A stretch of 64,000 nucleotides of DNA from Acidobacteriota bacterium (GTDB lineage Bacteria; Acidobacteriota; UBA890; WLXD01), in assembly GCA_963666055.2 (NCBI GenBank), contig CAXWPH010000015.1, positions 1,280,001-1,344,000 on the forward strand. Reading direction: 5' to 3'. This document shows, one piece after another, positions 1 through 64,000 of this stretch. The position numbers and the translations under genes are program-made. The notes beneath the pieces were generated by a model that was not told the origin of the DNA, did no database searches, and saw only the letters and a list, made by a program, of their open reading frames with translations. How positions within the stretch are numbered: position 1 is the stretch's first letter; every line of letters begins with the position of its first letter.

Positions 1-66
1 GGTGCCTATCCCCGCTGCTGGCCTCAGCGGTGGATCATGGCCAAAGGGGACACGATCCCTGTATTA

Positions 67-93
67 TTGGTCAATTGTTGAACAATTTGTCAA
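67..93. promoter_or_regulatory. AT-rich imperfect palindrome (core AATTGTT-G-AACAATT), possible operator
   Basis: Inverted repeat at 73-87, about 70 bp upstream of the CDS at 159. Confidence 0.35.
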
Positions 94-158
94 GCGACAC
101 TTTCAGATAGGCCTTAGGGTGCACGAGAGCGCGTCGGCCAAGACGAGGACATATCAGC

Positions 159-1301
159 ATGCCTAGAGCAGCAAGGCTCGTACAGCTAACCGTCCTGTGT
201 CTGGCGGCCTCCGTCGCGATGCCCGCCTGCGGAAATTCCCCCGAGGCCGGTACCGAGCGGGCGGCAACGGGCGGCCTCGGAGACCGAGACGTTGTCGTCG
301 GCAACCTGGGAGCCAAGATCGACGAATACTTGACCGGGCTCACCCCGGATCGCTTCGCCGGCAGCGTTCTGGTGGCGAGGAAAGGACAAGTCCTCCTCAA
401 CAAGGGCTATGGGATGGCTATTCGATCCGCGCGCATCCCCAACTCTTCCGAGAGCGTCATCGTCATCGGCTCGATTACCAAGCAGTTCACGGCGGCAGGA
501 ATTCTCAAGCTCGAGATGCAGGGGACGCTGAGCACGGACGATACGCTTCCGATGTATTTCGAGCAGGTTCCGGACGACAAACAAGGCATCACCCTGCATC
601 AGTTGCTCACCCACACGGCCGGCTTGATCGACTACACCGGTGACTGGGACGCCGATGGAGATTTCGAAATTGCCCCACGCGACGAAACGATCCAAGAAGC
701 GCTGGACGCGCCTCTAGTTGCCGCTCCTGGCACGGAGTTTCACTACTCCAACTCGAGCTACAGCGTGTTGGCAGCCATCATCGAGAAAGTCTCAGGCCAG
801 TCCTACGAGGAGTACCTGAGCGAGAACATCTTCAAGCCGGCCGGCATGAATACGACCGGCTATCGAATGCCGGATTGGGACAGCCACGTCGTCGCTCACT
901 ACTACGCCGAAGACGAGGACCTAGGCGGATTCCTGGAACGGCCGTACCCTCAGTGGAACCTCCTCGGAAACGGCGGAATCCTGACGACAACGGGCGATTT
1001 ATACCGGTACCACCTTGCCCTTGAAGGGGAGGAGATCCTGTCCGCTGCTGCGAAGGAGAAGTTCTACCGGCCTTTTCTGGACGACTACGCGTACGGATGG
1101 AGCATCGAACAGACCGACCACGGTCTTCTCATCCAACACTCCGGCGGTGGGTCGTTCGGTTCGAGCGACAGCGCTCTTTTCCGTCGCTACGTTGAAGCTG
1201 AGGTCGTCATCGTCGTCCTGGGTCACCAGGCTTACGATGGGCAGAGCATGACCAGGCAGGTCACCTCCGAAGTGGCAAACATTGTGTTTACCGACCAGTA
1301 G
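159..1301 (+). CDS. Serine hydrolase, beta-lactamase-related family, probably exported/lipoprotein
   Basis: SxxK (GSITKQF), LLTHTAG, YSN and HSGG motifs; N-terminal hydrophobic signal with Cys. Confidence 0.9.
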   Translation: MPRAARLVQLTVLCLAASVAMPACGNSPEAGTERAATGGLGDRDVVVGNLGAKIDEYLTGLTPDRFAGSVLVARKGQVLLNKGYGMAIRSARIPNSSESVIVIGSITKQFTAAGILKLEMQGTLSTDDTLPMYFEQVPDDKQGITLHQLLTHTAGLIDYTGDWDADGDFEIAPRDETIQEALDAPLVAAPGTEFHYSNSSYSVLAAIIEKVSGQSYEEYLSENIFKPAGMNTTGYRMPDWDSHVVAHYYAEDEDLGGFLERPYPQWNLLGNGGILTTTGDLYRYHLALEGEEILSAAAKEKFYRPFLDDYAYGWSIEQTDHGLLIQHSGGGSFGSSDSALFRRYVEAEVVIVVLGHQAYDGQSMTRQVTSEVANIVFTDQ

Positions 1302-1464
1302 CTCGATGTGAAGGGGCCCGTGACTTTCCGTGATTCCGGAAAACCGCGAATCGGGGTAGCTGAAGAGCTCTTTGTTCTGGCGGAGCCTCTTGAGCTCTCC
1401 ACTCCGGTACACGCGCCTCTCCAAACGCGCTTCTCCAAGTTCGCGGGTGACGCCTTCCTCCATC

Positions 1465-1487
1465 ATCCGCAGGTCGGAGGTTCGAAT
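1465..1487 (+). repeat. 23-bp fragment of tRNA-Arg(TCT), opposite orientation to the other copies
   Basis: ATCCGCAGGTCGGAGGTTCGAAT is identical to part of the tRNA at 34469-34544. Confidence 0.7.
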
Positions 1488-1504
1488 GTCGAGCCCTGGC
1501 AAGT

Positions 1505-1609
1505 CGCGTACTTGTACTGGCTCCGTTTCGGGTACTTCATGGGTGGCAACTCCAGATCGGGGACCTTGCCACGATGATGCACTGAGATCAGGAGCCATGC
1601 ACCAACGCC
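1505..1609 (-). mobile_element. IS5-family (IS903-like) left-end remnant
   Basis: ATG at 1540 reads MKYPKRSQYKYA, recalled as an IS5-family transposase N-terminus; candidate end GGCGTTGGTGCATGG at 1609-1595. Confidence 0.55.
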
Positions 1610-1636
1610 TCGTGCACTTCGAACAACGAGACCGAA

Positions 1637-3031
1637 CTATGGCTGCCAGACTCCGATCCCGTCCTCAAAGACGAAATTCGTACCAAAGGGTGCCGACAGG
1701 CGCACGACGAGATCGATGATCTCCTTTGCTAATTCGCCCTTCGCGAGACGCGGTGTGCCTCGCGTAGTTCTTCCGTCTCCATGCCAGAGAGCGTCCTTGT
1801 GGCCCATTTCGATTGGATGGAGCTTGAGCTCTACCATCCGGTGCCCCTTGAACACGGGGATCGCGACCACGCTCTCGAACCACACCGCGTTCTCCGGCAG
1901 CATGGCGTACGCGCCCTTCTGCCCCTCGGGGTCGTAGACAGCGCTGACCAGAGCGTTGGGGTCGACGACATCAAACGCCTCGTATGTATCCTGAGACACC
2001 GGCTCCTCGGTCTCATACTGAAAAATGAAATCCGCCAAGCTGTAGAAGATGGGCTTGCTCTTGTAGATCTCGATACCCCTGAGCCGGTGCGGCCCGTGGA
2101 CGATATAGGTGACCGCGCCCGCGTCGAGACACTTCTTGATGAACCCGATGAGCCACGGCGGCGGCTCCTCGTTAGTGTTGCCGCTTTCATGGGAGTGGCT
2201 GTTGACGATGACGAAATCGGCCTGCTTGGCCGCATTGCGAATCACGTGGAGGATCCGCTCCTCGTCCTGGGGGTTCACCGTCTCGATCAGTTTCGTTTCC
2301 GGTCCCTGAACGAAGGTAGTACCCCCAACCCGGAGAGGCTCCTCCGGTGACTCGGGCACGGCACTGCCAAGCTCCTCGCCGATCCGACGTAGATCTGCCA
2401 TTCGCTCAGGATCTACTTGATAGGTCCGATTGACTCGCAGCGGGTTGAGCCCCGGTCGGCCCCGAGAGTCCAAACGGGTCGGCGCGGCGCGGGCATGGCG
2501 CGCGAACGTGCTCGCCAGACCGATCAGCGCAACGCGACCCTTCTTCGTATCCAGGTAGGCGGGCGCGCTCGCGCGGCCGAGATTCATGCCGACTCCTGAG
2601 TGCACCAGCCCGGCACGCTCGAGATTGCGCATCGTCGCGACCATGCCTTCGATACCGAAGTCGCCGGTGTGGTTGTTGGCGAAATTCGCCAGATCAAATC
2701 CCATCCACTTGAGCTCGTCAGCCATCTCCGCGGGGCCGCGTTGTTCCCAGGCGCCAGCCGCCGGCCAGCCCTTGAAGTCCCACAGTCGAAGAATCGTAGT
2801 TTCGACGTTGGTGAACGCAATGTCAGCGCCTCGGACAAGCTCGACGAGGTCCAGCAGCCGCTCATCGTCGTAGATGGAAACGGGCCGAGTGATGATCGAG
2901 TCGCCGGTAGCTGCAAGCGACCAGGTGGGGGGTTCGGCGGTCTCCGATTGCGGCCCGCTTGGCTCCGCAGGGTTGGTCGCTAATAGACAGAGACTGAACA
3001 AGATAACGAGTGCGGACACGCGGATGCGCAT
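1637..3031 (-). CDS. CapA / PGA_cap family metallophosphoesterase-like exported protein
   Basis: ATGD, ANNHTGDFG, NSHSHE, HGPH and FYSLADF motifs; start placed at MRIRV after AAGGAGG. Confidence 0.85.
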   Translation of the reverse strand: MRIRVSALVILFSLCLLATNPAEPSGPQSETAEPPTWSLAATGDSIITRPVSIYDDERLLDLVELVRGADIAFTNVETTILRLWDFKGWPAAGAWEQRGPAEMADELKWMGFDLANFANNHTGDFGIEGMVATMRNLERAGLVHSGVGMNLGRASAPAYLDTKKGRVALIGLASTFARHARAAPTRLDSRGRPGLNPLRVNRTYQVDPERMADLRRIGEELGSAVPESPEEPLRVGGTTFVQGPETKLIETVNPQDEERILHVIRNAAKQADFVIVNSHSHESGNTNEEPPPWLIGFIKKCLDAGAVTYIVHGPHRLRGIEIYKSKPIFYSLADFIFQYETEEPVSQDTYEAFDVVDPNALVSAVYDPEGQKGAYAMLPENAVWFESVVAIPVFKGHRMVELKLHPIEMGHKDALWHGDGRTTRGTPRLAKGELAKEIIDLVVRLSAPFGTNFVFEDGIGVWQP

Positions 3032-3165
3032 GGCGTTGCCTCCTTCTTTGGGGGGAACCCGCTGCCTTTTGAGGGTCGACTCCGCTCCCCTTGTTTCAAG
3101 TTGCCCATCAGTCGGGGCGATATCGTCTTCTCCTTTGAGACCGTGAGGTTCAGCCATCCTCTCCA

Positions 3166-4449
3166 TCAGGTTGCGGAACGATACCTACTGCTCCGTCCGT
3201 TACGTCTTGAGCGCGCCGAGCTCACGGAGGGCAGGTAAATGTCCGCCACCTTCTCAGAGAACTCCCCGGGAGTCGCGCTTGCGAAGTTACAGAGGGTGAC
3301 GACGGAAAACTGCAGATCTGGAAAGCGTTCGTAGAAGGCCCGGTAACCGACCCAGGCGCCTCCGTGAAACACTCTGCGGTGTCCTTCGTACTCGCCGATA
3401 CTCAGCCCGAAGGCATACTGGCTACCATTCCTCCACGCCACTGGATGTGTAGAGAGGACGATGTCCATCAGCGATCGTCCACCACTGCCAAGCTTGTTGT
3501 CGTAGAAGTTCTGATCCCACTGGATGAAGTCGTCGATGGTTGTGAACACGCCTCCGTCGCCCAGCAAGTCCAAGTCGACCTTGTAGATATGCCAGGCACC
3601 GGCTTCTGTCTTGCGATAGCCGTCGGCACGCTCCCGTACGATGCCCGTCGCATCGTCGTTGAAGAAGCTGTGCTCCATGCCCAGGGGGCCGAAGATCTCG
3701 GCGGCTGCAAGTTCGCGCAAAGTCTTGCCGGACACACGCTCCGCTAGCAGCCACAGAAGAACATACGCTGCATTGTTGTAGCGGAACTCTGTTTCCGGTG
3801 GCGTGCGTAGCTCCAGCATCGCGAGGCCAGCGTAGAACTCGTCAACGGTGAGATGATCCCCATTGGCGAAACTCTGCGGCGATGTCGTTTCTCGAAGCTC
3901 AGGGCGCTCGAACACCCCGTGACCCGCCTCAGCGAGCCGAGCCAGGGTCATCCGCGGCGTGGAGAGCTCAGCGTCACGCCCCGAGTAGTGGGCCATGCCG
4001 CTAACGTGATGCACCATCTGCCGGACGGTGACTTTGTGGCCGTAATCCCGTAGTTCCGGAAGATAGGTATGGACATCTGCATCAAGATCGAGCTCGCCGC
4101 GCTCAGCCAGGATCGCGATCGACATCGCGGTGAACTGCTTGGAAATCGAACCTACCCGGAACACAGAGGATGTCGAGATCGGGATATCGTGTTCGAGGTT
4201 GGCCATCCCATAGCCCGCCTTGTGGATGTACTCCCCCTGATGAATGACCCCTACTGCGCAGCCGGGTGTGCCTTCTGTGACGATACCCTCGAAAAGCTCG
4301 TCTACTGCGAGGCTCTCTTCCTGCCAGGCAGAGGTCGGGCGCATCCCGGAGCAACCGGTCATCAACAGCAACCAACAGACTGCGGTGGAGATCCCCTTTC
4401 CCGGATTCCCCGGCCGGATCTCTGATCGCGAAGAATCCCTTCGCTCCAT
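3166..4449 (-). CDS. Serine hydrolase, beta-lactamase-related family
   Basis: GSISKQF, YNN and HGG motifs; lipobox-like LMTGC. Confidence 0.9.
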   Translation of the reverse strand: MERRDSSRSEIRPGNPGKGISTAVCWLLLMTGCSGMRPTSAWQEESLAVDELFEGIVTEGTPGCAVGVIHQGEYIHKAGYGMANLEHDIPISTSSVFRVGSISKQFTAMSIAILAERGELDLDADVHTYLPELRDYGHKVTVRQMVHHVSGMAHYSGRDAELSTPRMTLARLAEAGHGVFERPELRETTSPQSFANGDHLTVDEFYAGLAMLELRTPPETEFRYNNAAYVLLWLLAERVSGKTLRELAAAEIFGPLGMEHSFFNDDATGIVRERADGYRKTEAGAWHIYKVDLDLLGDGGVFTTIDDFIQWDQNFYDNKLGSGGRSLMDIVLSTHPVAWRNGSQYAFGLSIGEYEGHRRVFHGGAWVGYRAFYERFPDLQFSVVTLCNFASATPGEFSEKVADIYLPSVSSARSRRNGRSSRYRSAT

Positions 4450-4498
4450 GGCTCACCTCGCTGATATGCGGTTTGGTTGGCGACTGCCGTGCGGGCCC

Positions 4499-4783
4499 CT
4501 CGTCCAAGAACCAGGTGTCGCCGAGTCGGCCTTGCCGACGACGAAGCCTCCGGGCGTAGTCCAGGCCGAACTTCCCACACCAGAGTCGGATCGCTTCGTG
4601 CGAGACGATGATCCCTCGCTCCGCCAGGAGATCTTCCACGTCTCGGAAGCTCAGGCAGAACCGGTGATACAGCCACACGGCGTGGCTGATGATCTCTGGC
4701 GGAAAGCGATGTCTATGGTAGCGCTGCGGGTCAGGGTTCATCGCCGAACTCTGCCAGCCTGCTGATTTTAACTTGACAGTACC
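4499..4783 (-). mobile_element. IS6-family remnant: left IR plus truncated transposase
   Basis: IR GGTACTGTCAAGTT (4783-4770); ATG 4741 reads RHRFPPEIISHAVWLYHRFCLSFRDVEDLLAERG and is cut at WFLDE. Confidence 0.9.
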
Positions 4784-4952
4784 TCTGCGGGGTGTCTGCG
4801 TCACGTGCCATCCTGAAGTACGTAGAGTCGCTCCACTGGTTGCGAATGGCACTGGTGTGTGGGCGCCCTGCTGAAGGTGTATCCGTGGAATGGCTGCAAT
4901 CGATCTCTTCAATTCGGAACGCGGTTCCGGAGCTGGCTTTGGAGTTGACCCA

Positions 4953-7634
4953 ATGAACTCGACGCAACTTGTTGCCTGCGCCCTCGTCTTCCTGATGGTC
5001 GCCGTGAGCCCGGCACCCGGGGCTGCATGGGCGCAGACGCACGTGCCCGCTCCCGAAGAGATCCTTGGATTCCACGTCGGCGATGATTTCAAGCTCGCAT
5101 CCTACGACGAGTCGATCGCCTATTTCCGGGCATTGGACGCCGCCAGCGATCGCTTGGAGCTGCGCGAGATCGGCCGTACTTCCGAGGGTCGATCCTGGTT
5201 CATCGCGTTGATCTCATCGCCGGAGAACCTTGCGAACGCCGAGCACTATCGCGAGATTTCCAAGCGCCTCGCCAACCCCGTCGGGCTGTCCGACGAGGAG
5301 GCGCGGGCGCTGGCGCAGGAGGGCAAGGTGATCGTCACGGTCGATGGGGGCCTACACGCGAGCGAGAGCGCTCACGCCCAGCTCACCATCCAGTTCGCAT
5401 ACGACCTGATCACAGAAAAGGAGGGATCGATCGCGCGCGAAATCCTCGACGAGGTCATTCTCATTCTCTATCCCTCGATCAACCCTGACGGCCAGAACAT
5501 GGTCGTCGACTGGTACCGCCAGAACCTCGGGACCCCCTACGAGACCGCCCCCATGCCGCGCCTGTACCAGAAGTACATCGGCCATGACAACAACCGCGAC
5601 GCCTACGGCCTGAACATGATCGAGTCGCGGACTGTGGTGCGGCTCCTGCGTCATTGGGAGCCGCAGGTTCTCTATACCCACCACATGACTGCGACGTTCC
5701 CCTCGACCATGTGGCTACCGCCTAACGGCGAGCCGATCAGCCCATACGTGCACCCCTTGATGACCCGGACGCTCAACCTGCTGGGGACTGCGGCCGCCCA
5801 AGCGATGGACGAGAAGGGCCTGCCCGGCGCCGAGCACATGGGTGAGTTTTACGACTTCTGGTACCCCGGCTACATCGACTACGGCAACTTCTTCCACAAC
5901 GTCGTCAGCATGTTCAGCGAGGTGGGGCTGCATACCTCACCTTCGCCGCGCTTCTACAGTGTGCGCGACTTCCCGCCGGAGCACCAAGCACTGCTACCCA
6001 AGTCGCTTCACGCGTCGCTGTGGCGCGGTGGTTGGTGGCGACAACGCGACTCGATCAACATCATGTTGGCGACCACCTGGTCGACGCTCGACATGAGCGC
6101 GAAGTTCCGCGAGCGATTCTTGTACAACCGCTACGTGGCCGGGCGCGACACCATCCGACACTACTCGGAGAGCCCGCCGTACGCGTACTTCATACCGGTG
6201 CAACAGCGTGATCCGGTGGCGGCAGTCGAGTTGTTGCGGCGGCTAGCTTTCCACGACGTTGCGGTGTACCGCCTGAATCAGGACGCGGTGGTCGACGGTC
6301 AGACCCACCCCGCGGGCACCTGGGTCATACCCATGGATCGCGCCAACGCCAACTTCGCGGCCGTACTCTTGGACGTACAGCGCTATCCGGATCTCCGCCA
6401 ATACCCCGGAGGTCCGCCCGATCTTCCGTACGACATCGCGGGCTGGACGCTGCCCTATCAGATGGACGTCCGCACGGTCGCAACTGGCTCGCCGCTCGAC
6501 GATTCGGTCCAGGCGACGATGGCGCCGGTGCTCGGTGAGACCGTAGACTGGAGCGTCGAGGGGGACGCAGAGCCCTTCGACAGCGTCCCGGGCGCTGGCT
6601 TCAACACCCATCCGATCGCCGCCGCCATCACGCCTCCGGCAGGCTCGGTAACCGGGAACGGTCCGGCGCTGCTGCTCGATCCGGCGCAGAACAACAGCTT
6701 CCGTGCCGTGAATCGCGCCTGGGGCTCGGGGGCTCAGGTACGTTTCCGGGCCGCTTCCTCCGGCGGCGCAGGGAGTCGATACATCGTCTCCGGGCTCTCC
6801 GCCGCGCAGGTCGACTCGATGGTCAAGGAGTTGGCTCTCCAAGCGGAACGTGGGCCCGCCGCCGGTGAGACCGTGCGGCGGCCCCGCATCGGGCTTTATC
6901 GGCCGTGGCAACCGAGCATGGACGAGGGATGGACGCGTTGGCTGCTCGAGCAGTACGGCTTTGGATTCGAGACCGTCTACAACGCCGACATGCGGGCAGG
7001 CGACCTGCGCGGGCGCTACGACGTCATCGTGCTCGTAGATCTGTCGCCACAACAGATCATCGAAGGCGCCCCGGTCGGCAGCGTTCCGCCGCCCTACGCC
7101 GGAGGCATCGGCCGCGAGGGGACCCGCGCCCTCGACGCTTTCGTACGCGACGGAGGGACTCTCGTCTGCCTCAACCGCAGCAGCCGCTTCGCCATCGATG
7201 AGCTCCATTTGCCAGTTCGCGACGTCGTCAGGGAACTCGAATCAACGGACTTCTTCATCAGTGGCTCGGTCGTCGAGGCGACCGTCGACACCGCCCACCC
7301 GATCATGGGCGGCATGCCGGAGCGCGCCAAGATCATGTTCATGAACAGCCCGGTGTTCACGACTGAAGAAGGCTTTCATGGCAGCGTGCTCGCCAAGTAC
7401 GCGACGGCCGGATCGCCGCTGCTGTCCGGCTTCCTGCTCGGCGAGGAGTACATGCTAGGCTACGCCGCCGCGATCGACGTCGCGCACGGCGACGGCCACG
7501 TGGTCCTGCTAGGCTTCCGGCCGCAGTGGCGCGCCCAACCCTTCGGTACGTTCCGCGTCCTATTCAACGCCTCGCTATACACTCGGGAGATAGCGGCCAC
7601 CAGCATACCGACCCCCGACTTCTGGACCTATTGA
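4953..7634 (+). CDS. M14-family zinc carboxypeptidase-like exported protein with C-terminal class-I glutamine amidotransferase-like domain
   Basis: GLHASE, NPDG, HDNNRD and DEGWTRWLLEQY motifs; signal peptide; stop TGA is the first 3 nt of the IS3-like end. Confidence 0.85.
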   Translation: MNSTQLVACALVFLMVAVSPAPGAAWAQTHVPAPEEILGFHVGDDFKLASYDESIAYFRALDAASDRLELREIGRTSEGRSWFIALISSPENLANAEHYREISKRLANPVGLSDEEARALAQEGKVIVTVDGGLHASESAHAQLTIQFAYDLITEKEGSIAREILDEVILILYPSINPDGQNMVVDWYRQNLGTPYETAPMPRLYQKYIGHDNNRDAYGLNMIESRTVVRLLRHWEPQVLYTHHMTATFPSTMWLPPNGEPISPYVHPLMTRTLNLLGTAAAQAMDEKGLPGAEHMGEFYDFWYPGYIDYGNFFHNVVSMFSEVGLHTSPSPRFYSVRDFPPEHQALLPKSLHASLWRGGWWRQRDSINIMLATTWSTLDMSAKFRERFLYNRYVAGRDTIRHYSESPPYAYFIPVQQRDPVAAVELLRRLAFHDVAVYRLNQDAVVDGQTHPAGTWVIPMDRANANFAAVLLDVQRYPDLRQYPGGPPDLPYDIAGWTLPYQMDVRTVATGSPLDDSVQATMAPVLGETVDWSVEGDAEPFDSVPGAGFNTHPIAAAITPPAGSVTGNGPALLLDPAQNNSFRAVNRAWGSGAQVRFRAASSGGAGSRYIVSGLSAAQVDSMVKELALQAERGPAAGETVRRPRIGLYRPWQPSMDEGWTRWLLEQYGFGFETVYNADMRAGDLRGRYDVIVLVDLSPQQIIEGAPVGSVPPPYAGGIGREGTRALDAFVRDGGTLVCLNRSSRFAIDELHLPVRDVVRELESTDFFISGSVVEATVDTAHPIMGGMPERAKIMFMNSPVFTTEEGFHGSVLAKYATAGSPLLSGFLLGEEYMLGYAAAIDVAHGDGHVVLLGFRPQWRAQPFGTFRVLFNASLYTREIAATSIPTPDFWTY

Positions 7635-7689
7635 CCTGCCCCAAGTGTTTGGGCTAATGCGTAACTCATTAAATCGGTGCTGACAAGAG
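7632..7689 (+). mobile_element. IS3-like terminal remnant, copy 1 of 4
   Basis: TGACCTGCCCCAAG...GTAACTCAT..AATCGGTGC recurs at 16963, 43074 and, inverted, at 55623. Confidence 0.65.
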
Positions 7690-7820
7690 ATGGTCGCAGC
7701 CGACGGTCAGCGTTTCGTGATGTTCCCCGCCCCAACCGGAGCCAGTCCCGCAGCGGCCACGTGACGCTGGTCACCAACTGGTTCGACGAGCTGAAGCGGC
7801 TCGTGCCGACGGATCAGTAG
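7690..7820 (+). pseudogene. 3' remnant of a kinase-PD40 receptor gene
   Basis: Encodes VAADGQRFVMF and, in another frame, GHVTLVTNWFDELKRLVPTDQ*, matching the C-termini at 8478 and 31198. Confidence 0.8.
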
Positions 7821-8105
7821 CTGACTGGGCCGAGTCCCGCAGGCACTTGTGCTGTTGCCGCGCTACCTCTTCCCGGTGCTCCACCCCAGCCACTTCAGCG
7901 GCCTCCAGGAGCAACGCCAGCTGCTGCTCTGGGCGAGGTGGGCGATCTGTGTGGTCGGGGTGAGCCTCATGCGCGGGAGCTTACTCCCTTGCGGCCAAGT
8001 TACGTCCGCGTTGGTGGGACGCTACCTGATGCCGTTTTCTCCAACTCGGTGACGCGCGTTCCCATGAGAATTGCCGGGATCATATGTTGCGCCACCTACC
8101 CCTAG

Positions 8106-8259
8106 ACAGGTGTGGTGTCCATCAACAAGCCGAAAGCGGCGAAATCCGGCTACAAACGGCAAACTGCTGTCGCTAACCAATGCGCCGTAAGTTGTTGAAA
8201 ACACTGGAACACAAAGGCGCGCCCGGGAGGATTCGAACCTCCGACCTGCGGATTAGAAG
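8106..8259 (-). repeat. att-like arm plus 3' half of tRNA-Arg (8216-8259), ending at the anticodon loop
   Basis: Near-copy of 34348-34512 lacking one 11-bp unit; IHF-like site at 8188-8200; tRNA identity stops right after TTAGAAG. Confidence 0.9.
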
Positions 8260-8404
8260 GTCAGAGACCTGGACTCGTAGTTCTTTGTAGCTAGTTCGTT
8301 TTCTTTGTAGTGATCGGCAGTTGCATCCTCACTCGTACAACTAGATACAAGTACAAACAAACAGAATCCGATCTTGTTTGTAGGGTTTTTGGCAAGAAAT
8401 AGGC
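8260..8404 (+). repeat. Left 145-bp inverted arm of the tRNA-splitting element
   Basis: Gap-free match to the reverse complement of 39740-39884 (about 99/145 by hand count); TTGTA/TACAA motifs at 10-bp phasing; GGCAAGAAATAGGC shared. Confidence 0.85.
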
Positions 8405-8477
8405 AAGTTTCCATACAACCGAGTCCGAAGTAACTGCCACACTCCGATCAGCCGCGGCTCGTGATGGTGGCAGCTAG

Positions 8478-10730
8478 CTATGGATCCGTCGGCACGAGCC
8501 GGTTCAGCTCGTCGAACCAGTTGAGCACGACCTGCAGCTCGGTTCCCTGGGGCACCGCGCCCTCGCTCATGACAAACTCTTGTCCGTCAGGAGTGATGTC
8601 GAAGAGATGTGATCTCGGTGCAATATGGACATTAAATCGGCCTCTTGTCTCAAACAGCCGGCGGGGCTTCCCAGGGGAGAAGCCCGAGTCATAGCTGACA
8701 TCAACGACCATCATCGCCCACACCCCACTGGTCATGTAGTAGATCGCACGCCCATCCCTGGACCACATGGGCCAACCCCCGATCACGGTCGAGATCTGTG
8801 TCCTTTCGCCCGGCCCTGGATAGGGCTGCACATAAGTGTGGAACTCGCCTGACTCATTCGAGTGGTAGACGATCCACTTCCCATCCGGCGAGAACATGGC
8901 GCCGCTCTCATGAGCCGCGGAGACGGCTAGATCCAGCGGCAGCCCTCCCTCTTGTAGAGGCAGGAGCCGGATGTTCTCTCCGGTCTCTGGATGGTTCTCT
9001 TGGTAAGCGAGGACCTCACCGTCAGCCGACCACGACTGCGGGTATATGGGGTATTCGGCCTCCAGGAGTTGTCGGGCAGTCCCGCTGCCATCAGAGGGCC
9101 GTATGACGATTCTCCAGCGATCACCGTCGTGGGAACTGTGCGCGATGGATCGCCCATTCGGCGACCAGACGGGAGCGACGTTGATCCCTGAGAACGGGCG
9201 TTCGGAAAACGTTCCACGTTCCATATAACCGATCCAAATCTGACGCTCTCGACTGTCTCCGTGCTCACAGGCAATGGCCAGTTCTCGGCCGTTGGGTGAG
9301 AGTCTCGGGCCCGCACAATGGAGACCACTCGGAAGCGGCAACGACCGGCTCACGCCATCATGACTCACGGCGACGGCAACGCCCAAGCCGGAGATAACGC
9401 CCAACGACTTCACCAAGGGTTCGTAGTAGATGAAGGTGCCCATATCCGAAACATCGTAGTCCCACACCTCGTCGATGAGCCGGACCTCTTGTCCATAGGC
9501 TTCAAGGCTAGAGAGGTCGAAGGGCCGCGCCCAAAGGGCCAAATTATGATAGCTCTTCCAATAGACGAGATGTCCGGTCGGCACGTATCGGGCGCCATAG
9601 GCTGATTCCAACACAGTCTTTTGTTCGCCTGTCTCGAGCGAGACCACAGCCGCGCCCAGGACGACACCGGTCTCAGGCCGAAAAACGCTAAAGAGCACCG
9701 TCTTGCCGTCAGGCAGTATCGACGCCCGGCGATGGTCACCGCCTTTGCTCGTGTCTATGGTGGTCAGCCTTCTCGGGCTTCCCCCTTCAGCAGACACGAT
9801 GTGAAGACCCGACGAGTCGCCGTAGACAATGCCGCGTGCTCCCCACGCCTGCACACTAGCCTCGAAAGTAACGAAGATCCCAAGCGAGACTGGAGTGCTC
9901 CCATCCAGTGCGACCTTCTTGAGTTGGGTCCCCTTCGCAAATGCCACCCAGTTGCCGTCGGGAGAAAACGCAAAACGACGACCCGGGACCCCAGGTATCG
10001 GACTGAATTCGCGCTGATCCAAGGTCCTGATAACAAGCTGCGGTCTGAGTCCTCCTGAGCGGTACGCCACTCGCGTACCATCGCGCGAGATGTTGGGCCA
10101 GTCGGAGTAGGGCAAGTCCGACGGGAGGGACATCGTCAGGTGAACGGTTGATTGCGCAATCCGATCGTTGCTCGATTGGCGCCACAGGGCAGTGGTGACA
10201 GCGGCGACAGCGGCCAGCAGGACGACAAGGGTCCATGCGATCGGGAGCTGGTGGTGCCGAGCGATGGCCACGACCTGAGCGATGACTCCGGAGATCTGCG
10301 AGGCAAGCTGTGGAACTGCGCTGTCCACGGCCGTCTCCGGCTGGACCGTTGATATCGGAGCAATAAATCGGTACCCACGCCGGTGCACAGTCTGGATGTA
10401 CGTAGGCCGATGCGGATCGTCTCCGAGCTCCTGCCGGAGAATCTTGATCGCCTCGCTGAGGGAGGTTTCGGCCACGACGGTATCGGGCCAAACCGCATCG
10501 ATTAGCTCCTGTTTGCCGACCACCTCCTCCGGTTGCTGAAGCAGGTACTCCAGGAGCGCGAGAACGCGGGGCGGGAGTGAAGTTGCCCGCCCGTTCATGT
10601 ACAAGAGGCGATTGTCTGGCTCAAAGCGGTAGCACCCGAAGGCCAGGGCCCCTGAAGACTTACGGACGCGCCCCGCCCCTGATCCGCCGGGGCGATCTCG
10701 ACTTGACGCGTTGGCCGGCCGGTCCTTCAT
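8478..10730 (-). CDS. OmpR/CadC-type winged-helix regulator fused to a TM helix and PD40 beta-propellers
   Basis: N-terminal wHTH (ELIDAVWPD...LRQELGDD...YIQTVHRRGYRF), TM segment, SPDG repeats, C-terminus VVLNWFDELNRLVPTDP. Confidence 0.9.
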   Translation of the reverse strand: MKDRPANASSRDRPGGSGAGRVRKSSGALAFGCYRFEPDNRLLYMNGRATSLPPRVLALLEYLLQQPEEVVGKQELIDAVWPDTVVAETSLSEAIKILRQELGDDPHRPTYIQTVHRRGYRFIAPISTVQPETAVDSAVPQLASQISGVIAQVVAIARHHQLPIAWTLVVLLAAVAAVTTALWRQSSNDRIAQSTVHLTMSLPSDLPYSDWPNISRDGTRVAYRSGGLRPQLVIRTLDQREFSPIPGVPGRRFAFSPDGNWVAFAKGTQLKKVALDGSTPVSLGIFVTFEASVQAWGARGIVYGDSSGLHIVSAEGGSPRRLTTIDTSKGGDHRRASILPDGKTVLFSVFRPETGVVLGAAVVSLETGEQKTVLESAYGARYVPTGHLVYWKSYHNLALWARPFDLSSLEAYGQEVRLIDEVWDYDVSDMGTFIYYEPLVKSLGVISGLGVAVAVSHDGVSRSLPLPSGLHCAGPRLSPNGRELAIACEHGDSRERQIWIGYMERGTFSERPFSGINVAPVWSPNGRSIAHSSHDGDRWRIVIRPSDGSGTARQLLEAEYPIYPQSWSADGEVLAYQENHPETGENIRLLPLQEGGLPLDLAVSAAHESGAMFSPDGKWIVYHSNESGEFHTYVQPYPGPGERTQISTVIGGWPMWSRDGRAIYYMTSGVWAMMVVDVSYDSGFSPGKPRRLFETRGRFNVHIAPRSHLFDITPDGQEFVMSEGAVPQGTELQVVLNWFDELNRLVPTDP

Positions 10731-10765
10731 CGGACTAGCGCAGGGGCGGGCTCCTGAACCCCGTT

Positions 10766-10820
10766 CTCAAAACTTGCTCACAGAAGTCTCACGGATCCCT
10801 CAAGGATTGCTCAAGACTTC
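10766..10820. promoter_or_regulatory. Five CTCA direct repeats at exact 11-bp period; candidate wHTH operator array
   Basis: CTCA at 10766, 10777, 10788, 10799 and 10810, between the regulator and the divergent operon. Confidence 0.65.
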
Positions 10821-10993
10821 GGGCTTCAGAAGCGGCACCCTGCCGATAGGAAGTGGTCGGCGATCCAAGCATCGCCGGACAGGAAAACTTATCAGCCGTA
10901 TGCCTCCTGGCTCAAGGGGCCGGTAGGCGTGTGCTGCGGCGGAATATGAGGAAGTATGTCATGCAACGTTTAACTGACTGGAGGCGACCCATC

Positions 10994-11830
10994 ATGAGGC
11001 CGAGCGACTCTGCCCGTGCCACGCTGTTGCCGCTTCTGGTGGGACTGGTGGTGGCCACCGTACTGCTGGCGGGCGGGTTCGCGGCCAAGACCAACGAAGC
11101 CTATGCCAGCGAGGCGTACTCAGGGCAGGAGAAGGGCAACAAGAAGTGCAATGACGGGATTGACAACGACGGCGACGGGTTGATCGACGGCGATGACCCA
11201 GATTGTCAGGGCGATGGCGGCGGCGGCCAAGGCGGCGGCGGCAAGAAACAGAACGTGCCCGTGACGGTCACATTCCGGGATGCCGGCCTCGATGGAATAC
11301 AGAGCGACGGACTAGGTGCCTACGCGGGCGTTTTCACGAAGCGCTTCGGGCGCTTGATTTTTCCCGACAATCCGAGCCGCACGCTGCAGATGTCTTTCGG
11401 TCAACTTGTGGGCTCTTGCGAACTGCCTCAAGAGCCGGAGTTTCTGTGGTCCTCCGGCTTTCCTGACGCCGAGGATGATGCTGACGTGGTGGTGAACCGT
11501 GTTGTCGAGAACAACGACGGAACGGAGACCGATCCCGACTCCGACTTTCTGGGCATGGTGGTCGGAACGATGGCGCCTGCAAGGGTGAAGATCAATTTCG
11601 ACGATCCGGATGGGCGCACGCTGCTGTGGACGGTGCGCTACAAGACCATCGATTTTCCGTGCTCCACCAACGTCTACGTTTCGCGGCTCTCGGACACGAC
11701 ATGGAGCGTCGAAACAATAGCCGGCTCACGCGATCGGGCTACGTTGGTGATGGAAAACGAGGTCGAGCAGGGAACCTACTACCTGCCTTTCCGGATGGTT
11801 GTTTCGTGTGTCAATCCCGACTGCTCCTGA
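10994..11830 (+). CDS. Exported hypothetical protein with a CNDGIDNDGDGLIDGDDPDC putative metal/Ca-binding motif
   Basis: Signal peptide, motif, Gly-rich linker; RBS GGAGG before ATG 10994. Confidence 0.75.
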   Translation: MRPSDSARATLLPLLVGLVVATVLLAGGFAAKTNEAYASEAYSGQEKGNKKCNDGIDNDGDGLIDGDDPDCQGDGGGGQGGGGKKQNVPVTVTFRDAGLDGIQSDGLGAYAGVFTKRFGRLIFPDNPSRTLQMSFGQLVGSCELPQEPEFLWSSGFPDAEDDADVVVNRVVENNDGTETDPDSDFLGMVVGTMAPARVKINFDDPDGRTLLWTVRYKTIDFPCSTNVYVSRLSDTTWSVETIAGSRDRATLVMENEVEQGTYYLPFRMVVSCVNPDCS

Positions 11831-11885
11831 GCGGCGCGTGACCGCAGCCGTGTCCTGGCTGGGTGCTTCTAGGTTGAAGAGGAGC

Positions 11886-13349
11886 ATGAAGCGTGCACCC
11901 CGTCCCTTCATTCTGGGCCTGAGCGCCCTCGTCTTGGGAGCTCTTTCTACCGGCGTCTCCTCCGTCGTCGACCCACCCTCGGAAGGCACGCTCACCTCCA
12001 GCGACGGGGCCCCAGAGGATCTGTTCGGCTTTTCTGTGGCAATCGATGGCGATACCGCCATCGTTGGAGCACCGAGAAACGGTGCCGGTGGATCGGCCTA
12101 TGTCTTCGTGTGGGACGGAGAAAAGTGGATCGAGCAGGCCAAACTTACTCCCCGTGACCACGCCGCGGGCCAGAGGCTCGGTTGGGGGGTGGGGATCGAC
12201 GGAGACAGGGCTGTCGTCAGCGCAATTAGCGACTCTCATGCAGGTGTCGACTCGGGATCGGCCTATGTCTTTCGACGGCGCGGGACAAATTGGGTGCAGG
12301 AGGCCAAGCTGATCGCCGACGATGCTGGACTCACGGACCGCTTCGGCTGGTCCCTTGCCATCGAGGACGACATCGTGGTGGTGGGAGCGACGCAGTTCCG
12401 TAAACCGGGCCCCGGCGCGGTATTCATCTTTCAACGCAGCGGAACAAGCTGGCGACAACTGGCGAAGCTTCGCCCGGGCGATGCGGCGACAGGTGATCAG
12501 TTCGGTTATGGAGTGGCCATCGATGGCAACGTAGTGATCGGCGTGGCACGCGACAAGGACAATTTTCGCGGGGCGGCCTACGTCTTTCGACGGCGCGGGA
12601 ACAATTGGGTGCAGGAGGCCAAGCTCGATGCCGATGAGGGAGACGGGTTCGGTGGGGAGGTATCTGTCCGGGGCGATACTGCTGTCCTCAGCGCATACGG
12701 CGCCTATGTCTTTGAGCGCCGCGCGTCAGGCAGGGAAGGCGGGGTGCCCTCGGCCGACGACTGGACACAGGTGGCCAAGCTGACCGGCAGTGACATTCTC
12801 GAAGAGGATGTCTGGTTTGACACAGTTGCGATCGAGGGGGAAACCATTCTGGTCGGAGTGTCGCGCGACGATGACTGGGGAGGCTTGTCCGGCTCCGCGT
12901 ACCTATTCGAGCCCATTCAGGGAGTCTGGTCTGAAACCGGCAAGATCACGTCCGCTGACACATCGTTTCGCAGCCAGTTCGGCTGGTCTATCGCCTTCCA
13001 CGAAACCACCATCCTGATCGGAGCCAAGGAAGAGAACATCGGAAAACCGGGGACGGCCTACACGTTTGGGCTCACTCCAGAGCAGAGGATCGTATTTCTA
13101 GAGGTCCGTGTGAGCAATCTCGTCCGCGACGGTACGTTGTCTGCGAAGGCGGGAAAAGGACTGCTCGCGAGGCTGAAGCGAGCGAAGAGATTGTTGGGCA
13201 AGGGCAAGGTCGAACGCGCCAAGAAGCAGTTGGAGAAGTTCACCAAGAAGGTGCCCAGCTTTGTCCGCCGCGGGGTGCTCTCACCGGCACTGGGTCAGGC
13301 GCTGATCGACTCGGCGGACATCACGATCGCCGAGCTCGACAAGAACTAA
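11886..13349 (+). CDS. FG-GAP repeat protein with basic C-terminal helical (FIMAH-like) domain
   Basis: Repeated FG.SVAIDGD..VVGA...GSAYVF units; RBS AGGAG. Confidence 0.85.
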   Translation: MKRAPRPFILGLSALVLGALSTGVSSVVDPPSEGTLTSSDGAPEDLFGFSVAIDGDTAIVGAPRNGAGGSAYVFVWDGEKWIEQAKLTPRDHAAGQRLGWGVGIDGDRAVVSAISDSHAGVDSGSAYVFRRRGTNWVQEAKLIADDAGLTDRFGWSLAIEDDIVVVGATQFRKPGPGAVFIFQRSGTSWRQLAKLRPGDAATGDQFGYGVAIDGNVVIGVARDKDNFRGAAYVFRRRGNNWVQEAKLDADEGDGFGGEVSVRGDTAVLSAYGAYVFERRASGREGGVPSADDWTQVAKLTGSDILEEDVWFDTVAIEGETILVGVSRDDDWGGLSGSAYLFEPIQGVWSETGKITSADTSFRSQFGWSIAFHETTILIGAKEENIGKPGTAYTFGLTPEQRIVFLEVRVSNLVRDGTLSAKAGKGLLARLKRAKRLLGKGKVERAKKQLEKFTKKVPSFVRRGVLSPALGQALIDSADITIAELDKN

Positions 13350-13361
13350 GGAGTCCGGAAA

Positions 13362-14350
13362 GGTGCTCTTACGCCGCCTGAGCCGGGCTGTGGTCTTTCG
13401 CTGGTCGGTGGCAGCGAACGGGCGGCGGTCGTACAGATCGCCCCGGATGAGAGCCGGTTCGAGCGCAGGCTGGCCAATGCTTCCCTGAGAAGGTCGATCC
13501 GAACGAGCAAGAACATCAAGGTGCTCGGCAACCTGCGGATATCGAGGAAGTTCAATCGCGCCGATGTCTGGGGGACACGGCGGTTCGCCATTGTCGCAAA
13601 GGGCAGTTACGGCTGGGGAGTCGTCGATACCCGAAGACCCCGCAACCCGAAGGAGATTGCCAAGTTAGGGCTGCTGGCCGTGAATGACGTGAAGGTGGAC
13701 GGCTCCCTCGCGGTGGTCACGAACGAAGCGGGGTTCGTCGGCGCCGGAGCGATCTTGTACGACCTTACCGATCCTTTCCGCCCATCGGAGCTGTCCCGCA
13801 TCACCCACGAGAGTGCCTTGAGCGTACACAACGCCTACCTCGACGATGGCGTTCTGTATCTCTCTTCCTACACCACCGGCAATGTGGAGATCTTTGACGT
13901 TAGCGATCCCAGCGCGCCGCGACACCTCGCCTCGGTGTCAATGGCCGCCGGCGACGTGGGGGCGGTGCAACTCGGTAGCAGCGGAACCGGAGAGACCCAC
14001 AGCGCCTTCAAAGGGGTGGGAACCGCCACTGAGGTCGGGCCGAACCGCGTGCACTGGTCCGGAACTTATTGGGGACACAGTTTCAACAACGAGGGTGATG
14101 GGTTGCTCCACAACACGGTCTGGAACTGTCCAGCCGCATCAGACATATCAGACGGCGTGGTGGACTTCAAAGGGTACTGCACTGTTACAGATCCTGATGG
14201 CGACAAGATCTACGGGAGTTGGAGTGGCGGTGGTCCTGTGACGGGCGAGATCACCGGCATCCTCGAATGGACCGGTGGCACGGGCAAGTATTCCGATATT
14301 CAAGGTGGCTTTGATTTCCAGTGCCGGGCCGTCGGTAACGACGACCAGCT
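13362..14350 (+). pseudogene. Chimeric remnant: disrupted LVIVD-repeat gene fused to part of an unrelated beta-barrel protein
   Basis: LVIVD-like repeats to about 13940, then an abrupt switch to ...CTVTDPDGDKIYG...TGGTGKY; signal-like start at 13362 is in another frame. Confidence 0.6.
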
Positions 14351-14469
14351 GCAGGGCATGCGCGTCGCGGCTACTTGCCTACCGTCTAGTCCGTCGCAGC
14401 CTATCGCAGGCCCGCAGTTTAGCAAGAAGTCGGCGCGTCTCTAGAAAAGCCGATGGCGATAGTACCGAC

Positions 14470-14582
14470 GTCAGTTCACAGGCGCGAAACCGATTCTCAA
14501 CGCCTCGGATAGCCTGGAGGACACATCATCCGGCCCAGCTCGCCGCTCGCGCGACCGCGGCATCTCCATTGTGTGGACCGAC
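14470..14582. repeat. 113-bp element with terminal inverted repeats (MITE-like), copy 1
   Basis: Colinear near-copy of 38819-38931; right TIR degenerate here. Confidence 0.75.
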
Positions 14583-14587
14583 GTATA

Positions 14588-14631
14588 GCGTGTGGTTTTG
14601 CGCCCCCTGGACCTTCGCATGGCTTGACGAT
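14588..14631 (+). repeat. Truncated copy of the kinase promoter region
   Basis: GTGGTTTTGCGCCCCCTGGACCTTCGCATGGCTTGACGAT matches about 22056-22099; cut at the -10 box. Confidence 0.7.
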
Positions 14632-14692
14632 CTGTGCGTTAGATCATCACCTGTCTCAGAAGAAGCCGCTATTGGGATTCTCCAAGCGTCTC

Positions 14693-16921
14693 CTAGTCGT
14701 CTATCCCGAAGGCCAGTAGCACATTGCCCGGTGTATTGCCGAAAAGCCCGTACCCGGATCCCAGGTACATCATCCCATCGACGATCGTTGGGGAGGTGGC
14801 ACCAATTGCGCCGCCGAAGGCCGGCACTTCGTTAACGGCTTCGTAGGTTCGTTTCGTCGTGTATTCCCAGAGAATCTCGCCGTCCGCCTTTGAATATGCA
14901 TGGAGTGTCCCTTGGGACGAGCCGGTGATTACCGCGCCGGGCACTGCGGTTGCCGCCGCCGTATAACCCGAGGAGCAAGCGTTCCAACCCGACAGGTTGC
15001 AGTCCTCCAGCCCCGGCAGTTCCCTGTACCAGACGCGCTCGCCCGTCGTCACCCGCAACGCCGCAACGGCCCCGCTCGCGTCCCGGTAGTTCAGTGGACG
15101 ATAGAAGAGCTCGCCGTCTGACGCCCCGCCCCAACCCGCGCCGTTAGGAGCAAGCCGGTCGCCGGCCTGGGCCACCCAGAGAACTGCCCCGTCGTTGTCA
15201 GGATCCAAAGCCGTGATGCGGCCGCTCTCCTGTACGCCCAGCAGCACTCTGCGACCGTTCGGCAGGTCGAGCAGAATCGCCTGGTTGACGTCGTCGCCCG
15301 GGCCCTGAATGTAGCCAGGGCAATTGACCAGACGCTCGGGACCTCGCCCGCAGCCACCTTCGTCTCGATCCGAGGACGCCGGAAGGAGGTTGGTCATCCA
15401 CAACCGTCGGCCGGTATCCATGTCGATGGCCAGTATCGAGCCGCAGGCGCCGCCGTCGAAGGACACGTTGCCGACACCGAAGTGCTCAGTGATGTTGCAG
15501 TTGCCGGTGGGCGCATAGATGGCGCGCCGTTTTTCGTCGATCGTGAGCGAGCTCCAGATGCCGGCGCCGGCTGGTCCGAACAGCGGCGTGCCGGCCGAGT
15601 TCGTCTTGTTGAGTGGCCGAGGCCGTTCTGGAAAAGAGTACGTTTGCCAGACCTTCTCCCCGGTCTTCACGTCGACGGCCACGACGCTACCCTGGAACGT
15701 GCAGCACTCGTACTCGACATAGGAACCAGGCTGCTCTTCCCACGACGCGACCGGCACATACAGGCGCTCGCCTGAGGAATCGAGCCTGACTGCGGATGTG
15801 ATCTTCGCCTGTGGATGATCGTCGGCGCGCAGGGTCCACATCTCTTGCCCCGTCTCGGCGTTGACGCCGTACACGACCCCGCTCATGTCGCCGAAATACG
15901 CGCCATAGCGGACCCCCGGTACATCATCGACCGGGCCGACCTTGACGGCGCCCCGGACCGCCGTCTGCGCGCGGTACGACCAGTGAACGCAGCCCGTCTT
16001 GGCGTCGAGCGCATACACGAAGAAGTTATCGCTCGTCAGGAACAGTGCACCGCCCACCACGCTGGGTTGCGACCAGTTGGCGACCGAGGCATCCGGGATG
16101 GCGAAAACCCACTTCAGCTTCAGCCGCGGGAGGTCCTCCGCGGTGATGCCGCCGACCGCCTCCGACGCGAACCGATGCACACCGAGCTCGGGATCCCAAC
16201 CGTTCCAACTCGGCTGGTTCTCCCAGTTGTCCAGGTTTATGGACTCTGCACACTGGTTCGGCATGGCCGCCGCCTCGCGGTGGGCAACGCCGCCGAACGG
16301 CTTGCCAGTCACGAGCTCGATGACGGCACGCTTGTACTCTTCGTTGCCGAAGATCCGGAAGCGATCACTCTCGTCATGTGCCGCGATCGGCCGGTTCAAC
16401 ACTGCCAGGAGCTCGTCGGCTTCCATCTGCTGAATATCGAACCGTGAGGGCATGTTGGCGGCAGCGGTCCCGCCCGAAACGGGGCGACCGACAGGTGAAT
16501 TGTCGTGGCAGACCGCACACCCGTTTTCGAACACACCGACCATCCTTGCAGGATAGACGGTGCGGTCGACCGAGCCACCGAGAGGCTTGCCGGTCACCAG
16601 TTCTGCCATTGCCCGTAGCTCGTCGTCCCGGAACTCGGATGTGAACTCCACCATGGGCCCTTCCATCAGGGCAATGAGCACCTGCTCTGGCTCCATCTGT
16701 CGAAGCGCCTCCCGAGTGGGTGCCAGGATCTCGTCGCTCTGATTGTCATGACAGTCGGCACAGATCGCTTCATACGTCGCCACCATGCTGGCGGCAGAGG
16801 CCATGGCCTTCGGGCCCGGCACATCTTGAGCCTGGACGGGCGAAGTAAGGAGCTGCGTCGTCAATGCGCACACAGCCACGATCACCGTCACCGCGCTCAT
16901 GGTTAGTACTCGTCTCAGCAT
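14693..16921 (-). CDS. PQQ-dependent dehydrogenase (polyvinyl-alcohol dehydrogenase-like) with two c-type heme motifs
   Basis: CADCH and CAVCH; LKLKWVFA, ECCTFQGS and GAGIWSS motifs; signal peptide; RBS GGAGG. Confidence 0.85.
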   Translation of the reverse strand: MLRRVLTMSAVTVIVAVCALTTQLLTSPVQAQDVPGPKAMASAASMVATYEAICADCHDNQSDEILAPTREALRQMEPEQVLIALMEGPMVEFTSEFRDDELRAMAELVTGKPLGGSVDRTVYPARMVGVFENGCAVCHDNSPVGRPVSGGTAAANMPSRFDIQQMEADELLAVLNRPIAAHDESDRFRIFGNEEYKRAVIELVTGKPFGGVAHREAAAMPNQCAESINLDNWENQPSWNGWDPELGVHRFASEAVGGITAEDLPRLKLKWVFAIPDASVANWSQPSVVGGALFLTSDNFFVYALDAKTGCVHWSYRAQTAVRGAVKVGPVDDVPGVRYGAYFGDMSGVVYGVNAETGQEMWTLRADDHPQAKITSAVRLDSSGERLYVPVASWEEQPGSYVEYECCTFQGSVVAVDVKTGEKVWQTYSFPERPRPLNKTNSAGTPLFGPAGAGIWSSLTIDEKRRAIYAPTGNCNITEHFGVGNVSFDGGACGSILAIDMDTGRRLWMTNLLPASSDRDEGGCGRGPERLVNCPGYIQGPGDDVNQAILLDLPNGRRVLLGVQESGRITALDPDNDGAVLWVAQAGDRLAPNGAGWGGASDGELFYRPLNYRDASGAVAALRVTTGERVWYRELPGLEDCNLSGWNACSSGYTAAATAVPGAVITGSSQGTLHAYSKADGEILWEYTTKRTYEAVNEVPAFGGAIGATSPTIVDGMMYLGSGYGLFGNTPGNVLLAFGIDD

Positions 16922-16962
16922 TGGATTCCTCCAGTCCAGACATTCTCGGTTTTGAAGAACAT

Positions 16963-17018
16963 TGACCTGCCCCAAGTGTTGAGGCTACTTCGTAACTCAT
17001 AGAATCGGTGCTGGCAAC
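16963..17018 (+). mobile_element. IS3-like terminal remnant, copy 2
   Basis: Matches 7632-7689. Confidence 0.65.
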
Positions 17019-17279
17019 GTCGCTTCCGGTGCAGGCGGCCGAGAACGCGACCGACTACTCACTCCACAACACGCTACGCCAACTACTCTTCCTACCCACG
17101 ACCCGCGAACAAAAGTACAAGTCCAAGTAGGTGACCGGCTCGTTCAGCCAGAGGGCCAGCGATGTACTGAGCGCTGGGATCGTGTTCGTCGGGACGACGC
17201 TGGGGCTGACACAGGCGCAGAATCCGTTCTCCGCGCCTGGTTCCACTGAGTGAAAGCCAGGAGCGACCGGAGATGTTGG

Positions 17280-17348
17280 CCTGTTGCGGGCTAACATGGC
17301 GTTGGCCGGGAGACAAATGGCGTAGGGGAATGCCTCGGCGTCGAGGAA
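17280..17348 (-). mobile_element. Possible IS1380 transposase internal fragment
   Basis: FLDAEAFPYAICLPANAML resembles the recalled IS1380 FLEAEG..YAIRLPAN.VL motif. Confidence 0.45.
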
Positions 17349-17405
17349 CAACAACGTCGCGTGGCTCGCCGCAGGCCAAGATTCTCGCGACGGACGAGGT
17401 AGCAG

Positions 17406-18128
17406 ATGAAGGTACACGGTACGACGAGCCTGTACGGTCATACGATCGGTATTCTCGTCATCGAGGGCCATTTTCCTCGTTTGCCGGGAGCGCTCGGAAA
17501 CGCAACAACCTTCCCATTCCCGGTCTTGCACTACGTTGTGCCTGGTGCGACCGGCGAGCGTGTCGTCCGCGAGACAGACGACGTAATCGGTCCCTGGATC
17601 GATGGAGCGCGGAGCCTCGAGGAAGCTGGAGTCCGCGCGATTACCACCAGCTGTGGATTCACGGCTGTGTTCCAGGACCAGCTGGCCGAGGCGGTTGATG
17701 TTCCAGTCTTCGCTTCGAGCCTCCTACTCGTGCCTCTTATCGCCCGTATGCTGAAGTCCGGTCACCGGGTCGGCATCATGACGGCTGACGCGCGACATCT
17801 CACGTCGAGGCACCTTCAAAGTGCTGGAGTTGATCCCGACAGCGTCGTTGTAGCGGGGCTAGAGGGATGTCCTCACTTCGAAGAGGTTGTCTTCCGCGAT
17901 CAGCACGACCTGAATGTCGCTCGCATGGAGTCAGAGGTCGTGTCTGTCGCGAGTGGGCTCGTTGCGCATCATCCGGAGATCCGCGCGTTGCTACTGGAGT
18001 GCAGTCTGCTGCCGCCATTCGCGCACAGCATCCAGGACGCCTCCCAGCTTCCCGTTTTTGATTTCACGACGTTGGTCAACATGGTGCACGCGAGCCTGAT
18101 CCGGAAGCCCTTCGAAGGGATCGTGTAA
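17406..18128 (+). CDS. Aspartate/glutamate/hydantoin racemase family protein
   Basis: GNATTFPFPV, AITTSCGF, LLECSLLPP and PVFD motifs. Confidence 0.85.
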   Translation: MKVHGTTSLYGHTIGILVIEGHFPRLPGALGNATTFPFPVLHYVVPGATGERVVRETDDVIGPWIDGARSLEEAGVRAITTSCGFTAVFQDQLAEAVDVPVFASSLLLVPLIARMLKSGHRVGIMTADARHLTSRHLQSAGVDPDSVVVAGLEGCPHFEEVVFRDQHDLNVARMESEVVSVASGLVAHHPEIRALLLECSLLPPFAHSIQDASQLPVFDFTTLVNMVHASLIRKPFEGIV

Positions 18129-18281
18129 TGGGCGATTGTTGGCGGGAGGCGCCCTAGCGGCTCGTATCCCGGGGGTATTCACGATGACCCAAAACGCGTT
18201 TCCTCTCTCGTCGAACAGTCCGGACGGCGCGAAAGACGATCGGCCGTGAGCAGCGCCGATACAAGAACCGGGAGCCGAGCC

Positions 18282-19205
18282 ATGCGTTGTCGTTTCAGCA
18301 GATTTGTGATCGTGGCGTCGAGCCTCGTGGCCGTGTCGGCCGCCGGGTTTGCCGGTGGCCATCCCCAGAGTGAAGGACCACGCGCCGTCGAGCCTCGGGC
18401 GGCAGCCGTCCAGTCATCAACTCGATCGGCGTTTCACAGCGAAGATGTGTACGCGCTCAGGGCGGTCGGACAGGTCGATGTTTCATCTGACGGCACCCGA
18501 CTGGCGTACAGCGTCCGGCACACCGACCGACCGGGGTACCCGTACACCCGGACATGGATCCTGGAGATCGCGACCCAGCGGTTGATCCGGCTCGGGTCCG
18601 ACGAGGAGAGTGTCTCGAATCCTCGCTGGTCGCCGGACAGTCAGCGAATCGCGTACGTCAGTCGGACGGCCGAAGGCTCGGGGGTGGCAGTCGCCGCCCG
18701 CGATGGGAGCGGCGGAACCGTGCTCGCGCCCGTCGTCGGGACCAACCACCACTTCGGTTACGCGCCGGTGGTCGGCGAGCCGCTGGCCTGGTCTCCGAAC
18801 GGCAATCAGATCGCCTTCGTGTCCGCGACGCCGGGTCCTGAAACGGAGGCGGCGAGCGGGGATCCGATGGTCATCACCCGCTATCTCTACAAGCCGGCCG
18901 GCTGGGAAGGGTCGACACGGTTTAACGACAACCGCCGCCTTCACCTCTTCATCGTGGATGTGGCGACGAAGCAGGTGCGGCAGCTGACCACGGGCGAGTA
19001 CTACGAGCATTCTATGGAGTGGTCGCCGCGCGGTGACGAACTCGTCTTTCTCTCCAACCGCGAACCCGACCCCGACCGCGTGTTCAACTACGACATCTTC
19101 ACGGTGAAGGTGAGCGATGGTGGCGCTCGCAGACTGACCGAGACGAATAACGCCGAGTTTCGTCCAGTCTGGTCTCCCGACGGCGAGACTATCGCCTATC
19201 TCGGA
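18282..19205 (+). pseudogene. N-terminal PD40 propeller of an S9-family peptidase; catalytic domain missing
   Basis: Signal peptide and WSPD repeats, ends at WSPDGETIAYLG and runs into an unrelated fragment. Confidence 0.75.
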
Positions 19206-19224
19206 CTCTCAGGGCCGGGCATCG

Positions 19225-19548
19225 GTGGTGGCCTTCCTGAAAGACTCAGAAATGAATGCTTGGCGGGCAAGCGGCCAGTCCCTTGCAGACTATTATCTGC
19301 CACTGGTCCAGGCGGAATACCCGGCGCTTACGCCTGACGCAGTTGACGACGTGGTGGTCCGGGGCGGCGATGACCTGGTCATAATATCCACAGGATTGCC
19401 AAGTGCCATGGCCGATTTTGTCCGGGAGCAGGAGAAAGATCGGCGCGGATTGTATTTCACCGGCGAATACCTGGGCCATGCGCACACGGGTGGTGCCTGC
19501 GCCAGCGGCCGTACAGTCGGGCGCAGCATTGCTAAACATTGGGCCTGA
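19225..19548 (+). pseudogene. C-terminal fragment of a flavin-containing amine-oxidase-like protein
   Basis: LYFTGEYLG...GGACASG terminal FAD motif; no N-terminal part. Confidence 0.6.
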
Positions 19549-19576
19549 CGACCGTGTGACAGTGCGCGCCTTGGGA

Positions 19577-21252
19577 TTAGATCTCGTTGAAGTACCCGTA
19601 GTTCCGAGGCACCAATTCGGTCGCGGCACGATAGCCTTCGTCCATCGCCGCCTGCGCGAGGCTCAGGCCGGCCGCGTCGGAGTTCGCGATGGTGATCCTC
19701 CCGAACGGCTGATGACCCACGACCGTGGGGTGGTTCTCGCCCGTCCACTCGGCGGGATCGAACAGCGCGTTGGTTCCCATCGCGAACCCGTGCGGCCAAC
19801 GATTGATCGTGATGGCCTCGATGTCGCGGGCGGGATCGAAACCGCCGGGCGAGAGGACTCGCGCGAGCTGCTCCCGGATCCGACGCTCGAAGTCCTCGAA
19901 CGAGGTCCCCAACATATGGGTCCGAAGCGCCGCGAGCTGCTCCCGGAGCGGAGTGCCGGGCGCGGGTGGATTGCCGCCGAACAACTCCCGAACCATGGTG
20001 CTGTGGTGCAGAACACCGGACGGGCTCTGCAATCCCACCAGCGCGGGCTTAGCAGGGTCGAGCTCCGGCCGGTATGTGCCGAAGTGCCTCGGTGTACGGA
20101 GATTGAACGTGTTGTAGAACATCCCCGGGCTGTCCACTCCGGTAATGCCCAACCGTTCGAACGACGTCCAGGTCCGAACCAAGACCGTGGTCATCATGTT
20201 CACCGCCCGGTCGGCGAGGAGGAGTGCCTCCCGCTGCTCGTCGGGTAACTCCGGACAGATGTACGGAATCATCGAGTTGTCGCAGGCGAGAATGGTCCCC
20301 TTCGAACGAACCCGGTACAGCCTGCCCGCCCGAACATAGGTAACTTCGGTCTCCCGATCGTCCGTGCGCAGGCGGCCGACGGGTGCCTCGCCCAGATGCT
20401 TGACCTGAACGGCGATGCTGTTCAGCCGGATCCTCACCGGCGTGCTCGGCTCGTCGAGCTTGGAGTAGTCCGCGCGATCCAGGACAACGTCCGCCATTCG
20501 GCCCGCCGGCAGGACGGCCGGAATCAGAGAGCGAACGATGAGTCGCGCGATGTCGGAGTTGCGCGCTCCGACACGGGCGTCCGCACGAGGAAGTCGTGCG
20601 TCGGTTGCGAAAGACCGCCACCCGTGACCAGGCGGTCCTCCCCGAACGTCTCCCGGTCGAAGAACGTCCCTCGCACCATCCCCCGGCTACGGAACGCGCC
20701 TGAATCCACTATGTTTGTGGGCTCGTCGAGCTCGACACCGATATCGCGGAGCATGGCCATGACCGGCGCGGGGTAGGTCATGGCCCGAACCATGTAGGAC
20801 GACCCCCCGTTCGAGATCAGCGTCCCCGCACTTGTCTCGAACTCGTTTCGCTTGGCGTGGCCGCCGAAGTCGTCGTGATTGTCGAGGATCAGGATCCGAG
20901 CTTCCGGACCCGTCATCTGACGATAGAAGTACGCCGCGGCCAGACCGCTGAAGCCACCTCCGACGACGATGGCGTCGTAGCTTTCGTCGACAGTTGCCGC
21001 GCCTTCCCAGTTGGCACCGTCGCGCGTCCTGTGTGCCGCCTCGAAGGACCCCGGATGGGCCCCGCGCATCCCTGTTCGGAGAGGCGGGTAGCTCTCGGCG
21101 TCACCTGGTCTGACCTGAAGCGACGTCGGCGCCGGGGGCCGGGTGATTCCCGGGATCACCATGGCTCCACCCACCACGGCGCCGACCCCCGCAACGAAGT
21201 CCCGACGCTTGATCGGTCGATGCATCCCCAATGCGCGATCGTTGTCGTTCAT
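19577..21252 (-). pseudogene. Spermidine dehydrogenase-like Tat flavoprotein with an internal frameshifting deletion
   Basis: RRDFV Tat motif, GGGFSGLAAAYFY, DNHDDFGGHAKRNE; RTPVSER joins directly to NSDIARLIVR near 20562; about 100-120 codons missing versus the paralog at 34855. Confidence 0.8.
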
Positions 21253-21261
21253 CTGCCCTCC

Positions 21262-21996
21262 CTAGTCGAGGACTGCCTGGTGTAGTGCGACGAGCTCCGC
21301 CATGCCCGCTACCTCGAGGTCCGGTGTCGCGCCCTCACCTTCCACCGGCGGCGTGGCGCCCCATCCTTCGGATCCTCTATGGCGATTGATCCACATCGTT
21401 GTCAATCCCAAGGCCTTCGCAGGAACGATGTCGTGGAACAGGCTCTGCGCCGTATGCAGGATCACCTCAGGTCCAGCCCCCAAGGTCCGATGCAGGTCCT
21501 CCAGCATGTATTGGAAGTTCCGCACGTCGGGCTTGTAGGAGCCGACGTCCTGCGCAGTGATGACTCGATCGAACTTGACCCCCAGCCGCGACTCGCTTAG
21601 CGCGAAGGAATCGCGGTCGACGTTGGAGAGGATCACCAGTTTGTAGTGCTCCTGGAGATACGCGAGCGCCTCCGGGCTGTCGGGGAAGGCCGGCCACTTG
21701 CCCACGGACCCTCCGAACTCCGGGACCTGCCCCTCGTCGAGCGGTACGGACCACCGCTCCGCGAGCCGCTCAATCACCGACTCGAGGATCTGGGGATAGA
21801 GCTTCTCTGGCGTCTTCCTCTCGCACGTCGCTTCCTCCTCGGCAAAGGCCACCAACAGCGTGTCGTCATCCAGAGTCAGACCGTGTCGAGTAGCCCACGG
21901 CCTCAGCTCGTTGAGGATTCCCGTCTCCCAGTCAATGAGCGTTCCGTAGCAGTCGAATGTGAGGACCTTGAAGTCGCTCAGCTGTTCGGGACTCAT
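21262..21996 (-). CDS. HAD-family hydrolase, haloacid dehalogenase type II-like
   Basis: FDCYGTLIDWE, LSNVD, GSYKP and HTAQSLFHD motifs. Confidence 0.9.
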   Translation of the reverse strand: MSPEQLSDFKVLTFDCYGTLIDWETGILNELRPWATRHGLTLDDDTLLVAFAEEEATCERKTPEKLYPQILESVIERLAERWSVPLDEGQVPEFGGSVGKWPAFPDSPEALAYLQEHYKLVILSNVDRDSFALSESRLGVKFDRVITAQDVGSYKPDVRNFQYMLEDLHRTLGAGPEVILHTAQSLFHDIVPAKALGLTTMWINRHRGSEGWGATPPVEGEGATPDLEVAGMAELVALHQAVLD

Positions 21997-22037
21997 AGGC
22001 TCGCCTCGGTGGATTGACTTTTGTGACGTGCGAGTAA

Positions 22038-22057
22038 GCAGGTTGTATACAACCTGC
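22038..22057. promoter_or_regulatory. Perfect 20-bp palindrome GCAGGTTGTATACAACCTGC, GntR/FadR-type operator candidate
   Basis: TTGTATACAA core, 41 bp upstream of the HAD start. Confidence 0.6.
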
Positions 22058-22075
22058 GGGTGGTTTCGTGCCCCG

Positions 22076-22245
22076 TGGACCTTCGCATGTCCTGACGATA
22101 GGCTTCAAGCGCTCATCCACCCTTCTGCGGTAGCGCCATGGAACCCGGCATCAAACTAGGCCCCTACGAGATCACCGAGCAGCTCGGCGCTGGCGGCATG
22201 GGCGAAGTGTCTCGAGTACGCAATACGACGCTGGATCCTGATGTC
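22076..22245 (+). repeat. Kinase promoter plus first 36 kinase codons (5' shell)
   Basis: TGGACC-N17-TAGGCT, then MEPGIKLGPYEITEQLGAGGMGEV. Confidence 0.9.
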
Positions 22246-23820
22246 ACTAGCGAGAGAAGGAGTCGGCTGAATCAAACCGTCAGTCGAACGATTGCCGGCA
22301 TCGCTTGCGTGGCGGTAGTGGCGTGCAGCAGCGGCGGAAATCCCTACGCCGACAAGTTCACCGACGTTGATCCGGCCTGGGCGGTCACTGCCGACGAGGG
22401 CTACGAATGGGCGCTGGTCAAAGATGCCAACCTGCCGGCGATGACCGGTAGCCCGGAGTGGAACAACTACGTCGGGTTCCTGGAGGACAAGCTCCGGGAA
22501 TACGGCGTAGTCGACATGCACCGCAACAGCTGGACGTACGATCGCTGGTCCACGACGAAGGACAACAGTGGCTGGTCGTTGGTGTCAGACGGGGCGCCGG
22601 TACGCGTGGCTCATTACGCCATGAACTCCGGCAGCACCGGCCCGGAGGGGATCACGGCGGAGATGATCTACTACGACCACGATAATCCGCCCGACTCCAT
22701 CGAGGACAAGATCGTGGTGTTTCCGACGCGGCCGCACCCGGAACCTCCCTACGACGACTACTACATCAAGAACTTCACCTTCAACGACTACGAGTGGCGC
22801 GCCAATGACGACACGTACTGGGAATTGTTCCAGTTCGTGCCACCGGAGTTCAGCATCACCTTCGATATCTGGTGGCAGCTGCGGCAGAGTTTATGGCGCA
22901 TCGCAGTAGAGGGAGGCGCAGCGGGTCACGTCACCGTCTACGACATGGCCTTCGGGCGTAGCGAAGGACTGGTGGCCCGACCGATACCTCCTCTGTATGA
23001 GTTGCCGGGACTATCTCTGAGCCGTGAGGACGGGGCCAAGGTGATCGCCGATGCCAAAGCGGGCAAGACCGCCACGCTGCGGCTGGAGGCAACCGTCGAG
23101 GCATCGGAGGCCTACCAGACGATCTCGTACCTGCCGGGTCGCGACTACGGCACCCCGGGGGACGAGCAGATCCTGTTGATCAACCACACAGATGGCCCTT
23201 CGATCACGCAGGACAACGGTGCGCTGGGTCTGCTGGCGATCGTCAAGTACTTCTCCAACATCCCGCAGGAGCACCGGCCGCGAACGCTCACCGTCTTCCT
23301 CGACAACCGGCACTACTATCCGGGGCAGGAGCGCGCGGCGCACGAGGTGAGCTGGCTGGAGCGCTATCCCAAGGCCAAGGACCCCCTGGTGGGCATCATT
23401 CAGACCGAGCACATGGGCGAGAACGACTACCGCGAGGCGGACGGCGTGGTCGAGCCGGTGGGACTGGCCGAGCAGTCGTACCTCTGGTCGCGCAACAATC
23501 AGGTGCTCATCGACGCCGCGGTTGCCGCCGCCCAAGTGCATGGCTGGGAGCGCGTGCAAGTGGTGGTACCCGAGCGGCCGGGAATCAACGGCGGCCTGCA
23601 ACAGGTGTGGTGGGGGGTTGGATCCCGGGCTCTGCGCGGCTGCCCGCAGTGCCTCGATCTGCCCGGCTACGGCCTCGGCGGGTTTCTTGGTCTGTATTGG
23701 ACGACGGCGAGTGGGATCGAGCGCTGGAACAAGGACCTGTTCGAGGATCAGGCGCACACGATGACGCAGCTGACCGGTGTGTTGATGACTGCTGATCTCG
23801 ACGAGATTCGACCCGAATAG
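22138..23820 (+). CDS. M28-like peptidase/PA-domain lipoprotein fused in frame to a kinase N-terminal stub
   Basis: Lipobox VVAC, HTDGP...QDNG and EHMG motifs; the first 36 aa are kinase-derived. Confidence 0.7.
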   Translation: MEPGIKLGPYEITEQLGAGGMGEVSRVRNTTLDPDVTSERRSRLNQTVSRTIAGIACVAVVACSSGGNPYADKFTDVDPAWAVTADEGYEWALVKDANLPAMTGSPEWNNYVGFLEDKLREYGVVDMHRNSWTYDRWSTTKDNSGWSLVSDGAPVRVAHYAMNSGSTGPEGITAEMIYYDHDNPPDSIEDKIVVFPTRPHPEPPYDDYYIKNFTFNDYEWRANDDTYWELFQFVPPEFSITFDIWWQLRQSLWRIAVEGGAAGHVTVYDMAFGRSEGLVARPIPPLYELPGLSLSREDGAKVIADAKAGKTATLRLEATVEASEAYQTISYLPGRDYGTPGDEQILLINHTDGPSITQDNGALGLLAIVKYFSNIPQEHRPRTLTVFLDNRHYYPGQERAAHEVSWLERYPKAKDPLVGIIQTEHMGENDYREADGVVEPVGLAEQSYLWSRNNQVLIDAAVAAAQVHGWERVQVVVPERPGINGGLQQVWWGVGSRALRGCPQCLDLPGYGLGGFLGLYWTTASGIERWNKDLFEDQAHTMTQLTGVLMTADLDEIRPE

Positions 23821-23852
23821 AGCTGACGCGGCTCCTGCTGCCGGAGCCATAG
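23820..23852 (+). repeat. Degenerate kinase 3'-end repeat (3' shell)
   Basis: GAGCTGACGCGGCTCCTGCTGCCGGAGCCATAG versus consensus GAGCTGAAGCGGCTCGTGCCGACGGATCCATAG (28/33). Confidence 0.75.
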
Positions 23853-23943
23853 AGTCCCCGGGGTGATCAGCACCGGCGCGGTTCAGAACTAGGCTGCTCC
23901 GTCCCGCTCAGCTACGAGCGTACCTGAGTCGTTGGCGGCCGAA

Positions 23944-25476
23944 TCAGTGGTCGCCCGGCGTTACTACCTCGCTCATGTACCACTTCACGAATCCGGCCGG
24001 GCCCGTCTCGGCACCCGAGTACCGACCCGAGCGATAGGCATCCGAGCGGATCCCCGCGTGGTTGTTGTCGGTGATCCAGATGTCCTCCTGGATCGTCACG
24101 TGCCACAGAGCCTTGACGTTGTCCGGATCGTAGTCGCGGCCTTCCACGGCATCCGGGTGCACGAGCCAAATAATCTCGCAGTCGGTGCGGTTGACGTCCC
24201 GCGGGGTGAACCGCGCGATAGCAACGTGGTCGTCATAGCACTGCCAGTATCCGGTGGAGTGGGCCGTGGTGGCGTTCTGGGTCTCGTGGTTCCATGCGTC
24301 GATGTTCGGCAACAACGGCGCCACAGGCTTTCCGTCCAGCGAACCGGTCACGAAGCCAGGGTTCAGATGCCCTGAGGTCTCCGGCTTGTACTGCGACCCG
24401 TCCGACCCGGCCATTCCATCCATCCCACCTTGCCGATCGCGGCGGGCCTTCTCCGGCACCCAGGCATGGACCTTGGCCGTTTGCGCCGCCAACTGCTGTG
24501 GCGTGGCCTCGTAATCGTAGTGGTGGGTTGTGGAAAGTGCCTGGTGCGATGGCCCGCAGTGGTAGCATTCCTGGAAGTTCTCCAGCGCCAGCTTCCAGTT
24601 GGCCTTGATGGGGTATTGCTCCCGGGCAGCGATCGTCAGGTCGGCCACGCCATAGCGCTCGGTAAGCGCGCGCATCTGTGCAACCGCCGCGTCAAGCTCC
24701 GGCGGCTCTTGCGCCCGTGAGAGGTTCACGAAGATGCTGCCCTCGACCGTCCCGAGGTGGCAGGGGACCAGCCCGTTGTCGGCCGGGTCGAAGTCGTCCT
24801 GCATGCCGTAGGCGTAGATCAGGTTGCCGTCGGTATCGTACGTCCAGGCATGGTAGGGGCAGCGGAATACCGGCGAGCTACCGCTCTGCCCGAGCTGCTT
24901 GACCGACAGGCGCGGGTCGCCGGGTGTCGGGTCGGCATCGTGCCGGCACAGTCGTGAGCCCCGATGGCGGCAGACATTGTGGAACCCTCTCACCTCGCCG
25001 TCGCTGCTTCGCACGATGATGACGCTCTCAGAACGGCCAAACTCGAACACGAAGTAGTCGCCTGGGTTCGGAATGCGACTTTGGTGGTCGACGTACAGCC
25101 ACAGGTTCTCGGCGATGAATCGCTCGTCGGCGAGATAATGCCTCTCGTCGTTGTAGTACTCGCCCGGGATGGTCGTGCGCTCGCGCCAGCCGCCCGGGTA
25201 GCCGTGGCGCGCAGGCTCACGTCGGCGCCCCGCCTCTTGCTCGATGTCCGGGCCGCCGTAGCCGCCGGGATCGGGTGGCAGGGCGGGACGATGGCTCCGC
25301 CCGTAGTTCGGCAGCGCTGCCGCCTCGGTAGCCTTTCCCTCGGCGGCAACTTCACCACGCAGCGTCCCGGGGAGGGCAACGGCTGCGCCGGCAGCAACCG
25401 AGGTCTTGGCAAAATCACGCCGGTTGACCCTCCGGCCGACCACCCCGTGCTTGTTTTCGCTCCGTTCTTCGCCCAT
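23944..25476 (-). CDS. Rieske non-heme iron oxygenase alpha subunit (GbcA/choline monooxygenase-like) with Tat-like signal
   Basis: CRH...CPYH, NWKLALENFQECYHC...H, QED motifs; NRRDFAK plus hydrophobic stretch. Confidence 0.9.
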   Translation of the reverse strand: MGEERSENKHGVVGRRVNRRDFAKTSVAAGAAVALPGTLRGEVAAEGKATEAAALPNYGRSHRPALPPDPGGYGGPDIEQEAGRRREPARHGYPGGWRERTTIPGEYYNDERHYLADERFIAENLWLYVDHQSRIPNPGDYFVFEFGRSESVIIVRSSDGEVRGFHNVCRHRGSRLCRHDADPTPGDPRLSVKQLGQSGSSPVFRCPYHAWTYDTDGNLIYAYGMQDDFDPADNGLVPCHLGTVEGSIFVNLSRAQEPPELDAAVAQMRALTERYGVADLTIAAREQYPIKANWKLALENFQECYHCGPSHQALSTTHHYDYEATPQQLAAQTAKVHAWVPEKARRDRQGGMDGMAGSDGSQYKPETSGHLNPGFVTGSLDGKPVAPLLPNIDAWNHETQNATTAHSTGYWQCYDDHVAIARFTPRDVNRTDCEIIWLVHPDAVEGRDYDPDNVKALWHVTIQEDIWITDNNHAGIRSDAYRSGRYSGAETGPAGFVKWYMSEVVTPGDH

Positions 25477-25732
25477 GCCGTCGCCCCGCGCTGCTTGGCT
25501 AGTCCGTGTTGACGTTGCTCCGATGCCGAGATCCTAGTCTGCTCCGATATTAGGCTCGTTCACGACCGATAGCCACGGGTCACCTGCCGGGTCGGTCTGG
25601 GTCAGGACAACGACCCCCGTTTCAGTTGCCCCGGTAGCGCGCCCGGCGGGCGGGACGGCCGCAGATTGAGCAGGTGGATACCGGAAGCGCCGGAGCCCAC
25701 GGGATCCGACGCTGACCAAGTTGAAGACGCCG

Positions 25733-25868
25733 TTGGATCTCGCCCGCTCCGGCGATAGGCTTCACCCGCTCACCCACCTCCCTCCTGGTAGCGCCATGGA
25801 ACCCGGCACCAAACTAGGCCCCTACGAGATCACCGAGCAGCTCGGTGCGGGCGGTATGGGTGAGGGTG
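25733..25868 (+). repeat. Kinase promoter plus first 23-24 codons (5' shell)
   Basis: GGAT...CGATAGGCT; ATG 25796 reads MEPGTKLGPYEITEQLGAGGMGE. Confidence 0.9.
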
Positions 25869-25906
25869 CCGTGGGTGTCCGCCTGCGTGGGTCGCTCCTG
25901 TAGCGC

Positions 25907-27676
25907 CTAGCTCTTCTCGACGAGATTCGTCTTGACCGTCCCGTTTACGCTGGCCTTGCGAAAATACGGTCCCCAGCGCTTGCGAATCTTGTTGACCTTG
26001 TCGATGGATGCCTTCGAGGGTGGCTCTCCCGCACGGCCCATCAGGATGAACGCCATGTTGAACTCCTTCGGCGCCTTCTTGCTTCTGGGAGTCCGCTGCC
26101 CTTCCGCGGCGATGACGTCTCCGACGCCCAGGTCCACGCGGTCTCCCGCGAAGGTGATGCCTATCCTCGGATCATCGACCCGTTGGACCCCCGAGCCGCG
26201 TGCGTCCTTGACGTAGAAGAACTTGCCCACCCGCGTCCGCGGAATGAGCCCCATCAGATAACGGTCCAGAGGGCTGTATCGTTCGGTGGCACCGACCGTC
26301 GTAAAGGTCCCGTTGCCGTTGTCCCCGATGTCGTTGCCCTCCATTACCGAGGCATCCGAATCGAAGAAGAAGCTCCAATGTTGGAAATCGCGACCCAACA
26401 GATCGCTGTTGATGGCGCCGCCCTGGTCGCGGAAACGAACGTAGGCGAGCCAGCGATGGCCTACCTCTTGCCCCAGGAGGTCCATCGTCGAAAAGGTAGT
26501 GAGGGGGCGAATGTTCCGATCCGGATCCTCGGGGTATTTCGTGAGGAACCCCATCTGCACGTAGCTCTCCAATCGACCCTCGCTGCCGTAAGAGCGCGAG
26601 AAATCGAACGGATCCAGGCCGATCCCCTCGACCTGGTTCTTGATGTTGAGCTCGAAGGCGAAGGCGCCGTCCAGGGCGGCCGGGGCCGGGAAGTCGAGCC
26701 AGACGATGAGGTGGTCGTACTCGTCGGCGAAGTGACGAAAGAAGGTCTGAGCGATCCCTAGGTCGTCGATCTGCTCCTCGGCGCTGAAGCGCTCGGCCAG
26801 GGCTCTGTCGCCGGAGTCGACGGGCAGATCGGCGTCGAAGTCGATCAGGGCCAGACCACCCCCGCCGCCGGGTGCGACGCCGACCACCGCATCCACCGCG
26901 TCTACCGACCCGTAGGCGACGAGGATGCGGCCGCTCCTGAACAGCGTCACCTGGACCGTGTTCTCGTTGGTGCTACCGAACTCTGGCACGCTGGACCAGG
27001 TGATCTGCATGCTCGTGGAGGTGGTCCTTAGATAGACACCCCCGGTGGTTGCCTGGCTCGGATCCAGATCGATGAACAGGGGCGCGATGCGCGGCGGGCC
27101 GTTGAGGAACCTTCCGAGGCTACGGGTCATGCTGGCGTTGTCCGCCTCCACGAACGTCAGGTTGCCGTCGGAGTTCAGAAAGACGTGTTCGTACCTCGTG
27201 CCGAAGAACGGGAAGTCGAAGCTCGGAAACTCGATGAGAACGCTGTCGTCGTCTTGGATCTCTACCAGAGATCCGAGGTCGTCCTTGACCGGGACGGTCG
27301 AGCGCACGGCGCGAAGGTTATTCTTGCGCCGCTTGAAATTGATGCCCTGTCCCGACAGGTCGAACTCGCTGGGTTCGCTCACCAGCGTCCCATCGTCCTC
27401 GATCACCGCGACGTCGCCGACCTTGGTGACGGCGGGAAGGCTGCGGCCCGGAACGTCGGGCGCGGCAGCTGCGGAAGCCCGGGCTAGCCGCCGAAGGTGG
27501 TCCCGGTGAAAGGCCTGCCGGACGGTGTGCCCGTGGCGATGGGTGCCGCACCATGTGCGCGGGGCCTTGTGCGTAGCGGACGAGGACCCGGGCTGTGGAC
27601 GTACCTCCGAGGGCGGGAGGAGAACCAGGAGCGCAAGCAGCGGGATGAGCTTAATTCTCTTTTCTGGTTGCGCCAT
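25907..27676 (-). CDS. Exported protein with a NIDO-like domain and a zincin-like QExxH...H domain
   Basis: FPFFG...NSDGNLTF...IAPLFIDLD; LLGQEVGHRW...HWSFF; RBS GGAGGT. Confidence 0.7.
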   Translation of the reverse strand: MAQPEKRIKLIPLLALLVLLPPSEVRPQPGSSSATHKAPRTWCGTHRHGHTVRQAFHRDHLRRLARASAAAAPDVPGRSLPAVTKVGDVAVIEDDGTLVSEPSEFDLSGQGINFKRRKNNLRAVRSTVPVKDDLGSLVEIQDDDSVLIEFPSFDFPFFGTRYEHVFLNSDGNLTFVEADNASMTRSLGRFLNGPPRIAPLFIDLDPSQATTGGVYLRTTSTSMQITWSSVPEFGSTNENTVQVTLFRSGRILVAYGSVDAVDAVVGVAPGGGGGLALIDFDADLPVDSGDRALAERFSAEEQIDDLGIAQTFFRHFADEYDHLIVWLDFPAPAALDGAFAFELNIKNQVEGIGLDPFDFSRSYGSEGRLESYVQMGFLTKYPEDPDRNIRPLTTFSTMDLLGQEVGHRWLAYVRFRDQGGAINSDLLGRDFQHWSFFFDSDASVMEGNDIGDNGNGTFTTVGATERYSPLDRYLMGLIPRTRVGKFFYVKDARGSGVQRVDDPRIGITFAGDRVDLGVGDVIAAEGQRTPRSKKAPKEFNMAFILMGRAGEPPSKASIDKVNKIRKRWGPYFRKASVNGTVKTNLVEKS

Positions 27677-28547
27677 GTTTTTCACCTCCGAATGGTCGGT
27701 TCGGTTTTAGGGCATCGAAATCGCAGCAGCTGCATCGAGGAATGACCTGTCGAACGATTCGGACCAGCTGATCGCCCGCCTCTACTCCAAGACAAAGACA
27801 GACCGCGATCACAAGGCGCATGGGAGCCACCGAGAGCCGATAGCGACGCCTTCGATTACCCCGTACCAGCCGGACAGTCAACGGAAGGCCGGGCATCGTC
27901 TCGCCACTTGTACACACCAACCGCCTCTCGGGCGTTCAGATCAAGAAGCCCTGATAGTGGATCAGCAACCCATCAAACCAGCCGCTCGACTCGCTGCTCT
28001 ATGTCCATTGTCCACCTCGGCTATGCGTGCTGATCCTGGGCGCACTGTGTTCCGGGGTTGGGGCAATCACAAGGGGTACGGAATCGTCCCGCCCGTGTCC
28101 GTCTCACAGGCACATGGACGAACGCGACTCCTACGACCGCCCGCTCCGCGACCTCACACCTGATCCTCACGCCGTAGATCGCGTCAAGAGGAACGCCGGG
28201 GTTTGCTAGCGTGTCGCAGTTGGCGCGTGACCTCTGAAAACAGGCACTATCGGTCGGATAGCGAGCCGCTATCGCCACGTAAGGCGCACAGATAGCCGCC
28301 TGGGTGCTTCGGGACGGATCAAAGAATGCAGTCGCTCTACGGGCCGCAGAGCGTTTCTTCGTGAAGGCTCGTGCCTGCAAGAAACCGAGCCGCCGTGTGG
28401 GGAAAGCAGGGGCCTGTCGGAGGGTGATTTACTGGCGATTTGGCGTGGGAGTTTCACGCAGCGAGGGGTGACGTGTGGGTGTGGGGTCACCCATAGAGAG
28501 CTGCGTCCATATCGTGCCATTAAGGGCTTCTGGCGGGTGGCGAAATA

Positions 28548-28712
28548 ATGTTCCACAATCACCCCTCGGGTGATCCGACGCCGAGTCGAGAGGACGTCGG
28601 AATCACCCGGCAGATTCTGCAAGCCGGCGAGTTGCTGGGCATTCGCGTGCTCGATCACCTGGTGGTTGGCGCCGAGGGGTTCGTGAGCTTCAAAGAGCGC
28701 GGGCTCCTCTAG
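28548..28712 (+). pseudogene. radC: RadC-like JAB domain C-terminal fragment
   Basis: [16 protein letters not shown]...[15 protein letters not shown]...SFKERGLL*. Confidence 0.85.
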
Positions 28713-28843
28713 CTGCCGACCGTCGGTGGCGCGCTGCAGCACCCTGCTACGGGCGATTCATGTCACGACGGCACCTTCCGTGGATCCCCAAAGGCTCTGG
28801 CGATAGGCTTCAGGGTGCTCACCCACACCCCGCTGGTAGCGCC

Positions 28844-31198
28844 ATGGAACCCGGTACCGAACTAGGCCACTACGAGATCCTCACGCTGCTTGGTGCAGGC
28901 GGCATGGGCGAGGTGTATCGAGCCCGCGATACCACGCTGGATCGTGATGTCGCCATCAAGGTGCTGCCGAAGGACTTCGCCAGTGACGCTGGCCGGCTGG
29001 CTCGCTTCGAGCGCGAAGCCAAGCTGCTCGCCTCGCTGAACCACCCCAACATCGCCACCATCTTCGGGTTCGAGGAATCGGATGGTGTGCGCTTCATCGC
29101 CATGGAGTTGGTGGAGGGTCAGAGCCTCGCCGAGCGGATAGAAGCGTCCGGTCGCATTGAGGTCGATGAGGCGCTAGAGATCGCTCGCCGGATCGCGCTG
29201 GCACTGGAAGCGGCTCATGAGGCCGGTGTCATCCATCGTGACTTGAAGCCGGCCAACGTACAGGTGACTCCCGACGGCACCGTCAAGGTGCTCGACTTCG
29301 GGCTGGCCAAAGCCTACGCAGCGGATGGCAGCGATCCGTCGTCCGGCCTGAGCCAGTCACCCACCATAATGGCCGCCACGGGCACCGGCGTGATCATGGG
29401 CACGGCTCCCTACATGAGCCCAGAGCAGGCACGGGGTCAGCCGGTCGATAAGCGCAGCGACATCTGGTCGTTCGGCTGTGTCCTGTACGAGATGCTCGCT
29501 GGCAAGCGCACCTTCGACGGTAAGACCGTCAGCGACACACTGGCATCGATCCTTAAAGAGGAGCCAGATTGGGCGGCTCTGCCGCAGACGACCTCCCCGC
29601 TCATCCAGCTTCTGCTGCGTCAGTGCCTGGAGAAAGAACCTGATCGGCGACTCCACGACATCGCCGATGCGCGGATTGGCATCGTCAATACCATCAACGA
29701 CCCAGATGGGGGCCTCGGTCTGACGGCTGGCTCGGGTGAGGCTGCGAAGCCGTCTTGGTGGCAAACTATCCCGACACCTGTGGCAGCCGGTCTAGGCGTC
29801 GGCATCGCCGCAGTGACAGCCCTTGCGGTCTGGACCCTGACGACCCAAAACCAACAGCCGCCTGCGCCTCCCATGCACCTGGAGTTGAGGCTAACCGATG
29901 AAGATCTCAACCTAGCTTTTGGTGGAGCCGTCCTATCGCCGGATGGCACGCAGATCGTCTACGTCGCGGGTCCTCCATTCGACCCGGAGTTATACGTTCG
30001 CTCGCTGGATCAGCAAGAGAGTACTCGCCTAGTCTCTGGCTCTGCATTCAGACCGTTCTTCTCCCCGGACGGCCAATGGGTGGGGTTTTTCACCAACTCC
30101 GAACTGAAGAAAGTGCCCGTCTGGGCGGCACGCCTCAGACGATCTGTTCCGTCGATTCTGCTGGACCTCGAGACAGAGGCGCAAGCTGGGGGCTGGACGA
30201 CACAATTATCTTCGGCGGCTCCTCCGGTCTCTACGGCGTGTCCGCCAGCGGGGGGGAGCCGGAACCATTGACTCAACTCGAACAAGGGGAGGTCTGGCAC
30301 GCTTACCCACAGGTGCTGCTTGACGGTAAGGCGATGCTGTTCACCTCCTTCGCGGACGAACGCTCGCCTGTCACCGAAGTGCTGGATCTAGGGACGAGGC
30401 AACGAAGGGTCGTGCAGCAGGGCGGACAGGGACGCTACGTACCCACGGGGCATCTCGTGTATCACGATCAGGGAACCCTGTTTGCCGTCGCGTTTGATCT
30501 GGGAGAGCTGGAGGTCGCCCGATGGAGAGTGGGTTTTCTTCGCGTCGGATCGGAGTGGCAATAACGATATCTTCAAGCGCCGGACTGACCGGAGTCTCGA
30601 CGCCGAGCTGGTGTTGGATACAGAGGCTGACGTGTTGCCGTGGTCGATCTCGGACGACGGTGAGATGCTGCTTTTTGTGAGCGGGAACCTCTCGAATCTC
30701 GACGTGGGGATACTGGCTCTCGATACAGGTGATACGGAAATGCTCGTCGATACCGCCGATATGGAGACTTGGCCCAGTTTCTCGCCGGACGGTCGCTTCA
30801 TCGCCTTCATGTCGAACGAGACCGGGCAGGGCGAGGTGTACGTGCGGGAGGTATCGAGCGGTCGGACATTTCCGGTCTCTACGAGTACCCGCGGTGGTGC
30901 TGCCCCTGTCTGGTCGCGAGATGGAAGGGAGATTTACTACGTCTCCTCCAACAGCCCCGGCATCCTCGTTGCGGAAGTGGATTTGGAGTCGTTTTCCGCA
31001 TCTGACCCTGTCGAAGTCTCGGACATCGCCATGCGTTCCTTTTCCAACTTCGATGTCACCGCCGACGGCCAGAAGTTCCTGGTGACGGTGCCCGCTGGTA
31101 ATGATGAGACTGGGGACACGGCACCCAGCGCACGACTCAACGTGGTCCTCAACTGGTTCGAGGAATTGAACCGGCTAGTGCCGACGGGTGGCTCTTGA
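28844..31198 (+). pseudogene. Ser/Thr kinase-TM-PD40 receptor with a frameshift (about 30120) and an internal deletion (about 30515)
   Basis: Intact Hanks kinase motifs and TM; propeller continues in two other frames; promoter TGGATC-N17-TAGGCT at 28781-28809. Confidence 0.85.
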
Positions 31199-33858
31199 TG
31201 ATCGGCAAGACGCTCGGCCACTACGAGATCCTCGCCCCGCTTGGTGCAGGCGGCATGGGACAGGTGTATCGAGCCCGCGACACGACGCTGGATCGTGATG
31301 TCGCCATCAAGGTGCTGCCAGAGGACTTCGCCAGCGATGCTGGTCGGCTGGCTCGATTCGAGCGTGAAGCCAAGCTGCTTGCCTCCCTGAACCACCCCAA
31401 CATCGCGACGATCTTCGGCTTTGAGGAATCCGACGGTGTGCGTTTCATCGCCATGGAGCTGGTCGAGGGGCAGACTCTCGCGGAGCAGATCAACGCCTCT
31501 GGGCGCATCCCGGTCGCCGTGGCACTCGAAATCGCTCGTCAGATCGCCCTCGCGCTCGAAGCAGCTCACGAGGCCGGCGTTATCCATCGCGACCTGAAGC
31601 CGGACAACGTCAAGATCACGCTTGACTTCAAGGTCAAGGTGCTCGACTTCGGCCTGGCCAAAGCCTACACGTTAGACGGCACCGAGCCGTCGTCCGACCT
31701 GACCCTGTCACCCACCACGATGCAACCCACGGTCACCGGCGTGATCATGGGTACGGCTCCCTACATGAGCCCGGAGCAGGCACGGGGTCAGCCAGTCGAC
31801 AAGCGCACTGACATCTGGGCCTTCGGCTGTGTGCTCTACGAGATGCTGGCCGGCAAGCGTGCCTTCGATGGTAAGACCATCATCGACACCATGGCGGCGA
31901 TTCTCAAAGAGGAACCGGAATGGGGCAGTGTTCCAGACGAGGTGCCGTGGAGAGTCGTCGACCTGTTGCGGCTGTGCATGGTGAAGAATTCCGACCGACG
32001 GCTCCACGACATCGCCGATGCACGGATCTGGATCATCAACGCGATCGATGATCCGGACAGAGGCATCCCGCGACCAACGACCTCGGCAACAGACGCGGCC
32101 GGCGGTGGCGCCCGGCGCACGCCGCAGACGTGGATCGCCGCCGTCGCGCTGGCGGTGGCCACCCTTGCCGTCGCCTGGGGGCTTAGCCGCGGTGGTGAGG
32201 CGCGGCCGGGATTGGAGTTCGGTCCCACCCACCGGGTCACCGTAATCCCGGGACTCGAGGTCCACCCGGCCATCTCGCCCGATGGATCGATGGTTGCCTA
32301 CGCGGCGGGCGCTGCCGACGGGCGGATGCGCCTGTTCGTGCGCCAGCTCGCCGGCGGCAGGGCATTGGCCCTCACCGAGGGGCCGTGGGACGCTCAGCAG
32401 GAGGCACCGGCCTGGTCGCCCGATGGTACCCAGATCGCGTTCAACTCGGGCGGCAGGGTGTTCGTCGTACCCGCTTTCGGCGGAGTACCCCGGGAGCTCG
32501 TGGAGTCAGCGGATTGGGGAGGCGTGGCTTGGTCTCCGGACGGTGCCAGCATCGCCTTCGTACGCTCGGGTTCGTTGATGCGCCAGGAGATCGACGGCGG
32601 CGAGCTCCAGGAGCTGGCCTCGCCGCCAGTATCCAATGCACCGGCGTGGTCGCCCGATGGAGTCTGGATCGCCGTCGTATCGCGAACCCTGGGCTACGCC
32701 TTTGGCAACTTCGTGGGCAACATCGCGTCCAGCGCCATCTGGCTGATTTCGACGGAGGGAGGTGAGCCCGTTTTGGTGATTGATGACGGGCGGGTCAACG
32801 CCAGCCCCCAGTGGCTCCCGAGCTCCCGGGAGCTGTTGTTCGTCTCCGACCGAGACGGCAAGCTCGACCTGTACGGGATCACCATCGCGCCTTCGGGCGA
32901 GCCCACCGGGCCACCGCGGCGTCTCAGTACCGGGCTCGACGTTCATACCTTCACGCTCTCCGCTGACGGAAGCCGGTTGGCGTACGCGGAGTTGGAACAA
33001 CGTTCAAACATCTGGTCCATCGATATTCCGGGGAGCGACGCCCCCGTCTCGATCGTAGAGGCACAGCCCGTGACTGAGGGCAGCCAGGCTATCGAGGGGA
33101 TTGCGGTCTCCCCAGACCGGGAGTGGCTTGCCTTCGATTCGGATCGCTGGGGTGACTCGGACATATACCGCATGCCGCTGGCAGGGGGACCGCTGGAGCA
33201 GCTGACAGACGATCCCGCCGACGACTTCATGCCGGCTTTCTCGCCGGACGGATCGGAGATCGTCTTCTACTCGTTCCGCAATGGCAGCCGCGATCTCTAC
33301 GTCATGTCGGCGACCGGGACCCGCGAAAGACAGGTCACCGCTGGGCCGGCGCAGGACCGCTACCCCCACTGGTCCCCCGACGGCAACAGTCTGGTGTTCC
33401 ACTCGGATCGAACGGGTCGGCAAGAGATCTGGATGGTCGCCCGCGAAGAGCGCGACGGCGATTGGGCGGAACCGGTGCAGCTCACTACCGACGGTGGCGT
33501 TCACGCCCGGTGGTCGCCGCTCGGGGACACCGTCGCGTACGGCACACCTAGTGGCCTGTGGCTCATCCCCGTCGTGGGCGGGGCCGCCCGGCTGCTGGTT
33601 GGTGAGAGTTCGACCTTCCCCCCGTTCCCGAACTGGTCACGAGACGGGCAGACCATCTATTACACGGTGGTCGATGCTCGGTTGCGGGCGCAGTTCTGGG
33701 CGGTTCCCGCCGCTGGCGGTGAGCCACGCCTGTTGGTGTTCGACGACCCCTCAATGCCGTCGTACAGATCGCATTGGGCCACGGACGGCGAGCGCTTCTA
33801 CTTCACCATCGCCGAGATGGAGAGCGATATCTGGGTGATCGAGCTTGGCTCGCGCTGA
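31195..33858 (+). CDS. Ser/Thr protein kinase with TM helix and TolB-like PD40 propellers
   Basis: GAGGMG, VAIK, HRDLKPDN, DFGLAK, SPE and DIWAFG motifs; WSPDG repeats; start overlaps the upstream stop. Confidence 0.95.
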   Translation: MMIGKTLGHYEILAPLGAGGMGQVYRARDTTLDRDVAIKVLPEDFASDAGRLARFEREAKLLASLNHPNIATIFGFEESDGVRFIAMELVEGQTLAEQINASGRIPVAVALEIARQIALALEAAHEAGVIHRDLKPDNVKITLDFKVKVLDFGLAKAYTLDGTEPSSDLTLSPTTMQPTVTGVIMGTAPYMSPEQARGQPVDKRTDIWAFGCVLYEMLAGKRAFDGKTIIDTMAAILKEEPEWGSVPDEVPWRVVDLLRLCMVKNSDRRLHDIADARIWIINAIDDPDRGIPRPTTSATDAAGGGARRTPQTWIAAVALAVATLAVAWGLSRGGEARPGLEFGPTHRVTVIPGLEVHPAISPDGSMVAYAAGAADGRMRLFVRQLAGGRALALTEGPWDAQQEAPAWSPDGTQIAFNSGGRVFVVPAFGGVPRELVESADWGGVAWSPDGASIAFVRSGSLMRQEIDGGELQELASPPVSNAPAWSPDGVWIAVVSRTLGYAFGNFVGNIASSAIWLISTEGGEPVLVIDDGRVNASPQWLPSSRELLFVSDRDGKLDLYGITIAPSGEPTGPPRRLSTGLDVHTFTLSADGSRLAYAELEQRSNIWSIDIPGSDAPVSIVEAQPVTEGSQAIEGIAVSPDREWLAFDSDRWGDSDIYRMPLAGGPLEQLTDDPADDFMPAFSPDGSEIVFYSFRNGSRDLYVMSATGTRERQVTAGPAQDRYPHWSPDGNSLVFHSDRTGRQEIWMVAREERDGDWAEPVQLTTDGGVHARWSPLGDTVAYGTPSGLWLIPVVGGAARLLVGESSTFPPFPNWSRDGQTIYYTVVDARLRAQFWAVPAAGGEPRLLVFDDPSMPSYRSHWATDGERFYFTIAEMESDIWVIELGSR

Positions 33859-33868
33859 ATCCGGTTCC

Positions 33869-34241
33869 GAGGAGCTGAAGCGGCTCGTGCCGACGGATCA
33901 GTAGAGACGCGGGAGGTGTTTCATGCACGAGCACACGAGCCTATCCAAGCTTCCTCCGTTGTGGTTCGGGAGGGTGAGCCGAGTGGTACTTGGGGTGGCG
34001 ACGCTTGTCGGGCCGTGGAACTTGGCGGCATCCCTTTCATCGCGTCGGTACTTCTCGGTTTGTCGTTCCTAGTTGGAGGGCTGATGGGCAATCCTGGCTG
34101 TGAGCTTTCAGCGCTTCCCAACTTGGTCTTGCCGTCAGACAAGCGTGTGCACTTTCCCTGAATAATCTGGACCCCCTTGGACAGGGTGGAGCATGCGTTG
34201 AGGAAGAGGAGCTGAAGCAGCTCGTGCCGACGGAGCAGTAG
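33869..34241 (+). repeat. Two 36-bp direct copies of the kinase 3' end (33869-33904, 34206-34241) bracketing a small gene
   Basis: 34/36 identical. Confidence 0.9.
33923..34215 (+). pseudogene. Small membrane protein (DUF6410-like, from memory) with a frameshift near 34010 and an in-frame TGA at 34159
   Basis: RBS GGAGGT; MHEH...FGRVSRVVLGVATL / ...GNPGCELSALPNL...HFP*IIWTPLDRVEH. Confidence 0.55.
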
Positions 34242-34347
34242 CGCGCTCAGGCGAGTCTCGGGGGAGCTAGCGTGCTCAGATTTCCTATTGGCGGGAGCGC
34301 GTATTCGCACGAGTACCGGCGTCCACCTGTGCGCCGTCCACCCTAAA

Positions 34348-34468
34348 ACAGGTGTGGTGTCCAATAGGTGTCCATCAACAGGCGAAAAGCGGCGAAATCC
34401 GGCTACAAACGGCAAACTGCTGTCGCTACCTAATGCGCCGTAAGTTGTTGATAACACTGGGAATCAAA
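34348..34468. other. att-like arm: GGTGTCCA tandem repeat and IHF consensus site
   Basis: GGTGTCCA-ATA-GGTGTCCA; TATCAACAACTTA on the minus strand at 34441-34453 fits WATCAANNNNTTR. Confidence 0.65.
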
Positions 34469-34544
34469 GGCGCGCCCGGGAGGATTCGAACCTCCGACCT
34501 GCGGATTAGAAGTCCGCTGCTCTATCCAGCTGAGCTACGGGCGC
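34469..34544 (-). tRNA. tRNA-Arg (anticodon TCT); ends CCT rather than CCA
   Basis: GCGCCCGTAGCTCAGCTGGATAGAGCA-GCGGA-CTTCTAA-TCCGC-AGGTC-GGAGGTTCGAATCCTCC-CGGGCGCG forms a cloverleaf. Confidence 0.95.
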
Positions 34545-34678
34545 CCTTTATTCATCGGCACTTACAAGCCGCACGGTGGTTTCGTGAGGCCGATTATGGC
34601 CAAACTGTGCCCGCAGTTTAGCAAGAAGTCGGGGTAGCTCCGGCGCAGGAGCTGACCTAGCTGGTCGTTCCGCCAACC

Positions 34679-34752
34679 TGGATCCCCAGCCGTCGCGGCG
34701 ATAGGCTTCAGGCGCCCACCCACTCCTCTGTGGTAGCGCCATGGGACCCAGC
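34679..34752 (+). promoter_or_regulatory. Kinase promoter and leader retained upstream of the flavoprotein gene
   Basis: TGGATC-N17-TAGGCT...GGTAGCGCCATGGGACCC. Confidence 0.75.
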
Positions 34753-34854
34753 TCGCCAGAGACGCCGGGCGGTTGGCGCGAAACTAGCGCGACACGTGAT
34801 TCTTCCAGACGACGATCGTAGTCCCGTCAGGTTTCCAGGAAAGGCACAACAGCG

Positions 34855-36771
34855 ATGAGCAAGATTCTGAGAAGGGATTTCATCAACGGAGCTCTAATGG
34901 TGGCAGGAACATCCATGTTCCCGTTCGGAGGCAAGGAGGACTCTGTTCTGGCCGCCCTCCAAGCACCGTATTACCCGCCAGCGGAAACAGGACTAAGGGG
35001 TAGCCACCCAGGATCGAACACCCACGCCCATGCGCAAGCATTCCATGGCAAGTCCGATTGGGGACCAACCACCAGGCTCAAAGAAGAGTACGACCTGGTT
35101 GTCGTAGGAGGCGGGATCAGCGGACTGTCGGCTGCCTATTTCTATCAACAAGTTCACGGACGGAACAAGAAGGTACTTGTACTCGACAATCACGATGATT
35201 TCGGTGGCCACGCCAGAAGAAATGAACACACAGTTGGGGGTGACACGAGAATCATCCGCGGTGGATCGGAGAGCTTAGAGAGTCCACATGCATTCAGTGA
35301 CGTCGCGAAAGGACTGCTAGACGACCTAAGCGTAGCCCTGGATCGATTCAACACCGCCTATGACTTCGACTTCTTCAAGCGACACGATTTGGGGGCCGTC
35401 ACCTATTTCAACAAGAGAGTCTTTGGCGAAGACAAAGTCGTAAAGCATCCGTATTGTGGCTACCCATCGTTTATCCAAGGGCTCAAGCCGCCAGAACTGG
35501 CCCATGAAGAGGCGGTACAACAAGCTCCTTTGAGCGAGAAAGGCAAGGAGCAATTGCTCACCGTCCTCAACGGTGGTCTACACGTATTACCGGTGCCCCA
35601 AGAGGAATCACAGGACTACATCTCCACCCATTCCTACTTCGATTATCTCAAGAGCACCCTGGGTGTCGACGATCCCGGGGTCCTACGGATGGCCAGACAT
35701 TCCGTTGTCGATGTCGACGGGGCGGGTGGGGACGTCATGACCATATTGGAAGCGCTGGAATCTGGGGCCATGGGTCTGGATCCGTCGTCACTCGAAGATG
35801 TAATGGACGAAGAGGAATATAGAAACTACATAGAGAGCTATGGGTACCTATACGACGAGGGGGACCCATACATACATCACTTTCCCGATGGCAATGCAAC
35901 GATTGCACGCCTGCTGGTACGAAAGATGATTTCTGGCGTTGGAACAGGGAACAACGCTGACGACATCGTACTATCGAGATTCAACTATGACGAGCTAGAC
36001 AAAGCCAGCAACGCCGTACGAATCAGATTGAACAGTACGGTCGTCAATGCGGTCCATCGCGGCGATCCCGACAGCTCGAGTGAAGTAACCGTCACCTACA
36101 TCAATGACAACAAGTCCTATCAAGTAACAGGAAGAGCTGTCGTAATGGCCTGTTACAACATGATGATTCCCTATCTGGTCCCCGATCTTCCAGCCGATCA
36201 GGCAGCTGCCTTGAAGCGTCTCGTGAAGCTCCCCATACAGATCACTACCGTCGGGTTACGGAACTGGAGGGCAATGAAAGAGTTGGGGATCGGAATGGCC
36301 ATGTCGCCCGGGAACATGCACCAAGTGGTGGGGATGGACTATCCGATTAGCATGGGTGGCTATGAGTTCACCAGCACGCCGGACGACCCCTGTGCCATCT
36401 ACATGACGAGTTGTCCAGTAGGAGAAACCGTTGGCGCACCTCCCGTCGAACAATTCCGCGAAGCAAGACACAGAATGCTGGCGTTAGAGTTCAACGATTA
36501 CGAAACCGAAGTCAGGGAACACCTGAGTGGCATGCTCCCAAAGAACTTATTTGAGTTCGACAGAGATGTTGAAAGTATTTCGGTAAATCGTTGGGCGCAC
36601 GGTTACGCTCATAATGGCTATGCACTCTATGACCCGGAAATGCCAGAAATGGCACGAATGGGGCGGCAACCCTTTGGCCGAATTACCATTGCCAACATTG
36701 ACTCTGCGGTTAGTTCTTATGTGAACGTTGCAATAGATCAGGCATGGAGAGCAGTGAGGGAATTGGGATGA
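34855..36771 (+). CDS. Spermidine dehydrogenase-like Tat-exported FAD oxidoreductase
   Basis: RRDFING, GLRGSHPGS, GGGISGLSAAYFY and NRWAHGYA motifs; visibly more AT-rich than its flanks. Confidence 0.85.
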   Translation: MSKILRRDFINGALMVAGTSMFPFGGKEDSVLAALQAPYYPPAETGLRGSHPGSNTHAHAQAFHGKSDWGPTTRLKEEYDLVVVGGGISGLSAAYFYQQVHGRNKKVLVLDNHDDFGGHARRNEHTVGGDTRIIRGGSESLESPHAFSDVAKGLLDDLSVALDRFNTAYDFDFFKRHDLGAVTYFNKRVFGEDKVVKHPYCGYPSFIQGLKPPELAHEEAVQQAPLSEKGKEQLLTVLNGGLHVLPVPQEESQDYISTHSYFDYLKSTLGVDDPGVLRMARHSVVDVDGAGGDVMTILEALESGAMGLDPSSLEDVMDEEEYRNYIESYGYLYDEGDPYIHHFPDGNATIARLLVRKMISGVGTGNNADDIVLSRFNYDELDKASNAVRIRLNSTVVNAVHRGDPDSSSEVTVTYINDNKSYQVTGRAVVMACYNMMIPYLVPDLPADQAAALKRLVKLPIQITTVGLRNWRAMKELGIGMAMSPGNMHQVVGMDYPISMGGYEFTSTPDDPCAIYMTSCPVGETVGAPPVEQFREARHRMLALEFNDYETEVREHLSGMLPKNLFEFDRDVESISVNRWAHGYAHNGYALYDPEMPEMARMGRQPFGRITIANIDSAVSSYVNVAIDQAWRAVRELG

Positions 36772-36962
36772 AACGCTTAGGCGGGCCGGGGAGAGCCAAC
36801 CTGTAGACCGGGCGCTGATCCGGTGCCGGCGATGTTGCTCCCGAATGTGCCCAGGATTGGTCCCGCGAGGAACCAACGAGCCCCGATTGGGCAGCACCAT
36901 GTTCATCGGCGAGCGTCACCTCCAGCGCATGGGGGTTGAAGCTGGCTGATGGTCTTGATGGG

Positions 36963-36974
36963 ACGGCCTGCTAG
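36963..36974 (-). mobile_element. Short IS5/IS1182-like end at a CTAG (CTAGCAGGCCGT)
   Basis: Same 12 nt as the copies at 48345, 52457 and 61527; its TAG is the sulfatase stop. Confidence 0.45.
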
Positions 36975-38545
36975 TCCCTCTCTCTAAAGGCTGGTCTTAC
37001 TTCTGCCTGTTCCTCCCACCGGTCACCGTAAAGCGACTTGAAAGCCTGTGCGTAGTCCGTGGATCCCGTTACGGTTCCGCCTCGCCAAAGATCGTACTCA
37101 ACATCGGAATGGGCGTCGAAGAATGCCGTGAGTCTTCCATCCAGTTCCGAAACTACTTCGGCGTAGTCAGGACTCCCGTATAGATCGTGCATCTGCTCAG
37201 GATCGTCTTGTAGATCGTAGAGCTCGTGCTCACCCGTACCTTTCAGCCGTTTCCAATATGAATACCGATCGGTTCTGATTGCACGGGTCGCCTGTTGATC
37301 CATATACACGGCGTCGGCCCACGCCTCGAGCGTCCCACCTCGTAGGTGGTCAGCGAAACTCCTTCCAGGAGAGTCAGCTATTTCCACATCCGCAAACCCA
37401 GCCAGATCAAGCACTGTGGGCATGAGGTCGTATTGCCCAACGAGCAGATCACTCACTTGCCCTTTCTTGATGTGTCCTGGATAGCGAGCAATGAACGGTA
37501 TGTTCATCGGCGTATCGTACAGACCTGCCGGAAAAGCGTAGTCAGTATGACCCCAAAGTCCATGCTGTCCGAAGAAATTTCCCTGATCACTCGTGTAAAT
37601 CACTAACGTGTCGTCTTCGAGTTGATTTTCCTTCAGTGCTGCCAATAGACGGCCGACACCTTCGTCTACCATCGTGTTTTGTGACGCGACATTAGCCATT
37701 GTTGCTTGGTCGTTGTGCATGCGTGCCAAGCTGGCGTACCACCCGGAGTACGGTGGCCTTAACCGCTCGAGTATCCTGTCGTTGATCCTGTTTCTAGGAA
37801 ACGAAGGAAACTCTTTGTCCTTGTAGTACGCATAATGAGGGTTCTTGGCGGGACCGAGGTTTGTTGGTGGGTTCAGATAAGGACCGTTGAAGGTAACCAG
37901 CAGGAAGAAGGGCCTCTGGTGATCATAGTCCTCCAAGTATGCGACAGCTTTGTCGGCAAAGAACTCGACGCTGTGCTTATCCTCTAATCTGTACGTTCTG
38001 GTGTTGTCATTGATCTCATTGGACCAGAAATCGACGGTATGGCCCAGATTGAACGTCACCCAATAATCGAACCAGTCGTCCGGCGGACGTGGCTGACCTA
38101 GGTGCCATTTGCCGATCAATGATGTCTGATATCCTCGAGTTCTCAGCGTGTACGGTAATGTTCTGTACTCTCTGATCGCATTCCAATCGTCGGGCCAATT
38201 CTCCATCTTTGCGTCATCTAGCCAGTCGTGAACGCCATGTTGAGAAGGTAGGAGCCCGGTCAGCAGTGTTGCGCGTGTTGGGGAACACATACCGTGTACG
38301 GCAAAGGCACGGGTAAGACGCATTCCTTCGTTGGCTAGCCGATCAATATTGGGTGTCCTGACATCCGGGTTTCCATAAACGCCGAGGATCGAGGCGGGTT
38401 GGTTGTCGACGACTATGTAGAGGATATTCGGCTTGCCTTGGGCTTCGGCGAACATTGGAAGAGAGAAGAAGAGAAAAGAGACAAACAAAAATGGCGTCCG
38501 ACGAGTGCCGAAACGACGACTCGGCGCTGATATCTGATCGCTCAT
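36971..38545 (-). CDS. Cys-type sulfatase, exported
   Basis: CSPTRATLLTG, GKWHLG and TSDQG motifs. Confidence 0.95.
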   Translation of the reverse strand: MSDQISAPSRRFGTRRTPFLFVSFLFFSLPMFAEAQGKPNILYIVVDNQPASILGVYGNPDVRTPNIDRLANEGMRLTRAFAVHGMCSPTRATLLTGLLPSQHGVHDWLDDAKMENWPDDWNAIREYRTLPYTLRTRGYQTSLIGKWHLGQPRPPDDWFDYWVTFNLGHTVDFWSNEINDNTRTYRLEDKHSVEFFADKAVAYLEDYDHQRPFFLLVTFNGPYLNPPTNLGPAKNPHYAYYKDKEFPSFPRNRINDRILERLRPPYSGWYASLARMHNDQATMANVASQNTMVDEGVGRLLAALKENQLEDDTLVIYTSDQGNFFGQHGLWGHTDYAFPAGLYDTPMNIPFIARYPGHIKKGQVSDLLVGQYDLMPTVLDLAGFADVEIADSPGRSFADHLRGGTLEAWADAVYMDQQATRAIRTDRYSYWKRLKGTGEHELYDLQDDPEQMHDLYGSPDYAEVVSELDGRLTAFFDAHSDVEYDLWRGGTVTGSTDYAQAFKSLYGDRWEEQAEVRPAFRERD

Positions 38546-38818
38546 GTTCAGTTCCTCCGCAATGCGTCAGCGGGAATGTCCCAGATAGACACCGCCGACG
38601 CAGCTACTCCCGTCGGTGAGGTGAAGATGCCTGGATGCAATCACAGGTGCACTGTCTTCTCCAGGGATCCTCTACCCGATCGCCGGCCGGCGGCCGGCAT
38701 CAGCGGTATGCAGAACTGCTAATTGCAGGCGGTGGACTGCGCCCCGCCGCGCAGCTCGGCCCCTTTCTGACGGATCCGTCGGCACGGCCTCCGGCTGCCC
38801 CCTCCCGACTGGACCGTC

Positions 38819-38931
38819 GTCAGTTCACAGGCGCGAAACTGATTCTCTGCGCCTCGGATAGCCGGGAGGACAGATCATCCGGCCCAGCTCGCCGCTCGCG
38901 CGCCCGCGGCATCTCCGCTGTGTGAACTGAC
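38819..38931. repeat. 113-bp MITE-like element, copy 2, with perfect 11-bp TIR
   Basis: GTCAGTTCACA...TGTGAACTGAC. Confidence 0.8.
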
Positions 38932-38936
38932 CTATT

Positions 38937-38981
38937 GTGGGTAGTTTCGCGCACCGTGGACCGTCGCAAGCTCTGGCGATA
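38937..38981 (+). repeat. Truncated copy of the kinase promoter region
   Basis: GGGTAGTTTCGCGCACCGTGGACCGTCGCAAGCTCTGGCGATA aligns to about 22058-22100. Confidence 0.7.
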
Positions 38982-39087
38982 CGGGTACTGGGGACGGAAA
39001 GTGAAGTCGTATCGCTGTGCGGCGATCTGCTGGGGCGTCGCGTTCGTTGCGTTCCTTATCGGAGGCGGTGCCGGCCGACTCAGCAGG

Positions 39088-39333
39088 TTACAAGTCCAGG
39101 TCCCCGAGCTTCGTGCCCGTGCCTTGGGCAAGGCTACGTCGAGCCTTCTCGATCCGCGCCAAGAAGCGCGGATCATTCTCCAGCTGATAATCGAACCAGT
39201 CTTCCTCGGTCCCGAACCCGACCAATACCCCCGCGGGGCGGCCATGGCGTGTGATCACGACCTCTTCGTGCTCGGCAAGCCGCAGCACGCGCGATAGGTC
39301 GTCCTTCACTTTGGAAAGCGCGATCTTCTTCAT
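39088..39333 (-). CDS. Phd/YefM-family antitoxin
   Basis: VKDDLSRVL...EEVVITRHGRPAGVL; start overlaps the toxin stop. Confidence 0.9.
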   Translation of the reverse strand: MKKIALSKVKDDLSRVLRLAEHEEVVITRHGRPAGVLVGFGTEEDWFDYQLENDPRFLARIEKARRSLAQGTGTKLGDLDL

Positions 39334-39623
39334 TGGGCTTCTCCGAGTCTGCTGAGCCAGTCAGCAGCATCACGCTTGGCAACTACCGCAAGCACGCGTA
39401 CTTGCTGGTCGACAACGTCATAGAACACCTGCACTTCGTCGATCCTCAGTCTGAACTGCGGCTTCCGCAACCCGCGAAGCCGTTTGATCCGACTCTTGCT
39501 CTGCTTCCGTGGCTCGTGGCGCAGGTGAGTCTCTATTGCGTCCCGTACCCGCGCTCGAACATTCGCCTTGAGCTGTCCGAGGTCATCGACAGCCTCCTGG
39601 GCCAGAATGATCTCGTGTCTCAT
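39330..39623 (-). CDS. RelE/ParE-family toxin, upstream of its antitoxin
   Basis: IKRLRG...FRLRIDEVQVFYDV; palindrome ATTCTAGCTAGAAT at 39633-39646 in the promoter. Confidence 0.85.
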   Translation of the reverse strand: MRHEIILAQEAVDDLGQLKANVRARVRDAIETHLRHEPRKQSKSRIKRLRGLRKPQFRLRIDEVQVFYDVVDQQVRVLAVVAKRDAADWLSRLGEAQ

Positions 39624-39739
39624 TCTGGCTATATTCTAGCTAGAATTTTCGAGTAACGGTAGTAGGCATTCTCGCTGCCGGTGTGTCTCGAGCGTTTACG
39701 AACCGCGGTAGGATCCCGACACTCCCATCGGCGCACTTC

Positions 39740-39884
39740 GCCTATTTCTTGCCTAACTCTGTGCAAAGAGCGTCGGATTCTGGTTGTTTCTCTTTGTATC
39801 TAATTGTACGCGTGCAGTCGGAACCCACTGCGAATACAAAGGAAACGAGCGAGATACAACCAGATACAAACGGGCGGCTTTGAC
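39740..39884 (-). repeat. Right 145-bp inverted arm
   Basis: Inverted partner of 8260-8404. Confidence 0.85.
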
Positions 39885-39923
39885 TTAGAAGTCCGCTGCT
39901 CTATCCAGCTGAGCTACGGGCGC
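39885..39923 (-). repeat. 5' half of tRNA-Arg through the anticodon loop
   Basis: Identical to 34506-34544; IHF-like GATCAATAACTTA at 39934-39946. Confidence 0.9.
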
Positions 39924-40075
39924 GAGTGTCTAAGATCAATAACTTAGGCCGTTGTTGGCCTGGCAAGACGAGACGGATTCGGGACATTGCCTACGAGTTG
40001 ATCGCCCACGAACCCAGACATGTCGACCATTTGACCACCAGGACAGCGGCCCAACCATCTTCGGAGGTCTCACCG

Positions 40076-41395
40076 ATGACAAGGAGTGCAATCAACCGCC
40101 GGGCTTTCTTGGGCTCGTCCGCAGCAGCAGCGATGGCGGCCGGCTGTGGCGATTCGGGATCCGCCAGCAGGCTGGCCGCGGCCAGGCAATCACGCAACCC
40201 GGTGGCGGTCGATGAGCTGCAGCCTGCGTTCTCGGAAGCCGAGTATCAGGATCGCCTACGACGCGTGCGCGAGCGGATGGCACAGGACAACATCGATCTA
40301 CTTTGGGTCATGCTGCCGGAGGGAATGTGCTACCTGCACGGCCTGATCCTCGGCTGGTACCGGGCCAACTCGCCAAAGAGCTGGCTGCCAGTCTCCGGGA
40401 CTGCCGTACATGTAGACCACGACAAGCTGATTCACTTCGACGTCGGCCCTCATCAAGCCACGTTGGACGCCATTACAGTGGTTAAGGACTTCCGCGTTCT
40501 GCAAGGCGGTATGGAGTTCGTCATCGCTGAGCTGCAGGCGGAAGGATGGCTCGGTGGTACGGTCGGCATCGACCGGTGGAGCTATAGGCCTCCTCCCGTG
40601 CTTGCGGAGCGACTCGCGGCAGCCTTCACCGGCGCCGGCTGTACGGTCGTCGACAGCAGCGATGTGATGCGCGACGTTCGGATCGTCAAGTCGCCCGAGG
40701 AGATCGCCGTCATGGATGAGGCGGGTCGGATCGCGGATGCCGGCCATGAGGCCATCCGCGCAGCCCTGCACCCCGGGGTCACCGAGCTCGAGATGTACGG
40801 CGAGGCGTTGCGGGCGATGTTCGCCGCCGGCGGGGGGACTCCGGCGTTGATCTGCGAGGTCACGAACCCCAGAGGCTGGCATGCCTGTCCGTCCCGCAGG
40901 GTCCTCGAGCAGGGTGACGCGCTGTTCGCCGACCTCTGCGGGGTTGCGCACCGTTATCACGTCAACACGTCTCGGACTTATTGGCTGGGAGAACCGCCGG
41001 CCGAGGCAGTCGAGTCGTACGTGAAGAACGCCGGTTCGTTCGCGGTGCTCAGCGAACACGGCCGCGCCGGCACCCCCATTGCCGAGGTCTGCGACGCCCT
41101 CAGAGATTACTACGACGACGTCGGCTTGGACCCGGAGGGATTTGGCTACGACCTGGGCATCAGCTTCCCGCCAGATTGGGTCGGCCCCTTCGTCTGGTCG
41201 TTCGGCCGCTACGGCGACGCTCACACCGTCGAGGTCACCGGCCTGGGCGAGGACCAGGATCAGTGGATCTTCCAGGAGGGCATGGTCACCAACTACGAGA
41301 GCGTCATCGGCGAGGCGTTGATGCAGTCCGTTGTTTTCGAGCCGGACGGGGCGCGCTTGTTATCCAAGTTGCCGATCGAGATCGCGGTCGTGTGA
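40076..41395 (+). CDS. M24-fold hydrolase (creatinase/ectoine hydrolase-like), Tat lipoprotein
   Basis: NRRAFLG plus AAGC; FSEAEYQDRL, VKSPEEI and GFGYDLGISFPPDW motifs. Confidence 0.85.
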   Translation: MTRSAINRRAFLGSSAAAAMAAGCGDSGSASRLAAARQSRNPVAVDELQPAFSEAEYQDRLRRVRERMAQDNIDLLWVMLPEGMCYLHGLILGWYRANSPKSWLPVSGTAVHVDHDKLIHFDVGPHQATLDAITVVKDFRVLQGGMEFVIAELQAEGWLGGTVGIDRWSYRPPPVLAERLAAAFTGAGCTVVDSSDVMRDVRIVKSPEEIAVMDEAGRIADAGHEAIRAALHPGVTELEMYGEALRAMFAAGGGTPALICEVTNPRGWHACPSRRVLEQGDALFADLCGVAHRYHVNTSRTYWLGEPPAEAVESYVKNAGSFAVLSEHGRAGTPIAEVCDALRDYYDDVGLDPEGFGYDLGISFPPDWVGPFVWSFGRYGDAHTVEVTGLGEDQDQWIFQEGMVTNYESVIGEALMQSVVFEPDGARLLSKLPIEIAVV

Positions 41396-41509
41396 CGGTC
41401 GGGTCCGGCGCCGTGCCGATCTGCCGCCTTCGTCCGGCTGCCGCGGCGCCAATGAGCCCGGCGTCCGGACCGCAGCCCACGACAAGGTCGCCTTCGGGCG
41501 TCTCGACGG

Positions 41510-43024
41510 CTAGCTTTGCGGCTGCGAACCTGGCTTAAGACCGGTGTATTCGAAGACGAACATGCCCGTTCCTACGCGATCCGACGCGTAGGCAAGACCG
41601 CGGTGGTCGAGCGTGACGTCATTGATCTGGATCGCCGTTTCTTGCCCGGCGGAAATAGGGTAGGAGTTCTCGTTCGTTTTGGGAATGTAGTAACCCAGTT
41701 CCGTCAAATGGTAGGGATCCGAGAGATCGACGACACGAACGCCAGCGTTGAAATAGGCAATCCAAGCAAGTCGGTCCTCGTGGCGGTTGATGCGGCCGTT
41801 CCGCTGCTCAGCGTGCTGGTGGGGACCAAAGCGCCCACCCTTGCTACAGAAATTACCGGTCGGCACCTGAAACGTCGAGACCGGCATCGGATGAGTCTCC
41901 ACGGTGACGTCGAACATGTAGGACTTCGCACGTACGCCATCCTCGCAGGGCGCCAGGTCGGCCGTGCCTGCTTCGTCGGTGACGAACAGGAAGTTGCGGG
42001 GTAGCGCGTTGCTCTTGAAATATTGGGTGAGATCGTCATAGACGACGGGCGTCAGGGTGTGAGGACCCCGCCCTGGTGGCGACGTGTCGTAGCTCCAGAC
42101 CATCCTTGGGTTCGAACGGTCGGAAATGTCCCACGCGCCCATCCAACCGGAGCCGCGGAAGCCGATGTACATCCTATTGTTGGCTTCGTCGACGATCGGA
42201 TGGTGCACGTACTGGCCCTCGTAAAGCGCTTCGTCTTCCGTCTCCTTCATGCCCGGAAGCCACGCCCGGCCTGCAAATTTCGGATTGCTCGGGTCCCTAA
42301 GGTCCCAAATCTGGAGTGAAGTGTTGCGGAAGCCGGGCTCCCCGGATGATGTGTAGTAGTAGCCCGAGTCCTGCGACCAATAGCCCTTGTGCGCTCGATA
42401 CTTGAAAGGGCCACCGCAACCAGGGCCGCACGATTCCGGGGGCGTACCGGTGATCTCGGCCACGAGAGTAATCTGCGTGGGGTCCGAGCCTCGGGTGGTG
42501 ATGTCGAAGATCTGGAACCTGAAGTCGTCACCTGTGTCTAGGCTGCGGGCGAGATAGTCCTTGCCTTCTCCGTCGTGCGTGTAGTCATAGACGACCGAAA
42601 CCGAGCGGTGATTCGCTTTCGAAACGCCAGGAATGTGCCACATCGTGGTTGGGCTGGATGGGTCCGAGATATCGATCAATGACGTCCCATTGATTTCCAG
42701 CTCCCCGGTGATGGGATTCAACAGCCCCTCTTCGTCGCCGCCGCGTGCATTCGGTTGGTGACCGACATAAAGCCAGTTTCCGTTCTCCCGGTCCGAGCGG
42801 GTCACCAATTGCAGTGATTCGCGGCCCTGCAGATCGTTGTAGCCCACAAGCCGCACGTTCTGTGCGCCGTCGGACATCGGGTCGTCTTCGGCCGCTCGCA
42901 TACTCTCGGAGCCTTCTTGGGCCGGCGGCGCGCAGGAGAAGAGTGCAAGGGATAGCCCCAAGCCCAGCGGCAACAACGTTGCGGATAGCAACGCCGTCCT
43001 ACTCGAATACTCTCTAGTCGTCAT
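41510..43024 (-). CDS. LVIVD-repeat lipoprotein
   Basis: Lipobox LFSC; VRLVGYNDLQGR, RFGPH and AYFNAGVRVVD motifs. Confidence 0.8.
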   Translation of the reverse strand: MTTREYSSRTALLSATLLPLGLGLSLALFSCAPPAQEGSESMRAAEDDPMSDGAQNVRLVGYNDLQGRESLQLVTRSDRENGNWLYVGHQPNARGGDEEGLLNPITGELEINGTSLIDISDPSSPTTMWHIPGVSKANHRSVSVVYDYTHDGEGKDYLARSLDTGDDFRFQIFDITTRGSDPTQITLVAEITGTPPESCGPGCGGPFKYRAHKGYWSQDSGYYYTSSGEPGFRNTSLQIWDLRDPSNPKFAGRAWLPGMKETEDEALYEGQYVHHPIVDEANNRMYIGFRGSGWMGAWDISDRSNPRMVWSYDTSPPGRGPHTLTPVVYDDLTQYFKSNALPRNFLFVTDEAGTADLAPCEDGVRAKSYMFDVTVETHPMPVSTFQVPTGNFCSKGGRFGPHQHAEQRNGRINRHEDRLAWIAYFNAGVRVVDLSDPYHLTELGYYIPKTNENSYPISAGQETAIQINDVTLDHRGLAYASDRVGTGMFVFEYTGLKPGSQPQS

Positions 43025-43073
43025 GTGGCATGCAACGCTTTGGATCGAGCGTCATCTTGCGCTCACCGGACAG

Positions 43074-43157
43074 TGACCTGCCCCCAAGTCTTGGCCCACT
43101 TCGTAACTCATAAAATCGGTGCGGGCAAGAGCTTGTTGGAGCCGGCGGAGCGGAGCG
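43074..43157 (+). mobile_element. IS3-like terminal remnant, copy 3, abutting the kinase promoter (43173-43201)
   Basis: Matches 7632 and 16963 and, over about 84 bp, the reverse of 55540-55623. Confidence 0.65.
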
Positions 43158-43234
43158 TCCTGGCTTCTCCCGTAGACCCCCGCGAGCCTCAGCGATAGGC
43201 TTCACGCGCTCACCCACCCTGCCTCGGGAGCGCC

Positions 43235-45880
43235 ATGGAACCCGGCACCAAGCTCGGCCATTACGAGATCCTCTCCCCGCTCGGTGCAGGCGGCATGGGA
43301 GAGGTGTACCGCGCACGCGACACCAACCTTGATCGTGATGTCGCCATCAAGGTGCTGCCGGAAGACTTCGCCGACGACGCAGCGCGGCTCGCTCGATTCG
43401 AGCGCGAGGCGAAGCTCCTTGCCTCCTTGAACCATCCCAACATCGCGACGATCCACGGCTTCGACGAGTCGGACGGTGTGCGCTTCATCGCCATGGAGCT
43501 GGTCGAGGGTCAGAGCCTCGACCAGCGGATCGCTGCAACCAGTCGCATCGAGATCGATGAGGCACTGGAGATCGCTCGCCGGATCGCGCTGGCGCTCGAA
43601 GCCGCCCACGAAGCGGGCGTCATCCACCGGGACTTGAAGCCTGCCAACGTGCAGGTTGCACCCGATGGCACGGTCAAGGTACTCGACTTCGGGTTGGCCA
43701 AAGCCTACGAAGCCGGCGGCAATGCGCCGTCGCCCGACCTGAGCCAGTCACCCACCATGATGGCCGCCACGGGCACCGGCGTGATCATGGGAACGGCTGC
43801 CTACATGAGCCCCGAGCAGGCGCGCGGCAAGCCACTCGATCGGCGCGCCGATGTGTGGTCGTTTGCCTACGTGCTGTACGAGATGCTCAGCGGTAGCAAG
43901 GCCTTCGATGGGGACACCATGTCCGACGTGCTCGCCGCCATTCTCAAGGAGGAGCCCGACTGGTCGCGCCTGCCCGCCGATACACCGCCCGCCTTGCGCC
44001 GACTGCTCGAACGTTGCTTGCGCAAGGACCCGGCGCGGCGCCTGCGCGACATCGGTGACGTGCGGGTGGAGATGGAAGACGCCAGCTCGGAGGCGTTGTC
44101 GTCGCCGGAAAGCGCTCCGGCGCCGCTCCCATCCAGCGCCGCTGCACGGCTGGCGCCGTGGGTCGTAGCGGCGGTCGCCATGATGGTGGCCGCTTGGGTC
44201 GTGTTTGGCGCGCGCCCCGGCCCCGACACAACCGCTGCCCCGATGCAGCGGTTCAGCATCATCGTGCCCGAAGATCAGCTACTGCCGGTGCGGAACTTGA
44301 TGTTGGCGGTATCGCCATCCGGCACCGAGATCGTTTATTCGGCGGAGCGCGACGGTGCATCGATGTTGTACCGACGACGCATCGACAGCTTCACTGCTGA
44401 GCCGATAGACGGCACAGAAGGCGCAGACAAGCCGACCTTTGCCCCCGACGGTGAATCCGTGGCTTTTCGCCAGGGCAACGCCGTGCGCGCGGTGTCGATG
44501 GATGGCGGGGTCCTCCGCAGCCTGTGCGCACCATGCTTAGCGGAGTTCGGATTGGCGTGGGGGCCGGACGGTACGGTCATCGCGGCGCCGGTGTGGGCGG
44601 CGCCGCTCGAGATCATCGCCGGCCCGCGCGATCCTGGCCCGATCACCGAGCTCGACCCGACGCGCGGCGATCTCTCTCACCTGTGGCCGCAATTCTTGCC
44701 CGGTGGCGAGAGCGTTCTGTTTACCATCTGGGCTGGCACAACCACCTACGGCGCTGTCCTTTCCCTCGACGACGGTGCCGTTCGAACCGTCGGCGAAGGC
44801 GGCTCTAACTACCGCTACGTGGAGCCGGGATACCTGGTGTCGGGTCGAGAGGGTGCGCTGGTTGCCGAGGCCTTTGACCTCGCGTCGCTGCAATCCACCG
44901 GTTCGCAGATCGCCGTCGCCGACGGTGTCATGATGTCGGTAGACGCCTTCGCGTCGTACGGCGCATCGTCTTCCGGGATGCTCGCCTTCCGGCGCGGCAG
45001 TTGGCTGACCCGCATCGTGTGGGTGGATCGAGACGACGGAGAAACGACCGAGGCGTGGCCCCGGCCGGGCAGGTTCAGCTCGGTGGCGGTGTCGCGCGAC
45101 GACCGTTACATCGTCGGCGACGTAACAACAAACAGCAGTTCCTACGAAGTATGGTTGCTTGACCTCGGAGCCGGTACCCCTCAACTGCTCAGCAGCGGGA
45201 CCGACGATACGAAACCAGTCTTTTCCCCCGACGCCAGCACGGTAGCCTACACTTCCGTAACGGACGATGGTTACGCAATCCTCTCGGTCTCGGTAGAGGG
45301 ATCCCGGGAGCCTGAAGAGTTGATCCGCCGCAATGCCTTTATCGTTCCGAGCGACTGGTCAGCCGACGGCCGCTATATCACGTACTACGTCGAGGGTCCG
45401 GGAGGGGACGTTTGGCTGCTGCCCACGGATGGAAGCGAGCCGGTCCCCATCACCGACAGTGCCGCCGCCGAAAGTGACGGAACGATCTCACCGGAATCGA
45501 AGTGGATCGCCTTCGTCTCCGATCGTTCCGGGCGAAACGAGATCTGGGTCGATTCCATGGACGATCCTGGCCGCCCGCAGCAGATCACCTTCGAAGGTGG
45601 TCAGATGCCGCTCTGGAGCCCCTTGGGCAACGAGATTTTTCACCGCCGCGGCAGCGAGATCCGCGCGCAGCCGATAACCACCGAGCCGTCGTTCCGCCTG
45701 ACAGCCGATTACACATCGGTGGTCGACGATGCCCGACTGGTGGAGAACGGCCGGTACCACATATCGTCCGACGGCAAGCGTTTGCTCCTGGCGCGCTATG
45801 AGGACGCCGGCCTCGAAGACCACTACTTCAACGTCATCCCGGATCTGCGGGCGTTCTTGGAACGCCAGGGTGGCCAGTAG
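43235..45880 (+). CDS. Ser/Thr protein kinase with TM helix and PD40 propellers
   Basis: Hanks motifs present; subdomain IX reads DVWSFAY; promoter TAGACC-N17-TAGGCT. Confidence 0.95.
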   Translation: MEPGTKLGHYEILSPLGAGGMGEVYRARDTNLDRDVAIKVLPEDFADDAARLARFEREAKLLASLNHPNIATIHGFDESDGVRFIAMELVEGQSLDQRIAATSRIEIDEALEIARRIALALEAAHEAGVIHRDLKPANVQVAPDGTVKVLDFGLAKAYEAGGNAPSPDLSQSPTMMAATGTGVIMGTAAYMSPEQARGKPLDRRADVWSFAYVLYEMLSGSKAFDGDTMSDVLAAILKEEPDWSRLPADTPPALRRLLERCLRKDPARRLRDIGDVRVEMEDASSEALSSPESAPAPLPSSAAARLAPWVVAAVAMMVAAWVVFGARPGPDTTAAPMQRFSIIVPEDQLLPVRNLMLAVSPSGTEIVYSAERDGASMLYRRRIDSFTAEPIDGTEGADKPTFAPDGESVAFRQGNAVRAVSMDGGVLRSLCAPCLAEFGLAWGPDGTVIAAPVWAAPLEIIAGPRDPGPITELDPTRGDLSHLWPQFLPGGESVLFTIWAGTTTYGAVLSLDDGAVRTVGEGGSNYRYVEPGYLVSGREGALVAEAFDLASLQSTGSQIAVADGVMMSVDAFASYGASSSGMLAFRRGSWLTRIVWVDRDDGETTEAWPRPGRFSSVAVSRDDRYIVGDVTTNSSSYEVWLLDLGAGTPQLLSSGTDDTKPVFSPDASTVAYTSVTDDGYAILSVSVEGSREPEELIRRNAFIVPSDWSADGRYITYYVEGPGGDVWLLPTDGSEPVPITDSAAAESDGTISPESKWIAFVSDRSGRNEIWVDSMDDPGRPQQITFEGGQMPLWSPLGNEIFHRRGSEIRAQPITTEPSFRLTADYTSVVDDARLVENGRYHISSDGKRLLLARYEDAGLEDHYFNVIPDLRAFLERQGGQ

Positions 45881-46094
45881 CGACCGTCGACCTGGTGAGA
45901 TCGCCATGAGACTCGCAACCACTCCGTCCACTGGAGGAAAGGTAGCGAGAACCCCGCTCGACTCGCTTCTTCGACTTAAACGCGTGCCACAGATCTGTCT
46001 CGAGGTTGATCCCTTCGGGAGCTGGCGTACCGAGGTGGTCGCACGAGCTGGTTGCCGGTCTGGTTGTGCTGGAGTATGGTAATATGGCATAACT

Positions 46095-46391
46095 ATGGGC
46101 ACACGTAAGGTCACCTACACCATTGACGCGGCGACGGTTGCTCGCCTCGAAGAAGCGGCTGAGCGACTGGGAAAGCCGAAGAGCCAGGTGGTTCGCGAGG
46201 CGATCAACGACTATGCCGAGCGCATCGGGCGGCTGAGCGAGGGCGAGCGGTTGCGCATGCTGAAGACCTTCGACGAGCTGGTCGGCAAGATCCCCGAGCG
46301 ACCGGTCCGCGAGGTGGATGACGAGCTCGTCGCGATCCGTGAATCGCGTCGCGTCGGCGGGCGGCGCTCCGGTGGTGGAAGCAAGCATTGA
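46095..46391 (+). CDS. CopG/RHH antitoxin (VapB-like)
   Basis: RKVTYTID...KSQVVREAI; overlaps the PIN gene. Confidence 0.85.
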   Translation: MGTRKVTYTIDAATVARLEEAAERLGKPKSQVVREAINDYAERIGRLSEGERLRMLKTFDELVGKIPERPVREVDDELVAIRESRRVGGRRSGGGSKH

Positions 46392-46774
46392 TCGCGCTGG
46401 ACACCTCCGTCCTCGTCGACGCGCTCACCGGGCCGCGACGCTCGGCTGGCGCTTTGCGACGGTCGATCGCGGCCGGCGAGCGGATCATGATCCCCTCGCT
46501 CGTGCTTTTCGAGTGGCTGCGGGGGCCACGGACGATCCCCGAGCTCGAGGCGCAAGAGGCGCTGTTCCCGCGACGGCAGGCAGCGGCCTTCGGTGAACGC
46601 GAGGCCGGGCTCGCGGCCGAGCTCTACGCGCAGGTAGCGCGTCCTCGCGGCCGAGAGATCGATCTCGCCATCGCCGCATGTGCTCTCGTGCAGGCTGCAG
46701 CGCTGTGGACCTTGAACCGCGCCGACTTCAGCGACTTGCCCGGACTCGAGCTCTACGAGCCGCCCGGATCCTGA
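46388..46774 (+). CDS. vapC: PIN-domain VapC toxin
   Basis: LDTSVLVD...E...DLAIAACA...TLNRADF. Confidence 0.9.
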   Translation: MIALDTSVLVDALTGPRRSAGALRRSIAAGERIMIPSLVLFEWLRGPRTIPELEAQEALFPRRQAAAFGEREAGLAAELYAQVARPRGREIDLAIAACALVQAAALWTLNRADFSDLPGLELYEPPGS

Positions 46775-46857
46775 GGCATCACTGCGCGAGACGGATCTCC
46801 ATCGCCGCGCCCGGGTGCGCCCGTAGCGTAGCGGCGGACGAATCAAATGGCCTACGA

Positions 46858-48249
46858 CTAACGTCCGGGGATCAACTCCAACGCGATCAGACTGTCCCTT
46901 CCCCTCAGGTAGAGGAGGCCGCGCGACAGTACCGGCGGGCTCCAGGAGGGCGTTCTCAGGAGTGCGGTCCCGTCGGCCCGGGCCGGCTTGACGGACGCTT
47001 TGGCACGGTAGGCCTCCGGTGTAGCCTCTACAAGGTGCAAGCGGCCGTCCTCGCCCAGGACTATGAGATGCCCGTCCACGTGGAGCAGAGTCGTCCATAG
47101 AAGGCCGGGCTCGCTCCACCGGATCTCGCCGGTGGCGTGGTCAACGGCGCGCAACTCCGCCGCGCCCGAGTGGCGGCCGTGCGATCCGTACAGGATCCCA
47201 TCCTGGGATACGACATTGCCGAAGTGGGTCGCCAGGCTCTGGTTCCGCCGCCCGTCCTGCCGGATGACTTCGTAGCCACCGGGCTTGACCCGCAGCAGCG
47301 CACTGCCGCGGCCGTAGGCTTCGGTGATGAACACCGTGTCGTCGACGACCACCGGGTTGGAGGCATTGACGCTCTGCAGCGGGCGTGCCCTCCACGGGAA
47401 GTGGAAGTCGATGGCCCCGTTGGTCGGGTCGAAGCCGACGAGGCCTCCGCGGGCGAACATGAAGCCCCAGCGCCTGTTGGCAATCGTCGTGATCACGGGG
47501 CTGGCGTAGCCGGCGAGCTCATCGCTGACCGCATAGCGGACTTCACCGGTCGCCTTGTCGAACGCAACGATCCCCGTGCCGTTGCCCGCAACCTGGCCCG
47601 AGTGGATCCGGCGGCTGCCTGGCGGGCTACCTCCCACCATCGCGATCAGCAGATCGCCCTCGACGACCGGCGAGCTGCCTGCACCGAAGAAGTTCTGCAC
47701 GACGCCGAAACGGTCGGCCGTAGCGACCTCCCACAGCACGCGGCCGTCGGTCACGTGGTGGGCGCGGAGCTTGCCCTCGACGCCAAAGGTGAACACTCGC
47801 TCGCCGTCCACCACCGGCGCGGTGCGTGGGCCGCGACTGTAGCCGTAGAAGTCCTCGTAAATGGAGGGGTGCTCACTCCTCCACACTTCGGCACCGGTTT
47901 CGGGATCCAGGCAAACCAGCCGAGCCTGGCCATCGTGGTGATCGAAAAAGAACAGCCGCCCCTCGGCCACGACCGCGCCGGCGTAGCCCTCTCCGGCGAC
48001 GTGCTCCCAAACCAACGGCGGACCTGACTCACCCCAGTCCGTGAGAATCCCGGTTTCCGGAGACTTGCCGTCGTCGGTCGGTCCGAGGAAGCGGGGCCAA
48101 TCGCTTCCCTCCGTGAGGGGGGTGACGTCAGCTTGATTGTGCGTCGCGCTGGGGACTGCAGCACTACCCGCGACCATGAGAAGGAGGAGAGCACAGACGG
48201 GAATCATGCACCGTGCTCCGCGGGGACTTCGCCGGGTTCGGAGTTTCAT
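46858..48249 (-). CDS. PQQ-like beta-propeller exported protein
   Basis: DWPRFLGP, GAGSSP and YASP motifs. Confidence 0.85.
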   Translation of the reverse strand: MKLRTRRSPRGARCMIPVCALLLLMVAGSAAVPSATHNQADVTPLTEGSDWPRFLGPTDDGKSPETGILTDWGESGPPLVWEHVAGEGYAGAVVAEGRLFFFDHHDGQARLVCLDPETGAEVWRSEHPSIYEDFYGYSRGPRTAPVVDGERVFTFGVEGKLRAHHVTDGRVLWEVATADRFGVVQNFFGAGSSPVVEGDLLIAMVGGSPPGSRRIHSGQVAGNGTGIVAFDKATGEVRYAVSDELAGYASPVITTIANRRWGFMFARGGLVGFDPTNGAIDFHFPWRARPLQSVNASNPVVVDDTVFITEAYGRGSALLRVKPGGYEVIRQDGRRNQSLATHFGNVVSQDGILYGSHGRHSGAAELRAVDHATGEIRWSEPGLLWTTLLHVDGHLIVLGEDGRLHLVEATPEAYRAKASVKPARADGTALLRTPSWSPPVLSRGLLYLRGRDSLIALELIPGR

Positions 48250-48325
48250 GGTGAGGAAGGCTATGCGAACAGGACTAGGTCACCAACACGTTGCCTGAGA
48301 GACTGACTTCTCGTTCGTGGGTCAT

Positions 48326-48345
48326 CTTTCACCACGGCCTGCTAG
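48326..48345 (-). mobile_element. IS5/IS1182-like end plus CTAG, inverted copy
   Basis: Reverse complement CTAGCAGGCCGTGGTGAAAG is identical to 52457-52476 and 61527-61546. Confidence 0.65.
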
Positions 48346-48458
48346 AGTCGACGCGTGGCGACTCGACGCCGGGCGGACAGAGTGGCACTGGCAACGCCAG
48401 GCTCGACGGCCTCACCGACATCGCTGTGCCCGTATCCGCCGCCAAGACGAGGTGAACG

Positions 48459-50852
48459 ATGAGCAAGCACGTCCCCGTGATCTGTCTCACCCTTCTGGCG
48501 CTCGCGCTGGCGAGCCCCGCCGAAGCGCAGCTCGGCTTCGGCCGGGCGGTCGCCGCCGTCGAGGGCGAGATCCTCATTGGCGAGCCGGCCAACCAGGTCG
48601 GCCCCGGCATCGTCTACGTGTACCGGCCGGGCTCCGGGGGCTGGGTGGAGTTCCAGCGCCTCACGCGCTCCGATTCCTTCGCCGGAGACGGGTTCGGCGC
48701 GTCGCTGGCGGTAGCCGGGGAGCGGGTGCTCGTCGGCGCGACGCAGGCGGGCGCGGGGGCCGCCTACGTCTTCGAGCGCCGAGGCAGGAGCTGGGTCGAG
48801 GTAGGACGGCTGGCGCCGGACGACGGTACCGACGGGGACCAGTTCGGCGGATCGATGGCGGCAGCGCGCGGCATCATGGCGGTGGGGGCGCCAGAGCACG
48901 AGGACGGGATCGGCGCCGTCTACCTCTACCGCCGCGGCGGTGCGGGCTGGGATCTCCTCTCCAAGCTGCGTCCCGAGGACGCCCCGGACGAGGGGGAGGA
49001 CGAGGGGGCGGCGCCGTCCAACTTCGGCAGCAGCGTGACCGTCTGGGGGGACTGGCTCCTCGCCGGGGCGCCGGGGGGGGAAACGAATCCGGGGCGCGTG
49101 CACCTGTTCCGGCGCCAGGGCAACGGCTGGCAACCTGCCGGCAGCCTGGCGGGCCCCGAGTCCGCCGCGGGAGACGCCTTCGGCTCCGCCATACGCTCCG
49201 GCGACGGTGAGGTGATGATCGGCTCGCCGGGTGCCAACGGTAGCGCCGGGGCCGTCTACGCCTACGGATTCGACGAGCCCGCCGGCGAGTGGGTCCAGCA
49301 CGGCACACTGGTGCCGTACGACGCTCCGGCCGGTAGCCGCTTCGGCACCGCGGTCGTCTTCGACAATAACGAGGCCTTCGTCGGCGCCCCCGGCGCCAAC
49401 GGCGGGACGGGAGACGTCTACCACTTCCGGCGGGACGGCACGGGCAACTGGACCACCGCGAGCAAGATCGGCGCGATGGGCCTCCTGGGTCGCACCCAGA
49501 TGGGAGCCTCCCTGGCGGCTTGGGGCGACGTCGTCGCGGCCGGCATTCCCGGGGACGATTACAGCGCCGGCACCGCCGTGATCATGAGCCGCGGCCTCGG
49601 CGGCTGGGACCGCGCCCGCGTGCTCAGCGAGGGCGCGCGGCTCGAGCCACTCATCGGCGAGACCGTCGAGTGCGTCGACGGCATGGCCGACATCTTCCCC
49701 TGCGACAACATCGACCTGGTGGCCTTCATGCCGATCCACGAGATCGGCGGCGGCCGCGGCGTCGGGGTCAACGACATGTGGGGGTGGGCCGACCCTGAGA
49801 CCGGCCGCGAGTACGCCATCGTCGGGATGAGCGACCGTACCTCCTTCGTCGACGTCACCGACCCGCACGCTCCCGTGTGGGTCGGCAGCCTCGAGCAGAC
49901 TGCGGGCGCGGCGCCGAGTCTGTGGCGCGACCTCAAGATCTACGGCGACCACGCGTTCATCGTCGCCGACGGCGCCGGCGAGCACGGCGTGCAGATCTTC
50001 GACCTGGCACACCTGCGCGAGTTCGAAGGTGAGCCGCTCGCCTTTTCGGAGGACGCGCACTACGACCGCATCCACAGCGCCCACAACATCGTCATCGACG
50101 AGGGCACTCCCTACGCCTACGTCGTCGGCGCCAGCGGCGGCGGCGAGACCTGCGGCGGCGGGCTCCACATGATCAACGTCGAGGATCCGCGGCAGCCGGT
50201 CTTCGAGGGCTGCTTCGCCGACACCAACACCGGGCGTGGCACCGGCTACACGCACGACGCCCAGTGCATCATCTACAGCGGCCCCGACGAGCGTTACGCG
50301 GGCCATGAGATCTGCATCGGGTCGAACGCGACGGCGGTCAGCATCGCCGACGTCACCGACAAGCGGAACCCGGTGGCGGTGTCGATCGCCACCTACCCGA
50401 ACGTCGGCTACACGCACCAGGGCGGGGTCTCCGACGACCACCGGTACTTCTACCTGACCGACGAGCTGGACGAGATCAACGGGCTCACCCCCGGCGCGCG
50501 CACGATGATCTTCGACATCTCCGAGCTCGACGACCCGATCCTCGTCGCCGAATACGTCGCCGAGACCACGGGTACCGACCACAACCTCTACATCCTCGGC
50601 GACGTGATGTATCAGTCCGTCCTCCGCAGCGGCCTGCGCGTGTACGACATCAGCGATCGCGAGCGCATGCGCCCGATCGGCTTCCTCGACACCGTTCCGT
50701 GGGGCGATGACGGCGGCTTCGGTGTGGCCGGCGTGACGTCCGTCGGCGCGTGGAGCAACTACCCCTATTTCAAGAGCGGGGTTGTCGCCGTCAGCAGCCA
50801 GCGCGAGGGCCTGTTCTTGCTCCGGCTGCAAGGAACCGATGACTCGCCGTGA
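48459..50852 (+). CDS. FG-GAP repeats plus choice-of-anchor B family domain
   Basis: FG-GAP units, then NDMWGWADPETGREYA, WRDLK, YTHDAQC, YTHQG and GAWSNYPYFKSG. Confidence 0.9.
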   Translation: MSKHVPVICLTLLALALASPAEAQLGFGRAVAAVEGEILIGEPANQVGPGIVYVYRPGSGGWVEFQRLTRSDSFAGDGFGASLAVAGERVLVGATQAGAGAAYVFERRGRSWVEVGRLAPDDGTDGDQFGGSMAAARGIMAVGAPEHEDGIGAVYLYRRGGAGWDLLSKLRPEDAPDEGEDEGAAPSNFGSSVTVWGDWLLAGAPGGETNPGRVHLFRRQGNGWQPAGSLAGPESAAGDAFGSAIRSGDGEVMIGSPGANGSAGAVYAYGFDEPAGEWVQHGTLVPYDAPAGSRFGTAVVFDNNEAFVGAPGANGGTGDVYHFRRDGTGNWTTASKIGAMGLLGRTQMGASLAAWGDVVAAGIPGDDYSAGTAVIMSRGLGGWDRARVLSEGARLEPLIGETVECVDGMADIFPCDNIDLVAFMPIHEIGGGRGVGVNDMWGWADPETGREYAIVGMSDRTSFVDVTDPHAPVWVGSLEQTAGAAPSLWRDLKIYGDHAFIVADGAGEHGVQIFDLAHLREFEGEPLAFSEDAHYDRIHSAHNIVIDEGTPYAYVVGASGGGETCGGGLHMINVEDPRQPVFEGCFADTNTGRGTGYTHDAQCIIYSGPDERYAGHEICIGSNATAVSIADVTDKRNPVAVSIATYPNVGYTHQGGVSDDHRYFYLTDELDEINGLTPGARTMIFDISELDDPILVAEYVAETTGTDHNLYILGDVMYQSVLRSGLRVYDISDRERMRPIGFLDTVPWGDDGGFGVAGVTSVGAWSNYPYFKSGVVAVSSQREGLFLLRLQGTDDSP

Positions 50853-50858
50853 TCGACG

Positions 50859-50884
50859 CGAGGCGAGGGTGCACCCTCGCCTCG
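50859..50884. terminator. Perfect 26-bp palindrome downstream of the CDS (hairpin, no U-tract)
   Basis: CGAGGCGAGGGTGCACCCTCGCCTCG. Confidence 0.45.
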
Positions 50885-50993
50885 ACCGCCAGCTGACGGC
50901 GCTACGGTTGTAATATCACCGGGTTCCTGACAGCGCTCGTCGTGGCAAGCGGAAGGGGCACTGCAGTTTCGGACTCGACGGATGGAGGGCGGC

Positions 50994-52460
50994 ATGAGCA
51001 AGCGAGAACCAGGCAAGACGAACGGCGCGGATGCCAAGCTCAGCCGCCGGACCTTCGCAAAGACCTCGGTCGCCGCCGGCACAGCGGCTGTCGCGCTGCC
51101 GAACACGTTGCTCGGCTCGACCCCGGCCAAGAGCGCCGCGACGAAGACGACCTATGGTCGTGCGGCTCGTGTCGAGATGCCAGACGAGCCCGGTGGCTAC
51201 GGTGGCGGGGATGCGGCTCCCTTGACCACGCCGGTCTCCCAGAGAGCCAGCGCGGACGTCTGGAAGGACGGCCTGACCCTTCCCGCCGAGTACTACCTCG
51301 ACCCAAAGCACTTCGACGCCGATGAAGCGTTCTTGGCGGAGAACATCTGGCAGTACACCGACCAGGCGAGCCGCATTCCGAACCCGGGTGACTTCTACGT
51401 GTTCGAGTTCGGTCGCTCCGAGTCCATCCTGATCGTTCGTGGTACGGATAACGAGATCCGAGGCTTCTACAACGTGTGCCGCCACCGCGGCTCGCGCCTG
51501 TGCCGCCACGACGCCGACGCGCCCCCGAGCGACCCGCGCCTGTCGGTTAAGCAGCTCGGCCAGTCCGGTAACTCACCGGTGTTCCGCTGCCCATACCATG
51601 CCTGGACCTATGACACCGAGGGCAGCCTGATCTACGCCTACGGCATGCAGGACGACTTCGACCCGGCCGACAACGGTTTGCTTCCCTGCCACACGCGGGT
51701 CGCCGAAGGCCAGGTCTTCGTCAACCTGTCCAAGTCGGACACGCCACCGGACTTCGAGTCGGCTGTGCGCTCGGTTACTGCTATCGGCGAGAAGTGGAGC
51801 CTCAAGGATCTGAAGGTCGCGGCACGCGAGTGCGTCCCGATCAACGCCAACTGGAAGCTGTTCATCGAGAACTTCAGGGAGTGCTATCACTGCGGCCCGT
51901 CGCACACGAATCTGGTGGCGACGCACAACTGGAACCTGGAGCTCACGCGCGAGCAGAGAGACGAAAGGGCTGCTGAGGTCGCGGCGTGGGTTCCGGAGGA
52001 GTCCCGACCGGGGCAGCTCACCGGGAGCATGGGCGGGTTGCTCAATAGCGGCTTCGTCACCGGGTCGGTCGACGGCAAGCCGGTCTCAATCCTCCTTCCC
52101 AACATCACCGGGTGGAACCACGAGACGGACCAAGCCGGGTCAGGCCAGACCACCGGCTTCTGGCAAGCCTACGACGATCACGTTGTGGTAGCACGGTTCA
52201 CGCCGCGGACGGAGAAGCTCACCGATTGCGAGACTGTCTGGCTGGTGCATCCCGACGCCGTCGAAGGTCGCGACTATGATCCGGACAACGTCAAGGCGCT
52301 GTGGTACATCACGCTCCTGGAAGACATCTGGATCACCGACAACAACCACGTGGGCATCGAGTCCGGCGCCTACGCTGCCAGTCGTTACTCCACCTTCGAG
52401 GGCGGCCCCAACGGCTTCGTCAACTGGTACATGAAAGAAGTCGTCAAGGCCGGGGACTAG
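50994..52460 (+). CDS. Rieske oxygenase alpha subunit with Tat-like signal; paralog of 23944-25476
   Basis: SRRTFAK; same Rieske and Fe motifs. Confidence 0.9.
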   Translation: MSKREPGKTNGADAKLSRRTFAKTSVAAGTAAVALPNTLLGSTPAKSAATKTTYGRAARVEMPDEPGGYGGGDAAPLTTPVSQRASADVWKDGLTLPAEYYLDPKHFDADEAFLAENIWQYTDQASRIPNPGDFYVFEFGRSESILIVRGTDNEIRGFYNVCRHRGSRLCRHDADAPPSDPRLSVKQLGQSGNSPVFRCPYHAWTYDTEGSLIYAYGMQDDFDPADNGLLPCHTRVAEGQVFVNLSKSDTPPDFESAVRSVTAIGEKWSLKDLKVAARECVPINANWKLFIENFRECYHCGPSHTNLVATHNWNLELTREQRDERAAEVAAWVPEESRPGQLTGSMGGLLNSGFVTGSVDGKPVSILLPNITGWNHETDQAGSGQTTGFWQAYDDHVVVARFTPRTEKLTDCETVWLVHPDAVEGRDYDPDNVKALWYITLLEDIWITDNNHVGIESGAYAASRYSTFEGGPNGFVNWYMKEVVKAGD

Positions 52461-52488
52461 CAGGCCGTGGTGAAAGTGTGGTGGGTCT
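52457..52488 (+). mobile_element. CTAG plus IS5/IS1182-like end
   Basis: 31/32 identical to 61527-61558; TAG is the Rieske stop. Confidence 0.65.
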
Positions 52489-52539
52489 GGCGACAGGGTC
52501 TTGCGAAGTGGTGGCGAGAAGAAAGGAGGAGGCGATGGT

Positions 52540-52683
52540 GAGGTCGGCAAGCTTGCCGACTTGATCGTCGTCGATCGCGATGTCTTCGCGATCGATCCGC
52601 GTGACATCTCGGATACCCAGGTACTCCTCACCCTCATGGAAGGTGTGCCGGTTCACGGCGACCTCGAGGACCTGGAGCAGTGA
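52540..52683 (+). pseudogene. C-terminal fragment of an amidohydrolase-3 gene
   Basis: EVGKLADLIVVDRD...IDPRDISDTQVLLT, homologous to the C-terminus of 61570-63312. Confidence 0.75.
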
Positions 52684-52709
52684 GAAGCGCTACGCGCTAG
52701 CCGTACTCT

Positions 52710-52820
52710 CACCATGAAGTGGGTGCCATCCTCGGTGCCGATATCGTGAACGACCGCGATGTGCGGATGGTTCAGAGCGGCGGCAGCACGAGCCTCCCGC
52801 TCGAAGCGGGCGAGACGCGC
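52710..52820 (-). pseudogene. Internal fragment of a more divergent Ser/Thr kinase
   Basis: [37 protein letters not shown]. Confidence 0.8.
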
Positions 52821-52940
52821 TAGAGCACGGAGGGTTCCACGGAAGACGGCTTCTCTCGGGGTTCAGATTGTCCTTTAGATGGCACCCGTCGCCGGTGTGG
52901 CTCTCCGCCGTAGCCTCGACTATTTCCTGGAGGTCGAAGA

Positions 52941-54395
52941 ATGACGACGGAAAGTGTGGATGTTAAAGGGAGGCAGACAGGCGACCGTGCTAGGGTCGTT
53001 CGGATGAATCGCCTCGTGCTCGGCACCGTCGGGTCAGCCCTGCTGGCGATGATGGCCACATCCGCGGGCGGTCAGGAGCAGTGGCCACGGTTTCGCGGTG
53101 CAAGGGCGGGTGCCGTTGTCGACGATCCCGCCCTGCCCGACGCCTGGAGCGAGACCGACAACGTCGTCTGGAAGATCGACGTTCCCGGGCAGAGCTGGAG
53201 TTCGCCCGTGGTATGGGGCGATCACGTCTTCGTCACCTCCGCGGTCAGCGCCGGTGACGAGCCCGCTCCGGTACCTGGCCTCTACGAGGAGGGACACGAC
53301 TTCGGGGGGTTGAGATCATCGGCGCAGCATCGCTGGGTGGTGTACGACGTCGACTTCGCTACCGGAAACCTCAACTGGGAGCGCCAGCTGCACCGCGCCA
53401 ACCCGCCATTCGCCAGGCACATCAAGAACACCTACGCGACCGAAACGCCGGTCACGGACGGCCGATATCTGTACGTGTACTTCGGCAGTATCGGTCTCGT
53501 CGGCGCCTTGAACATGCGCGGCGAGACCGTCTGGACCACGAAGGTCGATGTGTTCGAGACGCGGTGGCAGTATGGCCCGGCTGCCTCGCCGGCCCTGCAC
53601 GACGACCGCCTGTACATCCTCAACGACAACGCCACCGGAACGTTCCTCGTTGCCTTCGACACGGAGACCGGCGAGGAGATCTGGAGGGTGCTTCGCGAAG
53701 CGCACGCCGGGGCGAACTGGTCGAGGAGCTGGTCAACGCCGTTCGTATGGGAGAACGAGCTGCGCACCGAGATCGTCACGACAGGAACCGCCGGCGTCCG
53801 CTCGTACGATCTCGATGGCAACCTGCTGTGGCAGATCGACGGTACGTCGTCGATGACCGTTCCCACACCTTTCGCCAAGCACGGGCTGGTCTATATCAGT
53901 GCGGGTTACCCAGGGGGAGCGCTGCGTCCGGTCTACGCTGTTCGCCCCGGCGCCTCCGGCGACATCACGCTCTGGGAAAAAGGTGGCCCGTCGACCGCTT
54001 TCCCCGGCCCGCTGAGATCGTCAGAACACATCGCCTGGTCGTACCCACTGCTCGGTCCTTACAGCGTGTCGACGCTGGTGTACGGGGACTACCACTACAC
54101 GTTGCTCGACCGGGGGTTCCTTCTCTGCCACGATGCTCGCACCGGAGAAGAGATCTACGGCCGCCAGCGCATCGAGATCGGCAACGGTTTCACCGCCTCG
54201 CCGTGGGGCTACAACGGCAAGATCTTCCTGCTGAGCGAGGACGGCGATACGTTCGTGGTGCAAGCGGGGCCGGAATTCAAGATTCTCGGCAAGAATACGC
54301 TCGATGAGATGTCGCTGGCAACGCCGGCCGTGGTGCGCGGAAGCGTGATTCTGCGGACACAATCGAAGCTCTACCGGATCGCCAGAGGCACGTAG
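52941..54395 (+). CDS. PQQ-like beta-propeller exported protein
   Basis: QWPRFRG, WSSPVVWGD, YATETPVTDG and FTASP motifs. Confidence 0.85.
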   Translation: MTTESVDVKGRQTGDRARVVRMNRLVLGTVGSALLAMMATSAGGQEQWPRFRGARAGAVVDDPALPDAWSETDNVVWKIDVPGQSWSSPVVWGDHVFVTSAVSAGDEPAPVPGLYEEGHDFGGLRSSAQHRWVVYDVDFATGNLNWERQLHRANPPFARHIKNTYATETPVTDGRYLYVYFGSIGLVGALNMRGETVWTTKVDVFETRWQYGPAASPALHDDRLYILNDNATGTFLVAFDTETGEEIWRVLREAHAGANWSRSWSTPFVWENELRTEIVTTGTAGVRSYDLDGNLLWQIDGTSSMTVPTPFAKHGLVYISAGYPGGALRPVYAVRPGASGDITLWEKGGPSTAFPGPLRSSEHIAWSYPLLGPYSVSTLVYGDYHYTLLDRGFLLCHDARTGEEIYGRQRIEIGNGFTASPWGYNGKIFLLSEDGDTFVVQAGPEFKILGKNTLDEMSLATPAVVRGSVILRTQSKLYRIARGT

Positions 54396-54405
54396 CGATG
54401 AGCCG

Positions 54406-55422
54406 ATGAGTCGCCGCTGGGCGCTGTCGGCCCGTTGCGCCGCGGTCTTCGTTGCGCTGATCTTCGTTGCCCCGGTGCCTGGTGCCGTGCCGGCAATCAC
54501 TCAAGGAGTGCACCTCGAACAGGTCGGCTCGATTCCCGTGCCGGCGGCGCCGCGGGCCGGGTATCTGGCGAGCCAGGTGACGGCACGCGATGGCTACGCC
54601 TACATCTCGCTAGGCAAGGCCTTCACGATCTACGAGGTCTCGGATCCAGCCGCACCGCAGCGCCTGGGATCGTACGAGTTCCCCGACGAGATCTGGAGGT
54701 TCAGGATCACCGGCTCGCGCGCGTACGTCGGCGCCAACTTCTTCGGGCTCGGCATCCTCGACATCTCGGATCCGACGGCGCCGAGGCTCGTAGGCACGCA
54801 CGACACACTCGGTCAGGCCTCGATCGCGGCGGCCTTCGAAACCAAGGTCGTGATCATCGACCACATGGAAGGCCTGGTGATGGTCGACGTATCTGACGAG
54901 GCCGAGCCAGTGCTGGTCGGTTCTTACTACATTGACGGCTACGCTCGCGATGTCGTCACGTTCGGGTCGCTGGCGTTTGCGACGGAATCGCCCAGCGGAC
55001 TCTATGTGTTCGACCTCTCGAAGCCGGGTCCACCAGAGCCGGTCAGCATACTCCACGCTGCCGGCGCGCCGCGGGCTATCGAGGTGTCGTCCGCGGGTGG
55101 CGGGTCGACGCTCCTGTGCGGTGCCAGCGGCGGCAATCTCCAGGTGTACGACGTGTCGGATCCGCTGGCGCCGGTCAGGGCGGCGACGTTCGAGACGCCA
55201 GGTCGTGCCGAGCACGTGGCGCTCGATGGTGCGGTCGCCTACGTTGCCGATGGCGAGGCGGGGATTCAGATCGTGGATCTGTCAACGCCCACGGAGCCGA
55301 GACTGCTCGGCTCCTACGAATTGGCAAAGCGGGCGCACTATGTGTCCGTCGCCGGCTCACACGTCTTCGTCGTCGCGGGCGACGAGGAAGACGCGGAAGT
55401 GGTGATCCTGAGACGGTCCTGA
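54406..55422 (+). CDS. LVIVD-repeat exported protein
   Basis: Repeated AYV...GL.I.D.SDP..P units; stop lies inside an inverted kinase remnant. Confidence 0.85.
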   Translation: MSRRWALSARCAAVFVALIFVAPVPGAVPAITQGVHLEQVGSIPVPAAPRAGYLASQVTARDGYAYISLGKAFTIYEVSDPAAPQRLGSYEFPDEIWRFRITGSRAYVGANFFGLGILDISDPTAPRLVGTHDTLGQASIAAAFETKVVIIDHMEGLVMVDVSDEAEPVLVGSYYIDGYARDVVTFGSLAFATESPSGLYVFDLSKPGPPEPVSILHAAGAPRAIEVSSAGGGSTLLCGASGGNLQVYDVSDPLAPVRAATFETPGRAEHVALDGAVAYVADGEAGIQIVDLSTPTEPRLLGSYELAKRAHYVSVAGSHVFVVAGDEEDAEVVILRRS

Positions 55423-55538
55423 CGAGCGATTTCGAGTGCCACATCCACCGGGACGCGCCCGGAAGCCTTGATCCGCTCCGCCAGACTCTGACCCCCGACC
55501 AGCTCCATGGCGATGAAGCGCACGCCATGGAACCCGGC
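55419..55538 (-). pseudogene. Inverted internal kinase fragment overlapping a plus-strand kinase-start 16-mer
   Basis: GVRFIAMELVGGQSLAERIKASGRVPVDVALEIARQ on minus; CGCCATGGAACCCGGC at 55523-55538 on plus. Confidence 0.8.
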
Positions 55539-55539
55539 T

Positions 55540-55623
55540 GCGCTCCGCTCCGCCGGCCTCAACAACCCCTTGTCAGCACCGAGTTGCTGAGATAACACGT
55601 GGAACTAACGTTGGGTCAGGTCA
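55540..55623 (-). mobile_element. IS3-like terminal remnant, copy 4 (inverted, diverged)
   Basis: TGACCTGACCCAA...CGGTGCTGACAAG...GCCGGCGGAGCGGAGCG. Confidence 0.6.
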
Positions 55624-55759
55624 CGTTTCCTGCCGGATTCGGTCATGAATCCGTACGGGAGCTATGGCGGTCAGCTGTTGACGTGGGAGAGGCGATCAGA
55701 GGGACCGCCGCGGGCTGGCTGATGTTCTCGTGAGCATCCAGCCGAAGGAGGGAGCATAT

Positions 55760-56974
55760 ATGCGCGCGATCGGTGGTGTCATTCTGCTAGTTGGCGCGAT
55801 TCAGGTGGCGACTCTGGGCCAGGGCGGCAAACGGGTCATCAAGATGACCGGCGAGGACCGCGATACGCCGGCAAGTGCGGCAGTCGTCGCCGGAGACTAT
55901 GTGTACGTATCCGGACAGTTCGGACGCGAACCTGACGGTAGGTTCGGCGACATCAAGACCCAAACGCGTCGGGCTCTCGACAACGTTTCCGCGATCCTGC
56001 ACGAAGCAGGCACCAGCCTTGAACAGGCGGTGTCCAGTTACGTGTACCTGCGGAGCAAGGGTGACTTTAGGGCCATGAACGACGAGTACAAGGCCTATCC
56101 AGGCTGGCCCAAGACCACACACAAAACTGCGCGAGGCGATGATTTGGACCTCCCCGTGCGGACGACGATGACCGGCGACCTATTGGCACCATCCGGAGCG
56201 CTGGTGGAAATTACGATCATCGCACTTCGCAAGGGAGCTGAGCGCACGATCGTCCAACCGGCGGAATGGGGGAAGTCGAATCTGCCCTACCCGTGGGCAA
56301 TCAAGTCAGGCGACACGCTGTGGATTTCGGGACTCGTCGCCAGCAACAAGCGAGGGGGCCAGTACATACGTGGCGACATGAGAAAGGATGTGACCCAAAC
56401 CCTGACTGATATCGGGGAGGCGTTGTCGACGGCTGGAATGTCACATGCCGACGTCGTCTTCTCGCGTGTCTATGTCCAGGATCAGGCGCTGGCGAACGAG
56501 ATGGACGAGGCCTATCGCACATTCTTCCCCGTAGACCCTCCGGCGCGAGCGACCCTCAGGGCCGGCATCATGAGCACCATCCTTGACGAAATCACCACGA
56601 TCGCCGTCGAGGCTCCGAAAACGATTGTCAGCATTCCGAATGCTGACGTCGCGCCCTCGGCGAGCCCCGTGGTCGTTGTGGGCAATCGTTTCTTCAGCAG
56701 CGGTATTCAGGGCGTGACCGACGCGACGGGAGGTGACGCGAACGCGCAGACGCGGGAAGTGCTGGCAAGGCTGGGTCATGGGTTGAAAACAGCCGGCTTC
56801 GAGTGGCGGCACGTCGTTGATGCGTGGGTTCTTCTGAGTGATACGCGCGATTACCCTGCGATGGTTGATGCGTACCGCGAGGTCTTCACAGGGGATTATC
56901 CGGCTTGGACCGTGGTCGGCGAACAGCCGCTTGGTCGTGGCGTCGTGCAAATTCAAATCATGGCGGTGAAGTAA
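55760..56974 (+). CDS. Protein with three RidA (YjgF/UK114) domains and an N-terminal signal
   Basis: Three G...Y/W/F.SG...Q units; PVRT, PARA and PAWT at the catalytic Arg position. Confidence 0.85.
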   Translation: MRAIGGVILLVGAIQVATLGQGGKRVIKMTGEDRDTPASAAVVAGDYVYVSGQFGREPDGRFGDIKTQTRRALDNVSAILHEAGTSLEQAVSSYVYLRSKGDFRAMNDEYKAYPGWPKTTHKTARGDDLDLPVRTTMTGDLLAPSGALVEITIIALRKGAERTIVQPAEWGKSNLPYPWAIKSGDTLWISGLVASNKRGGQYIRGDMRKDVTQTLTDIGEALSTAGMSHADVVFSRVYVQDQALANEMDEAYRTFFPVDPPARATLRAGIMSTILDEITTIAVEAPKTIVSIPNADVAPSASPVVVVGNRFFSSGIQGVTDATGGDANAQTREVLARLGHGLKTAGFEWRHVVDAWVLLSDTRDYPAMVDAYREVFTGDYPAWTVVGEQPLGRGVVQIQIMAVK

Positions 56975-57185
56975 CTAGCCCGCCGGACCGGACGGTCGTC
57001 GGTTCATGGGGTCAGAATTGCGTCTCCGTCCCACCGATGCCGGGATGGACAATCACTCCGACTACGTTACCCATTGCCCGTGCGGGGCGACTCCGACGGA
57101 TCAACCGACCTGAACGGCCAGCGCACGGTAATTCTCTGACGGTAGGTGCCGGCTTCAGGCGCTGCGCATCTTCCGGGCAGGGTCA

Positions 57186-58670
57186 CTACGTGCCGCAGAA
57201 AGTCTGTCGCACGACTTGCTCCGGTCGTGGCGGCAGGGCCAGGGGCGATTGGGACGGATCGTACTCAAAGGGCTTTGCCAGACGCTCCACCAGGGCGTGA
57301 AATGGCTTGAAATCACTGTCGGTGGTGGCCACCTCAATCGCTGCTTCCACCAGGTGATTGCGCGGAATAAAGGCCGGGTTGGCGGCGTACATGGATTCCT
57401 GTCGGCCGGCGGGCGTGGTCGGTTCCTTTTCCAGTCGCGCCCGCCAACGCTCCAGCCATGAATTGAATACTTGCGGGAATTCAAAAATCGCGCCGACTCC
57501 TTCGTCGCCCGCGTTCCCGTTGGCGAGGTCAGCCAGGCGCCGAAAACTGAGGGTGAAGTCCACACCGGTCTCTGCCATCACTGACAACAGGTCCTGTAGC
57601 AGGGATTCGTCCTCTTCACCCTCGAGCCGGAAGCCAAGCTTGCGAGCAATGCCCTGCTGGTGGGCATCCAGGAACAAATCGGGAAACGCATCGATGCTAT
57701 CCTGCGCCAGCGTTCCGGCTTGCTCCGGGACTTCATCCAGCAGCGGTAACAGGGTCTGCGCCAGACAGGCCAGGTTCCAATGGGCGATGCCGGGCTGGTT
57801 GCGGTAGGCATAACGGCCGCCGTGGTCAATGGAGCTGTAGACGGTGTCGGGGTTGAAATCATCCATGAAGGCACAGGGCCCGTAATCAATGGTTTCCCCG
57901 GAAAGCAGCGTATTGTCCGTATTCATCACCCCGTGGATAAACCCCACCAGTTGCCAGCGGGCCACCAGTTGTGCCTGTTGGCGTACGACTTCCTGCAGCA
58001 GCGCCTGCGCGGGATTGTCTGCCGCGGCCAGGTCCGGGTAGTGGCGAGCTATCACGTGGGCCACCAGCTTTTGTAGTGCCTCGGTATCCTGCTTTGAGGC
58101 GAAAAACTGGAAGGTGCCAATGCGGATATGGCTTTGGGCCACGCGGGCCAGGACTGCGCCCGGCAGGGCGGTCTCCCGGTATACCGGGTCGCCAGTGGTC
58201 ACGGCCGCCAGCGAGCGGGTGGAGGGAATGCCCAGGGACGCCATGGCCTCGCTGACAATGTATTCACGCAATACCGGGCCCAGGGGGGCGCGGCCATCGC
58301 CACCGCGCGAATACGGTGTGCGGCCCGAGCCCTTGAGTTGGATATCGTGGCGAATACCGTCCGCGGCGATGACTTCGCCGAGCAGTATGGCCCGACCGTC
58401 ACCCAGTTGCGGGTTCCAGCCACCGAATTGATGACCCGCGTAGACTGTGGCGATGGGATCGGCCCCATCGGGAATCCGATTGCCGGCGATGACCTCGGTA
58501 CCCTCCCGGGATGCCAACCAATCCGGATCGATGCCCAGGTATCGTGCCAGTGTCTTGTTGACCCGGATCGGGCCCGGTGTGGAGACGGGCTCTGGCAACT
58601 GGCGCGAGTAAAAGCGCTCTGGCAGGCGCGCGTAGCTGTTGTCGAAGATCGGGCTGGATTGCTGGCTCAT
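57186..58670 (-). CDS. selO: Protein adenylyltransferase SelO (YdiU)
   Basis: YAGHQFG...LGDGRA, QLKGSGRTPYSRGGDGRA, HGVMNTDN and TFCGT. Confidence 0.95.
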   Translation of the reverse strand: MSQQSSPIFDNSYARLPERFYSRQLPEPVSTPGPIRVNKTLARYLGIDPDWLASREGTEVIAGNRIPDGADPIATVYAGHQFGGWNPQLGDGRAILLGEVIAADGIRHDIQLKGSGRTPYSRGGDGRAPLGPVLREYIVSEAMASLGIPSTRSLAAVTTGDPVYRETALPGAVLARVAQSHIRIGTFQFFASKQDTEALQKLVAHVIARHYPDLAAADNPAQALLQEVVRQQAQLVARWQLVGFIHGVMNTDNTLLSGETIDYGPCAFMDDFNPDTVYSSIDHGGRYAYRNQPGIAHWNLACLAQTLLPLLDEVPEQAGTLAQDSIDAFPDLFLDAHQQGIARKLGFRLEGEEDESLLQDLLSVMAETGVDFTLSFRRLADLANGNAGDEGVGAIFEFPQVFNSWLERWRARLEKEPTTPAGRQESMYAANPAFIPRNHLVEAAIEVATTDSDFKPFHALVERLAKPFEYDPSQSPLALPPRPEQVVRQTFCGT

Positions 58671-58692
58671 GAAATGTCGGCCTGATACGCGG

Positions 58693-58959
58693 TTAGCGGC
58701 ACAGCCTGGCCGCGACCTGCCACGCTTCCCGACCGCCGTGCTTGCGTAGCTGCTCCGCCACCCAGGGCGCCTGGGTAGCCGTGATCTTCAGATCCGGAGC
58801 ATAGGGCCAGAAACACTGCGCGTGGAACCTGCGATAGGCGCGACCCGCCTCGCGCACTTTGATCATTGCCCGCGCGGTCTCGGGGCTCAGCTCGCGTCGA
58901 CTGGCCTGACCGCCGCGACGGCCGATCGTCGCCAGATAGTCGCGAATCGCGGGTTCCAT
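58693..58959 (-). CDS. Small protein resembling the partner encoded upstream of AbiEii-like nucleotidyltransferases
   Basis: YLATIGRRGG...AYRRFHAQCFW...LRKHGGREAW; overlapping GTG at 58702 starts an 11-aa stub MPLTAYQADIS. Confidence 0.55.
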   Translation of the reverse strand: MEPAIRDYLATIGRRGGQASRRELSPETARAMIKVREAGRAYRRFHAQCFWPYAPDLKITATQAPWVAEQLRKHGGREAWQVAARLCR

Positions 58960-59289
58960 GCGCACGATCATAACCAGGTTACGATGAGAACCCAAACTCA
59001 TAGAGGCGGTAACCGAGGTACTCGTCAACATTCTCGAGTACGGCATGCATTCGAAGGCGCGATGAAGAGACGGGTCAGCTGCACGGTGTCTCTGATCCTC
59101 GGAGATTGGAATACGCCCAGGGATTTTCCACCCCTCTGCGGAGAGTCGGGACATTGACCAATGGTGCCCCCGCGTAAGAGCCTTCAGGTGGCCTCTGTTC
59201 GCAGGTAGCGCACGGGATTGCGGAAACCCTCGGGCGATGGCTCCTAGTCCACTTACTCAACCATCCTGAAAGTCGCCGGAGGGACCGAC

Positions 59290-59880
59290 ATGAGCAAGCT
59301 GTCCATTGATCGAAGACAGCTCTTGAAGCTGGGCCTCTCCTCGGGGGTGCTTGCCTCTCTGCCGTTCGCTTGCATCTCTTTGACGCAGGATGACTCCGCC
59401 GAGTTGCTCCAGTTCATTAGCGACTCCGACTTGCCCGTCGATGAGACGCGAACCGGCGTCCTGAGCCAGGATGAGTTCGACGCTCTGTCAACTTTGTGCC
59501 GGTACGTGAACCAGGCCTGGGAACTAGATGCCGACATGCCCCTCTATTTCGGCCGCCTAAGGGCGGACCTCCAATTCAAGACAGATGAGGCACCCAGCTA
59601 CTTGACGGAATACGAGAATGCAGTCGAATTGGTCAATCTGCTGGTAAGCAGCACCTCCGGTGTCGAGCAGGCATGGGCATCCCTTCTCTTTTCAGAATTC
59701 GACGTCGAGAATTTCTCGTCCACAAAACTCGGACGTGCCAGGCGCTTTGTCTTCGCCGAATTGATCACTCATCAGATTCCCATGTCGGGCGCCTTCAAGA
59801 GCTTCGGGCTATGGAACTACAGCGGATATTTTGGTGGTGCGTTCACTGCTCCCGAGAGCTACAGGAAAGGAGCCGCCTAG
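59290..59880 (+). CDS. Tat-exported small subunit, gluconate 2-dehydrogenase subunit 3-like
   Basis: DRRQLLK; C-terminal FKSFGLWNYSGY; directly upstream of the GMC gene. Confidence 0.65.
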   Translation: MSKLSIDRRQLLKLGLSSGVLASLPFACISLTQDDSAELLQFISDSDLPVDETRTGVLSQDEFDALSTLCRYVNQAWELDADMPLYFGRLRADLQFKTDEAPSYLTEYENAVELVNLLVSSTSGVEQAWASLLFSEFDVENFSSTKLGRARRFVFAELITHQIPMSGAFKSFGLWNYSGYFGGAFTAPESYRKGAA

Positions 59881-59881
59881 C

Positions 59882-61432
59882 ATGAAGTCCATCATCATCG
59901 TTGGCTCCGGCGTTGCCGGTGTGACATTGGCGAGGCAGCTTCTAAAAACTGAGAACGACTATCAGATCACTATTCTTGAGGCAGGTCCCGACTTCAAGCC
60001 TGGCGATTATCGATTATGGCTTGATCAGGTAATGGCCGACGTCGATCTCTACAGAGAGTTCGTTGATGACCCGAGAGCCGAGAATGAACACTTCGGACTA
60101 CGTGGCTCAAGGCTTTTTGTGAAAGGCGGCACGACCAATCACTGGGGCGGCCTGACGCCGCGCCTTAAACCTGAAGACTTTGAACTAAAGTCCCGTACTG
60201 GTTTCGGGGCCGACTGGCCAATCAATTACGACGATATGGCGCCCTATTATGCGGAAGCCGAGATTCTACTGGGCATTACGGGTGATTCAGAGAATGATGA
60301 TCCACCACGGTATGGTGCGAAATACCCATTCCCACCAACCGCTTTTACCTTAGGTGACGTGCTGATCATCGAGGCCCTCAAAAGCCATGACATATCCTAC
60401 GGGCATATGTCGATAGCCAGGGACGGCAATCGATGTATTACGACAGGAACCTGCAATTATTGCCCTGTGAATGCACGATATACGGCTCTCTACGATTTGG
60501 CGCAACTGCAAGATGAATATGACGACAAGCTGACCCTTAAAACAGAATCGCCAGTCACAACAATACTAATGGATGGGAAAAAGCGTACCCGAGGCGTCAG
60601 CTTTCTAAACCTCAAGACGGGTACTCCTGACTCAATGGAAGCTGATGTGGTTATCGTTTGCGGTGGCACGATCGAATCCGCGAAACTTCTGCTTTCCTCT
60701 GCCAACAAGGACTGGACCGACGGTATCGGCAACGACTCAGGGCATGTCGGCCGGCATTTGATAGGGCATCCAGTGATGGACGCCTCAGGCGTTCGGCCAG
60801 GAAACCCGGACAAACTCGATGGGGAACTCGGATTTTCCTCTCTGATCAGCCGACATTTTGATTCACCGGAATATCAGCACAAAGGCAAAATGTGGTTTTC
60901 TGGGGGTGTCGGTGCAAACTCCTCTCTAGAAAGGCAAATCCTTTCAAATGTTTCGCGGGCTGATATGGATGCAAGTTTGATTTCTGAGATGAGAATCTCT
61001 TTGGGCGGTGAAATGGAGCAATTCGAAAGCCCGGAGAATCGAGTCAGCTTGGGACGCGGTACAACGAGACACGGTCTTCCCACCACAGAAATCGAGGTAG
61101 GCGTTCACGAAATCAATATCAAGACCCGACAGGAACATATGCAGACGTTTGTTGAGATACTGAAAACCGCCGGGTGCAAGGAAGACGGTATCGAAGGTAA
61201 CGTTAGAGATCCTGACGGAGCCCATGCATCGTCAACCTGCCGCATGAGCAGCTCCGATGGAGACGGTGTCGTCAATCCTGATTTACAGGTTCACGGCACG
61301 GATAATCTCTATGTATGTTCGAATGCTGTGTTCCCCAGTATTGGAGCAGCTAACCCGACGTTGACGGTATCGGCGCTTGCCGCCAGATTGGCGGAACATA
61401 TTGGTGCCGGCGGCGCCGATGAGGGTGCCTGA
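59882..61432 (+). CDS. GMC-family flavin oxidoreductase
   Basis: IVGSGVAG, GGTTNHWGG, C...G.C..CP, HASSTCRM and ANPTLT motifs; AT-richer. Confidence 0.92.
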   Translation: MKSIIIVGSGVAGVTLARQLLKTENDYQITILEAGPDFKPGDYRLWLDQVMADVDLYREFVDDPRAENEHFGLRGSRLFVKGGTTNHWGGLTPRLKPEDFELKSRTGFGADWPINYDDMAPYYAEAEILLGITGDSENDDPPRYGAKYPFPPTAFTLGDVLIIEALKSHDISYGHMSIARDGNRCITTGTCNYCPVNARYTALYDLAQLQDEYDDKLTLKTESPVTTILMDGKKRTRGVSFLNLKTGTPDSMEADVVIVCGGTIESAKLLLSSANKDWTDGIGNDSGHVGRHLIGHPVMDASGVRPGNPDKLDGELGFSSLISRHFDSPEYQHKGKMWFSGGVGANSSLERQILSNVSRADMDASLISEMRISLGGEMEQFESPENRVSLGRGTTRHGLPTTEIEVGVHEINIKTRQEHMQTFVEILKTAGCKEDGIEGNVRDPDGAHASSTCRMSSSDGDGVVNPDLQVHGTDNLYVCSNAVFPSIGAANPTLTVSALAARLAEHIGAGGADEGA

Positions 61433-61526
61433 CCCGAACCGGGTGGCGAAGATCGTTAAGACACATAACCACAGCGAAAGCCTGCGGCCGGCAACGACGA
61501 AGTCAGTGCTGTCGCGGATGTTGCGG

Positions 61527-61558
61527 CTAGCAGGCCGTGGTGAAAGTGTGGTGGTTCT
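61527..61558 (+). mobile_element. CTAG plus IS5/IS1182-like end
   Basis: Near-identical to 52457-52488. Confidence 0.65.
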
Positions 61559-61569
61559 CCGCGGCTCGG

Positions 61570-63312
61570 TCAGCGGGAAGGGCCGGCATCGCTTGGTGAA
61601 GCCGGGACAGGCGCCGTGTACACCAACTGTCCACCGACGACCGTCATGTCGACCTGCACGGTGTGGATCTCCAGGGGATCCCTTTCAAAGAGGTTGCTGT
61701 CCAGAACGACGAAGTCAGCCAGGTTGCCTGCCGAGAGCGATCCTCTCGTGCGGTCGGCGTGCATGAGATAAGCCCCGGCGCTGGTGTAGGCGACGATCGC
61801 TTGCTCCAGGCTGATTCTCTCCTCAGGAATCCAGGCGCTGTCCTCATTGCCGGCGAGATCTATGCCGCCGGGATAGCGGTGGGTGGTAGCGGTCTCGAGG
61901 CCGTCGAGGGGTGAAACTCCGGTGACGTCCCAGTCCGAGCCCCAGGCGATCATCACCCCCGAGCCCAGGAGCGTTCGAGTCTGGAAGATACGCTGGCTGC
62001 GCTCCGGCCCGAACAGACGTGGGGCAAACACCGTTTCCCAGGCGTCACCAAGGCTCCACAAGGGGGTCATGTTGGCGATCACACCGAGGGTCCTGAACCG
62101 CGGGATGTCGGCGGCGTCGATCAGACACAGGTGGGCGATTGTGTGCCGGTTGTCGCGAAAGCCGTTGTGCCGACGAGCCTCGGCAAAGGCATCGAGGGCG
62201 GCACGCACGGCGCCGTCGCCTTGAGCGTGTGCGTGCACCTGAAAACCCTCGGCGTCCAGGCGGGTGACAAGACGATCGAGTCGGCTCTGTTCGATAAAAA
62301 GCTCACCCTTACCGTACCTCTTCGGATCGTCGCTATACGGCTCGAGTAAGACCACCGTGTGAGACCCGTAGGCGCCGTCGAGAAAGAGCTTCACGCAGCT
62401 AGCCCGTAGCCGGCGACCGGCAAGCTCGGCGCGTTGGGTCAGGAACGACCGGATCTGAGCGTCATCGTCTTCGGCGGGGCTGTGGGGCAGACACAGGTTG
62501 GTGCGCTGTTTCAGTTCGCCGCGCTCGTCCAGCGTCTTGTAGGCGCGCGCGATCTCGGGAGTGGCCATGGCGTCTTCGAGCGCCGTAATGCCCAGTCGAC
62601 TCATTTCCTCCAGCGCCGCCGACAGATTCAGCACGCGCGCCTCGGCCGTCAGCGGCGGAATGGCGGCGTCGACCAGCGCCATTGCCGACTCCTCGTGCAG
62701 TGCGCCCGTGGGCTGACCGTCCGCGTCGCGCTCGATTCGTCCATTGGGCGGGTCAGGGGTATCGGCGTTGATGCCCGCGGCGGCCAGCGCCAGCGAATTG
62801 GCCCAGCCGCCGTGGCCGGAGTTGTTAACCAGATAGGCGGGGCGGTCCGGGACCACGCTATCGAGCATCTCCCGGGTGGGCAGGCCGCTGGGAAGAAACG
62901 CTGTCTCGTCCCAGCCGCCGCCCTCTATCCAGGGTTTCTCGGGACGCGCCTGGGCATACTGTCGGATTCTCTCGAGTACGTCCTGGCGACGAATCAGGCC
63001 GTCGAGCCTTACGTAGTTGGCCGGATTGGGAACCATCCCGGGGTGCACGTGGGAGTCCTGGAAGCCTGGCAGCAGCATGCGCCGCTCGAGGTCGACGACA
63101 CGTGTCGCCGGGCCGACGAAATCGCGCGCAGTGGCATCATCCCCGACATAAGTGATTCGATCACCGGTCACGACCACCGCGGACGCCCAGCTTCGCGCGG
63201 CATCAACCGTGTAAACGGCGCCATTCACGAAAACCATGTCCGCGGGCGAGCCTTCCGGTCCGATGGCCGCCTGGGCCAAGGCGAGCAACGCAACTATGCC
63301 GCGCAACCCCAT
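61570..63312 (-). CDS. Amidohydrolase-3 (YtcJ-like), exported
   Basis: PGFQDSHVH, KLFLDG, HAQGD, HTIAH and GSDW motifs. Confidence 0.9.
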   Translation of the reverse strand: MGLRGIVALLALAQAAIGPEGSPADMVFVNGAVYTVDAARSWASAVVVTGDRITYVGDDATARDFVGPATRVVDLERRMLLPGFQDSHVHPGMVPNPANYVRLDGLIRRQDVLERIRQYAQARPEKPWIEGGGWDETAFLPSGLPTREMLDSVVPDRPAYLVNNSGHGGWANSLALAAAGINADTPDPPNGRIERDADGQPTGALHEESAMALVDAAIPPLTAEARVLNLSAALEEMSRLGITALEDAMATPEIARAYKTLDERGELKQRTNLCLPHSPAEDDDAQIRSFLTQRAELAGRRLRASCVKLFLDGAYGSHTVVLLEPYSDDPKRYGKGELFIEQSRLDRLVTRLDAEGFQVHAHAQGDGAVRAALDAFAEARRHNGFRDNRHTIAHLCLIDAADIPRFRTLGVIANMTPLWSLGDAWETVFAPRLFGPERSQRIFQTRTLLGSGVMIAWGSDWDVTGVSPLDGLETATTHRYPGGIDLAGNEDSAWIPEERISLEQAIVAYTSAGAYLMHADRTRGSLSAGNLADFVVLDSNLFERDPLEIHTVQVDMTVVGGQLVYTAPVPASPSDAGPSR

Positions 63313-63408
63313 TTCGGGAGCCTCCAGTAGGCAAGTCCCGTGAGTACAGGACCGGTATTCGATCTCAAAGGGGCGATAGGCGGACCTGCGCACCAGCGCT
63401 GCGTCCAC

Positions 63409-63580
63409 TCAGGGCGAAGAAAACTCGTAGATCACATCCTTGAAAGACCCCGCCTGGGAAGACATAGAGTAGCCGAAACGAGTCCGATCCTGTGCTTCGC
63501 GCGCCATGCCACGCGCTGCCAGGAATGAAGACGGCGGATCCCGGTTTCACCGCGTGCTCCACTCCGGAGATCACGATGAT
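63409..63580 (-). pseudogene. Cupin C-terminal fragment
   Basis: VKPGSAVFIPGSAWHGARSTG...LLYVFP; no start, frameshift near the end. Confidence 0.6.
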
Positions 63581-63622
63581 TGCTCGCGGGGATTGCGGTT
63601 CGATAGGAGAGCGCCGACCGGG

Positions 63623-64000
63623 CTACGAGCCGATTCTGCCCCGCACCAGGACCAGGTTGTCCAGCACGAGGCTATCCGACCAGATGAACACCGGGTCGAA
63701 TTCGGGGTCGTCCCAGATGTCGAGGAAGTTGGTGTAGGCGGGTTTATTGTCGACGCCGACCGTTTCGTTGGTGAACGTCCTGGCCCCCGGCCAGTCGTGG
63801 TCGTCGAAGCTCGTGATCACGTCGCCGTCGGCGTCGATCTCGGTGATCGGGATCGCCTCGAGATCGATCTCGGCGCTGCTGGCCAGCATCGTCCCGCCGC
63901 ACTCGTTGTACAGGTCCGCGGCCCTGGGGCCGGTCTCGAACACGGTCGACGCCGGAACAATCCATGTGGTGTCGTCGTGCGCAGTGACGGTGCCGACGGC
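63623..64000 (-). CDS. 3' end of an acidic hypothetical protein; starts outside the window
   Basis: Open frame to the window edge with coding-like codon usage. Confidence 0.55.
   Translation of the reverse strand, partial: AVGTVTAHDDTTWIVPASTVFETGPRAADLYNECGGTMLASSAEIDLEAIPITEIDADGDVITSFDDHDWPGARTFTNETVGVDNKPAYTNFLDIWDDPEFDPVFIWSDSLVLDNLVLVRGRIGS

Follow-up and report, generated by a model that had tools for sequence, protein, structure and literature searches.

The window, by which we mean the whole stretch of 64,000 nucleotides analysed here from an Acidobacteriota genome (G000), holds an intact tRNA-Arg(TCT) gene, displaced halves of this tRNA with att-like arms, three kinase genes, a series of kinase promoter, start and end stubs, and cargo genes (Table 1). 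Kinase pieces were located by profile search, for which the reversed G000 genome served as a control and gave 0 matches. The promoter/start pieces score between E 1e-14 and 1e-41, and two further pieces consist of the -35 part of the promoter. Most of the repeats listed in the initial annotation were confirmed by sequence or profile, but some pieces had to be reassigned. Those at 7632, 16961, 43074 and 55624 are all IS3 ends rather than kinase scaffold, and the promoter piece placed at 55523 is a 16-bp plus-strand match (E 0.25) sitting on a minus-strand relic. The displaced tRNA 5' half and the second (X) arm family had been missed. At the frameshift of kinase 1, short-read contigs match the letters of the window.

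Table 1. Features of the window, in order of position
Feature	Position	Strand	Basis
IS3-family right-end remnant, joined to kinase C-terminal stub	7632-7700	+	closes IS3 orfB in G004 and G000
Kinase C-terminal stub, last ~37 codons, ...NWFDELKRLVPTDQ* (end piece by profile 7767-7821)	7710-7821	+	profile, E 1.7e-19
tRNA-Arg 3' half (8216-8259), cut exactly at anticodon loop, and downstream W att-like arm	8114-8259	-	
X-family att-like arm; paired TTGGCAAG/TAGGCAAG repeats, 10-bp periodic repeats	8260-8408	+	
wHTH (Trans_reg_C) and PD40 propeller gene, same C-terminal motif, adjoins X arm	8478-10598	-	domains, profile
Y-element end without tRNA half: box 14410-14433, 113-bp element 14470-14582, promoter -35 part (14586-14635, 86% to 22056)	14410-14635	+	
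Cargo: cytochrome c and PQQ propeller protein	14693-16975	-	domains
IS3 end remnant	16961-17017	+	sequence match
Kinase promoter and first 36 codons, in-frame fusion to cargo	22056-22245	+	profile
Kinase-start/cargo fusion ORF	22138-23820	+	sequence comparison
Degenerate kinase end stub, abuts cargo stop codon	23807-23854	+	profile, E 5e-4
Kinase promoter and 23-codon stub	25718-25865	+	profile
Promoter (28760-28901) and kinase 1 (Pkinase-TM-PD40), frameshifted; end piece 31141-31197	28760-31198	+	domains, profile
Kinase 2, intact, translationally coupled to kinase 1	31198-33858	+	domains
Kinase end stub	33863-33907	+	profile
Kinase end stub, about 100 bp ahead of W arm	34206-34244	+	profile
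W arm downstream of intact tRNA, paired GGACACC repeats	34340-34468	-	sequence comparison
Intact tRNA-Arg(TCT), the target	34469-34544	-	tRNA/Rfam match
Y-family arm upstream of tRNA, contains 24-bp box	34545-34632	-	sequence comparison
Kinase promoter and 3-codon stub, then low-GC cargo	34679-34751	+	profile
Low-GC cargo behind this stub: FAD oxidoreductase; sulfatase	34855-36771; 36971-38545		
Second 113-bp element and promoter -35 part (38942-38982, E 0.0015)	38813-38982	+	
ParE/Phd toxin-antitoxin pair	39088-39623	-	domains
X-family arm after displaced tRNA 5' half	39735-39884	-	
Displaced tRNA-Arg 5' half (nt 1-39), ends at anticodon loop	39885-39923	-	
IS3 end remnant	43074-43148	+	sequence match
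Promoter (43153-43292) and intact kinase 3 (881 aa)	43153-45880	+	domains, profile
RHH/PIN (vapBC-type) toxin-antitoxin pair	46095-46774	+	domains
Minus-strand relic: IS3 end 55624-55541 and internal kinase codons about 81-116 (55528-55419)	55419-55624	-	sequence match/profile

Its sequence marks the locus as an accretion island at tRNA-Arg(TCT), in which tRNA halves are cut at the anticodon loop and each carries att-like arms. Every half ends at the loop CTTCTAA, all lie on the strand of the tRNA, and a further 5' half is found 13 kb to the right of the window; the tRNA is the sole Rfam match to a structured RNA in the window. The repeat of att arm and tRNA reported initially holds (arm plus tRNA 3' half at 8114-8259 and 34367-34512, 94% over 146 bp). 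The stretch at 8260-8408 is read as a putative arm by its likeness to the usual form of tyrosine-integrase att sites. In the intact tRNA, both the 5' half and the DNA upstream of it match the end of a Y element. The 24-bp box does occur twice and is part of an att arm. Its neighbour, described as a 113-bp element with terminal inverted repeats, is present in two copies (87% identity), but the 11-bp inverted repeats are perfect in one copy only, and folding relative to shuffled sequences gave z -2.3 for that copy against +0.3 for the other. From its conserved context it is a fixed part of a putative element end; a MITE was considered and rejected, since G000 has 2 copies and the box and promoter flanks are conserved in all full copies. 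Within the G000 genome, box, 113-bp element and arms occur only at this locus. The cargo indeed differs in base composition (GC 0.52-0.71), and the interspersed toxin-antitoxin pairs are two in number. The window itself is eroded, its units having hybrid or partial ends.

An uneroded form is preserved in a sister species (G004), where seven integrase-less units of 2506-6355 bp are accompanied by 7 exact tRNA 5' halves, the intact gene and one degenerate distal half. Alignment demonstrates tRNA halves cut at the anticodon loop and matching families of predicted arms at both ends of each unit (by sequence, Y/Y at E3-E6 and X/X at E7-E8). The proposal that the scaffold pieces are parts of one unit is borne out, as tRNA 5' half, box, 113-bp element, promoter and kinase follow one another contiguously three times in G004. 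The sole content of E4 is an intact 898-aa receptor kinase, and E5 has the ends of E4 with an amidohydrolase between kinase promoter/start and end stubs; at the level of predicted att boundaries, the comparison thus shows both a kinase-only unit and sister units with the same ends that hold cargo between kinase stubs. As expected by the initial annotation, cargo differs between relatives: contents differ and their order has changed in the sister species (tau -0.13 for island gene order, -1.0 for the core). The cytochrome c/PQQ cargo recurs in Y units of G004 and G001, arranged differently. Furthermore, the same three-gene cargo set (92-94%) is found in an Arg unit of G004 and a Met element of G000, and the Met-att elements carry a kinase in G003 and G004 and a stub plus cargo in G000. 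The module upstream of kinase 3 recurs in G002, where it precedes a 109-aa cargo gene instead of a kinase.

Could such an arrangement result from a chimeric assembly across repeats? The assembly does contain duplicated stretches (two Lys-Glu-Thr tRNA clusters and an inverted duplicate on contig C8), and no single short-read contig spans the whole region. However, most junctions are bridged, with 0-1 differences, by short-read contigs from two studies, for example at 11121-17016, 20859-22146, 24803-25759, 31764-34415, 34523-35023, 34998-39913 and 43801-47017, and G001, G002 and G004 share these joins, so that a chimera is refuted at the bridged junctions and very improbable overall. At the tRNA itself and at the 39885 half, the bridging pieces listed have fewer than 31 letters on one side.

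We favour, with a probability of about 65%, a reading in which the locus consists of small, stacked and by now eroded units, most of them without an integrase, that are bounded by tRNA-Arg halves and were probably inserted one after another by tyrosine integrases from elsewhere; their default payload would be a receptor Ser/Thr kinase, of which promoter and stop-codon stubs remain once unrelated genes have replaced its body. Since most units carry the 5' half and the DNA upstream of it, the newest unit would lie next to the intact tRNA, an order suggested by the decay of the distal tRNA copies. Local tandem amplification of a kinase-bearing unit at tRNA-Arg, as proposed initially, gives way here to repeated att-type integration, in view of the anticodon-loop halves with several arm families, the diverged paralogues and the genome-wide stubs. 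The kinases have a median kinase-domain identity of 51%. PADLOC PD-T4-6 matches to them are generic kinase matches, which cover only residues ~5-320, where many kinase models match equally.

Kinase pieces are not special to the window: the profile search yielded 125 promoter/start and 98 end pieces across G000, where stubs mark about 20 clusters and several tRNA specificities. Scattering without order bias had been named initially as counting against a scaffold; the scattering is real, but the order bias is strong nonetheless. Neighbouring kinase pieces are co-oriented in 110/130 cases in G000 and 69/74 in relatives, and they face away from tRNA halves of several specificities, kinase ends abutting arms that lead to tmRNA, Met, Arg-TCG and Arg-TCT halves. 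A tRNA or half lies on the outer side of 17 of the 223 pieces in G000 and on the inner side of 1 (shifted control mean 4.4, max 12), with 18/147 and 1 in the relatives (control 2.5, max 8), related genomes and paralogue pairs not being independent observations. Paired repeats of a generic kind, looked for downstream of kinase ends, did not discriminate (23/71 versus 16/71 in a control window). These data bear on ordinary island decay, according to which the stubs are passive deletion relics of an abundant, expanded kinase family, the att link follows from abundance, and promoters are kept for driving neighbours. The family is expanded throughout (10-67 Pkinase matches per genome in 11/11), as reported for Solibacter in the part of that account available (PMC3174227), and most stubs lack an att site; indeed no tRNA half lies close to 206 of the 223 pieces in G000, which counts against the favoured reading. 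Decay would nevertheless not account for the fixed polarity to tRNA halves (35 outer versus 2 inner), for stubs that are co-oriented in clusters whose non-kinase cargo is not (153/298 on the majority strand in G000), or for kinase-only att-bounded units. Moreover, promoter capture was rejected as the cause of polarity, because genes that follow promoter stubs are co-oriented in 41/56 cases (73%), no excess over the 69% background. We consider decay by itself quite unlikely. Under serial insertion, recombination between co-oriented kinase copies may delete internal att junctions, make hybrid-ended units and move cargo between att families, and the loss of these junctions would explain long co-oriented clusters without any att.

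How cargo came to lie between kinase stubs is a separate question. Replacement of the kinase body, as envisaged initially, is supported by the retained promoter and stop stubs of E5 as against E4, of 22138-23854 in the window and of 17 stub-to-end brackets in G000, but the joins do not demonstrate a dedicated landing-pad reaction. Of 79 stubs, 67 could be mapped; 60 of these stop no more than 160 nt from the ATG, and the 67 joins fall at 58 different positions. A fixed crossover site within the kinase was rejected on this scatter, which argues against a dedicated capture site. Broken gene adjacency is more frequent in stub-bearing spacers (16/22 versus 53/150 of the others, p 0.002), but in the length-matched test on spacers of at least 150 bp (15/21 versus 25/45) it was not significantly enriched. 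The cargo of the 22138-23820 ORF, which has stub-free paralogues on contig C6 (80-82%), shares its 5' join with G001 and not its 3' join, pointing to stepwise events. Illegitimate recombination or deletion would have joined the cargo to the stubs, frequently in two distinct events, as the scattered joins, nearby IS3 ends and presence of Ku suggest. Ku is present in 5/5 genomes, an observation compatible with end-joining capture that is no evidence for it.

A more active process may be envisaged, in which promoter and stop ends act as homology handles: through double crossover, cargo cassettes would take the place of kinase bodies, and an integron-like platform for shuffling would result. The E4/E5 pair would suit it, as would the module that precedes a kinase in G000 and a cargo gene in G002, this same cargo lying behind another stub in G000. 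Where an upstream context is seen twice, the downstream differs in 12/16, and where a stub-cargo join is seen twice, the upstream differs in 14/16; for only 4 of these 14 does an upstream partner recur ahead of a different downstream. Gene ends appear homogenised (synonymous identity 0.59 and 0.63, versus 0.41 in the middle), and some kinases are mosaic, 2 of the 8 pairs with propeller identity of at least 70% having 49% kinase domains. Landing-pad recombination is plausible, but the platform as a whole seems unlikely: the first joins are non-homologous and scattered, the 22138 cargo has one join in common with G001 rather than two, breakpoint enrichment loses significance on length matching, and the genomes compared yielded no orthologous locus in which the outer flanks are identical and cargo cleanly takes the place of the kinase at both ends.

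Serial insertion by integrases from elsewhere raises the question of their source. Pfam annotation and a PF00589 scan gave no integrase or transfer genes in the window or the G004 units, with no PF00589 match at 2.26-2.66 Mb of G004 and none among annotated unit genes. In one unit of G002 an intact integrase ends beside a tRNA 5' half, G000 has only its C-terminal remnant (C15:1357144-1357683, 13 kb right of the window) besides a tRNA-SeC-linked relative, and nothing related to the G002 integrase turned up in G004 at E<=1e-20. The search for a cognate integrase of the Y or X arms found none, nor was an autonomous Y or X parent element found, the search for a Y element taking in 5 genomes. A metagenome search for such a Y element returned 7 matches, two of them with a distant integrase (32%) and one in which a true Y end adjoins a kinase fragment, and viral contigs gave 0 matches. 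Integrase-bearing elements with kinase remnants do exist, as in a Leu-CAA element. Among short-read contigs no excised circle or empty site was seen, and no excision joint at the att cores was listed; contig joints, mostly within kinase or tRNA repeats, were left out of the evidence.

Integrons and superintegrons are polar arrays of gene-sized cargo with toxin-antitoxin pairs and shuffled order, features that recur here. In contrast to integrons, cargo lies in both orientations and tRNA halves form the boundaries. The absence of intI and attC noted initially was upheld at the locus: TIGR02249 had no match, and 0/34 genes were followed within 200 bp by an RYYYAAC...GTTRRRY pair (chance expectation 0.2; a strict pattern, not a covariance model). 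Elsewhere, TIGR02249 matches a broken piece on contig C10 of G000 (149 bits, cut-off 265) and, over the cut-off, one match on another contig of G002.

Tandem tRNA-targeted islands offer closer parallels, here compared through the available portions of the papers cited. In Dehalococcoides, islands are stacked at one ssrA tDNA and bounded by target fragments, as here; 15 lack an integration module, and cargo and backbone have discordant histories (McMurdie 2011, PMC3146451). The present units differ in mostly carrying the tRNA 5' half, in their size (2.5-6 kb), in having several arm families on both sides of the tRNA, and in having a kinase frame, not an integration module, in common. CIMEs keep att ends without integrase or transfer genes and are pushed along by later integrations, with chimeric internal att sites (Guedon 2017, PMC5704250). 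Integrase and transfer genes are likewise lacking here, and putative attL and attR sites are kept, by sequence, in E3-E8 of G004; whereas CIMEs are described as decayed ICEs or IMEs, however, many of the present units have one compact architecture and a default gene across att specificities. Islander pairs a tDNA with a displaced fragment and an anticodon-loop crossover (Hudson 2015, PMC4383910). Such fragments are found here, a 3' half downstream (8216-8259) and, on the upstream side, 5' halves at 39885-39923 and 13 kb beyond the right end of the window, and the crossover lies in the anticodon loop, but neither the window nor the G004 units hold the integrase that Islander requires. Of its 3919 islands, only 159 carry a 5' fragment and 4 form tandems of at least three (PMC4383910), and the seven 5'-type units of G004, being without integrase, would be rejected. 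Tycheposons and Prochlorococcus islands share a tRNA seed, outward pushing of older elements by newer ones, scattered partial tRNAs and integrase remnants (Hackl, bioRxiv 10.1101/2020.12.28.424599). They carry an integrase and often replication modules, unlike the units of the window and of G004, which have neither an integrase nor a replication/packaging module, and the available part of that account describes no default cargo frame common to elements. No kinase-framed or integrase-less capture system was found in open-access text, supplements aside. The arrays are likely a new variant of CIME-like or Dehalococcoides-type tandem islands, the kinase frame being a new twist on known gene collecting.

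The kinase frame is likely a reusable carrier for acquired genes. More tentatively, and with the odds against it, the kinase gene might be a universal socket across the genus, carried by integrase-less circles of many att specificities, with homologous recombination through promoter and stop ends swapping cargo and att ends; this would be integron-like gene shuffling that relies on host recombination, tRNA att sites and a single paralogue family, without a dedicated cassette recombinase. The series from kinase-only unit to promoter-captured cargo to cargo between both stubs makes gene acquisition by non-autonomous elements traceable, a step usually erased. Integrase-less 5'-type arrays are discarded by island finders that demand an integrase, and the att junctions, together with a candidate integrase, lay the model open to direct test. 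Finally, our findings suggest how Acidobacteriota may enlarge their big families of Ser/Thr kinases and vary the sensor domains of these proteins: the kinase genes would travel as default passengers on small elements that target tRNA genes.

The repeated gene of the array is a receptor kinase made up of a Pkinase domain, a transmembrane region (a TM-like segment was present in 29/29) and a PD40 propeller, and its nearest Atlas clusters are commonest in Acidobacteriota. Several truncated pieces, or stubs, accompany its three long copies in the window (see table). Self-comparison of the window and profile scans recovered nearly all pieces listed in the initial annotation, which had read them as landing pads at tRNA-Arg with an integron-like outcome but without intI or attC; the repeats are real, and the interpretation is upheld only in part. 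The kinase piece placed at 55523 is just a 16-bp match overlying a minus-strand relic, and the repeats at 7632, 16961, 43074 and 55624, taken for kinase scaffold, are really IS3 ends, a sequence that occurs 32 times in the window's own genome (G000) and terminates IS3 orfB there and in the sister species, G004. The window also contains a 23-bp internal piece of tRNA-Arg in opposite orientation (1465-1487) and a perfect intergenic 26-bp palindrome (50859-50884) missing from the corresponding place in G004.

Long kinase copies and tRNA-Arg features in and near the window
Feature	Position	Strand	Remark
Kinase	28844-31198		frameshifted
Kinase	31198-33858		intact
Kinase	43235-45880		intact
tRNA-Arg(TCT)	34469-34544	minus	intact
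tRNA-Arg 3' half	8216-8259		cut at anticodon loop
tRNA-Arg 5' half	39885-39923		cut at anticodon loop
Further tRNA-Arg 5' half	13 kb past window		cut at anticodon loop

Genome-wide, the promoter/start pieces of G000 number 125, of which 79 are stubs, 37 are full and 9 have the kinase domain only, and there are 98 kinase ends, 53 of them stubs; the profiles gave zero matches in the reversed genome. Twenty clusters hold 181 of these 223 pieces (random: mean 50, maximum 80), and neighbouring pieces are co-oriented (110/130) whereas cargo is not (153/298). Halves of tRNA genes lie on the outer side of kinase pieces 17 times and on the inner side once, compared with 18 and 1 in relatives, where the stretches fetched were chosen around such motifs; the specificities represented are tmRNA, Met, Leu, Thr, Arg-TCG and Arg-TCT.

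A paired-repeat arm, of family W, X, Y or Z, is attached to every tRNA-Arg half, its repeats presumably being integrase arm-type and excisionase sites. The 24-bp box (14410, 34609), once proposed as a separate scaffold piece, belongs to the Y arm, and in G004 the box, the 113-bp element (14470 and 38819 in the window), the promoter and the kinase start form one contiguous element end. The G004 array comprises seven units of 2506-6355 bp with matched arms (Y/Y in E3-E6, X/X in E7-E8), and degenerate halves sit at the greatest distance from the tRNA. Unit E4 reads arm, promoter, intact kinase, arm; E5 shares E4's ends and carries an amidohydrolase flanked by a promoter/start stub and a kinase end stub; in E3 the promoter lies immediately 5' of a PQQ/cytochrome gene (window counterpart 14693-16975); and E7 and E8 retain kinase end stubs. 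This array shows the locus in its uneroded state. Among other relatives, G003 has an X arm, the promoter and two kinases in succession, and G001 has the window's cargo in Y units. Counting the intact gene, tRNA-Arg 5' halves number 8 in G004, 3 each in G002 and G001, 4 in G000 (one on a different contig) and 1 in G003. No integrase match was found within 2.26-2.66 Mb of G004; in G002 an intact integrase ends next to the intact tRNA, on the side of the latter's 5' half, and in G000 the locus integrase is reduced to a C-terminal remnant. Relatives of this integrase are from Acidobacteriota in 14 of 25 titled records; like the kinase's Atlas clusters, this points indirectly to an acidobacterial host, which is probable.

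Elsewhere in G000, an ARAGORN 'tRNA-Pyl' call (C5:65608-65685) is a tRNA-Arg(TCT) 5' half that adjoins the 3' half of a tRNA-Met, making the att junction non-cognate, and many tRNA-Leu(CAG) and tRNA-Met 3' halves occur in other islands distant from their own genes (contigs C2, C5, C7, C10, C14 and C15). On a low-GC metagenome contig, L150, a tRNA-Arg 5' half is followed by a Y-like arm, an arm type that may be widespread.

Cargo bracketed by stubs has in many cases stub-free paralogues elsewhere, with homology stopping at the gene edges. Mapped stubs stop at 58 positions overall, and in most of them (60/67) the end lies no more than 160 nt from the ATG; the ends being thus scattered, a capture site is absent. 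Of 382 duplicated non-kinase blocks, 35 terminate close to a kinase piece. The gene at 22138 shares its 5' join with G001 and differs at its 3' join, which suggests stepwise joining; two ~840-aa open reading frames of G000 (C10:8.3-10.8 kb and C15:414.9-417.4 kb), in which the kinase's first ~20 codons continue in frame into the coding sequence of an unrelated protein, resemble this gene. Gene order in the island is reshuffled relative to G004 (tau -0.13 for 17 shared genes; core -1.0), and more mildly relative to G002 (tau -0.85). One three-gene cargo is shared between an Arg unit of G004 and a Met element of G000. Other features of the window are a split FAD-oxidoreductase gene (19577-21252) with ~300 bp deleted relative to the intact G002 copy, and an 830-bp stretch (17210-18039), opening with a portion of the 113-bp element, whose 98.6% identity to G002 exceeds that of adjacent cargo. 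A short MITE-like repeat with ~390 matches in G000 (in the window at 48326-48350, 52452-52545 and 61498-61561) is in many cases inserted at CTAG beside stop codons and is polymorphic between G000 and G002.

Whether the kinase itself serves as a recombination hinge has evidence on both sides. Flank swaps were seen in 12/16 repeated upstream contexts (different downstream) and 14/16 repeated stub-cargo joins (different upstream), and downstream of module 41504-43210 the window has the kinase where G002 has a 109-aa cargo. Mosaic kinases exist, synonymous identity is greater at the ends of the kinase gene, and G000 and G002 have units with hybrid Y/X ends, such as kinase-to-kinase deletion would yield. 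Against this, breakpoints fall at 16/22 stub-bearing spacers versus 53/150 others, an enrichment that loses significance among long spacers (15/21 versus 25/45), and 206 of the 223 kinase pieces in G000 have no att nearby. Accretion and the kinase frame are therefore well supported. A hinge role is likely, though secondary; that landing pads have a dedicated reaction is unproven.

The array is not an assembly artefact. Stub-cargo, box, IS and arm junctions are crossed, with 0-1 differences from the window, by contigs that come from two studies (four to five runs), one of which may be the source sample; among the matching pieces listed, none covers the region from end to end, and bridging of the tRNA core junctions is partial. 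Elsewhere in G000, duplicate Lys-Glu-Thr tRNA clusters (C7/C10), two SeC tRNAs that share their integrase (C6/C13) and an inverted duplicate (C8) possibly reflect strain mixing or genuine duplication.

The locus works as do tandem ssrA islands of Dehalococcoides (PMC3146451), CIME accretion (PMC5704250) and tycheposon-built islands. It does not belong with integrons; integron integrases, one above cut-off (G002 C8:1214363-1215181) and two partial or broken (G000 C10:50422-50736, G004 C2:473897-474514), are unlinked to it. In Islander, just 159 of 3919 islands are of the 5' type. No description of a kinase-framed system was found in the main text of the open-access literature; a review of acidobacterial mobile elements mentions neither kinases nor tRNA (PMC3469429), and a Solibacter paper reports kinase expansion (PMC3174227). 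Conservation upstream of the kinase begins at the -35 box of what, by eye, may be a sigma-70 promoter (TGGACC, 17 bp, TAGGCT). This motif has 63, 33, 13, 11 and 4 matches in the genus's five genomes and 1 in one other of 26; it is near genus-specific, and kinase expansion is family-wide. What is unusual here is the occurrence of long, integrase-less 5'-type arrays and the framing of cargo by a single default gene across att families.
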